DNA from: Gammaproteobacteria bacterium
GTDB lineage: Bacteria; Pseudomonadota; Gammaproteobacteria; Burkholderiales; SG8-39
Direction: 5' to 3'
Assembly (NCBI GenBank): GCA_041476585.1
Contig: JBGOTT010000003.1
Coordinates: 1-38,068 of the forward strand
Length of the DNA: 38,068 bases
Shown: piece by piece, positions 1-38,068 of the stretch
Numbering within the stretch: position 1 is the first letter of the stretch
Layout of the letters: each line of letters begins with the position of its first letter
Position numbers and translations under genes: made by a program
The notes under the pieces: model-generated
Told to the model about the DNA's origin: nothing
Databases searched by the model: none
What the model saw: the letters and a program-made list of their open reading frames with translations, nothing else

Positions 1-849
1 ACGCGCTGGACGAGTTGGGCGGTGCACCTCGCCGGCGCTTTCGAGGCGTACAAAGGAATCGACGCGCCGAAAAAACTGCTCCTTATGGAAACGGAGTCGC
101 GGCTGGGGCCGTTGCGCCCGTGGGCCGACCACCAGGACCTGATCCTGCGCTGGAACGACCATTGGTTGAAGGGCAATGACACGGGCTTCATGGACGAGCC
201 GCCGATCCGGCTGCTTATCAAAGGCAAAAATGAGTATCGCGACGAGCAGGAGTGGCCGCTCGCGCGTACCAAATGGACAAAGATGTACCTCGGACCGAAT
301 GGGACACTTTCGCTCTCACGAACGGATTCGGAGGGCTCGGGTTCATTCAAAAACGATCCCGACCTACCACCCAACCAACATGCACCGGGAATTACCTTCA
401 CATCCGCGCCGTTTGACGAAGCGACGGAAATGACCGGCCCGGTAGCGCTGTACCTGCATGCGCGCCTCGATCAACCGGACGCGACCTGGATCGTCACGGT
501 GCGAGATGTGGCGCCAGACGGTACGTCACGTACGGTGACCAAGGGATGGCTGCGCGCGTCGCAGCGCGAACTCGATGTGGAGAAATCGCGGCCGTACCAG
601 CCTTATCAGAAACACACGCGCCGGGAGACGCTGGAGCCGGGCCGAAGCTATGAATTCGCAATTGAAATCCGCGAAACGTCTAACGTCTTCCTGTCTGGTC
701 ATCGTATAGCGCTCGACGTCAAGGGGCAGGACACAACCGCAGAAGATCCCATCTGGGTGCATACGTGCAACGCGATCCCGACCACGCACACTGTGCAATT
801 CGGCGGAAGACTTGATTCCCACCTGCTGCTGCCGGTAATTCCCGGCTGA
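1..849 (+). CDS. CocE/NonD-family (PepX-like) serine hydrolase, C-terminal part; 5' end lies outside the window
   Basis: Frame is open from base 1. Motifs ILRWNDHWLKG, EQEWPLART, EMTGPVALYL, VTKGWLRASQR and GHRIAL are typical of the CocE/NonD C-terminal domain. Confidence 0.85.
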   Translation, partial: TRWTSWAVHLAGAFEAYKGIDAPKKLLLMETESRLGPLRPWADHQDLILRWNDHWLKGNDTGFMDEPPIRLLIKGKNEYRDEQEWPLARTKWTKMYLGPNGTLSLSRTDSEGSGSFKNDPDLPPNQHAPGITFTSAPFDEATEMTGPVALYLHARLDQPDATWIVTVRDVAPDGTSRTVTKGWLRASQRELDVEKSRPYQPYQKHTRRETLEPGRSYEFAIEIRETSNVFLSGHRIALDVKGQDTTAEDPIWVHTCNAIPTTHTVQFGGRLDSHLLLPVIPG

Positions 850-860
850 GGAGAACATTC

Positions 861-1823
861 ATGTTCTCGCTCGTACGTTGGCTCACGATGATCGCCGTGG
901 TTGTGTGCTCGACAGCGGCCGCGGAGGATTATCCGAATAGGCCGATTCGCTTCGTTGTCCCGTTCCCGCCGGGCGGATCGGCGGATATCCTCGCGCGCAC
1001 GGTGGGAGACAAGCTTGCGACCGCATTGAGGCAGTCCGTAGTCGTCGAGAACAAGCCTGGCGCCGGTGGAATCGTCGGCGCGGAAGCGGTGGCGAAATCC
1101 GCGCCGGACGGTTATACGCTGCTCTTTGCCAACACCAATATCGCCATCAATCCGAGCCTGTACGGGTCGCTGCCGTATGACACGGCAAAGGCCTTCTTGC
1201 CGGTGATCCAATTGGTCTCGGTACCCAATCTGCTGCTGGTCGCCGAGGATGTCCCGGCAAACAGCGTGGCGGACCTGATCGCGCTCGCCATAGCGAAGCC
1301 GGGAACGCTGAACTACGCCTCCGCGGGCAACGGCACCTTCCCCCACCTGGCAATTGAACTGTTCAAGCTGCAAGCGGGAGTCTCCCTGGTGCACGTTCCT
1401 TATAAGGGCGCGGCGCCTGCGTTGAACGCCTTGCTCGCCAAGGAGGTGCAGGTGCTGTCGAACGACCTTCTGAATGCGCTGCCCCTCGTTAAGGCAGGCA
1501 AGATCAAGGCGCTCGCGATCACTGGCACTGTGCGGTCAGCTGCGATCCCCGAAATACCGACCATGGCCGAAGCGGGCCTGAAAAATTATGCGGCGGTGGG
1601 TTGGCAGGGCGTCATGGTGCCGGCGGGTACCCCCCCGGCAATAGTTGCGCGGCTGAACTCGGAGATCAATAAAGCGCTCAAGGATACCGGCCTGAGAGAC
1701 CGCCTCACCGCGCAAGGCCTGGAAGTTGTGGGAGGGACGGCGCATCAGTTCGCGAAGTTCGTCCGACGAGACACCGAGCGCTGGCGCAGCGCCGTCGAAG
1801 CCTCCGGCGCAAAGATCGATTGA
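861..1823 (+). CDS. Bug/TctC tripartite tricarboxylate transporter substrate-binding protein
   Basis: Signal peptide, YPNRPIRFVVPFPPGG, VENKPGAGG, APDGYTLL, HVPYKG; AGGAG RBS. Confidence 0.95.
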   Translation: MFSLVRWLTMIAVVVCSTAAAEDYPNRPIRFVVPFPPGGSADILARTVGDKLATALRQSVVVENKPGAGGIVGAEAVAKSAPDGYTLLFANTNIAINPSLYGSLPYDTAKAFLPVIQLVSVPNLLLVAEDVPANSVADLIALAIAKPGTLNYASAGNGTFPHLAIELFKLQAGVSLVHVPYKGAAPALNALLAKEVQVLSNDLLNALPLVKAGKIKALAITGTVRSAAIPEIPTMAEAGLKNYAAVGWQGVMVPAGTPPAIVARLNSEINKALKDTGLRDRLTAQGLEVVGGTAHQFAKFVRRDTERWRSAVEASGAKID

Positions 1824-1888
1824 ACTAAAGTGATCCGTTTTTTGATTGGAAACCGAAAGCGTAACGACTATGAGACCGCGAGTTGATG

Positions 1889-2018
1889 TGACCTGCCCCT
1901 GAGTGTCGTGCCTGATAAAAGTGTGACGATTCGGACGCGATCGGCACTGAATTCGGGGACCGCTCAGAGAGCGGGCTCTACTAATTTCGATTTGGCACTG
2001 CCATCGGGGGACAGATCA
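1889..2018. mobile_element. Cluster of three IS3-family-like terminal inverted repeats (MITE-like scar, no transposase)
   Basis: TGACCTGCCCCTGAGTGTCGTGCC (+, 1889-1912); TGAGCGGTCCCCGAATTCAGTGCC (-, 1943-1966); TGATCTGTCCCCCGATGGCAGTGCC (-, 1994-2018). All share TGA...CCCC...GTGCC. Confidence 0.55.
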
Positions 2019-2059
2019 CAGGTGCTGGACATGCCCGGCTAATCCAAAGGAGTTCGACA

Positions 2060-3025
2060 GTGAAGCGAAGAAACTATTTGACATTCACGGCAGTTGCGCT
2101 GCTCGGCCTCTCATCGGTCGCGTTGGCGCAGCCGTATCCCGCGAAACCGATCCGGATGGTGGTGCCGTTCGCCCCGGGCGGACCGACCGATTTGTACGCC
2201 CGCTCCGTGGGCCAGGAGCTGAGCAAACTACTGGGCCAACCGGTCATCGTCGACAACCGGTCGGGGGCAGGCGGAAATCTGGGAGCAGACATCATTGCGA
2301 AGTCCGCCCCCGACGGCTACAGCATCGTGCTCGGCACGGTCGGCGCCTTCGCCGTCAACATGACGCTGTACCCCAAGATGCCTTACGACGTGCTGCGCGA
2401 CTTCGCGCCGGTATCACTGGTCGCGATCGTCCCGATGATGCTGGTCGTGCATCCCAACGTGCCGGTCAAAACCCCGAAGGACCTGGTCGAGCTGGCGAAG
2501 GCGAAGCCCGGGCAGCTCACTTACGGCTCCGCGGGCAGCGGTACCTCGATCCACATGGCCTCGGAAATGTTCAAGGCCATGACGGGCGTGGACATGGTGC
2601 ACATTCCATACAAGGGCACGGCGCCGGCGATGACGGATCTCATCGGCGGGCAGCTGCAGCTCATGTTCTCGGATGCAACCTCGGCGATCCCGCAAGCGAA
2701 ATCGGGCAAGGTCCGCGCCGTCGCGGTGACCAAGCGGGTCGAGGCGATGCCCGATGTCCCGACCTTCGCCGAGACCGGATTTCCGAACTACGACCCGAGC
2801 TTCTGGGTCGGCATCTTCGCGCCGGCCGGCACGCCGCGCGACATCGTCCTCAGGCTCAACGGCGCCATCGCGAAGTCGCTGCAGGCCCCCGAGGTAAGGG
2901 AGCGGTTCATCAGCCAGGGCGCACAACCGGTCAGCAACACGCCGGAGGAATTCACCGAGTTCGTCCGTGCCGAGATCGCGAAGTGGGCGAAGGTGGTGAA
3001 GGCGTCGGGAGCGAAGGTGGATTGA
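2060..3025 (+). CDS. Bug/TctC substrate-binding protein
   Basis: YPAKPIRMVVPFAPGG, VDNRSGAGG, APDGY, HIPYKG, C-terminal KWAKVVKASGAKVD; AAGGAG RBS before GTG. Confidence 0.95.
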   Translation: MKRRNYLTFTAVALLGLSSVALAQPYPAKPIRMVVPFAPGGPTDLYARSVGQELSKLLGQPVIVDNRSGAGGNLGADIIAKSAPDGYSIVLGTVGAFAVNMTLYPKMPYDVLRDFAPVSLVAIVPMMLVVHPNVPVKTPKDLVELAKAKPGQLTYGSAGSGTSIHMASEMFKAMTGVDMVHIPYKGTAPAMTDLIGGQLQLMFSDATSAIPQAKSGKVRAVAVTKRVEAMPDVPTFAETGFPNYDPSFWVGIFAPAGTPRDIVLRLNGAIAKSLQAPEVRERFISQGAQPVSNTPEEFTEFVRAEIAKWAKVVKASGAKVD

Positions 3026-3225
3026 GGCAAACGCTCAATCGCCGAGCACGCGCCTAAATTGCTGCACGCATTCGCCCTGCCTAGACACGGCGGAGCTGGG
3101 CGATCTCAAGGGACCGGAATTCTCTACCAATAGCCGGTCCTAATACGGGGATGAGGTCAAGGCGAGCGCCGCAACCAGCGCAAAAACCGCGGTACGAAGC
3201 ATGAGACGTTTCTTTTAGGGGCCCG

Positions 3226-4002
3226 CTAACGACCTTTGAACACTGGCTTGCGCTTCTCCTTGAAAGCCAGTTGCGCTTCTTTCGCGTCCTCAGTCTTGGC
3301 AATGGCTGCAGTCATGTCCTGCTCGTAGCGGTAACCATCGCGAAGGCTCATTTCTTCGATGACGTTCAAGGTGTGCTTGATCATGCGGGTCGATACCGGG
3401 CTCTTGGACGCGATCGTCTGCGCGAGTTCCATTGCAGCCGGCATCAGTTCCTCGGGCGCGGTGCAGGCTTCAATTACCCCTAGTCGGTAGAGCTCAGCTG
3501 CTGGGGAACGGTAGCCCGTCAGCATCATGCGGCGCAGCCGCGAGTGGCTGAAGAGGCGCATGGCGTGACGCCCACCGCCCAGGAGTCCGACGTCCACTTC
3601 GGGGGCGCCCATGACCGCGTTTTCAGATGCGATAAGAATGTCTGCGGAGGCAACGATGGCCAGCCCCGCACCAAGCGCCGACCCGTTGATTGCCGCAATT
3701 ACCGGCTTGGCACACTCTCTGATAGCGTGGAAGCACTCCCTCGTACGACGCGAGTGCGCCATCAGATCGCCGGGGCCCTTGATGATTTCTGCGCGGCCCT
3801 TTAGATCGGCGCCGGCGCAGAAATGCTTGCCCGCGCCGGTGAGCACGACCACCCGGATTTCATCCGTTTCCGAAATGCGGTCCAGCGCACGGGTCAACTC
3901 GTCGTTGAGAATGCGGGTCAGCGCGTTCACGGGCGGGCTGTCCATGATCAGAACTGCAACATTCCCATCAATCTTGACTTGCAGTTGTCTCAAATCGTCC
4001 AT
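3226..4002 (-). CDS. Enoyl-CoA hydratase/isomerase (crotonase) family protein
   Basis: PPVNAL, FCAGADL, KPVIAAINGSALGAG, PEVDVGL, C-terminal AFKEKRKPVFKGR. Confidence 0.93.
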   Translation of the reverse strand: MDDLRQLQVKIDGNVAVLIMDSPPVNALTRILNDELTRALDRISETDEIRVVVLTGAGKHFCAGADLKGRAEIIKGPGDLMAHSRRTRECFHAIRECAKPVIAAINGSALGAGLAIVASADILIASENAVMGAPEVDVGLLGGGRHAMRLFSHSRLRRMMLTGYRSPAAELYRLGVIEACTAPEELMPAAMELAQTIASKSPVSTRMIKHTLNVIEEMSLRDGYRYEQDMTAAIAKTEDAKEAQLAFKEKRKPVFKGR

Positions 4003-4023
4003 GAGTGGCTCGGTAATTATCGT

Positions 4024-5244
4024 TTAGACAATGCCGCGTTCCCGCATTGCGGCGATCTGCGACTGATTTAGGCCAAGTTCATGCAACACCTGGTCGGTGT
4101 GCTCGCCGAGCAGGGGAGGCGGATTGCTGAACTCAAGCGGCGCATTGGTATATCGGATTGGGCTGACGACCTGTGGAACTGTCCCTGCCGTCGGGTGGCG
4201 CAGGTGACGAAGCATCTCGCGGGCCTTGACCTGGGGATCCTCGAATACCTCTGGAATCGAGTTGATCGGGCTGCACGGAACCCCCGCTTTGCCCAATTGC
4301 TCGACCCATTGGGAGCGCGGCTTCCGCAAGAACGCATGGTCGATGAGCGGTAGCAACGTCGACTGATTCGCCACGCGCGCGGGGTTGGTTGCGTAAAGCG
4401 GGTTGGTGGCGAGGTCCGGTATGCCGAGGACGGCACATAGCTTCTCGAACTGGCCGTCGTTGCCCACCACGAGGACAATATCGCCGTCCGCGCATTTGAA
4501 CACTTTTTGCGGCTGGATATTCGGATGCGCGTTGCCGGTTCGCTTCGGTACCCGTCCGGCGAGCAGGTAGTTCATCGCCTGATTCGACAGAAGGCCGACC
4601 TGGACATCAAGCATCGCTATGTCGATGTACTCGCCGCGCCCGGAGACCGCTCGTCCGGCCAGCGCACCCAGAATCGCGGTCGCCGCATACACGCCCGTGA
4701 CGAGGTCGATGATCGGGATGCCAACTTTTTGCGGGCCGCCTCCAGGGCAGTCGTCACGCTCTCCCGTCACACTCATCAGACCACCCATCGCCTGAATCTG
4801 AAAATCGTAGGCAGGGAATCCGCGCTTAGGGCCGTTCTGGCCGAATCCCGTGATGGAGCAGTAGATGAGACTGGGGTTAAGTGCGCTTAACGCTTTGTAT
4901 CCGAGCCCATAGCGCGCCAACGTTCCCACCTTGAAATTCTCAAGCACGATATCGGACTTGGCAGCGAGATTTCGAACTACCTCCTGCCCCTCGGGAGTGT
5001 CGATACGCAGCGTAACGGATCGTTTTCCTCGATTCGCTGCCAGGTAGTAGCCAGCTTGCTTCGTTTCCTTTCCCTGCGAATCCTTCAGAAAAGGGGGTCC
5101 CCAGGCTCGGGTGTCATCGCCCGATCCCGGACGCTCGACCTTGATGACCTCGGCGCCCAAGTCGGCGAGGATCTGGCTCGCCCAAGGTCCGGCAAGGACG
5201 CGGCTTAGATCGAGAACCTTGATATGCGAAAGTGGACCGGCCAC
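4024..5244 (-). CDS. CaiB/BaiF family III CoA-transferase
   Basis: VLDLSRVLAGPWASQILADLGAEVIKVE, NRGKRS, ENFKVG, SITGFGQNGP, PPLLGEHT. Start moved to the GTG at 5244 (GGAGGA RBS upstream), which removes the overlap with the TetR gene. Confidence 0.93.
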   Translation of the reverse strand: MAGPLSHIKVLDLSRVLAGPWASQILADLGAEVIKVERPGSGDDTRAWGPPFLKDSQGKETKQAGYYLAANRGKRSVTLRIDTPEGQEVVRNLAAKSDIVLENFKVGTLARYGLGYKALSALNPSLIYCSITGFGQNGPKRGFPAYDFQIQAMGGLMSVTGERDDCPGGGPQKVGIPIIDLVTGVYAATAILGALAGRAVSGRGEYIDIAMLDVQVGLLSNQAMNYLLAGRVPKRTGNAHPNIQPQKVFKCADGDIVLVVGNDGQFEKLCAVLGIPDLATNPLYATNPARVANQSTLLPLIDHAFLRKPRSQWVEQLGKAGVPCSPINSIPEVFEDPQVKAREMLRHLRHPTAGTVPQVVSPIRYTNAPLEFSNPPPLLGEHTDQVLHELGLNQSQIAAMRERGIV

Positions 5245-5263
5245 GGGAAAATCCTCCGGCAGA

Positions 5264-5956
5264 TCAAGCGGCAGATCGAATGCCTGAAAGAAGCAAGTCG
5301 AAATATTCGTCAGCAAAGTCGGTGGCGTGCTTGCCACCTCCACGGCGAAACCACCGCACCATCCAGTTCAGGCAGGACAAGATGGCGCGTCCACAGGTGA
5401 CGACATCAATGGGCCGGAACTCGTTGGAGGCGATTCCTTCTCGAAGAATCTGCCGCAGGTTGCCCTCGTGTTTGTCCCGCCACTTTAGCGCAACACGCCG
5501 GTCCTCGGGGAGCAAAAGATTGCGGTAACCGAGCTGCGCCGACACATACTCGAAATAGTGGTCTTCAAAATAACCGCTGTGGCTGCGCATGTATGCGCGC
5601 AATTTGCCCTCTGCAGTCGCCGCAGCCGCGACGTCGCGCTCTGCAATCTCACAAAGATCGCGTAGCACCGTCAATACGATTCCGGCGTAAATCGCATCTT
5701 TGTCGCGGAAGTAGTGATATAGCGCCGGCTTCGACAGGGCGCAGCCGGCACCGATCTCGTTGATGGAAGTGTTCTCGAATCCCTTGCGGGCGAATAACTC
5801 GGCTGCGCAGGCCAGTATTTGCCGCTCTTTGTCGACTCTTTGGGCCGGATCGGACCTTCGACCCGACCTACCGCGGCCCTTGCTCGCATTGGTGGGGCGA
5901 TGGCGTGCGGATAGCGCCGGAGCATCTGAGGGGGTGCGCTCGATCTCGTCGGTCAT
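5264..5956 (-). CDS. TetR/AcrR family regulator (PaaR/KstR2-like C-terminus)
   Basis: HTH ILACAAELFARKGFENTSINEIGAGCALSKPALYHYFRDKD; C-terminal LNWMVRWFR. Confidence 0.92.
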   Translation of the reverse strand: MTDEIERTPSDAPALSARHRPTNASKGRGRSGRRSDPAQRVDKERQILACAAELFARKGFENTSINEIGAGCALSKPALYHYFRDKDAIYAGIVLTVLRDLCEIAERDVAAAATAEGKLRAYMRSHSGYFEDHYFEYVSAQLGYRNLLLPEDRRVALKWRDKHEGNLRQILREGIASNEFRPIDVVTCGRAILSCLNWMVRWFRRGGGKHATDFADEYFDLLLSGIRSAA

Positions 5957-5988
5957 TGTTGTTCCCTTCTGAGCCGGTAGCCCTCATG

Positions 5989-6017
5989 TTGACAACAGTT
6001 GCAATGATATGTATGTT
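5989..6017 (+). promoter_or_regulatory. Sigma70-type promoter
   Basis: TTGACA (5989-5994), 17 bp spacer, TATGTT (6012-6017), just upstream of the operator pair. Confidence 0.55.
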
Positions 6018-6030
6018 GCGCCTTGTTGTC

Positions 6031-6070
6031 TACCGACCGGTCGGTATATTAATATACCGACCGGTCGGGA
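6031..6070. promoter_or_regulatory. Tandem palindromic operator, probably bound by the adjacent TetR
   Basis: TACCGACCGGTCGGTA-TATTAATA-TACCGACCGGTCGGGA; 6033-6068 is a perfect 36-bp palindrome in the divergent intergenic region. Confidence 0.8.
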
Positions 6071-6121
6071 TCACGTTTTGAATTTGGGAGCAGGCAGGCT
6101 GCTCGCACAGGGAGGCGTGAA

Positions 6122-6260
6122 GTGGAGAAAAAAGTCGAGTTTGTAAGCAAGGGGTGCAAGCTGCGCGGTGTGCTGCGTTTGCCCGCGGCGCAGGGCCCGC
6201 ACCCCCTGCTCGTGATGGCGGGCGGCTGGTGCTATGTCAAGGAAATCGTCATGCCTACCG
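6122..6260 (+). pseudogene. N-terminal fragment of an alpha/beta hydrolase
   Basis: GGAGG RBS and GTG start. KVEFVSKGCKLRGVLRLP...PHPLLVMAGGWCYVKEIVMP is a typical hydrolase N-terminus; the frame stops looking like protein after about codon 46. Confidence 0.7.
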
Positions 6261-6261
6261 C

Positions 6262-6789
6262 GCCTACCCGTCCCTGCTCTACGCCGCGACGGTTGGCCGG
6301 TCGACATCGGCTAGCGAGTTTCCCGCGCAGAGGGCGATCGCGGAAAGTTGCCGCCCGGACGACTTCGGATACCGGGCCAGGGTCGCCCGCGGTGCCACAT
6401 TGCACCACTGCGAATGGCTCGCGGCGAACGAAGTCCGCGCAAAGGTACGGCGCGCGTGGCACGAGTTTTTTGGCCGCATCGACGTTTTGGTCGCGCCCAT
6501 CGCGGCGACCACCGCGTTCGCACACGATCACAATCCGGTCCGCGACGAACGAACGCTGCAAGTCAACGGCAAGGCGGTCGCGTATACAGACCAGATGTTC
6601 CGGGCGGGTCTGCCGACGTTCTCCTTTCTGCCGGCCACTGCGGCTCCCATCGGACTGGCGCGGGACACGTTACCGGTGGGAATTCAGATCATCGGACCTG
6701 AATGCGGTGATTTGACGACGATAGAGTTTGCCCGTCTTCTGGCCGCCGAAATCGGTGGTTTCACCGCCCCGCCGCAATACGCTGCATGA
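6262..6789 (+). pseudogene. C-terminal fragment of an amidase-signature family enzyme
   Basis: WHEFFGRIDVLVAP...AFAHDH...LPATAAPIGL...LPVGIQIIGP...DLTTIEFARLL...GGFTAPP. The GGSSGG signature region is missing. Confidence 0.8.
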
Positions 6790-6816
6790 CGCAATCTCGC
6801 TGAAAAGGAGCGAAAG

Positions 6817-8052
6817 ATGAACGCAAACTCGAAGCGCTCGATCAACCTACTCTGCGGCATGGCGGCTTTCCTGCTGTGTGCCCCTTTGCTCGCCCAGCCG
6901 CTGACCGTCAAGGTCGGCGTCGTGCTGCCTTTCTCGGGACCAGGCGGCGACACGGTGGAACGCGAGGAACAGGCGATGCGGCTTTACATGAAACTCCACG
7001 GCAAGGAGCTTGGCGGCACCAGGATCGAGTTGATCAAGCGCGACTCGAAGGAGCCGAGCGGAGCCACCACGCGCGAACTTGTCCGGGAACTCATCTTCCG
7101 GGACAACGTCGACATTCTTCTCGCGGGGCAATTCTCCCCCGATGCAATCGCGGCGGCGCCCGTCGTCACCCAGGCGAAGAAGCTCCTCATTCTTGTGAAC
7201 GCACAGGCCTCTTTCATCACCAATCTGTCTCCATATATCGTGCGCGTTTCCGCGGCGAGTTGGCAGATCGCCTACCCGATGGGTCGGTACGCGATCGAGA
7301 AGCCGGGCTGCAAGAAGACCGTGGTCGGATACATCGATTACGCACCCGGGCGCGACGTGCTGGCGGCCTTCAAGAGCGGCTACGAAAAGGCGGGCGGCAC
7401 CCTTGCCGACGCCATCCCCATGGGCGGGCCAACCGGAGTTCCCGATTTCACTCCCTACCTGCGGCGCATCCGTGACCAGAGCCCGGATTGCATGTACATC
7501 TTCACGCCCGGAGGGCCGTTTACCCTAGCGCTCGCGCGGACGTACCACGAATTGAGAATGGCCGAGACCGGGGTCAAGTTTCTCGGCACCGGCGATGCCA
7601 CGCAGGATTCGATCCTTGCGCAGTACGGTGAGCAGGCGCTGGGCTGGATGTCCGGCGGCCAGTACACGGCGGACCTGGATACGCCGGAGAACAAGAAGTT
7701 CGTCGCCGCCTGGCAGGCGGAGTACGGCAAGGATTCGGTCCCGGACTACTTCACGGTCCACGGCTACGACGCGATGGCTGCCGTGTTTCACGTGGTCAAG
7801 ACTCTCAACGGCAAGATCGACGCGGATAAGGCCGTCGCTGCGCTCAAGGGCTGGAAGCACAACAGCCCCCGCGGCCCGATCTGGATCGACCCGGCGACGC
7901 GGGACGTCGTCCAGAACATCTATGTGCAGAAAGTGGTGAAGATGAACGGCCGGTACGGCATCGAGGTGCTCGACACCATCCCCGCGGTAAGAGATCCGTG
8001 CAAAGAGCTGGCCATCGGCCAGTGCGCAACCGCGGCCAGCAAGACGAAATAG
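6817..8052 (+). CDS. Liv/HAAT-type ABC transporter substrate-binding protein
   Basis: Signal peptide, VKVGVVLPFSG, DYAPGRD, DFTPYL, SPRGPIWIDPATRDVVQNIY. Confidence 0.92.
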   Translation: MNANSKRSINLLCGMAAFLLCAPLLAQPLTVKVGVVLPFSGPGGDTVEREEQAMRLYMKLHGKELGGTRIELIKRDSKEPSGATTRELVRELIFRDNVDILLAGQFSPDAIAAAPVVTQAKKLLILVNAQASFITNLSPYIVRVSAASWQIAYPMGRYAIEKPGCKKTVVGYIDYAPGRDVLAAFKSGYEKAGGTLADAIPMGGPTGVPDFTPYLRRIRDQSPDCMYIFTPGGPFTLALARTYHELRMAETGVKFLGTGDATQDSILAQYGEQALGWMSGGQYTADLDTPENKKFVAAWQAEYGKDSVPDYFTVHGYDAMAAVFHVVKTLNGKIDADKAVAALKGWKHNSPRGPIWIDPATRDVVQNIYVQKVVKMNGRYGIEVLDTIPAVRDPCKELAIGQCATAASKTK

Positions 8053-8087
8053 ATCGTTCTTCAACTCAAATCGCATCGGGCTAGCTT

Positions 8088-8942
8088 TTGGCTCTGAGCA
8101 TCTTCTTCGATGGGATCGCGTACGCGATGATTCTTTTCGTCCTCGCCGTCGGCCTGTCGATCACGATGGGGCTCATGGGAGTGATCAACCTTGCCCATGG
8201 AGCTTTCGCGATGGCCGGCGGCTATCTCGCGGTCGTGCTGATCAATCGCCTTGCGGTGCCCTTCGTGCCTGCTCTGCTCCTCGCGGTTGCCCTGGTCGCG
8301 GTGCTGAGCGTGCCATTCGAGCGAATGCTCTACGCCGCGATCTACGGGCGTGGGGAGCTCGACCAGGTGCTGATGACCATCGGGTTGACGCTCATGAGCA
8401 TGGCGGTCGCGACCTATCTTTTCGGTCCGGGCCCCGTTACCTTGAAACTGCCGGGGGCCTTAGATGGCACGGTCCCTGCGTTTGGCCGGGAGTTCCCCTC
8501 CTACCGCGCGTTCATCGTCGGTGTCGGGGCGGCCGTTTTCGCCGCTCTCTGGTTCAGCTTCGAACGCACGGTGCTGGGCGCGAAAATCCGGGCTGCCGTC
8601 GACAATCGCGCGATGGCCGAGGCGGCCGGGATCAACACCGCCCGCCTTTTCACGCTTACATTCGCTCTGGGCTGCGGCTTGGCCGCGCTCGGGGGCGCAT
8701 TGGCTGTCAACGTCGTGGGCCTGACGCCGCGCTTTGCTATCCAATACCTGGTGGTAGTGCTTGCCGTAGTGGCGGTGGGCGGCCTCGGCACCATCGGTGG
8801 CACCATGGCCGCCGCTCTGGTGATAGGTGTGGCGGACGTGGCCGCCCGGTACTTTTTCCCCGGCGCCAGCGCCTTCCTGATCTACGCCCCGCTTCTTCTC
8901 GTCATGCTGCTCCGCCCGCGAGGTCTGCTTGGAAAGGTCTGA
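8088..8942 (+). CDS. Liv-type ABC permease (LivH-like)
   Basis: GLSITMGLMGVINLAHGAFAM, GAKIRAAVDN, LRPRGLLG. TTG start is uncertain. Confidence 0.92.
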   Translation: MALSIFFDGIAYAMILFVLAVGLSITMGLMGVINLAHGAFAMAGGYLAVVLINRLAVPFVPALLLAVALVAVLSVPFERMLYAAIYGRGELDQVLMTIGLTLMSMAVATYLFGPGPVTLKLPGALDGTVPAFGREFPSYRAFIVGVGAAVFAALWFSFERTVLGAKIRAAVDNRAMAEAAGINTARLFTLTFALGCGLAALGGALAVNVVGLTPRFAIQYLVVVLAVVAVGGLGTIGGTMAAALVIGVADVAARYFFPGASAFLIYAPLLLVMLLRPRGLLGKV

Positions 8943-9945
8943 ACGGGGCGCGGATACGTCCGGCGTTTCCGCGGCCGAGCGATTTCTCAAGGGTCGGGAC
9001 GGCTTGCGCGCAATCGAGGCCCTTCCCTGGCTGGCCGCCATCGCGTTCCCGATCGCGTTTCCCGATTGCGCTTTGCTGGGGACGCATGTCCTCATCATGA
9101 TGCTCTTTGCCTTGTCGCTGGATGTCATCGTCGGGTACGCCGGAATCGTGACGCTGGGCCACGCGGCATACTTCGGCGTCGGCGCCTATACCGCGGGGCT
9201 CGTTTCGGCGCGGCTGGGCTGGAGCGAGCCGATCAGCGGCTTGCTTGCGGCAGGCATCGCGGCGGGAGCGTTCGGGCTGGTCACAGGATCGGTGCTGTTG
9301 CGATACCAGCATCTCGCGCTGATCATGCTGACCCTTGTCCTCTCGACGATGGTTTTCGAGCTTGCCAATGCCTGGGCAGACTTGACCGGCGGCTGGGACG
9401 GGCTCATGGGAATCCAATTGGGCCCCCTCCTCGGGCTTTTCGAATGGGATCTCCGCGGGCTCACGAGCTACGGGTACGCGCTGACTGTGCTGATGGCGTC
9501 ATTCTGGTGGCTGAGGTTCTTGAGCGCATCGCCATTCATGCAGGGGCTGCGAGGCATAAGGGAGAACCGCGCCCGGATGCGCGCGATCGGCACACCGATC
9601 ACCTTCCATCTTCTGATCGCCTTCACCCTTTCGGCAACCCTCGCTGGCGTTGCGGGCGCGCTGTTCGCCCAGGCGAACGCATTCATCACGATCGAAGTTC
9701 TCGGATTCGAGCGCTCCGCCGCAGTCCTCACCATGCTGCTCCTCGGAGGCGTGGGCCGCCTTTACGGCGCGCTCGCCGGGGCGCTGGTATTCATCGTTGC
9801 GGCGGATTGGCTTGCCAAGATGAGTCCGATCTATTGGGAGTTCGGCGTCGGCCTTCTTCTCGTGCTCGTCGTTCTGCTGTACCCGAACGGGCTTCTCGGC
9901 GCCATCGAGAGGGTGCGCGCGCAGTGCCGAAGGCGTTCCGCATGA
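8929..9945 (+). CDS. Liv-type ABC permease (LivM-like)
   Basis: SLDVIVGYAGIVTLGHAAYFGVGAY, TGGWDGL, IRENRARMRAIG. Start is approximate. Confidence 0.92.
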   Translation: MERSERGADTSGVSAAERFLKGRDGLRAIEALPWLAAIAFPIAFPDCALLGTHVLIMMLFALSLDVIVGYAGIVTLGHAAYFGVGAYTAGLVSARLGWSEPISGLLAAGIAAGAFGLVTGSVLLRYQHLALIMLTLVLSTMVFELANAWADLTGGWDGLMGIQLGPLLGLFEWDLRGLTSYGYALTVLMASFWWLRFLSASPFMQGLRGIRENRARMRAIGTPITFHLLIAFTLSATLAGVAGALFAQANAFITIEVLGFERSAAVLTMLLLGGVGRLYGALAGALVFIVAADWLAKMSPIYWEFGVGLLLVLVVLLYPNGLLGAIERVRAQCRRRSA

Positions 9946-10712
9946 CCGCCGCAGCCGCATCCGCGCCCCTGCTGTCCACCGCAGGCTTGTCGATCAGCTT
10001 CGGCGCGTTGAAGGTGGTTCAGTCCGTGGACTTCCGCCTCGACAGGGGCGCCCGTCACGCCCTCATCGGGCCGAATGGCGCCGGAAAGACCACTTTCATC
10101 AATCTACTGTCGGGAGTCCTGCGTCCCGCGCGAGGGATCGTCTGCATCGGGAACCTTGAGGTCAATCGCCTTTCGGTAGAACAGCGCGTCCGGTGCGGCC
10201 TGGCGCGCACCTTCCAGATCAGCCAGCTGTTCCGGAACCTGACCGTATTCGAGAACGTATCCCTGGCCGTCATGCGGCGCCGGGGCGTAGGCATGTCGAT
10301 GTTCCGGCGGTGCTCGTCGCACGCCGTGGTCACCCAAGACGCAATGGATATCATCGGTACGTTGGGCCTGGACGACGAGGCATTCCAGCCGATCCGGGAA
10401 CTTTCCTATGGCAAGCAAAGGCTGGTGGAGCTCGCCATCGCGCTCGGCCTGCGGCCCCGGATCCTGCTGCTGGATGAGCCGATGGCCGGCATCCCGATCG
10501 GCGAGCGCGGCCCGATTCTCGACGTGGTGGCGAAGCTCGATCCCGAGATCGCGATCCTGATCGTCGAGCACGATATTGATTTCGTGTTCCAATTCGCGAG
10601 CCAGATCACCGTCCTTGCCAACGGCAGCGTTCTCGCGCGCGGCACGCCGGCCGAAATCGCCGCGGACGTGGCGGTAGCCGAGATGTATCTCGGCGGCGGC
10701 AGCCATGAGTGA
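9942..10712 (+). CDS. Liv-type ABC ATP-binding protein (LivG-like)
   Basis: Walker A GPNGAGKTT, ARTFQ, LSYGKQR, LLLDEP. The ATG at 9942 overlaps the permease stop (ATGA). Confidence 0.93.
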   Translation: MTAAAASAPLLSTAGLSISFGALKVVQSVDFRLDRGARHALIGPNGAGKTTFINLLSGVLRPARGIVCIGNLEVNRLSVEQRVRCGLARTFQISQLFRNLTVFENVSLAVMRRRGVGMSMFRRCSSHAVVTQDAMDIIGTLGLDDEAFQPIRELSYGKQRLVELAIALGLRPRILLLDEPMAGIPIGERGPILDVVAKLDPEIAILIVEHDIDFVFQFASQITVLANGSVLARGTPAEIAADVAVAEMYLGGGSHE

Positions 10713-11472
10713 CGGTGCGCCCGCCCTGGAATTGACCGGCGTGCGCGCCGGCTACGGGGACACCGTGATCCTCGACTCCGTGACGCTGTCCGTCGCTCCG
10801 GGCGAGCGTCTGGCGGTGATCGGCCGCAATGGGGTCGGGAAGACGACGCTCTTGTCCGCCGTGGTGGGCCAGGCGCGGTTGCGTGCAGGCAAGATCTGTC
10901 TCCATGGCGCGGAAATCGGCAAGCTGCCCTCCCATCGGCGCGTAGCGGCGGGACTGGGCTATGTTCCGCAAGGACGTGAAATCTTCCCCTCACTCACGGT
11001 ACGGGAGAATCTGCTGGTCGCACGTCGTCCGGGCAGGTGGACGCTGGACGCGGTTTGCGCGCTCTTTCCGCAACTTTCCGAGCGATTCGCCCATCGTGGA
11101 ACGCACCTATCGGGCGGCGAAGAGCAGATGCTGGCGATCGGCCGGGCGCTGATCGGCAATCCGTCCGTTCTCCTGCTCGACGAGCCCACGGAAGGCCTTG
11201 CCCCGTTGGTCGTGAAGGTCCTCATGCCGATGATCCGGAAACTTTCCGAGCAGGACGACATGGCGCTGGTGCTCGTCGAGCAGAACGCCCATCTCGCGCT
11301 CGACTTCGCGAAGAGGACGGTCGTCATGAGCAGCGGCGCCATCGTCTACGACGGCGCGAGCGCCGCTCTCATGGAGGACCGGGCGCTCCTCAGCCAGTAC
11401 ATCGGCGTCGCGCCCGCACGAGGCGCGGAGTCCGGTCTCCAGAGCACCTCCTGGCGCATGGCGACGCGATGA
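10705..11472 (+). CDS. Liv-type ABC ATP-binding protein (LivF-like)
   Basis: GRNGVGKTT, YVPQGREIFPSLTV, LSGGEEQMLAIGRAL, LLLDEPTEGLAP. Confidence 0.93.
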   Translation: MSDGAPALELTGVRAGYGDTVILDSVTLSVAPGERLAVIGRNGVGKTTLLSAVVGQARLRAGKICLHGAEIGKLPSHRRVAAGLGYVPQGREIFPSLTVRENLLVARRPGRWTLDAVCALFPQLSERFAHRGTHLSGGEEQMLAIGRALIGNPSVLLLDEPTEGLAPLVVKVLMPMIRKLSEQDDMALVLVEQNAHLALDFAKRTVVMSSGAIVYDGASAALMEDRALLSQYIGVAPARGAESGLQSTSWRMATR

Positions 11473-11508
11473 TGCAGGTTCTGGTGCAACAACGTTAAGG
11501 ACACTGAC

Positions 11509-11712
11509 GTGAACGTGCCAGCTTGCCCACATGTGCCTAAGATCGTGCCAGCGGAAGTCTTTGATGCCGACTTCCTTGCAGGCGGACTTCCACACGTTAT
11601 TTGCCGTGGTGGTCCAGTAATCCATAGGCTCGTCATCGTGGCCTACAAAGACGCGGTGCAGGTGTTTCCCTAATTGCCTGCGGATCAAACCCACCGCGTC
11701 CTCGTCAAGCGG
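11509..11712 (-). pseudogene. Phage-type tyrosine integrase catalytic-domain remnant
   Basis: PLDEDAVGLIRRQLGKHLHRVF...WKSACKEVGIKDFRWHDLRHMWASWHV contains the HxLRH box. It is cut before the catalytic Tyr and has no N-terminus. Confidence 0.8.
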
Positions 11713-11998
11713 CGACGGAAATCTCATTGGGCATTGGTTGGTCGAAAGCGTGATGAAGACATAGGGAATTCGGTAGTTCGAATCCGACACGAACCGCATG
11801 TTCTTTGAGAATTGCTCACGCTCACGGCTTGTCTTGCATCAATGATTCGCGGCTTTTGTCTGGACTGGCTATTGACACGCGCACAGCCGAGGTAGTTGAT
11901 GCATTAAGAGTTAGGCCACGCTGCACCCCACCCCGAGGGATTCTGACCATGGCCCATCTGCAGGGACGATTGGAGGATGCAAGATCGAGTAAGCGACA

Positions 11999-12541
11999 AT
12001 GCTCATTCACGAGATGACCGAGAAGGAGTGTCTTGATGCGTTGGCGCGATTTGGATTTGGCAGACTCGGGTGTGCCCGCGATAACCAGCCTTATGTTGTG
12101 CCCATCTATTTCACTTACCACGAAAGGCATCTTTACTCCTTCTCTACGGCCGGCCAGAAGATCGAGTGGATGCGCGCGAACCCTTGCGTCTGTGTCGAGG
12201 CAGATGAAAACACCAGTCCCGTTCAATGGCTGAGCGTCGTCGTCTTCGGCCACTACGAAGAGTTGCCGGACGCTCCCGAATACACGTTCGAGCGGAATCT
12301 GGCTTACGAGATGCTCCAGCAGCGCGCGATGTGGTGGGAACCGGCGACTTATGTCGCCTCCCATCGTCACAGCGCTGCGGATTCTTTAACTCCCGTCTTC
12401 TACCGCATCCACGTTGACCAGGTGACCGGCCATCACGCGATGCCAGGTCCGGTTGAGTCCGCGACTTTACCCGCGCCCGAGTCGGCCACCAAAACCGAGG
12501 GCTGGCTGTTGAACCTCCTGCGGCGCGCACGGATCATTTAG
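11999..12541 (+). CDS. Pyridoxamine 5'-phosphate oxidase-like FMN-binding split-barrel protein
   Basis: FGRLGCARDNQPYVVPIYF, GQKIEWMRANPCVCVEAD, WLSVVVFGHYEEL. Confidence 0.88.
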   Translation: MLIHEMTEKECLDALARFGFGRLGCARDNQPYVVPIYFTYHERHLYSFSTAGQKIEWMRANPCVCVEADENTSPVQWLSVVVFGHYEELPDAPEYTFERNLAYEMLQQRAMWWEPATYVASHRHSAADSLTPVFYRIHVDQVTGHHAMPGPVESATLPAPESATKTEGWLLNLLRRARII

Positions 12542-12952
12542 CGGGATTGCGCGCTTCATTGAAGCGTCCGGATCGAGGGTGTCCAAGATACAGGGGAGCG
12601 TCAGTCAGCAGCATCACTGCGGCGGCCATTGCGGTTGTCTTTGGATGACTTCTACCTCCTGTTTTTCCGGCACGGGGATTTTTCTCCGAGAATGATGCGA
12701 ACCTGGTGTGTTTTCCCCTCATAGTCTAGCTAACAAGGGAGGACCCCCCGGCTCTTCCAGACTCCAGTCGCCGCTTGATTATCATTTCGCCACCCACAGG
12801 CGGCTTCAACGGCGTCGGCGCGTACCCACACCGGGACGACCCGCTAGCTTAATGGCACCCTTAGCAACCAGGAGCTCCCCGAATTGTTGCACCAGATCTG
12901 AGCCAACCGGGGCTCGATCTCTGCTTTATGCTTTAATCGTCATGTGGGAGCG

Positions 12953-13744
12953 ATGACGGTGAAACCGGCAAAAATCGTGGCCGTCAAATCGGCGGATCGG
13001 GTGCTCGACCTGCTCGAGCTGCTCAGCCGGAAGGCAAAACCGTTATCGCATAGGGAAATCGCCCTGGCGCTTGGCATCCCCAAAAGCAGTCTGACCCAGT
13101 TGCTGCGCAACCTGATCGGCAGGGGCTACCTCACGTTCGCGCCGGGGCCGGGCACCTATGCGCTCGGACCTTCGGTCTTCGCGCTGCTGCGGCAGCGGGA
13201 CGGGAACCTCGACCTGATCCCCATGGCGCGGCCCATCGTGGAACGGCTCACCGCCGCGACGCACGAGTCCTCTGCGCTGAGCCTATTCCGCAACGACTAC
13301 GTCGAGCGCGTGTGCGGCGTGGATTCCCCGCAGGCGCTCACGTACCGAATGACGGTCGGCACGCGCTTTCTGCTGTACTCATCGTCGATCGGCAAGGCTG
13401 TCCTCGCTGCTCTGCCGGAAGAGGAGCGCGAGCGCTATTTGGCGCGCGTGAAGCTTGTGCCGAAAACGGAGACGACCGTGAAATCGATCGCGGAGCTGCG
13501 GCGCCAGCTCGCGAAGGCCATGAAGGAAGGGGTCGCTTATTCGCATGGCGAGCACATGCCGGGCGTGTCGGCGATCGCGATAGCGGTCCGTCGACCCGAC
13601 GGCTATCCGGTCGGCGCCCTCAACGTCGCGATTCCAAGCGTCCGCTTTGCGGCTTCGCTGAAGGCGCTCTGCGTGCGGGAGCTGCACGCGGCGCGCAGCG
13701 CGCTCGAGCGCGAGATACCCGAAGATTTCGCGCCGCCGAAGTGA
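12953..13744 (+). CDS. IclR family transcriptional regulator
   Basis: VKSADRVLDLLE...LGIPKSSLTQLL HTH, SSIGKAVLA, GVSAIAIAV; GGGAG RBS before the ATG at 12953. Confidence 0.93.
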   Translation: MTVKPAKIVAVKSADRVLDLLELLSRKAKPLSHREIALALGIPKSSLTQLLRNLIGRGYLTFAPGPGTYALGPSVFALLRQRDGNLDLIPMARPIVERLTAATHESSALSLFRNDYVERVCGVDSPQALTYRMTVGTRFLLYSSSIGKAVLAALPEEERERYLARVKLVPKTETTVKSIAELRRQLAKAMKEGVAYSHGEHMPGVSAIAIAVRRPDGYPVGALNVAIPSVRFAASLKALCVRELHAARSALEREIPEDFAPPK

Positions 13745-13754
13745 AGATGCGCGT

Positions 13755-13815
13755 GCGCGCTTGACGGCGATTGCGGCCCGAGTTCATAATTATAATGGCG
13801 TTCATATCCGTGAAC
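13755..13815 (+). promoter_or_regulatory. Sigma70 promoter plus palindromic operator, copy 1 (probably the IclR site)
   Basis: TTGACG (13761), 18 bp, CATAAT (13785); operator GTTCATATCCGTGAAC at 13800-13815. The same layout recurs at 19335-19395. Confidence 0.75.
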
Positions 13816-13942
13816 AGCACTTTTCGATTCCATGCTTCACAGGCCGGGGACTTTCGCAAGCTCGCGCCGAAGGGCGTCGCCGCCAGCGGCTTCGGTGCCG
13901 CTGGCTCAGCCCACCTATGACCACTCACAAGCGGAACCGCAT

Positions 13943-15118
13943 ATGAGCATGACGATGGCGAAATTGGGAATGGGTTTGCTCCTGGCGCTGGGTCTAGGCG
14001 CTGCGGCCGCCGACACCGTAAAGGTCGGCGTGATCATGTCTTCGTCGGGTCCGTTCGCGCGCTGGGGCGAGCAGTTCCGGCAGGCAATCGAGGTGTACCA
14101 GAAGCAGCACGGCAAGACCGTGAAAGGCAACACCATCGAGGTGATCTACCGCGACGACGGAGGGCCCAATCCGGTGCGCGCCAAGCAGCTCGCCGAGGAA
14201 CTGATCCTGCGCGACAAGGTGCAGTTCCTCGCCGGCTTCGTGTTCACGCCGAACGCGCTGGCAGTCGCCGATCTGATCACCGAGGCGAAGATGCCGACGG
14301 TCATCTTCAACGCGGCCACCGGCATGATCACCCGTAAGTCGCCGTACTTCGTGCGCACCAGCCACACGATTCCGCAAGCGGCGGTCCCGATCGGGCAGTG
14401 GGCGGCGAAGAACGGCATCAAGCGAGTCGTGACTGCGGTCTCGGACTACGCGCCCGGCCACGACGCCGAGGTCTACTTCAGCAAGGCCTTCAAGGCCGGC
14501 GGCGGCGAGGTGCTCGAGTCGATCCGCATCCCGCTGTCGACGAACGACTTCTCGCCCTTCTTCGAGCGCATCCTGCAGCAGAAGCCGGATGCGGTATTCG
14601 TCTTCGGCCCGGGCGGTCCGCCGACCGTCGGCCTGATCAACACCTGGGCTTCGCGCCTGAAGCCCGCGGGAATCAAGTTCCTCGGCACCGCCGAGACCCA
14701 GCAGATCGACCTGCCCAAGATCGGGCGCGCCGCGCTCGGCGTGGTGACCTCCTTCCACTACACCGAGACGGTAGACAACCCACTTAACAAGGCGCTGTGG
14801 GCGGACTTGCAGCAGATGTTCGGCAAGGACACGGTGCCCGATCTCGCCTCGGTCGGCGCATATGACGGCATGCACCTCATTTACAAGGCGGTCGAGAGGT
14901 TCGGCCCGCGCCCCACCGGCGACCAGGCGCTGGGCCTGTGGAAGGGAGTGGCTTTCGACAGCCCGCGCGGACCCGTCCGGATCGACGAGAAGACCCGCGA
15001 CATCGTCGAGAATATCTACATGCGCCGCGTCGAAGAGCGCGACGGCCAACTCGTCAACGTCAACTTCCAGACTATCCCGATGGTCAAGGACCCGTGGAAA
15101 GAGGAGAACCCGGAGTAG
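13943..15118 (+). CDS. Liv/HAAT-type ABC transporter substrate-binding protein
   Basis: Signal peptide after MSMTMAK, TVKVGVI, FTPNALAVA, SDYAPGHDAE, SPRGPVRIDEKTRDIVENIY. Start could be 13943, 13949 or 13955. Confidence 0.92.
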   Translation: MSMTMAKLGMGLLLALGLGAAAADTVKVGVIMSSSGPFARWGEQFRQAIEVYQKQHGKTVKGNTIEVIYRDDGGPNPVRAKQLAEELILRDKVQFLAGFVFTPNALAVADLITEAKMPTVIFNAATGMITRKSPYFVRTSHTIPQAAVPIGQWAAKNGIKRVVTAVSDYAPGHDAEVYFSKAFKAGGGEVLESIRIPLSTNDFSPFFERILQQKPDAVFVFGPGGPPTVGLINTWASRLKPAGIKFLGTAETQQIDLPKIGRAALGVVTSFHYTETVDNPLNKALWADLQQMFGKDTVPDLASVGAYDGMHLIYKAVERFGPRPTGDQALGLWKGVAFDSPRGPVRIDEKTRDIVENIYMRRVEERDGQLVNVNFQTIPMVKDPWKEENPE

Positions 15119-15178
15119 CTCTCGCGCGCCCCGGGTCGTGCCCGACCTGACGCTCCGCAACCGCCGACCGGCCCGGCG

Positions 15179-16042
15179 ATGAGTGCGCTCACCGTCGTTC
15201 TCGACGGCGTCGCCTATGGAATGGTGCTGTTCATCATCTCCGTGGGGCTGACGGTCACGATGGGACTGATGCGCGTGGTGAACCTCGCGCACGGCGCCTT
15301 CGCGATGATCGGTGGTTACGTCGCGGCGGTCGCGCTCGGCGCGGGCGTGCCGTTTCTCGCCGCGGCGCTCGGTGCGACGCTGGTGGCGGGGCTCACGGGG
15401 GCGCTCGCCGAAGCGCTGATCTACCGGCCGCTGTATCGCAAGGGCGAGCTGGCGCAGGCGCTGATGACCTTCGGCTTCACCTTTGTCGTCATCGCCGCGC
15501 TGACGGCGGTCTTTGGCTCGAACATCAAGGCGCTGCCGCTGCCCGGTTACCTCTCCGGACTCGTCGACATCGGCTATCGCATGTATCCCGCGTACCGCCT
15601 GTTCGTGATCGCGTTCGGCCTCGCGCTCGCGTTTGCGCTGTGGCTGCTGATCGACCGATCGCTGTACGGTGCGCGGCTGCGCGCCGCGGTCGATAATCCG
15701 CGCATAGCGCGTGCCGTTGGCATCGACGTGAACCGCCTGTTCCTGCTGACGTTCGCCGGAGGATGCGCGCTAGCCGGCCTCGGCGGCGTGCTCGGCTCCG
15801 AGCTGCTTCCGCTCGAACCCTACTATGCGCTGCGCTACCTGGTCCTTTTCCTGCTCGTTGTGGGGGTGGGCGGCGTAGGCAATTTCAAGGGTTCGTTCGT
15901 TGCCGCCATCGCCCTTGGCCTGATCGACACGAGTGCCAAGTACTACCTCCCTTCGGCCGCGGCCTATCTGTTCTATGGTGCAGTGCTTGCTCTCTTGCTG
16001 TGGCGCCCCGACGGCCTGATGCCGGCGAGGTCTGCGCAATGA
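15179..16042 (+). CDS. Liv-type ABC permease (LivH-like)
   Basis: GLTVTMGLMRVVNLAHGAFAM, GARLRAAVDN, WRPDGL. Confidence 0.93.
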   Translation: MSALTVVLDGVAYGMVLFIISVGLTVTMGLMRVVNLAHGAFAMIGGYVAAVALGAGVPFLAAALGATLVAGLTGALAEALIYRPLYRKGELAQALMTFGFTFVVIAALTAVFGSNIKALPLPGYLSGLVDIGYRMYPAYRLFVIAFGLALAFALWLLIDRSLYGARLRAAVDNPRIARAVGIDVNRLFLLTFAGGCALAGLGGVLGSELLPLEPYYALRYLVLFLLVVGVGGVGNFKGSFVAAIALGLIDTSAKYYLPSAAAYLFYGAVLALLLWRPDGLMPARSAQ

Positions 16043-17010
16043 CACTGCGGTATGGCGGCTGGGGACATCTCCTGCCGTGGGCGGCGGCGCTCGCGTTCTA
16101 CTTCTTCGGCTCCGATCTGCTCAGCCTGGGCACCAACGCGCTGATCATGGTGCTCTTCGCGCTGTCGCTCGACCTGGTGCTCGGCTACGCCGGCATTATC
16201 ACGATGGGGCACGCGGCGTTTTTCGGTTTTGGCGCCTACGTTGCTGGCGTTTTTTCGATTCACTTCAGCAACGACCCGATCGCCGGACTGCTGCTGGCGA
16301 CCGCGGCCGCCGCGGTCCTCGGGCTGATCACCGGCGCGCTGATCCTGCATACCCGGGGCGTGACGCTAATGATGCTGACGATCGCGATCGGGGCGCTTGT
16401 ACTCGAGGTGGCGAACCACCTTCGCGCAATCACCGGCGGCGACGATGGTCTGCAAGGCATCCGCATTGCGCCGCTGCTGGGGCTGTTTCGGTTCGATCTG
16501 TGGGGACATACCGCCTACCTATATACGCTTGCGGTGCTTTTCGTCTGGTTCCTGCTCGCCTGGCGCATCATGCGCTCGCCGTTCGGCCGTTCGCTCGACG
16601 GCATCAGGCAGAACGTGCGCCGCATGCGCGCGATCGGCACGCCGGTCTGGTGGCGCCTGGTGGCGGTCTATTCGCTGGGCGCGGCGATGGCCGGAACGGC
16701 CGGTGCGCTTTCGGCGCAGACCACGCGCTCGGTCGGGCTGACCGCGCTCGAGCTGCTAACTTCCGGAACGGTGCTGATGGTGCTGATCCTGGGCGGCACC
16801 CGGCGCCTCTACGGCTCATTCGCCGGTGCCGTGGTCTACGTCGTGGTGCAGGATCTCGCCGCGCAGGCCGACCCATTCCGCTGGATGTTCGTGATCGGCG
16901 CGCTGCTGATGGCGGTCGTGCTGTTTCTCGAGAACGGCCTCATGGGGCTGGTTGATCTCGGCGCCGCCCGGATTCGCGCCCTAAGCGGGAGCCGTCGTGA
17001 GCAGCGATGA
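16039..17010 (+). CDS. Liv-type ABC permease (LivM-like)
   Basis: SLDLVLGYAGIITMGHAAFFGFGAY, TGGDDGL, SPFGRSL. The ATG at 16039 overlaps the upstream stop. Confidence 0.93.
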   Translation: MTLRYGGWGHLLPWAAALAFYFFGSDLLSLGTNALIMVLFALSLDLVLGYAGIITMGHAAFFGFGAYVAGVFSIHFSNDPIAGLLLATAAAAVLGLITGALILHTRGVTLMMLTIAIGALVLEVANHLRAITGGDDGLQGIRIAPLLGLFRFDLWGHTAYLYTLAVLFVWFLLAWRIMRSPFGRSLDGIRQNVRRMRAIGTPVWWRLVAVYSLGAAMAGTAGALSAQTTRSVGLTALELLTSGTVLMVLILGGTRRLYGSFAGAVVYVVVQDLAAQADPFRWMFVIGALLMAVVLFLENGLMGLVDLGAARIRALSGSRREQR

Positions 17011-17755
17011 CGCAGTCCTTTCGGTACGGGGCCTGTTCAAGAGCTTCGGCGCGCTCACCGTCGCGCAGGACATCAACCTCGATCTTCCCGGAGGCGCGCG
17101 CATCAGCCTGATCGGGCCGAACGGTGCCGGCAAGACCACTTTTGTCAATCTGCTGACCGGCATGCTGGTTCCAGACGCGGGTCACGTCCGGCTCGACGGC
17201 ATTCCGATCGATCAACTGCTGCCCGAGCAGCGCGTGCGCCGGGGACTGGTGCGCACCCACCAGATCAACACGCTGCTCATGGAGACGTCGGTGCGCGAGA
17301 ACGTGGCAATTGCGGTTGCCGAGCGCGAGCGCATCGGCTGGCGCATGCTGCGCTACGGACCGCGCTGGCGCGCCTGCCTCGACGAGGCGCAGGCGCTGCT
17401 TGCTGCGCTGGGTCTCGGCGGCGACGGTTTGCGGTTGGTGCGCGAGCTGCCCTATGGCAAGCAGCGGCTGCTCGAGATCGCGATCGCCCTGGCGCTGAAA
17501 CCGCGCGTGCTTCTTCTCGACGAGCCGGCGGCGGGCGTTCCCGCTGGTGAAGCCAGGGCAATTCACGACCAGCTCGAGGACCTGCCGGCCGGTGTCGCGA
17601 TCCTGATGATCGAGCACGACATGGACCTCGTCTTCCGCTTCGCGCGCGAGATCGTGGTGATGGTGCAGGGACGCATACTGACGCGCGGATCGCCGTCGGA
17701 GATCGCAAACGACGATCGGGTGCGCGAGGTTTACTTGGGGCGCAGGGCGCGATGA
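16997..17755 (+). CDS. Liv-type ABC ATP-binding protein (LivG-like)
   Basis: GPNGAGKTT, LPYGKQR, LLLDEPAAG, IEHDMDLV, VREVYLG. Confidence 0.93.
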   Translation: MSSDDAVLSVRGLFKSFGALTVAQDINLDLPGGARISLIGPNGAGKTTFVNLLTGMLVPDAGHVRLDGIPIDQLLPEQRVRRGLVRTHQINTLLMETSVRENVAIAVAERERIGWRMLRYGPRWRACLDEAQALLAALGLGGDGLRLVRELPYGKQRLLEIAIALALKPRVLLLDEPAAGVPAGEARAIHDQLEDLPAGVAILMIEHDMDLVFRFAREIVVMVQGRILTRGSPSEIANDDRVREVYLGRRAR

Positions 17756-18471
17756 GCACGGCCGTCGCCCTCGCGCATCTTGTCGCCGGCTATGGCGATA
17801 CGGTCGTGCTGGATGATGTCTCGTTCGAGCTCGCGGCTGGCCGCACGCTTGCGGTCCTTGGACGAAATGGCGTGGGCAAGAGCACGCTGCTCGAGAGCAT
17901 CATGGGGTTTACGACACTCCATTCCGGACAGCTCAGCATGTTCGGCGAGCGTCTCGACGGGGTCGCTACGGACCGCCGCAACCTGCTGGGCGTCGGCTAC
18001 GTGCCGCAGGAGCGCGAGATCTTCCCTTCACTGACGGTGGCCGAAAATCTGCAGGTTGCCGCGCGGCGACGGGGCTGGTCGCTCGCCGACGTGTTCGCGC
18101 AGTTTCCAGCGCTCGCCGACCGACGCAATGCCTCGGGCGGGCGGCTGTCGGGCGGCGAGCAGCAGATGCTTGCGATCGGCCGTGCGCTGGTCGGCGGACC
18201 CAGGTTGCTCCTTCTTGACGAGCCGATGGAAGGGTTGGCACCGATCGTCGTGGATAAGCTCTACGAGGCGCTCGTGCGGATCCGCGACGAGGCCGGCATC
18301 ACGATCATCATCGTCGAGCAGCATGCGGACCTGGCGCTCGCGCTGTCGCAGGAGACGATCGTGCTCGAGCGGGGGCGCATCACCTACCGCGGCGCGAGCG
18401 CCGAGCTCGCGCGGGACGAAGCAACGAAGACGAGATTGCTCGGCGTGGGCGGTACTAGGGAGGCGATATGA
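17752..18471 (+). CDS. Liv-type ABC ATP-binding protein (LivF-like)
   Basis: GRNGVGKST, YVPQEREIFPSLTV, LSGGEQQMLAIGRAL, LLLDEPMEGLAP. Confidence 0.93.
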   Translation: MSTAVALAHLVAGYGDTVVLDDVSFELAAGRTLAVLGRNGVGKSTLLESIMGFTTLHSGQLSMFGERLDGVATDRRNLLGVGYVPQEREIFPSLTVAENLQVAARRRGWSLADVFAQFPALADRRNASGGRLSGGEQQMLAIGRALVGGPRLLLLDEPMEGLAPIVVDKLYEALVRIRDEAGITIIIVEQHADLALALSQETIVLERGRITYRGASAELARDEATKTRLLGVGGTREAI

Positions 18472-19292
18472 CGCTCGAAGCCGGGAAGCTATTCGACGTG
18501 CGGGGGCTTACAACGATAGTCACCGGAGGCGCGAGTGGAATCGGGCTTGCCTGCGCCGAGGTGATGGCGGCCAACGGTGCGCGTATCGCGCTGTTCGACA
18601 GTGATCCCGCGGCGCTCGAATCGGCCGTTCGCACGCTGTCGGCGACTAGCGCCGAAGTGCGGGCCGAGACCGTCGACGTGACAGATCGCGCCGCGCTGGA
18701 GCGCGCCTTCGAGGGCACGGCCGCTACATTCGGACGTATCGACGTAGTGTTCGCCAACGCTGGGATTGGCGGCGGGCCGGGTTTCCTCGCGGGCGACGGA
18801 GCGCGCAATCCGCAGCGCGCGGTCGAGAACATTCCGCACAAGCAGTGGGAGCGCGTGATCGCGGTGAACCTAGGTGGGATCTTCTGGACGATCCAGGCGG
18901 CGGTGCGCCACATGAAGAAACACGGCGCAGGCCGCATTATCGTTACCTCGTCGGTGTCGTCTTTCAAGACCGAGCAGCACGTGGGTACGCCCTACGTCGT
19001 CTCCAAGGCGGGCGTCGCGCACCTTGTCAGACAGGCGGCGCTGGAACTCGCCCGCTACGGCATCACGGTGAACGCAATCGCGCCGGGCCCATTCATCACC
19101 AACATCTCCGGGGGGCGGCTGAAGGATCCTGTCGCGCGGAGGCCTTTCGAGCGTGCGATCCCGATGCATCGCCTCGGCCGTGCCGACGACGTGCAGGGGC
19201 TGGCGCTGTTTCTCGCGTCGCCGGCAGCGAAATACATCACAGGGGCTCAGGTCAACGTGGACGGCGGTTTTTCGCTTGGCGGCGCCGATTGA
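18468..19292 (+). CDS. Short-chain dehydrogenase/reductase (classical SDR)
   Basis: TGGASGIG, ANAG, catalytic YVVSK, VNAIAPG, YITG..VNVDGG. Confidence 0.93.
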   Translation: MTLEAGKLFDVRGLTTIVTGGASGIGLACAEVMAANGARIALFDSDPAALESAVRTLSATSAEVRAETVDVTDRAALERAFEGTAATFGRIDVVFANAGIGGGPGFLAGDGARNPQRAVENIPHKQWERVIAVNLGGIFWTIQAAVRHMKKHGAGRIIVTSSVSSFKTEQHVGTPYVVSKAGVAHLVRQAALELARYGITVNAIAPGPFITNISGGRLKDPVARRPFERAIPMHRLGRADDVQGLALFLASPAAKYITGAQVNVDGGFSLGGAD

Positions 19293-19334
19293 GACGGGGG
19301 CTGACGCACGCGGCGCGAACACGCGGGCGCAGTA

Positions 19335-19395
19335 GCGCGCTTGACAGCCGCAACCGCGCTTGTTCATAATTATGGCCATGTTCATACTGGTGAAC
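19335..19395 (+). promoter_or_regulatory. Sigma70 promoter plus palindromic operator, copy 2
   Basis: TTGACA (19341), 18 bp, CATAAT (19365); operator GTTCATACTGGTGAAC at 19380-19395. Confidence 0.78.
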
Positions 19396-19432
19396 TAAGG
19401 ATTCAGATTCAACTTTCTAAGAGGGGCTCGTC

Positions 19433-20242
19433 ATGGAACTGCGCAGGGCAGATCTCGGCAAACATCCACTGTGGCACTCGAATCAGGGCTGGAGGGCGAG
19501 GATCGGGATCATCTACCCCGGGGCGGGTTTCCATCACATCGGCGATTTCCACAAGCTCGCGCCCAAAGGGGTCGCCGTGGGAGCGGCTGCCGTGCCGCGG
19601 CACAAGGACGAAAGCGCCGAGGCGATGATGCATCTCGACGAGAAGGTGGTCGAGACGGCGAAGATCCTCGCCGCGAGCCAGCCCGACGTGATCGGCTGGA
19701 TCTGCACCGCGGGAAGCTTCATGAAGGGCAAGGGACACGATGAGCGGCTGGTGAGGGAAATGGAGGCGGCCACGCGCATCCCCTGCACGACGACCTCCAC
19801 GGCAATGATGGCCGCGTTCCGGCAGCTCGGGATCAAGAAGCTGTCGATGTGCACGCCCTATCCCAATCCGGTGAATGACATCGAGAAGAAGTTCCTCGAG
19901 GACAACGGTTTCAAGGTTCTCAAGTGCGAGGGACTCGATCTCGTCGACAACAACATCCTCGCGCACTTGCCGCCGAGCGTGCTCTACCGCTTGGCGAAGG
20001 CGGTCGACACGCCCGACTCCGACGGCGTGTTTATCAGCTGCACGGGGATCGATGCGCTCGACGTGATTGAGGCGCTCGAGCAGGACCTCGGCAAGCCAGT
20101 GGTGACCTCCAACCAGGCCGCTTACTGGATGTGTTTCAAGCTCGCCGGCATCGGTGAGCCGATACAGGGCTACGGCCGGCTGATGCGGGAGCCGCGCACC
20201 CGGACGGCCGAGGAGCGGGAACGGCGTCTTGCCGCAGTTTGA
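19433..20242 (+). CDS. Asp/Glu racemase superfamily protein (maleate isomerase / arylmalonate decarboxylase-like)
   Basis: RARIGII, WICTAGSF (C91), TPY, DGVFISCT (C203), LEQDLGKPVVTSNQA. Confidence 0.88.
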   Translation: MELRRADLGKHPLWHSNQGWRARIGIIYPGAGFHHIGDFHKLAPKGVAVGAAAVPRHKDESAEAMMHLDEKVVETAKILAASQPDVIGWICTAGSFMKGKGHDERLVREMEAATRIPCTTTSTAMMAAFRQLGIKKLSMCTPYPNPVNDIEKKFLEDNGFKVLKCEGLDLVDNNILAHLPPSVLYRLAKAVDTPDSDGVFISCTGIDALDVIEALEQDLGKPVVTSNQAAYWMCFKLAGIGEPIQGYGRLMREPRTRTAEERERRLAAV

Positions 20243-20256
20243 AGGAGAACCAACGC

Positions 20257-21216
20257 ATGAAAGTGGTTCGAGGCATATTGCTGTTCGCCCTGGGCTGGCT
20301 GTTCGCGGGCCTCTCCCTGGCCGAGTATCCGGAGAGGCCCATCACCATCGTGGTGCCGTACCCCGCCGGCGGGGTCATGGACCTGACTGCGCGCGCCTTG
20401 GCCGACAGCCTGACCGGCTACGTGTCGCAGCCGGTGATCGTGATCAACAAGACCGGGGCGGGGGCGACGATTGGGGGCAATGCCGTGGCGACCGCGGCCC
20501 CGGACGGCTATACGCTTGGCTTCTTCCCCGTCGCGGCGGCCGTGCCGGAAGTGTTCAGGTTCGCGTACAGCGCGCCGTATGCGAGCGGCGACCTCAAGGG
20601 CGTCTCCGCGGTGGCGGCCACCGCGATGTCGTTTGCCGTCAAGGCCGATTCGCCCCTGAAGAGCATGAAGGACGTCGTGGAGCTGGCGCGCCAAAGCGGT
20701 GGACTGATGATCGGGACGCCCGGCAAGCAGACACTGCCTTCGATGATCATGGTCAAGATGGCGCTGAAGGAAGGCGTGACGCTGGAAGATGCGCCGTTCG
20801 GCGGCGACTCGAAGACTCTGCCTGCGCTTCTCGGCGGGCACGTCCAGGTCGGGGCAATCGACTTTGCGGCGCTGAAGCCCTCGGTCGAAGCCGGAAAGAT
20901 CCGGGTGCTGGCGGTGTGTACCGAGAAAAGGATCGACCTGGCGCCCGACGTTCCGACGGTCCTCGAGCTCGGCTACGAATTGCCTTATGTCTCCTCGCTC
21001 GGCCTTTTCGGGCCCAAGAACCTGCCCGAGGACGTGACGAGGAAGCTCGACGAGCTGGTGGCGAAGATCGTCAGCGAGCCCAAGTTCGTCAGGCGCATGA
21101 AGGAGATGTCGATCCAGATCACGTACAAGGACTCGGCGACCTACCGCCGCGCGCTCGCTCGGGACCGTGACAATCTGGAGGCGTTCTTCACGCAGCAGGG
21201 CATGTACAAGAAATAG
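20257..21216 (+). CDS. Bug/TctC substrate-binding protein (more divergent type)
   Basis: YPERPITIVVPYPAGG, INKTGAGATIG, APDGYTLG, PFGG...LLGGHV; AAGGAG RBS before the ATG at 20257. Confidence 0.9.
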   Translation: MKVVRGILLFALGWLFAGLSLAEYPERPITIVVPYPAGGVMDLTARALADSLTGYVSQPVIVINKTGAGATIGGNAVATAAPDGYTLGFFPVAAAVPEVFRFAYSAPYASGDLKGVSAVAATAMSFAVKADSPLKSMKDVVELARQSGGLMIGTPGKQTLPSMIMVKMALKEGVTLEDAPFGGDSKTLPALLGGHVQVGAIDFAALKPSVEAGKIRVLAVCTEKRIDLAPDVPTVLELGYELPYVSSLGLFGPKNLPEDVTRKLDELVAKIVSEPKFVRRMKEMSIQITYKDSATYRRALARDRDNLEAFFTQQGMYKK

Positions 21217-21237
21217 CAATCGCAAGGAGTCGATGAC

Positions 21238-22638
21238 ATGAGCCAAAAACCAGCACCGGTGCTCGAACCGGGACGCGAAACGCCGGTCCTGGGCGAGTAC
21301 GAAGTCGTGGTCCTGGGCGGTGGACCGGCGGGAATCGTCGCCGCCGCGGCCGCCGGGCGCACCGGCCGCTCCACGATCCTGATCGAGCGCTACGGGTTCC
21401 TGGGCGGTGCCGGGACCGCCGCGGGCGTGACCAACTTCTGCGGCCTGCACGCCAACGTCCACGGCGAGCACAAGCGCGTCGTGCATGGGCTGTCCGACGA
21501 ATTCACCGACCGGATCGATCGCCTGGGCGGCCTGAATGCGCCGCACGTGTCGCTCGCGGGCAAGATCACCGCGCAGGCCTACGACACCTCGGCCTACAAG
21601 ATTGCCGCCGACGAGTTCCTGGCCGCCTCCGGGGTGAAGGTGCTGTTCCACGCGTTCGGCGTGGGGATGACCAAGCGCTCCGAGCGCGAGATCGACACGC
21701 TGCTGATCGAAAGCAAGTCCGGGCGCCATGCCATCCGGGGCCGCATGTTCATCGAATGCTCCGGCGATGGTGACCTCGCGGCCTGGGCGGGCGCCCCGTT
21801 CGAGCTTGGCGACGGGGCAGGCAACATGCTCTATCCCTCCACCAATTTCCGCATCAGCGGAGTCGATCCGGTCAAGGCGGGCCGCGCCTGGGAAATCATT
21901 CCCAAGCTGATGGAGGAAGCGGAAAAAAAGGGCCGGCGCTTCCCGCGCAAGGGCGCGCTGGTGCGGCCGCAGAAAAACCCGATCGAGTGGCGCGCCAACG
22001 TCACGCAGATCAAGAATCCCGACGGCTCTGCGGTGAGCGGCATCGACGTCGAGCAGTTGAGCTACGGCGAGGTCGAGGGACGCCGCCAGTGCTGGGACGT
22101 GTTCGAGTTCATCAAGGGCGTGACGCCGGGGTTCGAGAACGCGTATATCGTCGAGATCGCACCGCAGATCGGCATACGCGAGACGCGCCGTATCGTCGGC
22201 GAATACATGTTGTCGGAGAGCGATATTCTCGAGTGCGCGAGCTTTTCCGATTCGATCGGCGTCAACGGCTGGCCGGTGGAGGCGCACGTTTCCGGCGCCG
22301 TGCTGCTCAAGTTCCCGAAGATCCCGGAATCCCGCGGATTCAACCAACTTCCCTACCGCATGATCGTTCCGTGCGGAATTGACAACCTGTTCGTTGCGGG
22401 CCGTTGCGCTTCCATGACGCACGACGGCCAGTCCTCGTCGCGCGTCTCGGGTCCGTGCTTCGCCATGGGGCAGGCCGCCGGCACGGCCGCGGACATGGCG
22501 CTAGGCGCCGGCGTCAAGCCGGCAAACGTTGACGTGCCGTCGTTGCAGCGCCGGCTGGTGGCGGACGGCGCGTACCTGGGCGACGACGGCGCGAGCGCCA
22601 CCGCGCGCACGCAGGAGAAGGCCGCTGCGCCCGCGTGA
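21238..22638 (+). CDS. FAD-dependent oxidoreductase (FAD_oxidored-type), substrate unknown
   Basis: VVVLGGGPAG, ERYGFLGG, IECSGDGDLAAWAG, GIRETRRIVGEY, PYRMIVP, NLFVAGRCAS, MGQAAGTAA. Confidence 0.88.
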   Translation: MSQKPAPVLEPGRETPVLGEYEVVVLGGGPAGIVAAAAAGRTGRSTILIERYGFLGGAGTAAGVTNFCGLHANVHGEHKRVVHGLSDEFTDRIDRLGGLNAPHVSLAGKITAQAYDTSAYKIAADEFLAASGVKVLFHAFGVGMTKRSEREIDTLLIESKSGRHAIRGRMFIECSGDGDLAAWAGAPFELGDGAGNMLYPSTNFRISGVDPVKAGRAWEIIPKLMEEAEKKGRRFPRKGALVRPQKNPIEWRANVTQIKNPDGSAVSGIDVEQLSYGEVEGRRQCWDVFEFIKGVTPGFENAYIVEIAPQIGIRETRRIVGEYMLSESDILECASFSDSIGVNGWPVEAHVSGAVLLKFPKIPESRGFNQLPYRMIVPCGIDNLFVAGRCASMTHDGQSSSRVSGPCFAMGQAAGTAADMALGAGVKPANVDVPSLQRRLVADGAYLGDDGASATARTQEKAAAPA

Positions 22639-22682
22639 ATTCACATCCTCGATCCCGGGCATCTGTGTGATCGGAGGGGCCG

Positions 22683-23969
22683 GTGAGACTGGCTGACGAC
22701 GAAAAAGCCATGCTGGACGGCAAGGAAGGACCGGCCAGGCAAAAGGCGATGGATCTGCTGGTGCGGTACGGTGAAGCGCTCGGCGCGGAACGGCTCATCG
22801 ATACCAACAATGTCTGCGGAACGATGGGCGCCACGATGCCCTTCCTGCGGGATTTCGCCGCGACGCACGGCATGGGGCTCGACGCGGTGTTCTCCGAGTT
22901 CAGCCTCGACAGCGCCGAAGTGGTGGAGATACCCAAGGTCAAGGTCTACAGCTGCCATCTGCAGCAGGGTCTGGACCCGGTTCACGCCGAGCAACAGGGC
23001 ATCGGCCCGCAGGCGGTCAAACTGTACCGCGACGGCGCGGCCTTCTTCGGCGGGCTCGGCGTGCAGCTCCTGAACACCTGCACCCCGTACCAGGTGGGCA
23101 ACGTCCCGGTGAAGGGCGAGCATTGCGCGTGGATGGAATCGTCGGCGGTGATCTACTGCAACTCGGTGCTGGGCGGCCGTACCAACGCAGAGGGGCGCGA
23201 GAGCGCCGGCGCCGCGATGCTTACCGGCAAGATTCCCTATTGGGGATACCACCTGGACGAGAACCGCCTCGGCACTCACCTGGTCGAGCTCGAAGTCGAG
23301 GTCAAGGACACCGCTGATTGGGGACTGCTCGGCTATTACATCGGCGAAGTGGTCCAGGAGCAGATACCCGTCCTGAGCGGCGTGAAGTGCGTCCCCAACC
23401 TCGCGCGGCTGAAACACTTCGGGGCCGCGGCTTCTTCGTCCGGCGGCGTCGAGATGTACCACGTGATCGGCGTGACTCCGGAAGCCCGCAGCCTTGAGGA
23501 TGCGTTCGGCGGGAAGAAGCCAATCACGAAATTCAAGTACGGCCCCGCGGAGCGGAAAATAGCCTACGAGCGGGTCAACTCTACGGGAAAGGACCGCAAC
23601 GTCGACTACGTCATGCTCGGCTGCCCCCATTACTCGCTCGAGCAGATCTGGGAGGTGTGCCAGCTGCTCGAGGGCCAGCGCATCCACGAGAACTGCAGCT
23701 TGTGGATCTTCACGCCGGGCGCGATCAAGCAGGTCGCGGACCAGAACGGCTACACGAAGATCATCGAAGACGCCGGGGGTTTTCTGATGACTGATACCTG
23801 TTCGGCGGTCGGCCGCGTGCTACCGAAGGGCGCGAAGATCGCGGCCGTGGACTCGGCCAAGCAGGCGCATTACCTACCCGCCATCATGGGCGTGCAGGCG
23901 TGGTTCGGCACGACGTTCGAGTGCGTCCAGGCGGCGATCACCGGGCGCTGGTCGGGCGGGCTGCGATGA
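22683..23969 (+). CDS. Aconitase X catalytic (large) subunit, DUF521
   Basis: EKAMLDGKEG, TCTPY, AWMESSAVIYCNSVLGGRTN, GKIPYWGYHLDENR, LKHFGAAASSSGGVEMYHVIGVTPEA, LGCPHYS, DTC. Confidence 0.9.
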   Translation: MRLADDEKAMLDGKEGPARQKAMDLLVRYGEALGAERLIDTNNVCGTMGATMPFLRDFAATHGMGLDAVFSEFSLDSAEVVEIPKVKVYSCHLQQGLDPVHAEQQGIGPQAVKLYRDGAAFFGGLGVQLLNTCTPYQVGNVPVKGEHCAWMESSAVIYCNSVLGGRTNAEGRESAGAAMLTGKIPYWGYHLDENRLGTHLVELEVEVKDTADWGLLGYYIGEVVQEQIPVLSGVKCVPNLARLKHFGAAASSSGGVEMYHVIGVTPEARSLEDAFGGKKPITKFKYGPAERKIAYERVNSTGKDRNVDYVMLGCPHYSLEQIWEVCQLLEGQRIHENCSLWIFTPGAIKQVADQNGYTKIIEDAGGFLMTDTCSAVGRVLPKGAKIAAVDSAKQAHYLPAIMGVQAWFGTTFECVQAAITGRWSGGLR

Positions 23970-24385
23970 ACAAGATCGTGCTGCGCGGCAGGAAGGTGGT
24001 GGGTGGGTGCGCCGAGGGCGAAGCGCTCGTCACCACGCACCGGATTTCCGGCTGGGGCGGGATCGACCCGAGGACCGGGATCATCATCGAGACGCGGCAC
24101 GAGCTGCGCGGCCAGAGCTTCAAGGGGAAGGTGCTAGTGTTTCCGGGCGCGAAGGGCTCGTCGGGATGGTCGAGCCAGTTTCACATCGCGCGGCTCGCGG
24201 GAGCGGCGCCGCTCGCCATGCTCTTCAACGAGATGACGACCAAGATCGCCCTCGGCGCGGTGGTCACGCACGCTCCCGCAGTGACCGATTTCGATCAGGA
24301 CCCGCTGCAGGTCATCGCCACCGGCGACTGGGTCAGGGTGGACGCCGACAACGGCACCGTCGAAGTGACCAAGAAGAGCCGGTGA
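23966..24385 (+). CDS. Aconitase X swivel (small) subunit, DUF126
   Basis: GCAEGEALV, ISGWGGIDPRTG, HELRGQSFKGKVLVFPGAKGSS, TGDWVRVDADNGTV. ATGA-coupled to the large subunit. Confidence 0.9.
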   Translation: MNKIVLRGRKVVGGCAEGEALVTTHRISGWGGIDPRTGIIIETRHELRGQSFKGKVLVFPGAKGSSGWSSQFHIARLAGAAPLAMLFNEMTTKIALGAVVTHAPAVTDFDQDPLQVIATGDWVRVDADNGTVEVTKKSR

Positions 24386-24407
24386 ATCCTCCGGATTGGA
24401 GTCGCGC

Positions 24408-26081
24408 ATGAGCAGGAAACTTCGCAGCAACTTCGAGCGCGGCACCTCGCGCTGGGCGGTGCGCCGCTCGCAATGGAAGGCGCTCGGCCTGACCGACGAG
24501 GACATGGAGAAACCGAAAATTGCGGTCGTCAACACCTCCTCGGAGCTCTCGAGCTGCTTCAGCCATCTCGACGGCGTGGCGGCGGAGGTGAAGGTAGCGA
24601 TCCGCGCCGCGGGCGGATTGCCCTTCGAGGTGCGCACTGCGGCGCCGAGCGATTTCATCACCAGCGCGGGCCACCGCGGCGGATACATCCTGCCGACCCG
24701 CGACCTGATCGTGAACGACATCGAGGTCGCCGTCGAAGGGGCGCTGCTCGACGGCATGGTGTGCCTCGCCTCGTGCGACAAGACCACGCCGGGGCAGATC
24801 ATGGCGGCGGCGCGCCTCAACATCCCGACGATCGTAGTGATCTGCGGCTATCAGCGCAGCGGCGAGTACGAGGGCAAGCACGTCGACATTGAGGACGTGT
24901 TCCTCAGCGCCGGGCATGTGGCCGCCGGCAGGATCACCGTCAAGGACCTGACCGGCATGTCCGACAACGCCGTGCTCGGGCCGGGCGTGTGCGCCGGCAT
25001 GGGCACGGCGAATTCCATGCACATCGTGTGCGAAGCGCTCGGCATGGCGCTGCCGGGCAGCGCCCCCGTCCTCGCGAACAGCGCGAAGATGATGGAGCAC
25101 GTGCGCCGCGCCGGAGAAAGGATCGTCGCGATGATCTGGGAAGATCTCAAGCCCAGGTATATCCTGACGAAGGAAGCCTTCGCCAACGCCGTGATGGCGA
25201 TCTTGAGCCTGAGCGGCTCGATCAACACGGTCAAGCACCTGCAGGCCATCGCCGTCGAGGCAGAGTGCGACGTGGACGTCTACGGCCTGTTCGAGCACTA
25301 CGCCGACAGGATCCCGCTGCTCGCCGCGATCCGTCCCAACGGCGAGCACCTGATCGAAGACCTCGAGGCCGCCGGCGGCGCGCGGGCGGTGATGAAACGG
25401 CTCGAGCGATTCCTGCACGCGAGCGCGCGGACGGTGACCGGGCAGACGGTGCGCGAGATCCTGCGCGACGTCGTGGTGCCGGAGCAGGATGTCGTCCGCA
25501 CGGTGGACGACCCGCTGTCGAGAAGGCCGTCCATCGTGATCGTCCGGGGCTCGCTTGCGCCGGAGACCGGCATCGTCAAGCTCGGCGTCGGCGATACCCG
25601 CACGCTGCAGTTCTCCGGTCGCGCCAACGTCTATCACTCCCGCGAGGCCGCCCTGCAGGGGCTGGCGAAAGGCGAGATCACGCGCGGCCAGGTGGTGGTG
25701 CTCAGAGGCATGGGTACGAAGGGCGGCCCCGGCATGGCCATGGCCTCCGCGCTGGTGTTCGCTCTCGACGGGGCCGAATTGAGCGAGCACGTGGCGGTGG
25801 TGACCGACGGGCAGTTGTCGGGGCTCGTCAACCGCGGCCTGGTGGTCGGCGAAGTCCTGCCGGAGGCCGCGGAAGCCGGCCCGCTGGCTCTGGTGGAGAA
25901 CGGCGACCTGATCGTGATCGACGTCGAGAAGCGGGTTGTCAACCTCGAAGTGCCGCAAACCGAGCTCGCGGCGCGGCGCTCGCGCCTGCACAAGCTCGTG
26001 TCGCCGGATGAGAAGGGTTGGCTTTCGATTTACCAGCGCACCGTCCAGCCGCTGTCCAAGGGCGCAGTGCTTCGCAAATGA
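24408..26081 (+). CDS. IlvD/Edd family dehydratase (divergent paralogue)
   Basis: KPKIAVVN, SCDKTTPG, GVCAGMGTANSM, EALGMALPG, GSLAPETGIVK, GGPGM, TDGQLSG, PEAAEAGPLALVENGD. Confidence 0.9.
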   Translation: MSRKLRSNFERGTSRWAVRRSQWKALGLTDEDMEKPKIAVVNTSSELSSCFSHLDGVAAEVKVAIRAAGGLPFEVRTAAPSDFITSAGHRGGYILPTRDLIVNDIEVAVEGALLDGMVCLASCDKTTPGQIMAAARLNIPTIVVICGYQRSGEYEGKHVDIEDVFLSAGHVAAGRITVKDLTGMSDNAVLGPGVCAGMGTANSMHIVCEALGMALPGSAPVLANSAKMMEHVRRAGERIVAMIWEDLKPRYILTKEAFANAVMAILSLSGSINTVKHLQAIAVEAECDVDVYGLFEHYADRIPLLAAIRPNGEHLIEDLEAAGGARAVMKRLERFLHASARTVTGQTVREILRDVVVPEQDVVRTVDDPLSRRPSIVIVRGSLAPETGIVKLGVGDTRTLQFSGRANVYHSREAALQGLAKGEITRGQVVVLRGMGTKGGPGMAMASALVFALDGAELSEHVAVVTDGQLSGLVNRGLVVGEVLPEAAEAGPLALVENGDLIVIDVEKRVVNLEVPQTELAARRSRLHKLVSPDEKGWLSIYQRTVQPLSKGAVLRK

Positions 26082-26101
26082 ACATGGAAAGATAATCGAT
26101 C

Positions 26102-27100
26102 ATGAGGATTTCCTTCGCTGCAATGATTCGCCGCAATGCGTGGACAGCCGCCGCTGTCGCCGGCCTGGTCTGCGGTCTGTCGGTGTCGGCGGGCGCGTCG
26201 GCACAAGGCTTTCCGACCAAACCGATTCACCTCATCGTACCCAACGCCCCGGGCGGAGCGATCGATATCCTGGCGAGGACACTTTCAGTGCACCTGCAGG
26301 CCTTCTGGGAGCAGCCGCTCGTCGTGGAGTACAAGCCCGGCGCCGGCACGATGCTTGGGACCGACTTCGTCGCGAAGTCGGCTCCCGACGGCTATACGCT
26401 GGGTATGGTGATCACCGGGCACATGATCAATCCGAGCTTGCGCACGAACATGCCCTTCGACACCGTGAAGGATCTATCGGGCGTGACCATGCTCGGGATT
26501 GCGCACATCCTGATCTCCGCCACCCCCTCGTTCGAGGCGAAGAGCATCGCGGAGCTCATCGCGCTGGCGAAGAAGCAGCCCGGAAAGATTAGCTACGCAT
26601 CGCCGGGCAGCGGCAGCTCGATGCATCTGGCGGGAGAGTTGCTGAAAACCATGTCCGGCATCGATCTGCTGCACATCCCGTACAAAGGCAGCGGACCCGC
26701 GTATCCGGATGTCATCGCGGGCCGCGTCCCGCTCCTGATCGACCCGTTGTTTTCCTCGATGAGCTACGTCAAGGGCGGGCGGCTGAAGCCCATCGCGGTA
26801 ACCAACCCCGCGCGCGCCTCGATCGCGCCCGAGATACCTACGGTCGCCGAAACCATCCCGGGGTTCAGCGTTCAGAGTATCTTCGGCATCGTCGCCCCGA
26901 GCCAAACGCCGCACGAGCTTGTGCGCAAGATCAGCGCCGACATCGTTAGCGTGTTGCGCGTTCCGGAAGTGAAGGCGCGTATGGTCGAGCTGGGAATGGA
27001 GACGGTCGGCAATACGCCGGAGCAGTTCGACGCCTACATCCGCACGGAAATCGACAAGTGGGCGAAGGTTGTCAAGGCTTCGGGGGCCAAGGTCGACTAG
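26102..27100 (+). CDS. Bug/TctC substrate-binding protein
   Basis: FPTKPIHLIVPNAPGG, KPGAGTMLG, APDGYTL, HIPYKG, KWAKVVKASGAKVD. Confidence 0.94.
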   Translation: MRISFAAMIRRNAWTAAAVAGLVCGLSVSAGASAQGFPTKPIHLIVPNAPGGAIDILARTLSVHLQAFWEQPLVVEYKPGAGTMLGTDFVAKSAPDGYTLGMVITGHMINPSLRTNMPFDTVKDLSGVTMLGIAHILISATPSFEAKSIAELIALAKKQPGKISYASPGSGSSMHLAGELLKTMSGIDLLHIPYKGSGPAYPDVIAGRVPLLIDPLFSSMSYVKGGRLKPIAVTNPARASIAPEIPTVAETIPGFSVQSIFGIVAPSQTPHELVRKISADIVSVLRVPEVKARMVELGMETVGNTPEQFDAYIRTEIDKWAKVVKASGAKVD

Positions 27101-27187
27101 CAACTTCAAGACGTTCACTCCTTCCTCCCCCGAAATGGTCCGGGAGGAGCGTACGTCCCGCCCTCAGGCGCCTCTTCGTGTGCTCAG

Positions 27188-27240
27188 GGTGGGGGAATTT
27201 GGGGTGGCCACAGGTGGGGGAGTTTGGGTGGCCACCGGGG
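27188..27240. mobile_element. IS21-family-like element end with two tandem repeats (orphan)
   Basis: GGTGGGGGAATTTGGGGTGGCCAC (27188-27211) and GGTGGGGGAGTTTGGGTGGCCAC (27213-27235), then CGGGG. Repeated terminal boxes are characteristic of IS21 ends; no istA/istB is present. Confidence 0.6.
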
Positions 27241-27346
27241 GGGCTTTGAGCATTTTCCTGTTCCTGACTAATTGCATGGCGCACAATTGATATCAGAGAT
27301 TGCCTGTTCTGCAACACCCACTCCGCTGATTCTGTGCAACACAATG

Positions 27347-27772
27347 TTAACTATAGGATATGTTCGACAAGGCAGGATACCCGTCACGCTTAAGTGCCTG
27401 AAACAAAAGGAGCCGGAATTTGAGCCCCGAACTTTAGGCGAGCACTTCAAGCGCTATCGCCTCCAGCGCAAGCTGAGCCAGATTGCGGCGGCGCGGGTCC
27501 TCGAAGTGAACCCCTGCACGATCCTGAACTGGGAAAAGGGCCATACGGAACCACCCGTCGAGGCCGTGCCGGCGCCACTTCGGTTCCTCGGCTACGACCC
27601 TTTCCCGGAGCCTAGGACCCTCGCGGAGCGCCTGCTCGCCATGCGCAGGGCAATGGGTTGGTCAATTCGACAAGCCGCCCGACAGCTCGGGGTCGACCGC
27701 GATATCGACCGGGTCATGGGCGCACGCTGGATTCTTTCGCACGAAAAAGAATCGGTTGCCAAATCGGGGTAA
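27347..27772 (+). pseudogene. Tandem XRE/Cro-type HTH protein, probably degenerate
   Basis: Two EPRTL-initiated HTH units (LSQIAAARVLEVNPCTILNWEKG; WSIRQAARQLGVD). The second lacks the WE.G ending, and the start is unclear. Confidence 0.6.
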
Positions 27773-27784
27773 CTCTCTCGTTCT

Positions 27785-27829
27785 CGGAAACTGACTATCC
27801 GTTCGGACCGGTTTTCGGGGAGACCTTCA
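27785..27829. mobile_element. Possible orphan IS3-family-like terminal repeat
   Basis: The minus strand reads TGAAGGTCTCCCCGAAAACCGGTCC..., a TGA...CCCC...GGTCC layout like IS3 ends. It lies at a module boundary. Confidence 0.4.
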
Positions 27830-27892
27830 AGGCAGGTGGTACTCTTTCTGCCATTGGACCTAAATTGCAAGTAGCTCAGAAGGGCGTCGCCG

Positions 27893-29542
27893 ATGAAGCG
27901 CACATTCTCCGTTACATCCGGCAATCAATTGCGATGCCGCGGCTGGCGCCAGGAGGCATTGCTGCGTCTGCTGGAGAATGTGCTGTGCGTCGGTGAAGAC
28001 CCCGACAATCTCGTGGTCTATGCGGCTCTGGGACGCGCGGCCCGCGACTGGCCCTCGCATGACAAGATCGTCGAAACGCTGAAGACGATCGAGGACGGCG
28101 AGACTCTTCTCGTGCAATCCGGCAAGCCGATCGGCGTGCTCCGCACCCATTCCAGGGCGCCGGTCGTCATCATGGCCAATTGCAACATTGTCGGCCAATG
28201 GGCGAAGGCCGAGAATTTCTATGAATTGGCGGAGAAGAATCTGATCTGCTGGGGCGGCCTCACCGCCGGAGCCTGGCAATATATCGGCTCGCAAGGCGTC
28301 ATTCAGGGTACCTATGAGATCTTCATGCGCATCGCCGCGAAATATTTCGGCGGCGATCTGGCCGGCCGGTTTGTTCTGACCGCCGGTCTCGGCGGGATGG
28401 GCGGCGCGCAGCCGCTCGCCGGCACGATGGCGAAAGCTGCGATCCTGTGCATCGATGTGGACGAGAAGCGCATCGACAAGCGCATGGCCATCGGCTTCCT
28501 CGACGCCAAGGCGGAGTCGCTCGACGAAGCTCTCGACATGATTCGCAAGGCGCAGGCCGGGAGGCGCCCGCTCTCGGTCGGCCTGTGCGGCAACGCGGCG
28601 GATATCTATCCCGAGATTGCAAGCCGCGGCATTGTTCCGGATGTTGTCACCGACCAGACCTCCGCGCACGATCTGGTATATGGCTATGTGCCGTCCGGCC
28701 GCACGCTCGACGAGGTGCGCGCGATGCGGACCGGCAACCCGCAAAAGCTGATCGAGGAATCCACCCGCTCCATCGTGCGGCATGTCACGGCCATGCTCGC
28801 ATTCCAGAAGAAAGGCGCCGTAGTTTTCGACAACGGCAATCTGATCCGCACGCAGGCTAAGAATGGCGGCGTCGGCAACGCCTTCGACATTCCGATCTTC
28901 ACGGAGGCCTTTTTGCGTCCCCTCTTCGCGCGCGCCGTCGGTCCGTTTCGATGGATCGCCTTGTCGGGTAATCCCGAAGATATCCGAAAGATCGATGATC
29001 TCCTGCTCGAGCGCTTCCGCGACAACCACATCGTGTCGAACTGGGTGCGGCTCGCGCGCAAGCATGTGCCGTTCGAGGGACTGCCCGCGCGCATTGCCTG
29101 GCTCGGGCATGGCGAGCGGACGGAACTGGGGCTTGCGGTCAACAGGATGGTGCGGGACGGAACGCTGTCCGCACCGGTTGCTTTCACGCGCGATCATCTC
29201 GATGCCGGCGCGATGGCGCATCCCAATATCATGACGGAAAACATGCGCGACGGATCGGATGCCATCGCCGACTGGCCTCTGCTCAATGCGATGGTGCATT
29301 GCGCGTCGCAGGCCGATCTCGTCGCCATTCATTCCGGCGGCGGCGGCTATTCCGGCTATATGACGAGCTCTGGGGTGACGCTCATCGCAGACGGCACCGA
29401 CGCCGCCGATGAGCGGCTGTCGCTGTCGCTGACCAACGACACCAGTACCGGCGTGATGCGTTATGCCGATGCCGGCTATGACGACGCGCTGGACGAGGCC
29501 AAGCGGAAGAATATCAATCACTTCCGGCTTTCGTCCCATTGA
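27893..29542 (+). CDS. hutU: Urocanate hydratase family protein (divergent HutU-like)
   Basis: LVVY...GRAARDW, ETLLVQSGKP, YIGSQGVIQGTYE, LTAGLGGMGGAQPLA, TDQTSAHD, GPFRWIALSG, GLPARIAWLG, RDHLD, DGSDAIADWPLLNA, GVMRYADAGY. The family is clear; the substrate is uncertain. Confidence 0.9.
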   Translation: MKRTFSVTSGNQLRCRGWRQEALLRLLENVLCVGEDPDNLVVYAALGRAARDWPSHDKIVETLKTIEDGETLLVQSGKPIGVLRTHSRAPVVIMANCNIVGQWAKAENFYELAEKNLICWGGLTAGAWQYIGSQGVIQGTYEIFMRIAAKYFGGDLAGRFVLTAGLGGMGGAQPLAGTMAKAAILCIDVDEKRIDKRMAIGFLDAKAESLDEALDMIRKAQAGRRPLSVGLCGNAADIYPEIASRGIVPDVVTDQTSAHDLVYGYVPSGRTLDEVRAMRTGNPQKLIEESTRSIVRHVTAMLAFQKKGAVVFDNGNLIRTQAKNGGVGNAFDIPIFTEAFLRPLFARAVGPFRWIALSGNPEDIRKIDDLLLERFRDNHIVSNWVRLARKHVPFEGLPARIAWLGHGERTELGLAVNRMVRDGTLSAPVAFTRDHLDAGAMAHPNIMTENMRDGSDAIADWPLLNAMVHCASQADLVAIHSGGGGYSGYMTSSGVTLIADGTDAADERLSLSLTNDTSTGVMRYADAGYDDALDEAKRKNINHFRLSSH

Positions 29543-29583
29543 GACGGAGCAAACCGGACCAACGGCGCAGCGGCGGCAGAAAA

Positions 29584-29730
29584 ATGACCGACCGAAGTAT
29601 GCGCGGGTTCGTCTCCGCCCTCGGCACGTGTGGCGATCTGCATCGCGTGACGCGGCCGGTCGATCTACGTTTCGAGCTGGGCGCCGTGCTGGCACTGCGC
29701 GATCGCGGCCCCGCCATGCTGTTCGAGAAA
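29584..29730 (+). pseudogene. UbiD-family decarboxylase N-terminal fragment (49 codons)
   Basis: MTDRSMRGFVSALGTCGDLHRVTRPVDLRFELGAVL...GPAMLFEK parallels the N-terminus of the intact UbiD at 35423 (SLRSFLAELE...RITEPVDPVFEI...AALFES). Confidence 0.75.
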
Positions 29731-29807
29731 GGCACCACGGGCCCTTTTCCATGTGGCCCATTTACCCACGCTAATTTCGGCGCTTCCCGGCAGCCCTTCT
29801 TCTCTAG

Positions 29808-30404
29808 CTAACGACGCGTAGTCTCTTAGGTGTGGTGAACGCCGCGCCATTTTCCTTTTTCAATGTACTCGGCGAGGACCCACCGATCCTCATGATCAGC
29901 ATCGAGAACCGCGACACCGGGCCGATGAAGGACACCTCGCGTAACATCGTGGAGACCAAAGAGTTCGTTGTTAATATCGTGAATGAGGGCACTGTCGAGA
30001 AAATGTACGCCTGTTCTCTGGACTATCCACCGGAGGTCAGCGAGGCCACGATGGTTGGACTCGCGTTGGCGCCTTCGCGCTCGATTTCGCTTCACAGGCG
30101 CGCGCAGCGTGCGCTCGGTCTTGATCACAAACTCGCCGGAGAGCTTGCGATTGACCGCAGCGTGGCGGAGCTCTCTAGGGAAGAGCTTGTGTGGAAGCGT
30201 TTGAGCGCTGTCGGAAAGAAACTGCGTGACGAGCACGGCGCCGGTGTCCTCATCCTTGGCTGCGCCGGCATGGCGCGCTACCGTGCCCGGCTGGAAGACC
30301 AGCTCGGGATTCCTGTCGTGGATCCTACCCAGGCAGCCGTAGGCATGGCGATGGGAGTGCTTCTGGCGAGGCGCGCCGCTATCGCGGATAAGCGTGCCGC
30401 CTAG
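29808..30404 (+). pseudogene. In-frame chimera: internal flavin reductase (DIM6/NTAB) fragment plus hydantoin racemase C-terminal half
   Basis: TT..GVVNAAPFSFFNV..DPP..KDTSRNIVETKEFVVNIV up to about 30085, then GAGVLILGCAGMARYRARLEDQLGIPVVDPTQAAV. Confidence 0.8.
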
Positions 30405-30405
30405 G

Positions 30406-31080
30406 CTAACGGACGACGATGCTCTTGTGCTCCAGGCGCGACACCAGGCGTACAAGTGGCCATAGCATCACGAGGTAAACGAGCGCTGCTACCACGATCG
30501 GAGTGGCGTTGTAGGTGAGCGCTTGGGCGTTCCGCGCATTGTTTAGCAGTTCTGAGAATCCTACAACGCTCGCGAGCGTCGTCAGCTTGATCACTTCGAG
30601 CGTATTGCTAATCAGGTCCGGGAGGACGTTTCGGACGGCCTGAGGCAGGATCACCCAAAATGTCGCCTGCCCGCGGGATAGCCCGGTCGATCGGGCCGCC
30701 TCCACCTGGCCACGCGAGATGCTCTCAATGCCTGCGCGGAAAATCTCGCCGTAGTAACTCGAAGTATTGAGCAAAAACGCGAGCGCAACGGTCGCGAACA
30801 GCGGCAGATCCACGCCGAGGAACGGCAATCCGCCGTAAATGAAGAGCATTAGCACCAGCGGCGGGAAGGCGCGGAAAAAGTCTACATACGCAATCAGGAA
30901 TCGGTTGATCCAACGCAGGTGCAAGTGATAGATCAACGCGACAGCGAGACCGCCCGCCAAACCGGCAGGCACAATCACGAGCGATAGCAGCAACGTCATG
31001 CCCAATCCGCTCAGCAGAAAAGGCCAAACGCGCTCGATGATTGCGACGTTTAGGAAGTACTGCAGGATCTGGTCCATCAC
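30406..31080 (-). CDS. Polar amino acid ABC transporter permease
   Basis: YVDFFRAFPPLV, SYYGEIFRAGIESISRGQVEAARSTG (EAA loop), VILPQA. Confidence 0.93.
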   Translation of the reverse strand: MMDQILQYFLNVAIIERVWPFLLSGLGMTLLLSLVIVPAGLAGGLAVALIYHLHLRWINRFLIAYVDFFRAFPPLVLMLFIYGGLPFLGVDLPLFATVALAFLLNTSSYYGEIFRAGIESISRGQVEAARSTGLSRGQATFWVILPQAVRNVLPDLISNTLEVIKLTTLASVVGFSELLNNARNAQALTYNATPIVVAALVYLVMLWPLVRLVSRLEHKSIVVR

Positions 31081-31081
31081 G

Positions 31082-31759
31082 CTACCGCTTCCAGGCGAAG
31101 CGTGTCTCGATCCAGCGGCTAAGAATGACCACCGGAACGAAGAGGATCAGATAGGCGAGGGCGCCCAAAGTGAGCGGTGTCGGATTGCCCGCCTCGCTCG
31201 CGCCCGATGAGGCGTGATAGATGATTTCGTGGACCGCCACCACCGATCCGAGCGCCGTGCCTTTGGTGATCGCGATCATGCGGTTGGTGAGGGGAGGAAT
31301 GGTGATTCTTACTGCCTGCGGCAGGATTACGTTCACCAGCGCCTGCAGGCGCGACATGCCGGTTGAGCGCGCTGCTTCTGTCTGCCCTTTCGGAATAGAG
31401 AGGATTCCAGCCCAGAAGATTTCCTCGGCAAAAGCGGCGAGCACCATCGAGAGCGCCAGCCAGGTCGCTGTGAATGCATTCATGGAAAGCCCGATGTAGG
31501 GAAACGCAAAGAACAGCACGATGATCACAACGAGCGGCGGCAGCGCGCGAAACGCATCCGCGAAGATCACAATCAGGAAGCTTGCTGGTTGGAAGTGAAA
31601 TGAGCGCGCCACGGCGAGCGCGAGCCCAATAGAGAGGCCCGTTCCGATCACTGCGAGACCGAGATACGTAGTGACCCAGAACCCGTCTACGATGTCCAGC
31701 CAGTAGCGCGCCGCCACATCGGCGTTAAAGAAGCTGAATACGAGGCGCTCGAACTCCAC
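31082..31759 (-). CDS. Polar amino acid ABC transporter permease
   Basis: FRALPPLV, EEIFWAGILSIPKGQTEAARSTG, VILPQAVRITIPPLTN. Confidence 0.93.
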   Translation of the reverse strand: MEFERLVFSFFNADVAARYWLDIVDGFWVTTYLGLAVIGTGLSIGLALAVARSFHFQPASFLIVIFADAFRALPPLVVIIVLFFAFPYIGLSMNAFTATWLALSMVLAAFAEEIFWAGILSIPKGQTEAARSTGMSRLQALVNVILPQAVRITIPPLTNRMIAITKGTALGSVVAVHEIIYHASSGASEAGNPTPLTLGALAYLILFVPVVILSRWIETRFAWKR

Positions 31760-31764
31760 GCTCG

Positions 31765-32511
31765 TCAGTGGTGATGCGAAATCTGCGCGACGAATTCTCC
31801 TACCCGCGCGTGCTCGGGATTGGAGAAGAGTTTCTCCGGCGGACCCTGCTCGAGGATCGCGCCGCCGTCCATGAACACCACGCGATCGGCGGCCGCGCGG
31901 GCGAACGCCATCTCGTGACTCACTACGACCATGGTCATACCCGATTCACGCAGCTCGCGCATCACGTTGAGTACGCTTCCGACAAGCTCTGGGTCGAGCG
32001 CGCTCGTCGGCTCATCGAACATGACTATTAACGGTTCCAAGGCGAGCGCGCGCGCGATTGCCACCCGTTGCTGCTGTCCACCCGAGAGTTCGTTCGGCCA
32101 AGCCTTTGCTTTATCGGCAAGTCCAACGCGCGTGAGGGCCGCCATGCCCTTTGCGTCAGCGTCGGGACGCGGCATGCCTTGTACCTTGCGCAGCGCGAGC
32201 GTGACGTTTCCGAGCGCATTCATGTGCGGATACAGATTGAACGATTGAAAAACCATGCCAATCTTTTGGCGGATGCGGTTGACATCGACATCATGACGGG
32301 TGATGTCGGAGCCGTCGACGATGACGGAGCCGCGGGTTGGCTCCTCAAGTCGGTTGCAGCAGCGAAGTAGCGTCGATTTGCCCGATCCCGAAGGACCGAT
32401 GATGAAGACGAGCTCGCCTTTGGTGACCGAGAGGTCGATCCCCTTTAGCACCTCAAGCGAGCCAAAGGACTTGTGCAGGCCAATGACCTGGAGGATGGGC
32501 TTACCGGGCAC
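31765..32511 (-). CDS. Polar amino acid ABC transporter ATP-binding protein (GlnQ-like)
   Basis: GPSGSGKST, GMVFQSFNLYPH, LSGGQQQRVAIARAL, FDEPTSALDPELV. Confidence 0.95.
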   Translation of the reverse strand: MPGKPILQVIGLHKSFGSLEVLKGIDLSVTKGELVFIIGPSGSGKSTLLRCCNRLEEPTRGSVIVDGSDITRHDVDVNRIRQKIGMVFQSFNLYPHMNALGNVTLALRKVQGMPRPDADAKGMAALTRVGLADKAKAWPNELSGGQQQRVAIARALALEPLIVMFDEPTSALDPELVGSVLNVMRELRESGMTMVVVSHEMAFARAAADRVVFMDGGAILEQGPPEKLFSNPEHARVGEFVAQISHHH

Positions 32512-32542
32512 AAAAAAATCGGGCGCCGGTACGCGGCGCCCG
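32512..32542 (-). terminator. Intrinsic terminator-like hairpin between the SBP and ATPase genes
   Basis: Minus strand reads CGGGCGCCG-CGTAC-CGGCGCCCG-ATTTTTTT: a 9-bp GC stem plus a U7 tract. Confidence 0.65.
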
Positions 32543-32561
32543 TCGATTCATTCAGATTCGC

Positions 32562-33401
32562 TTAGGAGCATTTCGGGGTAACGGGCTTCGGATCGTAGCC
32601 TTCCATGCCGGGCACCCCGTGGCCCGGCGCAACCTTGTGGACCCACGAATCTGCAGCCGGTTTTAGGCCGAACCACTTCTCGTAGAGGCGCGCAATCGTG
32701 CCATCGAGCTTCATGCACTTTATTACCATCGAGACCTGATCGCGGCCGGCCTTGTCGTCGAGGCGGAACGGCATCGACCAGACAAGGCCGGTCTTGTAGA
32801 TATAGGTGGGTTTTACCGCTGAGTTTTGCTTTGCGGCCCACATGACCACGGTGTGACCGGCCATGTTGGCATCGGCGCGGCCCGAGAGAACCGCCTGCAC
32901 CGCGTCCGCGTTCGTCCCATAGACATCGTACGTGAAGCCGTACTTCTCCGCGTTGGCCTTCGCCCAGCTTTCATAGGCCGATCCCTTGTTAACTGTGATC
33001 TTTTTGCCCCTCAGATCCTCCAGTCCAGTGATGTCCTTGTCGGTCTTTTTCTGAAGGAACATGTAGTCTGTCTCCATGTAGCCCTCGGTGAAGAGCAACG
33101 CTTTGGCGCGCTCCGGCGTTACCGTGGTCGGGGCAATCAGGAAGTCATACTTTTTTGCGTTCAGGCCGGGAATCAGCGCCGAGAATTCGGTGCCATCAAT
33201 GGTTATTGACCGTCCCATTCGTCGCGCAAGCTCATTGGCGAGGTCAATGTTGAAGCCTTCGAGTCCTCCGCCGAGTTTTGGCATCGCGTGCGGGGCGAAT
33301 GTCGCGTCGATGCCGGTGCGAATCGGAGGTTGCTGGGCGTTGACAGCTACGCTCCATGCGGCAAACGCAGCAATGGCAAGATGAAGTAAGCGTGGAGTCA
33401 T
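32562..33401 (-). CDS. Polar amino acid ABC substrate-binding protein (SBP family 3)
   Basis: Signal peptide MTPRLLHL..AVNA, DATFAP, LEGFNIDL, FSALIPGL, VTPERAK, LYEKWFG. Start 33401 is preferred over 33446. Confidence 0.93.
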   Translation of the reverse strand: MTPRLLHLAIAAFAAWSVAVNAQQPPIRTGIDATFAPHAMPKLGGGLEGFNIDLANELARRMGRSITIDGTEFSALIPGLNAKKYDFLIAPTTVTPERAKALLFTEGYMETDYMFLQKKTDKDITGLEDLRGKKITVNKGSAYESWAKANAEKYGFTYDVYGTNADAVQAVLSGRADANMAGHTVVMWAAKQNSAVKPTYIYKTGLVWSMPFRLDDKAGRDQVSMVIKCMKLDGTIARLYEKWFGLKPAADSWVHKVAPGHGVPGMEGYDPKPVTPKCS

Positions 33402-33456
33402 GATTGGGTACCCCTTTGGCAATTCTTCCGATTCAGCAAAGATCATAGCAGTAGCG

Positions 33457-35001
33457 TCAGGCGCGGCTATTCACCCGGTAGAACGGCTTATCTACCATGC
33501 CTTCGTGCCAGGTCTTGTACCAGGCCTGCGCGTAAGGCTTGATTCTTGCCAGCATGTCTGCACGGTTTTGGTGCTCGGACGAGAGCCCTTTCGAGCAGAA
33601 TTCGCGGACCGCGGCGAAGAGCGCATCCACGTCAAGCAGCAAGAGCTTGCCGTCCTCCATAACAAGCCTGCCTCCCACAACAACGGTGGCAACATCGCTG
33701 CCCACCGCGCGCTCCACGAACGCCTCAACGATATCCGAGCGCGGATCGAGCCAAGGTTCATTCTCGACCCGCTCGAGATCCACCAGCACGGCATCCGCCT
33801 TCATGCCGGGGACAAGTGCACCGGTCTCACCTTCGAAGCCGCAGACACGCGCCCCGTTGAGCGTCGCAATCTCGAAGGCCTCGTAGGCATCGAGGGGCGG
33901 CTCGGTCAACTCGAAGGTGGAGAGGCGGTGCACTTTGTGCATCATGCGTAGCTCCATTACGGCGTCCTCGTCGTCGTTGATCGTCTTGTCATCCAACCCC
34001 ATCGCCACGTTGACTCCGGCTTTGCGCATCTGCATCACTGGGGTGATGCCGTTCCTCATGATGAAGTTGCAGCTCGGGTGATTCGTGACAGAGGCGCCAC
34101 GCCGCCCCATGAGCTCGATATCGGCCTCGGTAACATGAATAGCATGGCCGAAAGTGATGTTTCTTGCGACCAGACCGACCTCGTCCAGCCATTGCATGGT
34201 GGGTTTGCCGTGGCGGCGTAGGCCGTAGGCCTTTTGGATTGGCGTTTGAAGTGTATGCATGTGGATCTGTACGCCTCCCAGGGCAGACGCGGTGTCGACG
34301 ATCTTGCGTGCGAAACCCTCGGTTAGGCCATGTGCCCAGGAAGGCGAGAGCAGCACCCGGGTTTCAGCGTCGTTATAGCGCGCATGCAGATCGCCAATTA
34401 GGCCGAAATAGTCCTGCTCGATCTGCTTTTTATCGTAGAAGACGCGCGAGCGGGCCCATTCCTTCAGGTCCTGGGGAAGCGTCTCAAAAAAAGCGAATTC
34501 GTCTAGCGCCAATTTCGACTCGTCACGCACCCCCGGTGAGAAAGCGAGCCGTATTCCGGATTTAAGGTAGGTATTGATAGCGGTGTGAGCCCGCTCGCGA
34601 CCAATCTGCCCATCGTCGTCAAAGCCGTTGTGGTGTAGCAGCGTGCAGCCAGAGCGAATGTGATGGTAGGCGGTCATCGCGGCGCATAGCTCCGGCGGCA
34701 GCAGTTGCATATAGGCCCAGTCGAAGAGCGCGTTCTCCAGGAAATCGTTCCTCACGCCCTTTTGTATTGGTGACATGCCGCGGCCATGGCTGTGGGCATC
34801 CACCAGGCCCGGAATGAGCAACTGCCGACCATTGCCAAGTAGGCGCGCGCGCGGGTACCCCGCGCGCAAGTCGGCGAAGGTGCCGACCGCGGCAATGCGT
34901 CCGCCCTCGATCGCAATCGCACCATCGCGGATCACGCCCTTTTCCTTCATTCGCGGATCAGTGAGTGCGTATTTGCCGCGAAGAATCATCACGTCGCCCA
35001 T
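33457..35001 (-). CDS. Metal-dependent amidohydrolase (AtzA / MTA-SAH deaminase / guanine deaminase-like fold)
   Basis: PGLVDAHSH, HMHTLQT, GHAIHV, NHPSCN, AMGLDD, ATLNGA, GALVPGMKAD; TAAGGAG RBS before the ATG at 35001. Confidence 0.88.
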   Translation of the reverse strand: MGDVMILRGKYALTDPRMKEKGVIRDGAIAIEGGRIAAVGTFADLRAGYPRARLLGNGRQLLIPGLVDAHSHGRGMSPIQKGVRNDFLENALFDWAYMQLLPPELCAAMTAYHHIRSGCTLLHHNGFDDDGQIGRERAHTAINTYLKSGIRLAFSPGVRDESKLALDEFAFFETLPQDLKEWARSRVFYDKKQIEQDYFGLIGDLHARYNDAETRVLLSPSWAHGLTEGFARKIVDTASALGGVQIHMHTLQTPIQKAYGLRRHGKPTMQWLDEVGLVARNITFGHAIHVTEADIELMGRRGASVTNHPSCNFIMRNGITPVMQMRKAGVNVAMGLDDKTINDDEDAVMELRMMHKVHRLSTFELTEPPLDAYEAFEIATLNGARVCGFEGETGALVPGMKADAVLVDLERVENEPWLDPRSDIVEAFVERAVGSDVATVVVGGRLVMEDGKLLLLDVDALFAAVREFCSKGLSSEHQNRADMLARIKPYAQAWYKTWHEGMVDKPFYRVNSRA

Positions 35002-35011
35002 GACAGTCTCC

Positions 35012-35158
35012 TTAACGCAACGGCTCACCGGCACCGATCCGATCGACGATGAACTTGTAATGCTCGGGCCGGCGGTGTGCAGCGAAATTGAACATGGTCT
35101 TTCTCAGGTTGGCGGCGAGGTCGATGTCGCAGTTGTAGCATATGACTTCGTCCTTCGC
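35012..35158 (-). pseudogene. C-terminal remnant of an N-carbamoyl-D-amino-acid amidohydrolase (nitrilase superfamily)
   Basis: Translated by hand (not in the ORF track): AKDEVICYNCDIDLAANLRKTMFNFAAHRRPEHYKFIVDRIGAGEPLR*. The DEVI...D.D...FNF..HR.P.HY pattern is the D-carbamoylase tail, and its stop overlaps the next gene's RBS. Confidence 0.75.
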
Positions 35159-35159
35159 C

Positions 35160-35226
35160 CGCGGTCGGCGGCGGCGAGAACGTCGAGCATCTGCGCGTCC
35201 GACAGCTTAAGTAGGCCGTACGTCAT
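35160..35226 (-). pseudogene. Short internal remnant resembling dihydropyrimidinase/D-hydantoinase
   Basis: MTYGLLKLSDAQMLDVLAAADR resembles the segment that follows K.FMTY in hydantoinases; only about 22 codons. Confidence 0.45.
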
Positions 35227-35422
35227 GTCAGGACTAGTCTTCCTCTTGCGTCGATATCGCGCGCGCCAGCAGGCAGGTCTTGAGTGAGCGCGGCAATACG
35301 CCCATCTTGGATTCCGATATCGCAGCTGCGAGTTTCTGTGGCGGTAGCCACAGTGCCGCCTCGGACAGTCAGATCAAAGCTCATAGAAGCTAGAATAATG
35401 TTATCAAATTGCGGAGCATTCC

Positions 35423-36832
35423 ATGTCTGACTCGCCCGCTGCGAAGTCCGGAATAAACGAGACGGCTGCGGCGGAGCGCCAGTCGCTTAGGTCTTTTCTG
35501 GCTGAACTGGAGCGTGAGCGGCAGCTGCTTCGAATCACCGAACCAGTCGATCCGGTGTTCGAAATTTCCTCTTACCTCGCGGAACTGGCCTACGGCCAGG
35601 CTGCATTATTCGAATCCGTACGGGGGCACCGGCTGCGCGCCGTTGGCAACGTCCTCAATTCTATGGAGCGGATCGCGCGCGGGCTCGCCGTCGAGCGGGC
35701 ATCGCTCCAAGCTAAGATTGTGCGCGCAGTTCGCTCGCCTCTGGCCCGACGCCTCGTGGAAGGCGCCCCGTGCCAGGAGGTAATGGTAGTCGATCCCGAT
35801 CTCGAGACCGAATTGCCGGTACCGCACTTTTTTCCTGGCGAATCGGGGCGTTACATCACCGCCGGCGCCATTGTCGCGAAAGACACAAAGACAGGAGGGA
35901 GAAACCTCTCCTTCGCGCGCCTAAAGCTTCGGGGCGGGTCTAGAGCGCTCATCGGGATTGCGCCAAGTCACCACTTGGCAGTGATGGCACGCGCCGCCAA
36001 GGCGCGCGGAGAAAAGCTGGATATCGCGGTGACCATTGGGAATCATCCGTGCGTTCTGATCGCCGCAGCGCTCTACCTAAACCTGGGCGACGATGAATTG
36101 GAGGTGGCCGGGGCGATTTTCGGTGAACCGATTGAGGTGGTTGCCTGCCGCAGCGTGGAGTTGGAAGTGCCGGCACAGTGCGAGATCGTACTTGAAGGAA
36201 CGCTCGATCCTGACGAAGAGGAGGCGGAAGGCAAAGTCTCGGAGTTCCACGGCATGTACGAGGACTACGGTTCCGGCGCGATCGTGCACTTTCATCGTCT
36301 GACACGACGCGCTGATGCGCTTTATCAGGTCATTCAGCCTGGCTACTATCCGGAGCACACACTTATCGGTGGCGTTTCCATCGCAGCTGCTCTCTTTCGT
36401 CGGCTCGCGGACGCTGCGGTGCCAGTGCGCGAAGTCGCGGTGGGCCATGGTGGTTGCGGGAGATTGCATGCGGTCGTAAGTCTCGCCCAATCGTCGGCCG
36501 GTGAACCAAAGAAAGCCATGCTCACGGCGTTCAACAGTGTCAATCTAGTGAAGATGGTGACCGTTGTAGACGCGGACATCGATCCTTGGGACCGCAATGA
36601 CGTGGAGTGGGCGATCAGTACCAGGATGAAGGCCGAGCGGGATCTTGTAGTGGTGCCCGGATCCCGCGCGGATCGTTCGGAACCGCTCAGCGGGTCCGGC
36701 ATGACCGCGAAGCTGGGCATCGATGCGACGCGAAAAGCTGGCGATCGTAGAGATTGGACGCGTGCTCTTCCTCCGGAAGATATTGCGCGGAGGGTCCGTG
36801 CGCGTCTGGCGGATCGAAAAGATTCGCGCTGA
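35423..36832 (+). CDS. UbiD-family (prFMN-dependent) decarboxylase
   Basis: SLRSFLAELE, DLETELPVPHFF..ESGRYITAG, RNLSFARL, VPAQCEIVLEG, EGKVSEFHGMY, VVDADIDPWD..DVEWAISTR, AKLGIDAT. Confidence 0.9.
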   Translation: MSDSPAAKSGINETAAAERQSLRSFLAELERERQLLRITEPVDPVFEISSYLAELAYGQAALFESVRGHRLRAVGNVLNSMERIARGLAVERASLQAKIVRAVRSPLARRLVEGAPCQEVMVVDPDLETELPVPHFFPGESGRYITAGAIVAKDTKTGGRNLSFARLKLRGGSRALIGIAPSHHLAVMARAAKARGEKLDIAVTIGNHPCVLIAAALYLNLGDDELEVAGAIFGEPIEVVACRSVELEVPAQCEIVLEGTLDPDEEEAEGKVSEFHGMYEDYGSGAIVHFHRLTRRADALYQVIQPGYYPEHTLIGGVSIAAALFRRLADAAVPVREVAVGHGGCGRLHAVVSLAQSSAGEPKKAMLTAFNSVNLVKMVTVVDADIDPWDRNDVEWAISTRMKAERDLVVVPGSRADRSEPLSGSGMTAKLGIDATRKAGDRRDWTRALPPEDIARRVRARLADRKDSR

Positions 36833-36847
36833 CCGAGGCACCGATCC

Positions 36848-37822
36848 CTAGTGGACCAGCGGCTTAGCGATCATGGGTAGCCGGCGAATGATGGAACGCA
36901 ACGCCGTCAGATAACCCGGATCGCTCACTCGAATGAGTTTGCGCAGTCGCTCGTTCGCGAGCGGCAGCAGGTAGAACGGTATTCCCGGGTACGCATGGTG
37001 CTCCACATGATAGGGCATGTTCCATGCAAAAAAGCGCACGAAACCGTTCGTGTAAGTGGTTCGAGTGTTGTTGTAGGGATCGGAGTTCTCCGCGCAGCCC
37101 GTGTGTTCGGCAAGGAGATAGTTGCGAATGAATATCTGTCCCGCCATTGCCGGAAGCACCCAAAGCCAAAGCAGTGCCGCGGTGTCGAGCCAGATTGAGA
37201 TCAGTATCGCAATTGCGTATCCAAGCACATAGACTCGCGCTTCGCGAACGATCAGCCGGCGATCTTCCACCGCTACCCACGGTTGGTCCACCCGACCGAC
37301 CACTGCATGAGTGGCAACGACGGCAACGCGCGTCCTCCAGTTCGGTAGGCCGGAGATGTGTATCAGATACTCAGAAAGCGTTGCCGGCTTGGGTCGCGCG
37401 AGTTCTGGGTCACGCTTCGCATCCTGGGTATACCGGTGATGATCCCAGTGAAAAATGCGAAACGCCTCGAAAGGCAGCAGCAGCAGGAAGCCGCAAAAAT
37501 GACCCAGCGCCGTATTCGCCCAGCGCGAGCGGAACGGCGTGTAGTGCGTGGCTTCATGCAACGCGCAAAAGAGAAAGCTCAATACGTAACCATGCAAGAA
37601 AATGGCCGGCCAAAGCCATAGCGTGGCCCGGGCGTAAAGAACCAACGAGCCAGTCACGAAAAGAGCGCCCAAATGCTCGATTAAGCGAATCGCCCCGGCG
37701 CTGTCGGAGCGAATCAAAAGAGCCTTTAGCTCCTCGGCGGATAGCCGCGGTAATCCGGCTGCTGGCAATTCGCCGCGTCGAGCCCCTGAAATATTTTCTA
37801 AGGTCATATGGCCTGCGAACAT
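36848..37822 (-). CDS. Membrane fatty-acid-desaturase-superfamily di-iron protein (MocD-like)
   Basis: His boxes HEATH, HWDHH and HVEHH, plus LLAEHTGC, NTRTT, WNMPYH; hydrophobic segments; GGAG RBS. Confidence 0.88.
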   Translation of the reverse strand: MFAGHMTLENISGARRGELPAAGLPRLSAEELKALLIRSDSAGAIRLIEHLGALFVTGSLVLYARATLWLWPAIFLHGYVLSFLFCALHEATHYTPFRSRWANTALGHFCGFLLLLPFEAFRIFHWDHHRYTQDAKRDPELARPKPATLSEYLIHISGLPNWRTRVAVVATHAVVGRVDQPWVAVEDRRLIVREARVYVLGYAIAILISIWLDTAALLWLWVLPAMAGQIFIRNYLLAEHTGCAENSDPYNNTRTTYTNGFVRFFAWNMPYHVEHHAYPGIPFYLLPLANERLRKLIRVSDPGYLTALRSIIRRLPMIAKPLVH

Positions 37823-37888
37823 GCTACTCCGTTTTCAATTGACGGGGCCAGGGCAAGGTGTTTGAATTCTCGGGTACATTCACTGGAT

Positions 37889-38068
37889 TACTCATAAGTC
37901 GATAATTTAGTCTACGATTCTGGAACCAATGAATACGATGCCGGTCGAACATGACATGAAGCTCGATGGCCGCACGCTCGATCACCAGACGCTCGAACAA
38001 ATACGCCGCATGGCGGTGCAACGCGTTCGCGAAGGCGAGAAGCCCGCGAAGGTCATCGCCTCGTTCGG
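37889..38068 (+). mobile_element. IS630-family insertion sequence, left end (runs off the window)
   Basis: An AT-rich end starting TA-CTCATAAGTCGATAAT is followed by a transposase N-terminus. The exact end is approximate. Confidence 0.65.
37956..38068 (+). CDS. IS630-family transposase, N-terminal part
   Basis: Translated by hand: MKLDGRTLDHQTLEQIRRMAVQRVREGEKPAKVIASF, a typical IS630 N-terminal HTH. Alternative in-frame ATGs lie at 37929 and 37938. Confidence 0.75.
   Translation, partial: MKLDGRTLDHQTLEQIRRMAVQRVREGEKPAKVIASF

What the first reader, a model, noticed from the sequence alone, without database searches (positions are those of the whole stretch)
12953..27100. Candidate undescribed catabolic pathway: racemase/isomerase + FAD oxidoreductase + split aconitase X + atypical IlvD/Edd + SDR
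Seen: 14 intact co-oriented genes with tight or overlapping junctions, a shared operator and three solute receptors (one ABC SBP, two Bug). Known: the characterised aconitase X enzymes are cis-3-hydroxy-L-proline dehydratase and archaeal phosphomevalonate dehydratase, and IlvD/Edd enzymes dehydrate 2,3-dihydroxy acids. No proline racemase/epimerase, pyrroline-carboxylate reductase, mevalonate kinase or other ilv genes are in the window. Inference: a CoA-independent route for a small hydroxy or unsaturated (di)carboxylic acid, using epimerisation or cis-trans isomerisation, two different Fe-S (de)hydration steps and two redox steps. The substrate cannot be read from the sequence.
Basis: partly seen in the sequence, partly recalled or inferred. 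Interest (0 to 1): 0.75.

Follow-up and report, generated by a model that had tools for sequence, protein, structure and literature searches.

The report
Orphan aconitase-X, flavoenzyme, IlvD catabolic regulon
A soil and sediment betaproteobacterium carries a repressor-controlled gene cluster for importing and breaking down an unidentified organic acid, probably an aromatic one, built around an iron-sulfur "aconitase X" enzyme whose reaction matches neither of the two known for that family.

Summary
Fourteen intact, co-oriented genes lie at 12944-27100. A 33-nt operator occurs exactly twice, each copy on a promoter-like site, splitting the cluster into an importer+SDR unit and an enzyme unit.

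The 14-gene set does not recur as a whole. Its heart does: a PF12831 flavoenzyme beside split AcnX in 72 of 80 related loci, plus an IlvD paralogue in 56 of 80, across beta- and alphaproteobacteria and Bacillota. The racemase (2 of 80) and SDR (6 of 80) are local additions.

The AcnX keeps the three cluster cysteines and the carboxylate/hydroxyl residues of archaeal phosphomevalonate dehydratase. Both phosphate-binding asparagines are replaced by Phe and Leu, and the amine-binding Asp of hydroxyproline dehydratase is absent. It is therefore neither known enzyme.

Transporters point to an aromatic acid rather than a small aliphatic (di)carboxylate. The ABC receptor is about 50% identical to structures I recall as 4-hydroxybenzoate binders, and nine loci use aromatic-acid/H+ symporters. 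The substrate remains unknown, and I found no paper describing this module.

This scan has noted the same module on other DNA (e1-5233439, e1-4005108, e1-2247004).

The parts
12944..13744 (+). IclR-family regulator, presumed repressor of both units
   Evidence: PF09339 + PF01614. Below every NCBIfam cut-off; best is PcaR/PcaU/PobR subfamily at 115 bits against 284.75. Orthologues (77-78% identity) occur only in L003 and L008, which also carry the GTTCA-N6-TGAAC site.
13761..13815 (+). Promoter-like site P1 (TTGACG-18-CATAAT) overlapped by operator copy 1 (13783-13815)
13832..15118 (+). ABC substrate-binding protein (Peripla_BP_6). The likely true start is the ATG at 13943, which precedes a signal-peptide-like stretch.
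   Evidence: PDB 4f06, 4evs and 4ey3 at 348-359 bits, about 50% identical over roughly 358 residues.
15179..16042 (+). ABC permease 1 (BPD_transp_2)
16039..17010 (+). ABC permease 2 (BPD_transp_2), ATGA overlap with permease 1
16997..17755 (+). ABC ATPase 1 (LivG/UrtD-like)
17752..18471 (+). ABC ATPase 2 (LivF/UrtE-like)
18468..19292 (+). SDR oxidoreductase, last gene of unit 1. Accessory, not conserved with AcnX.
   Evidence: Found in 6 of 80 loci, 1 at 50% identity or more.
19341..19395 (+). Promoter-like site P2 (TTGACA-18-CATAAT) overlapped by operator copy 2 (19363-19395)
19433..20242 (+). Two-cysteine AMDase/maleate-isomerase-family racemase or isomerase. Accessory.
   Evidence: PF17645 at 137 bits. 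Below the AMDase (132 against 225) and EutA (136 against 318) cut-offs. Cys in 'CTAGS' and in 'SCTG'. Found in 2 of 80 loci.
20239..21216 (+). Bug/TctC-family solute receptor 1
21238..22638 (+). PF12831 FAD-dependent oxidoreductase, the variable partner of AcnX
   Evidence: 364 bits. It is the only full-length PF12831 protein in the genome. A PF12831 gene lies within 7 kb of AcnX in 72 of 80 loci, at a median of only 31% identity.
22683..23969 (+). Aconitase X large (catalytic) subunit, predicted [4Fe-4S]
   Evidence: PF04412 at 382 bits. PDB 7cnr_A at 199 bits against 7cnp at 140. Residue mapping is given in the report.
23966..24385 (+). Aconitase X small (swivel) subunit, ATGA overlap with the large subunit
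   Evidence: PF01989. PDB 7cnr_B at 101 bits. Overlap read.
24396..26081 (+). IlvD/Edd-family dehydratase paralogue (not the housekeeping IlvD)
   Evidence: TIGR00110 at 500 bits against 618. It is 36% identical to the genome's bona fide IlvD on contig C209, which scores 640.6. Present in 56 of 80 loci at a median of 60% identity.
26102..27100 (+). Bug/TctC-family solute receptor 2
   Evidence: PDB Bug proteins at 165-213 bits.

Best explanation
The region is an IclR-controlled regulon of two co-oriented transcription units that import and convert a free carboxylic acid, most likely an aromatic one (benzoate- or phenylpropanoate-like), without CoA activation.

- Unit 1 (P1) encodes a Liv-type ABC importer and an SDR.
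- Unit 2 (P2) encodes a two-cysteine racemase/isomerase, a Bug receptor, a PF12831 flavoenzyme, a split aconitase X, an IlvD-family dehydratase and a second Bug receptor.

Shown:
- the gene content
- the twin operators
- the recurrence of flavoenzyme + AcnX (+ IlvD paralogue) with interchangeable importers and regulators
- the misfit of the AcnX to both characterised AcnX activities

Inferred:
- AcnX is a [4Fe-4S] enzyme. It adds water to, or removes it from, C2-C3 of a 3-hydroxy acid or 2-enoate that has an apolar, probably ring-bearing, tail.
- The flavoenzyme is the substrate-specific front-end redox step feeding AcnX, for example desaturation of the saturated acid to the enoate.
- The IlvD paralogue turns a 2,3-dihydroxy acid of the same series into the 2-oxo acid.
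- In this genome only, the SDR oxidises a hydroxyl and the racemase/isomerase corrects the stereo- or cis/trans-isomer.

The identity of the substrate is not established.
For: Regulon:
- The 33-nt operator occurs twice, with 0 expected, each copy on a promoter-like site.
- It is unique in the genome.
- A related GTTCA-N6-TGAAC site lies next to the orthologous IclR in L003 and L008, and in none of the other 78 loci.

Core module, within 7 kb of AcnX-L:
- AcnX-S: 77 of 80 loci.
- PF12831 flavoenzyme: 72 of 80 (52 of the 55 loci with at least 5 kb on both flanks), 70 on the same strand.
- IlvD paralogue: 56 of 80 (44 of 55).
- The loci include Variovorax, Burkholderia/Paraburkholderia, Ramlibacter, alphaproteobacterial MAGs, Paenibacillus and Halalkalibacter.

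Variable front end:
- Median identity to the window protein is 67% for AcnX-L and 60% for IlvD, but 31% for the flavoenzyme.
- Importers vary: ABC, Bug, TRAP, MFS.

AcnX chemistry (alignment read against PMC8184944, section 'Binding of MVA5P'):
- TkAcnX Cys110/283/342 correspond to C133/C314/C373.
- Glu129/Ser130/Ser131 correspond to E152/S153/S154; Lys361 to K393; Tyr365 to Y397. All are invariant among 11 homologues.
- The phosphate binders change: Asn53 becomes F54 (invariant) and Asn79 becomes L93.
- In the small subunit, Leu27(S) becomes Trp.

Aromatic lead:
- The ABC receptor scores 348-359 bits, about 50% identity, to PDB 4f06/4evs/4ey3. I recall these as the R. palustris benzoate-derivative receptors.
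- RPA0985 binds 4-hydroxybenzoate with a thermal shift of 29.5 C (PMC3223731, passages).
- Four MFS proteins from L015 and L010 hit the aromatic acid/H+ symporter family best (326-337 bits), then PcaK and MhpT. This MFS type is in 9 of 80 loci.
- VanA/LigXa-type Rieske oxygenases are in 5 of 80 loci, including the Bacillota locus L070, which also has a PaaK-like ligase.

IlvD: a canonical IlvD exists elsewhere in the genome. The window copy keeps the aligned Cys54, Cys127-Asp-Lys, Cys199 and the TDGxxSG serine.
Against: - No enzyme in the cluster is tied by sequence to any aromatic substrate.
- There is no ring-cleavage or ring-hydroxylating enzyme among the 14 genes.
- At 50% identity the receptor's ligand may differ. 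The MFS scores lie below the family cut-off (418.55).
- Bug receptors are the commonest neighbour (51 of 80), and TRAP systems also occur. Both also carry aliphatic di- and tricarboxylates.
- The IlvD paralogue is closest to true dihydroxy-acid dehydratases, which act on small branched aliphatic acids.
- The flavoenzyme's role is unproven. Fold searches gave only generic FAD-fold matches (Foldseek TM 0.47 or less; VIA Z 17-21 for FixC, urocanate reductase, geranylgeranyl reductase, Thi4, KstD and many others).
- Many of the 80 loci are close relatives (about 25 are Variovorax), so the counts overstate the number of independent events.
- LigB-type dioxygenases (21 loci) are confined to that clade.
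Confidence: 0.6

Rival explanations
1. The cluster is a CoA-independent route for a small aliphatic hydroxy or unsaturated (di)carboxylic acid, for example methylsuccinate to mesaconate/citraconate to citramalate, a tartrate isomer, or isovalerate to 3-methylcrotonate to 3-hydroxyisovalerate to 2,3-dihydroxyisovalerate to 2-oxoisovalerate. The flavoenzyme acts as desaturase, the maleate-isomerase-like protein as cis/trans isomerase, AcnX as hydratase and IlvD as the final dehydratase.
For: - Bug receptors lie in 51 of 80 loci and TRAP DctM in 8 of 80.
- The IlvD paralogue scores best against dihydroxy-acid dehydratase models and structures.
- The nearest characterised AcnX acts on a 3-hydroxy-3-methyl acid (PMC8184944).
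- TauD-family dioxygenases in 18 of 80 loci could supply a 2-hydroxyl.
- The racemase-like protein also hits maleate isomerases at 55-59 bits.
Against: - The only importer with a close solved relative resembles what I recall as 4-hydroxybenzoate binders.
- The MFS importers in 9 loci are of the aromatic-acid type.
- Rieske O-demethylase-like genes lie nearby in 5 loci.
- A dicarboxylate would be expected to keep polar or basic residues where F54 and L93 now sit.
- The isomerase is present in only 2 of 80 loci, so it cannot be a general step.
Confidence: 0.25
2. The flavoenzyme does not act on the substrate. It is an electron-transfer or maintenance partner of the oxygen-sensitive Fe-S AcnX, and the cluster is a looser assembly of a dehydratase pair with unrelated neighbours that share one regulator.
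For: - The best VIA match is the FixC/EtfX electron-transfer flavoprotein (Z 21.0, 312 residues aligned).
- The flavoenzyme is almost always next to AcnX, whatever the other neighbours are.
Against: - A dedicated partner would be expected to co-evolve with AcnX. Instead it falls into subfamilies only 26-35% identical to the window's, while AcnX stays at 60-86%.
- L011, L013 and L032 each carry two paralogues.
- The FixC match is within 2-3 Z units of dozens of unrelated FAD enzymes.
Confidence: 0.1
3. It is a variant of an already known AcnX pathway: cis-3-hydroxy-L-proline catabolism (AcnX type I/IIa) or a bacterial phosphomevalonate dehydratase.
For: - The NCBIfam LhpI model gives the best named hits for both subunits (226 and 69 bits).
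- Some database records name homologues 'phosphomevalonate dehydratase'.
- A UbiD-family gene lies at 35423-36832.
Against: - The LhpI scores are far below the cut-off of 700.
- The amine-binding Asp203 of AtAcnX is Met48 or Gly49 here, depending on the alignment.
- Phosphate binders Asn53 and Asn79 are Phe and Leu (with PMC8184944).
- There are no proline racemase, Pyr2C reductase or mevalonate kinase genes in the window.
- No UbiD homologue occurs in any of the 80 related loci.
Confidence: 0.03

Closest known systems
AcnX type IIb, archaeal mevalonate-5-phosphate dehydratase (Thermococcus kodakarensis TK1249/TK1248, PDB 7cnr/7cns; Aeropyrum pernix enzyme)
   Same: - Split large and small subunits.
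- Best solved match for both subunits (199 and 101 bits).
- Three cluster cysteines are conserved, as are the Glu-Ser-Ser, Lys and Tyr residues that hold the carboxylate and the C3 hydroxyl.
   Different: - Phosphate-binding Asn53 and Asn79 are Phe54 and Leu93.
- Small-subunit Leu27 is Trp and Val64 is Gly.
- The context is bacterial and catabolic, with importers and a repressor.
- There is no UbiD/UbiX partner in the related loci and no mevalonate pathway genes.
[quoted passage not shown]
   Same: - Same Pfam families.
- Bacterial and catabolic.
- A Trp at the small-subunit position that stacks on the substrate ring in AtAcnX.
   Different: - Weaker match (140 and 60 bits).
- NCBIfam equivalog scores of 226 and 69 against 700.
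- The Asp that binds the ring nitrogen is absent.
- The cysteine pattern is that of type II ('GCPH' cysteine present).
- There are no hydroxyproline-pathway neighbours.
AcnX type IIc-IIf (Watanabe et al. 2021, PMC8184944): bacterial two-subunit subclasses described as having no landmark residue of either known activity and not characterised
   Same: The description fits: bacterial, split, and lacking the landmarks of both activities.
   Different: I could not assign the window protein to a particular subclass. The supplementary figure that lists the members was not readable as text.
Dihydroxy-acid dehydratase IlvD and the sugar-acid dehydratases of the IlvD/Edd family
   Same: Full-length two-domain match. 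The aligned Cys/Asp/Lys/Ser positions are conserved against the genome's own IlvD.
   Different: - Below the IlvD cut-offs (500 against 618; 533 against 644).
- 36% identical to the real IlvD of the same genome.
- Even further from the arabinonate, xylonate and 6-phosphogluconate dehydratase models.
- Forms its own orthologous group that travels with AcnX.
Tricarballylate utilisation TcuABC (flavoprotein dehydrogenase makes cis-aconitate, which aconitase then hydrates); recalled, not tested here
   Same: The same logic of a flavoenzyme producing an enoate on a free acid, followed by an aconitase-superfamily hydratase and a dedicated importer.
   Different: TcuA belongs to a different FAD family. 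The NCBIfam TcuA model hits only the N-terminal 32 residues at 19.6 bits. There is no TcuB-like membrane partner. AcnX is not a canonical aconitase.

Membership tests
Aconitase X (PF04412 + PF01989) | Full-length match of the catalytic and swivel domains over Pfam gathering scores | tested here: met
   382.1 bits against 31.5, and 87.8 bits against 27
AcnX type IIb mevalonate-5-phosphate dehydratase | Three cysteine ligands of the [4Fe-4S]/[3Fe-4S] cluster (Cys110, Cys283, Cys342 of TkAcnX-L) | tested here: met
   C133, C314 and C373 align and are invariant in 11 homologues
AcnX type IIb mevalonate-5-phosphate dehydratase | Side chains that bind the 5-phosphate (Asn53, Asn79 of TkAcnX-L) | tested here: not met
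   They align with Phe54 and Leu93 (residue roles from PMC8184944 passages)
AcnX type IIb mevalonate-5-phosphate dehydratase | Pathway context: UbiD-type anhydromevalonate-phosphate decarboxylase and mevalonate pathway genes | tested here: not met
   A UbiD-family gene lies 8.3 kb downstream, beyond an opposite-strand operon. No UbiD homologue occurs in the 80 related loci.
[quoted passage not shown] | NCBIfam equivalog NF051439 over its cut-off | tested here: not met
   226 bits (large) and 69 bits (small) against 700
[quoted passage not shown] | Asp203 of AtAcnX, which contacts the substrate nitrogen | tested here: not met
   It corresponds to Met48 via TkAcnX Ala47, or to Gly49 in the direct phmmer alignment. 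Neither mapping gives an Asp.
[quoted passage not shown] | Neighbouring hydroxyproline genes (proline-racemase-like epimerase, pyrroline-2-carboxylate reductase) | tested here: not met
   None among the scanned window ORFs
Dihydroxy-acid dehydratase IlvD (TIGR00110 equivalog) | Score over the curated cut-off, and being the genome's biosynthetic copy | tested here: not met
   500.3 against 618.15. The copy on contig C209 scores 640.6 and 786.2, over both cut-offs. The genome gives 7 PF00920 matches.
IlvD/Edd superfamily | Both domains, and conserved Cys / Cys-Asp-Lys / Cys / Ser positions | tested here: met
   PF00920 at 340.5 bits and PF24877 at 178.6 bits. The positions align with the genome's IlvD. 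That these positions are the cluster, Mg and catalytic residues is recalled, not tested.
Arylmalonate decarboxylase | NCBIfam NF052327 over its cut-off; Gly at position 74 with a single catalytic Cys188 | tested here: not met
   132.2 bits against 225. The position aligned to residue 74 is Cys ('CTAGS'). The best PDB match, 3ixm, itself carries Cys there and also shows Cys in 'SCGG'. That wild-type AMDase has Gly74 is recalled.
Asp/Glu-racemase-superfamily two-thiol racemases and isomerases (including maleate isomerase) | Two cysteines at the paired catalytic positions | tested here: met
   Cys in 'CTAGS' and in 'SCTG'. PF01177 at 32.3 bits against 31. Specific membership of the maleate isomerases is only weakly supported (55-59 bits).
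Benzoate-derivative-binding Peripla_BP_6 receptors (RPA0985 group) | Close full-length similarity to the solved 4-hydroxybenzoate-binding proteins; conserved ligand-contact residues | tested here: inconclusive
   About 50% identity over roughly 358 residues. The ligand-contact residues could not be checked because the structural paper (PMC3836681) is not held. That 4evs is RPA0985 is recalled.
PF12831 FAD-dependent oxidoreductases | Full-length Pfam match | tested here: met
   364 bits, positions 1-416 of 416. I know of no characterised member close enough to name a reaction. The best PDB sequence match is 33 bits over the N-terminal ~100 residues only.

The most novel reading that the evidence does not exclude
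The flavoenzyme-AcnX-IlvD module is a widespread, CoA-independent counterpart of beta-oxidation for the side chains of plant- and lignin-derived aromatic acids. A family of PF12831 desaturases makes aryl-substituted 2-enoates on the free acid. A new [4Fe-4S] AcnX activity, a cinnamate-type enoate hydratase, adds water. An IlvD paralogue converts the aryl-2,3-dihydroxy acid to the arylpyruvate. This would be a third AcnX reaction and a new IlvD/Edd substrate class.
Probability: 0.15. Interest if true: 0.85.

Novelty: new variant of a known kind. Interest (0 to 1): 0.6.

Why it matters
Aconitase X has only two assigned reactions. Watanabe et al. (PMC8184944) list four bacterial two-subunit subclasses with no function.

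This work defines one such orphan group by its anatomy: cluster and carboxylate/hydroxyl residues kept, phosphate and amine binders lost. It shows an obligate flavoenzyme partner and a frequent IlvD partner. It also gives a testable substrate class and a defined operator-repressor pair.

At least 579 species-level genomes carry a relative. Near-identical DNA turns up in sediment, soil, permafrost and peat metagenomes from 19 studies. The unknown compound is therefore probably a common environmental organic acid.

Solving it would annotate hundreds of clusters in Burkholderia, Paraburkholderia and Variovorax, and might reveal CoA-free chemistry useful for upgrading aromatic acids.

Tried and rejected
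**Literature**
- 'aconitase X': 10 papers.
- 'AcnX' anywhere: 52 papers, 25 listed.
- 'DUF521': 3 papers.
- COG1679/COG1786/DUF126/PF04412/PF01989: 41 papers, 30 listed.
- Four-term search for IlvD + FAD oxidoreductase + aconitase + aromatic acid: 0 papers.
- Phenylglycerate / 3-hydroxy-3-phenylpropionate / cinnamate hydratase terms: 16 papers, none on bacterial catabolism.
- By their titles and abstracts, none of the listed papers describes this module. I opened only the two Watanabe papers.
- The structural paper on the benzoate-binding receptors (PMC3836681) is not held.
- The supplement of PMC8184944 that lists the AcnX subclasses could not be read. Subclass assignment and receptor pocket residues therefore stay open.

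**Flavoenzyme**
- AlphaFold2 model: pLDDT 80.1, pTM 0.87.
- Foldseek against the PDB ranked geranylgeranyl-reductase-like proteins and aromatic hydroxylases first, at TM 0.47 or less.
- The VIA wide search gave Z 16.5-21 for about 50 unrelated FAD enzymes.
- The protein atlas gave only generic names.
- None of these discriminates a reaction type.

**UbiD link to AcnX:** rejected.

**Second AcnX pair of the genome (contig C20):** 30% identical and in a different context. It is not part of this system.

**Public runs**
- RNA-library contigs from two soil metatranscriptomes of a single study lie on parts of the SDR, racemase, Bug, AcnX and IlvD genes, at about 95-98% identity.
- These are contigs of relatives, DNA carry-over cannot be excluded, and they show neither transcript ends nor levels. 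I do not count this as evidence of expression.
- The depth spikes at 16973-18463 are cross-mapping on conserved ABC ATPase motifs.

**Error on my side:** my first pick for the second permease was the wrong frame, corrected.

**Gene caller:** my simple GC3-based gene caller missed or mis-stranded some genes, including AcnX-S in many loci. The counts reported therefore come from tblastn, not from the called genes.

Full report
**1. What is there**

ORF listing and Pfam/NCBIfam scans confirm 14 intact + strand genes between 12944 and 27100:
- an IclR regulator
- a five-gene Liv-type ABC importer: Peripla_BP_6 receptor, two BPD_transp_2 permeases, two ATPases
- an SDR
- an AMDase/Asp_Glu_race-family protein
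- a Bug (TctC) receptor
- a PF12831 FAD oxidoreductase
- aconitase X large and small subunits
- an IlvD/Edd dehydratase
- a second Bug receptor

My first choice of frame for the second permease was wrong (no hit). The frame starting at the ATG at 16039 is a permease. It overlaps the stop of the first permease as ATGA. The same overlap joins the two AcnX genes at 23966-23969.

None of the NCBIfam rows shown for the 14 proteins reaches its curated cut-off. Nothing here is an equivalog of a named enzyme.

**2. Regulation**

The two larger intergenic gaps each hold a sigma-70-like site:
- TTGACG-18-CATAAT at 13761-13790
- TTGACA-18-CATAAT at 19341-19370

Each is overlapped by the same 33-nt element, TTCATAATTAT-N6-GTTCATA-N3-GTGAAC, at 13783-13815 and 19363-19395. 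There are two matches in the window against none in 100 shuffles.

Across the 4.15-Mb assembly the exact 16-mer core is found only at these two places. The five one-mismatch matches lie elsewhere.

Among the 80 related loci, a GTTCA-N6-TGAAC site with at most one mismatch is present only in L003 and L008. In both it lies beside the orthologous IclR gene (77-78% identity) and upstream of the racemase-led operon.

It defines two units: importer+SDR, and racemase through Bug2. Both are presumably repressed by the IclR protein. That the IclR binds the element is inferred.

**3. Does the cluster recur?**

AcnX-L has thousands of homologues (4031 with E of 0.001 or less among the 8000 candidates scored). 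The listed ones are 72-98% identical. Where named at all they are called only "aconitase X", "DUF521" or "predicted aconitase", once "phosphomevalonate dehydratase".

The best 80 loci (60-86% identity) were kept. Counts by tblastn within 7 kb of AcnX-L:

| Neighbour | Loci (of 80) | Loci with 5 kb or more on both flanks (of 55) | Note |
|---|---|---|---|
| AcnX-S | 77 | 55 | |
| PF12831 flavoenzyme | 72 | 52 | 70 on the same strand |
| IlvD paralogue | 56 | 44 | |
| Bug | 51 | 42 | |
| IclR-type | 37 | 34 | only 2 at 50% identity or more |
| SDR | 6 | 4 | only 1 at 50% identity or more |
| ABC components | 2-3 | 1-2 | |
| Racemase | 2 | 1 | |

L004 carries a 74%-identical copy of the ABC receptor 9.7 kb away.

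The 14-gene set is therefore particular to this lineage. The heart, flavoenzyme + AcnX and usually the IlvD paralogue, is general. It occurs in Variovorax, Acidovorax, Ramlibacter, Burkholderia, Paraburkholderia, Glaciimonas, two alphaproteobacterial MAGs, two Paenibacillus and a Halalkalibacter.

These loci are not independent samples. About 25 are Variovorax with one shared layout.

**4. A conserved back end and a variable front end**

Median identity to the window's proteins is 67% for AcnX-L, 75% for AcnX-S and 60% for IlvD. It is only 31% for the flavoenzyme. Just five loci have a flavoenzyme at 50% identity or more.

All the flavoenzymes tested are full-length PF12831 proteins. L011, L013 and L032 each hold two paralogues.

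What surrounds the core changes from group to group:

| Element | Loci (of 80) |
|---|---|
| Porins | 26 |
| LigB-type dioxygenases (one Variovorax-centred group) | 21 |
| TauD-family dioxygenases | 18 |
| LysR regulators | 9 |
| Aromatic-acid/H+ symporter-type MFS | 9 |
| TRAP DctM | 8 |
| VanA/LigXa-type Rieske oxygenases | 5 |

Various SDR, HIBADH-like, aldo-keto reductase, alpha/beta-hydrolase and amidohydrolase genes also occur.

I read this as one conserved pair of dehydratases serving several related substrates. Substrate-specific flavoenzymes and importers feed them. I reuse that reading, and my identity figures are an independent check of it.

**5. What the AcnX can and cannot be**

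Both subunits match the archaeal enzyme (PDB 7cnr) better than the hydroxyproline dehydratase (7cnp):
- large subunit: 199 against 140 bits
- small subunit: 101 against 60 bits

I read the alignment against the residue roles given in PMC8184944 (passages).

| TkAcnX residue | Role | Window residue |
|---|---|---|
| Cys110, Cys283, Cys342 | cluster ligands | C133, C314, C373 |
| Glu129, Ser130, Ser131 | carboxylate / C3-hydroxyl | E152, S153, S154 |
| Lys361, Tyr365 | carboxylate / C3-hydroxyl | K393, Y397 |
| Asn53, Asn79 | 5-phosphate binding | Phe54 (invariant), Leu93 (nearly invariant) |

All the conserved residues in the first three rows are invariant in the 11-sequence alignment.

The Asp203 with which AtAcnX holds the substrate nitrogen corresponds to Met48 via the TkAcnX equivalences in the paper. 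In the direct alignment it corresponds to Gly49. Neither is acidic.

In the small subunit:
- the carboxylate-binding Thr is Ser
- the neighbouring Val is Gly
- Leu27(S) is Trp, the residue type that contacts the ring in AtAcnX

My count along chain 7cnr_B differs by one from the paper's numbering, so I identified these residues by type and neighbours.

The conclusion is partly shown and partly inferred. Shown: the machinery for C2-C3 (de)hydration of a 3-hydroxy acid is intact, and the determinants of both known specificities are gone. Inferred: the distal pocket is apolar or aromatic. This matches the paper's description of subclasses IIc-IIf (no landmark residues, uncharacterised). I could not assign a subclass.

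**6. The other enzymes**

*IlvD-like protein*
- It scores below the IlvD cut-offs (500 against 618; 533 against 644).
- Its orthologues in Variovorax and Burkholderia also score below (452-503).
- The genome gives seven PF00920 matches, some partial at contig ends. One, on contig C209, passes both IlvD cut-offs. The window protein is 36% identical to it.
- The aligned Cys54, Cys127-Asp-Lys, Cys199 and TDGxxSG positions are conserved.
- It is thus an extra, probably active, dehydratase for some 2,3-dihydroxy acid.

*Racemase-like protein*
- It aligns with arylmalonate decarboxylase over residues 66-253.
- It carries Cys at both catalytic positions, the arrangement of two-thiol racemases and isomerases. 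It is below the AMDase and EutA cut-offs.

*Flavoenzyme*
- It has no solved sequence relative beyond the FAD-binding N-terminus.
- Its model (pLDDT 80) matches many FAD enzymes about equally.
- The longest alignments are to FixC and geranylgeranyl-reductase-type proteins. Enoate-acting enzymes (urocanate reductase, fumarate reductase, ketosteroid dehydrogenases) score within 2-3 Z units of the top match.
- This allows, but does not show, a C-C desaturase or ene-reductase role.

**7. Which substrate?**

Nothing identifies it. Three independent kinds of neighbour point the same way.

- *ABC receptor.* It is about 50% identical over its whole mature length to PDB 4f06, 4evs and 4ey3/4eyg/4eyk. 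I recall these as the Rhodopseudomonas palustris benzoate-derivative receptors of Michalska et al. 2012; the paper is not held. RPA0985 of that group binds 4-hydroxybenzoate with a thermal shift of 29.5 C (PMC3223731, passages; also tabulated in PMC6079105). Copies of this importer (52-74% identical) accompany AcnX in L004, L049, L074 and L078.
- *MFS importers.* The MFS importers flanking the core in Burkholderia, Paraburkholderia and Glaciimonas hit the aromatic acid/H+ symporter family best. Scores are 326-337 bits (cut-off 418.55), then PcaK and MhpT, for 4 proteins from 2 loci. This type is in 9 of 80 loci.
- *Nearby oxygenases.* Rieske oxygenases of the vanillate-demethylase or LigXa type lie nearby in 5 loci of three lineages. 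One is the Bacillota locus L070, which also has a PaaK-like ligase and a 4HBT thioesterase.

Two earlier notes of this scan reached a "methoxylated acid" idea on other genomes (e1-4005108, e1-2247004).

Against this:
- Bug and TRAP receptors are unspecific.
- There is no ring-cleaving enzyme in the cluster.
- The IlvD paralogue is nearest to enzymes of small branched acids.
- The genome has 72 Bug matches for 5 TctA matches, so a Bug gene beside an operon says little.

I put about even odds on an aromatic or other ring-bearing monocarboxylate and about one in four on a small aliphatic acid.

**8. How it probably works**

- Step 1, inferred from receptors: uptake by the ABC system and, through TctAB encoded elsewhere, by the two Bug receptors.
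- Step 2, inferred: the flavoenzyme performs the substrate-specific redox step on the free acid, most simply desaturation to a 2-enoate.
- Step 3: the AcnX [4Fe-4S] enzyme interconverts the 2-enoate and the 3-hydroxy acid. The family mechanism and conserved residues are shown; the substrate is unknown.
- Step 4, inferred: the IlvD paralogue dehydrates a 2,3-dihydroxy acid of the series to the 2-oxo acid. Where present, a TauD-type dioxygenase could supply the 2-hydroxyl. In this window the source of that hydroxyl is unexplained.
- Step 5, specific to this lineage: the SDR oxidises a hydroxyl and the two-thiol enzyme corrects configuration.

No CoA ligase, CoA transferase or thioesterase lies among the 14 genes. 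The CoA-transferase and enoyl-CoA hydratase at 3226-5343 lie on the other strand beside a TetR-family gene.

**9. Novelty and verdict**

The family (AcnX) and the kind of system (a repressor-controlled catabolic operon) are known. The specificity, the obligate PF12831 partner and the IlvD partner are not described in any paper that my searches found. The library lacks most subscription journals.

The same module has been noted three times before in this scan on other DNA. I found it here independently, and I add three things: the twin-operator structure, the residue-level exclusion of both known activities, and the transporter-based aromatic lead.

I rate it a new variant of a known kind, with interest 0.6.

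Noticed in passing
G000 contig C20, locus L083:16-6567: A second split AcnX pair in the same genome, only 30-32% identical to the window's. It sits at the end of an operon with a sugar-type ABC importer (SBP_bac_1/8, two BPD_transp_1, ATPase with TOBE) and a glycerophosphodiester phosphodiesterase (GDPD). It is also below the LhpI cut-off (222 against 700). This is another orphan AcnX context.
   Followed up: partly
window 27272-36832: Downstream and unrelated by strand and regulator: an XRE-type regulator, a urocanase paralogue (27893-29542), a short ORF with Flavin_Reduct and Asp_Glu_race pieces (29832-30404, possibly a remnant or fusion), an opposite-strand polar amino-acid ABC importer with a HutI-like amidohydrolase (30406-35034), and a UbiD-family decarboxylase (35423-36832). 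It looks like a separate catabolic locus, possibly for an imidazole- or hydantoin-like compound.
   Followed up: no
window 861-11472: Upstream: two more Bug receptors (861-1823, 2060-3025). An opposite-strand trio of TetR, family III CoA-transferase and enoyl-CoA hydratase (3226-5956). A second complete Liv-type ABC importer (6817-11472). The window is dense in organic-acid uptake genes.
   Followed up: no
window 11107-11799 (- strand): A weak Phage_integrase Pfam hit (28.7 bits against cut-off 27.1) on an ORF that overlaps the ABC ATPase gene on the other strand. It is probably spurious, or at most a remnant.
   Followed up: no
G000 whole genome: 72 TctC/Bug matches against 5 TctA matches (some partial at contig ends). 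This is the 'orphan Bug receptor' expansion that I recall as typical of Burkholderiales.
   Followed up: partly
L008:11996-14549: In the close relative L008, which has the same IclR, racemase, Bug, flavoenzyme and AcnX order, the position after AcnX is taken by an SDR and a UGSC-family protein instead of the IlvD paralogue. IlvD is therefore dispensable for the module.
   Followed up: no
L011, L013, L032: These loci carry two PF12831 paralogues of different subfamilies next to one AcnX pair, together with a TauD-family dioxygenase. They may be clusters that accept more than one substrate.
   Followed up: no
window 12500-27400 in public runs: Near-identical DNA (0-1 differences per contig of about 1 kb) occurs in one sediment metagenome, which may be the source sample. 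Relatives at 90-99% identity occur in soil, permafrost and peat metagenomes. Two soil metatranscriptome libraries of one study hold short contigs, about 95-98% identical, over several genes of unit 2.
   Followed up: partly
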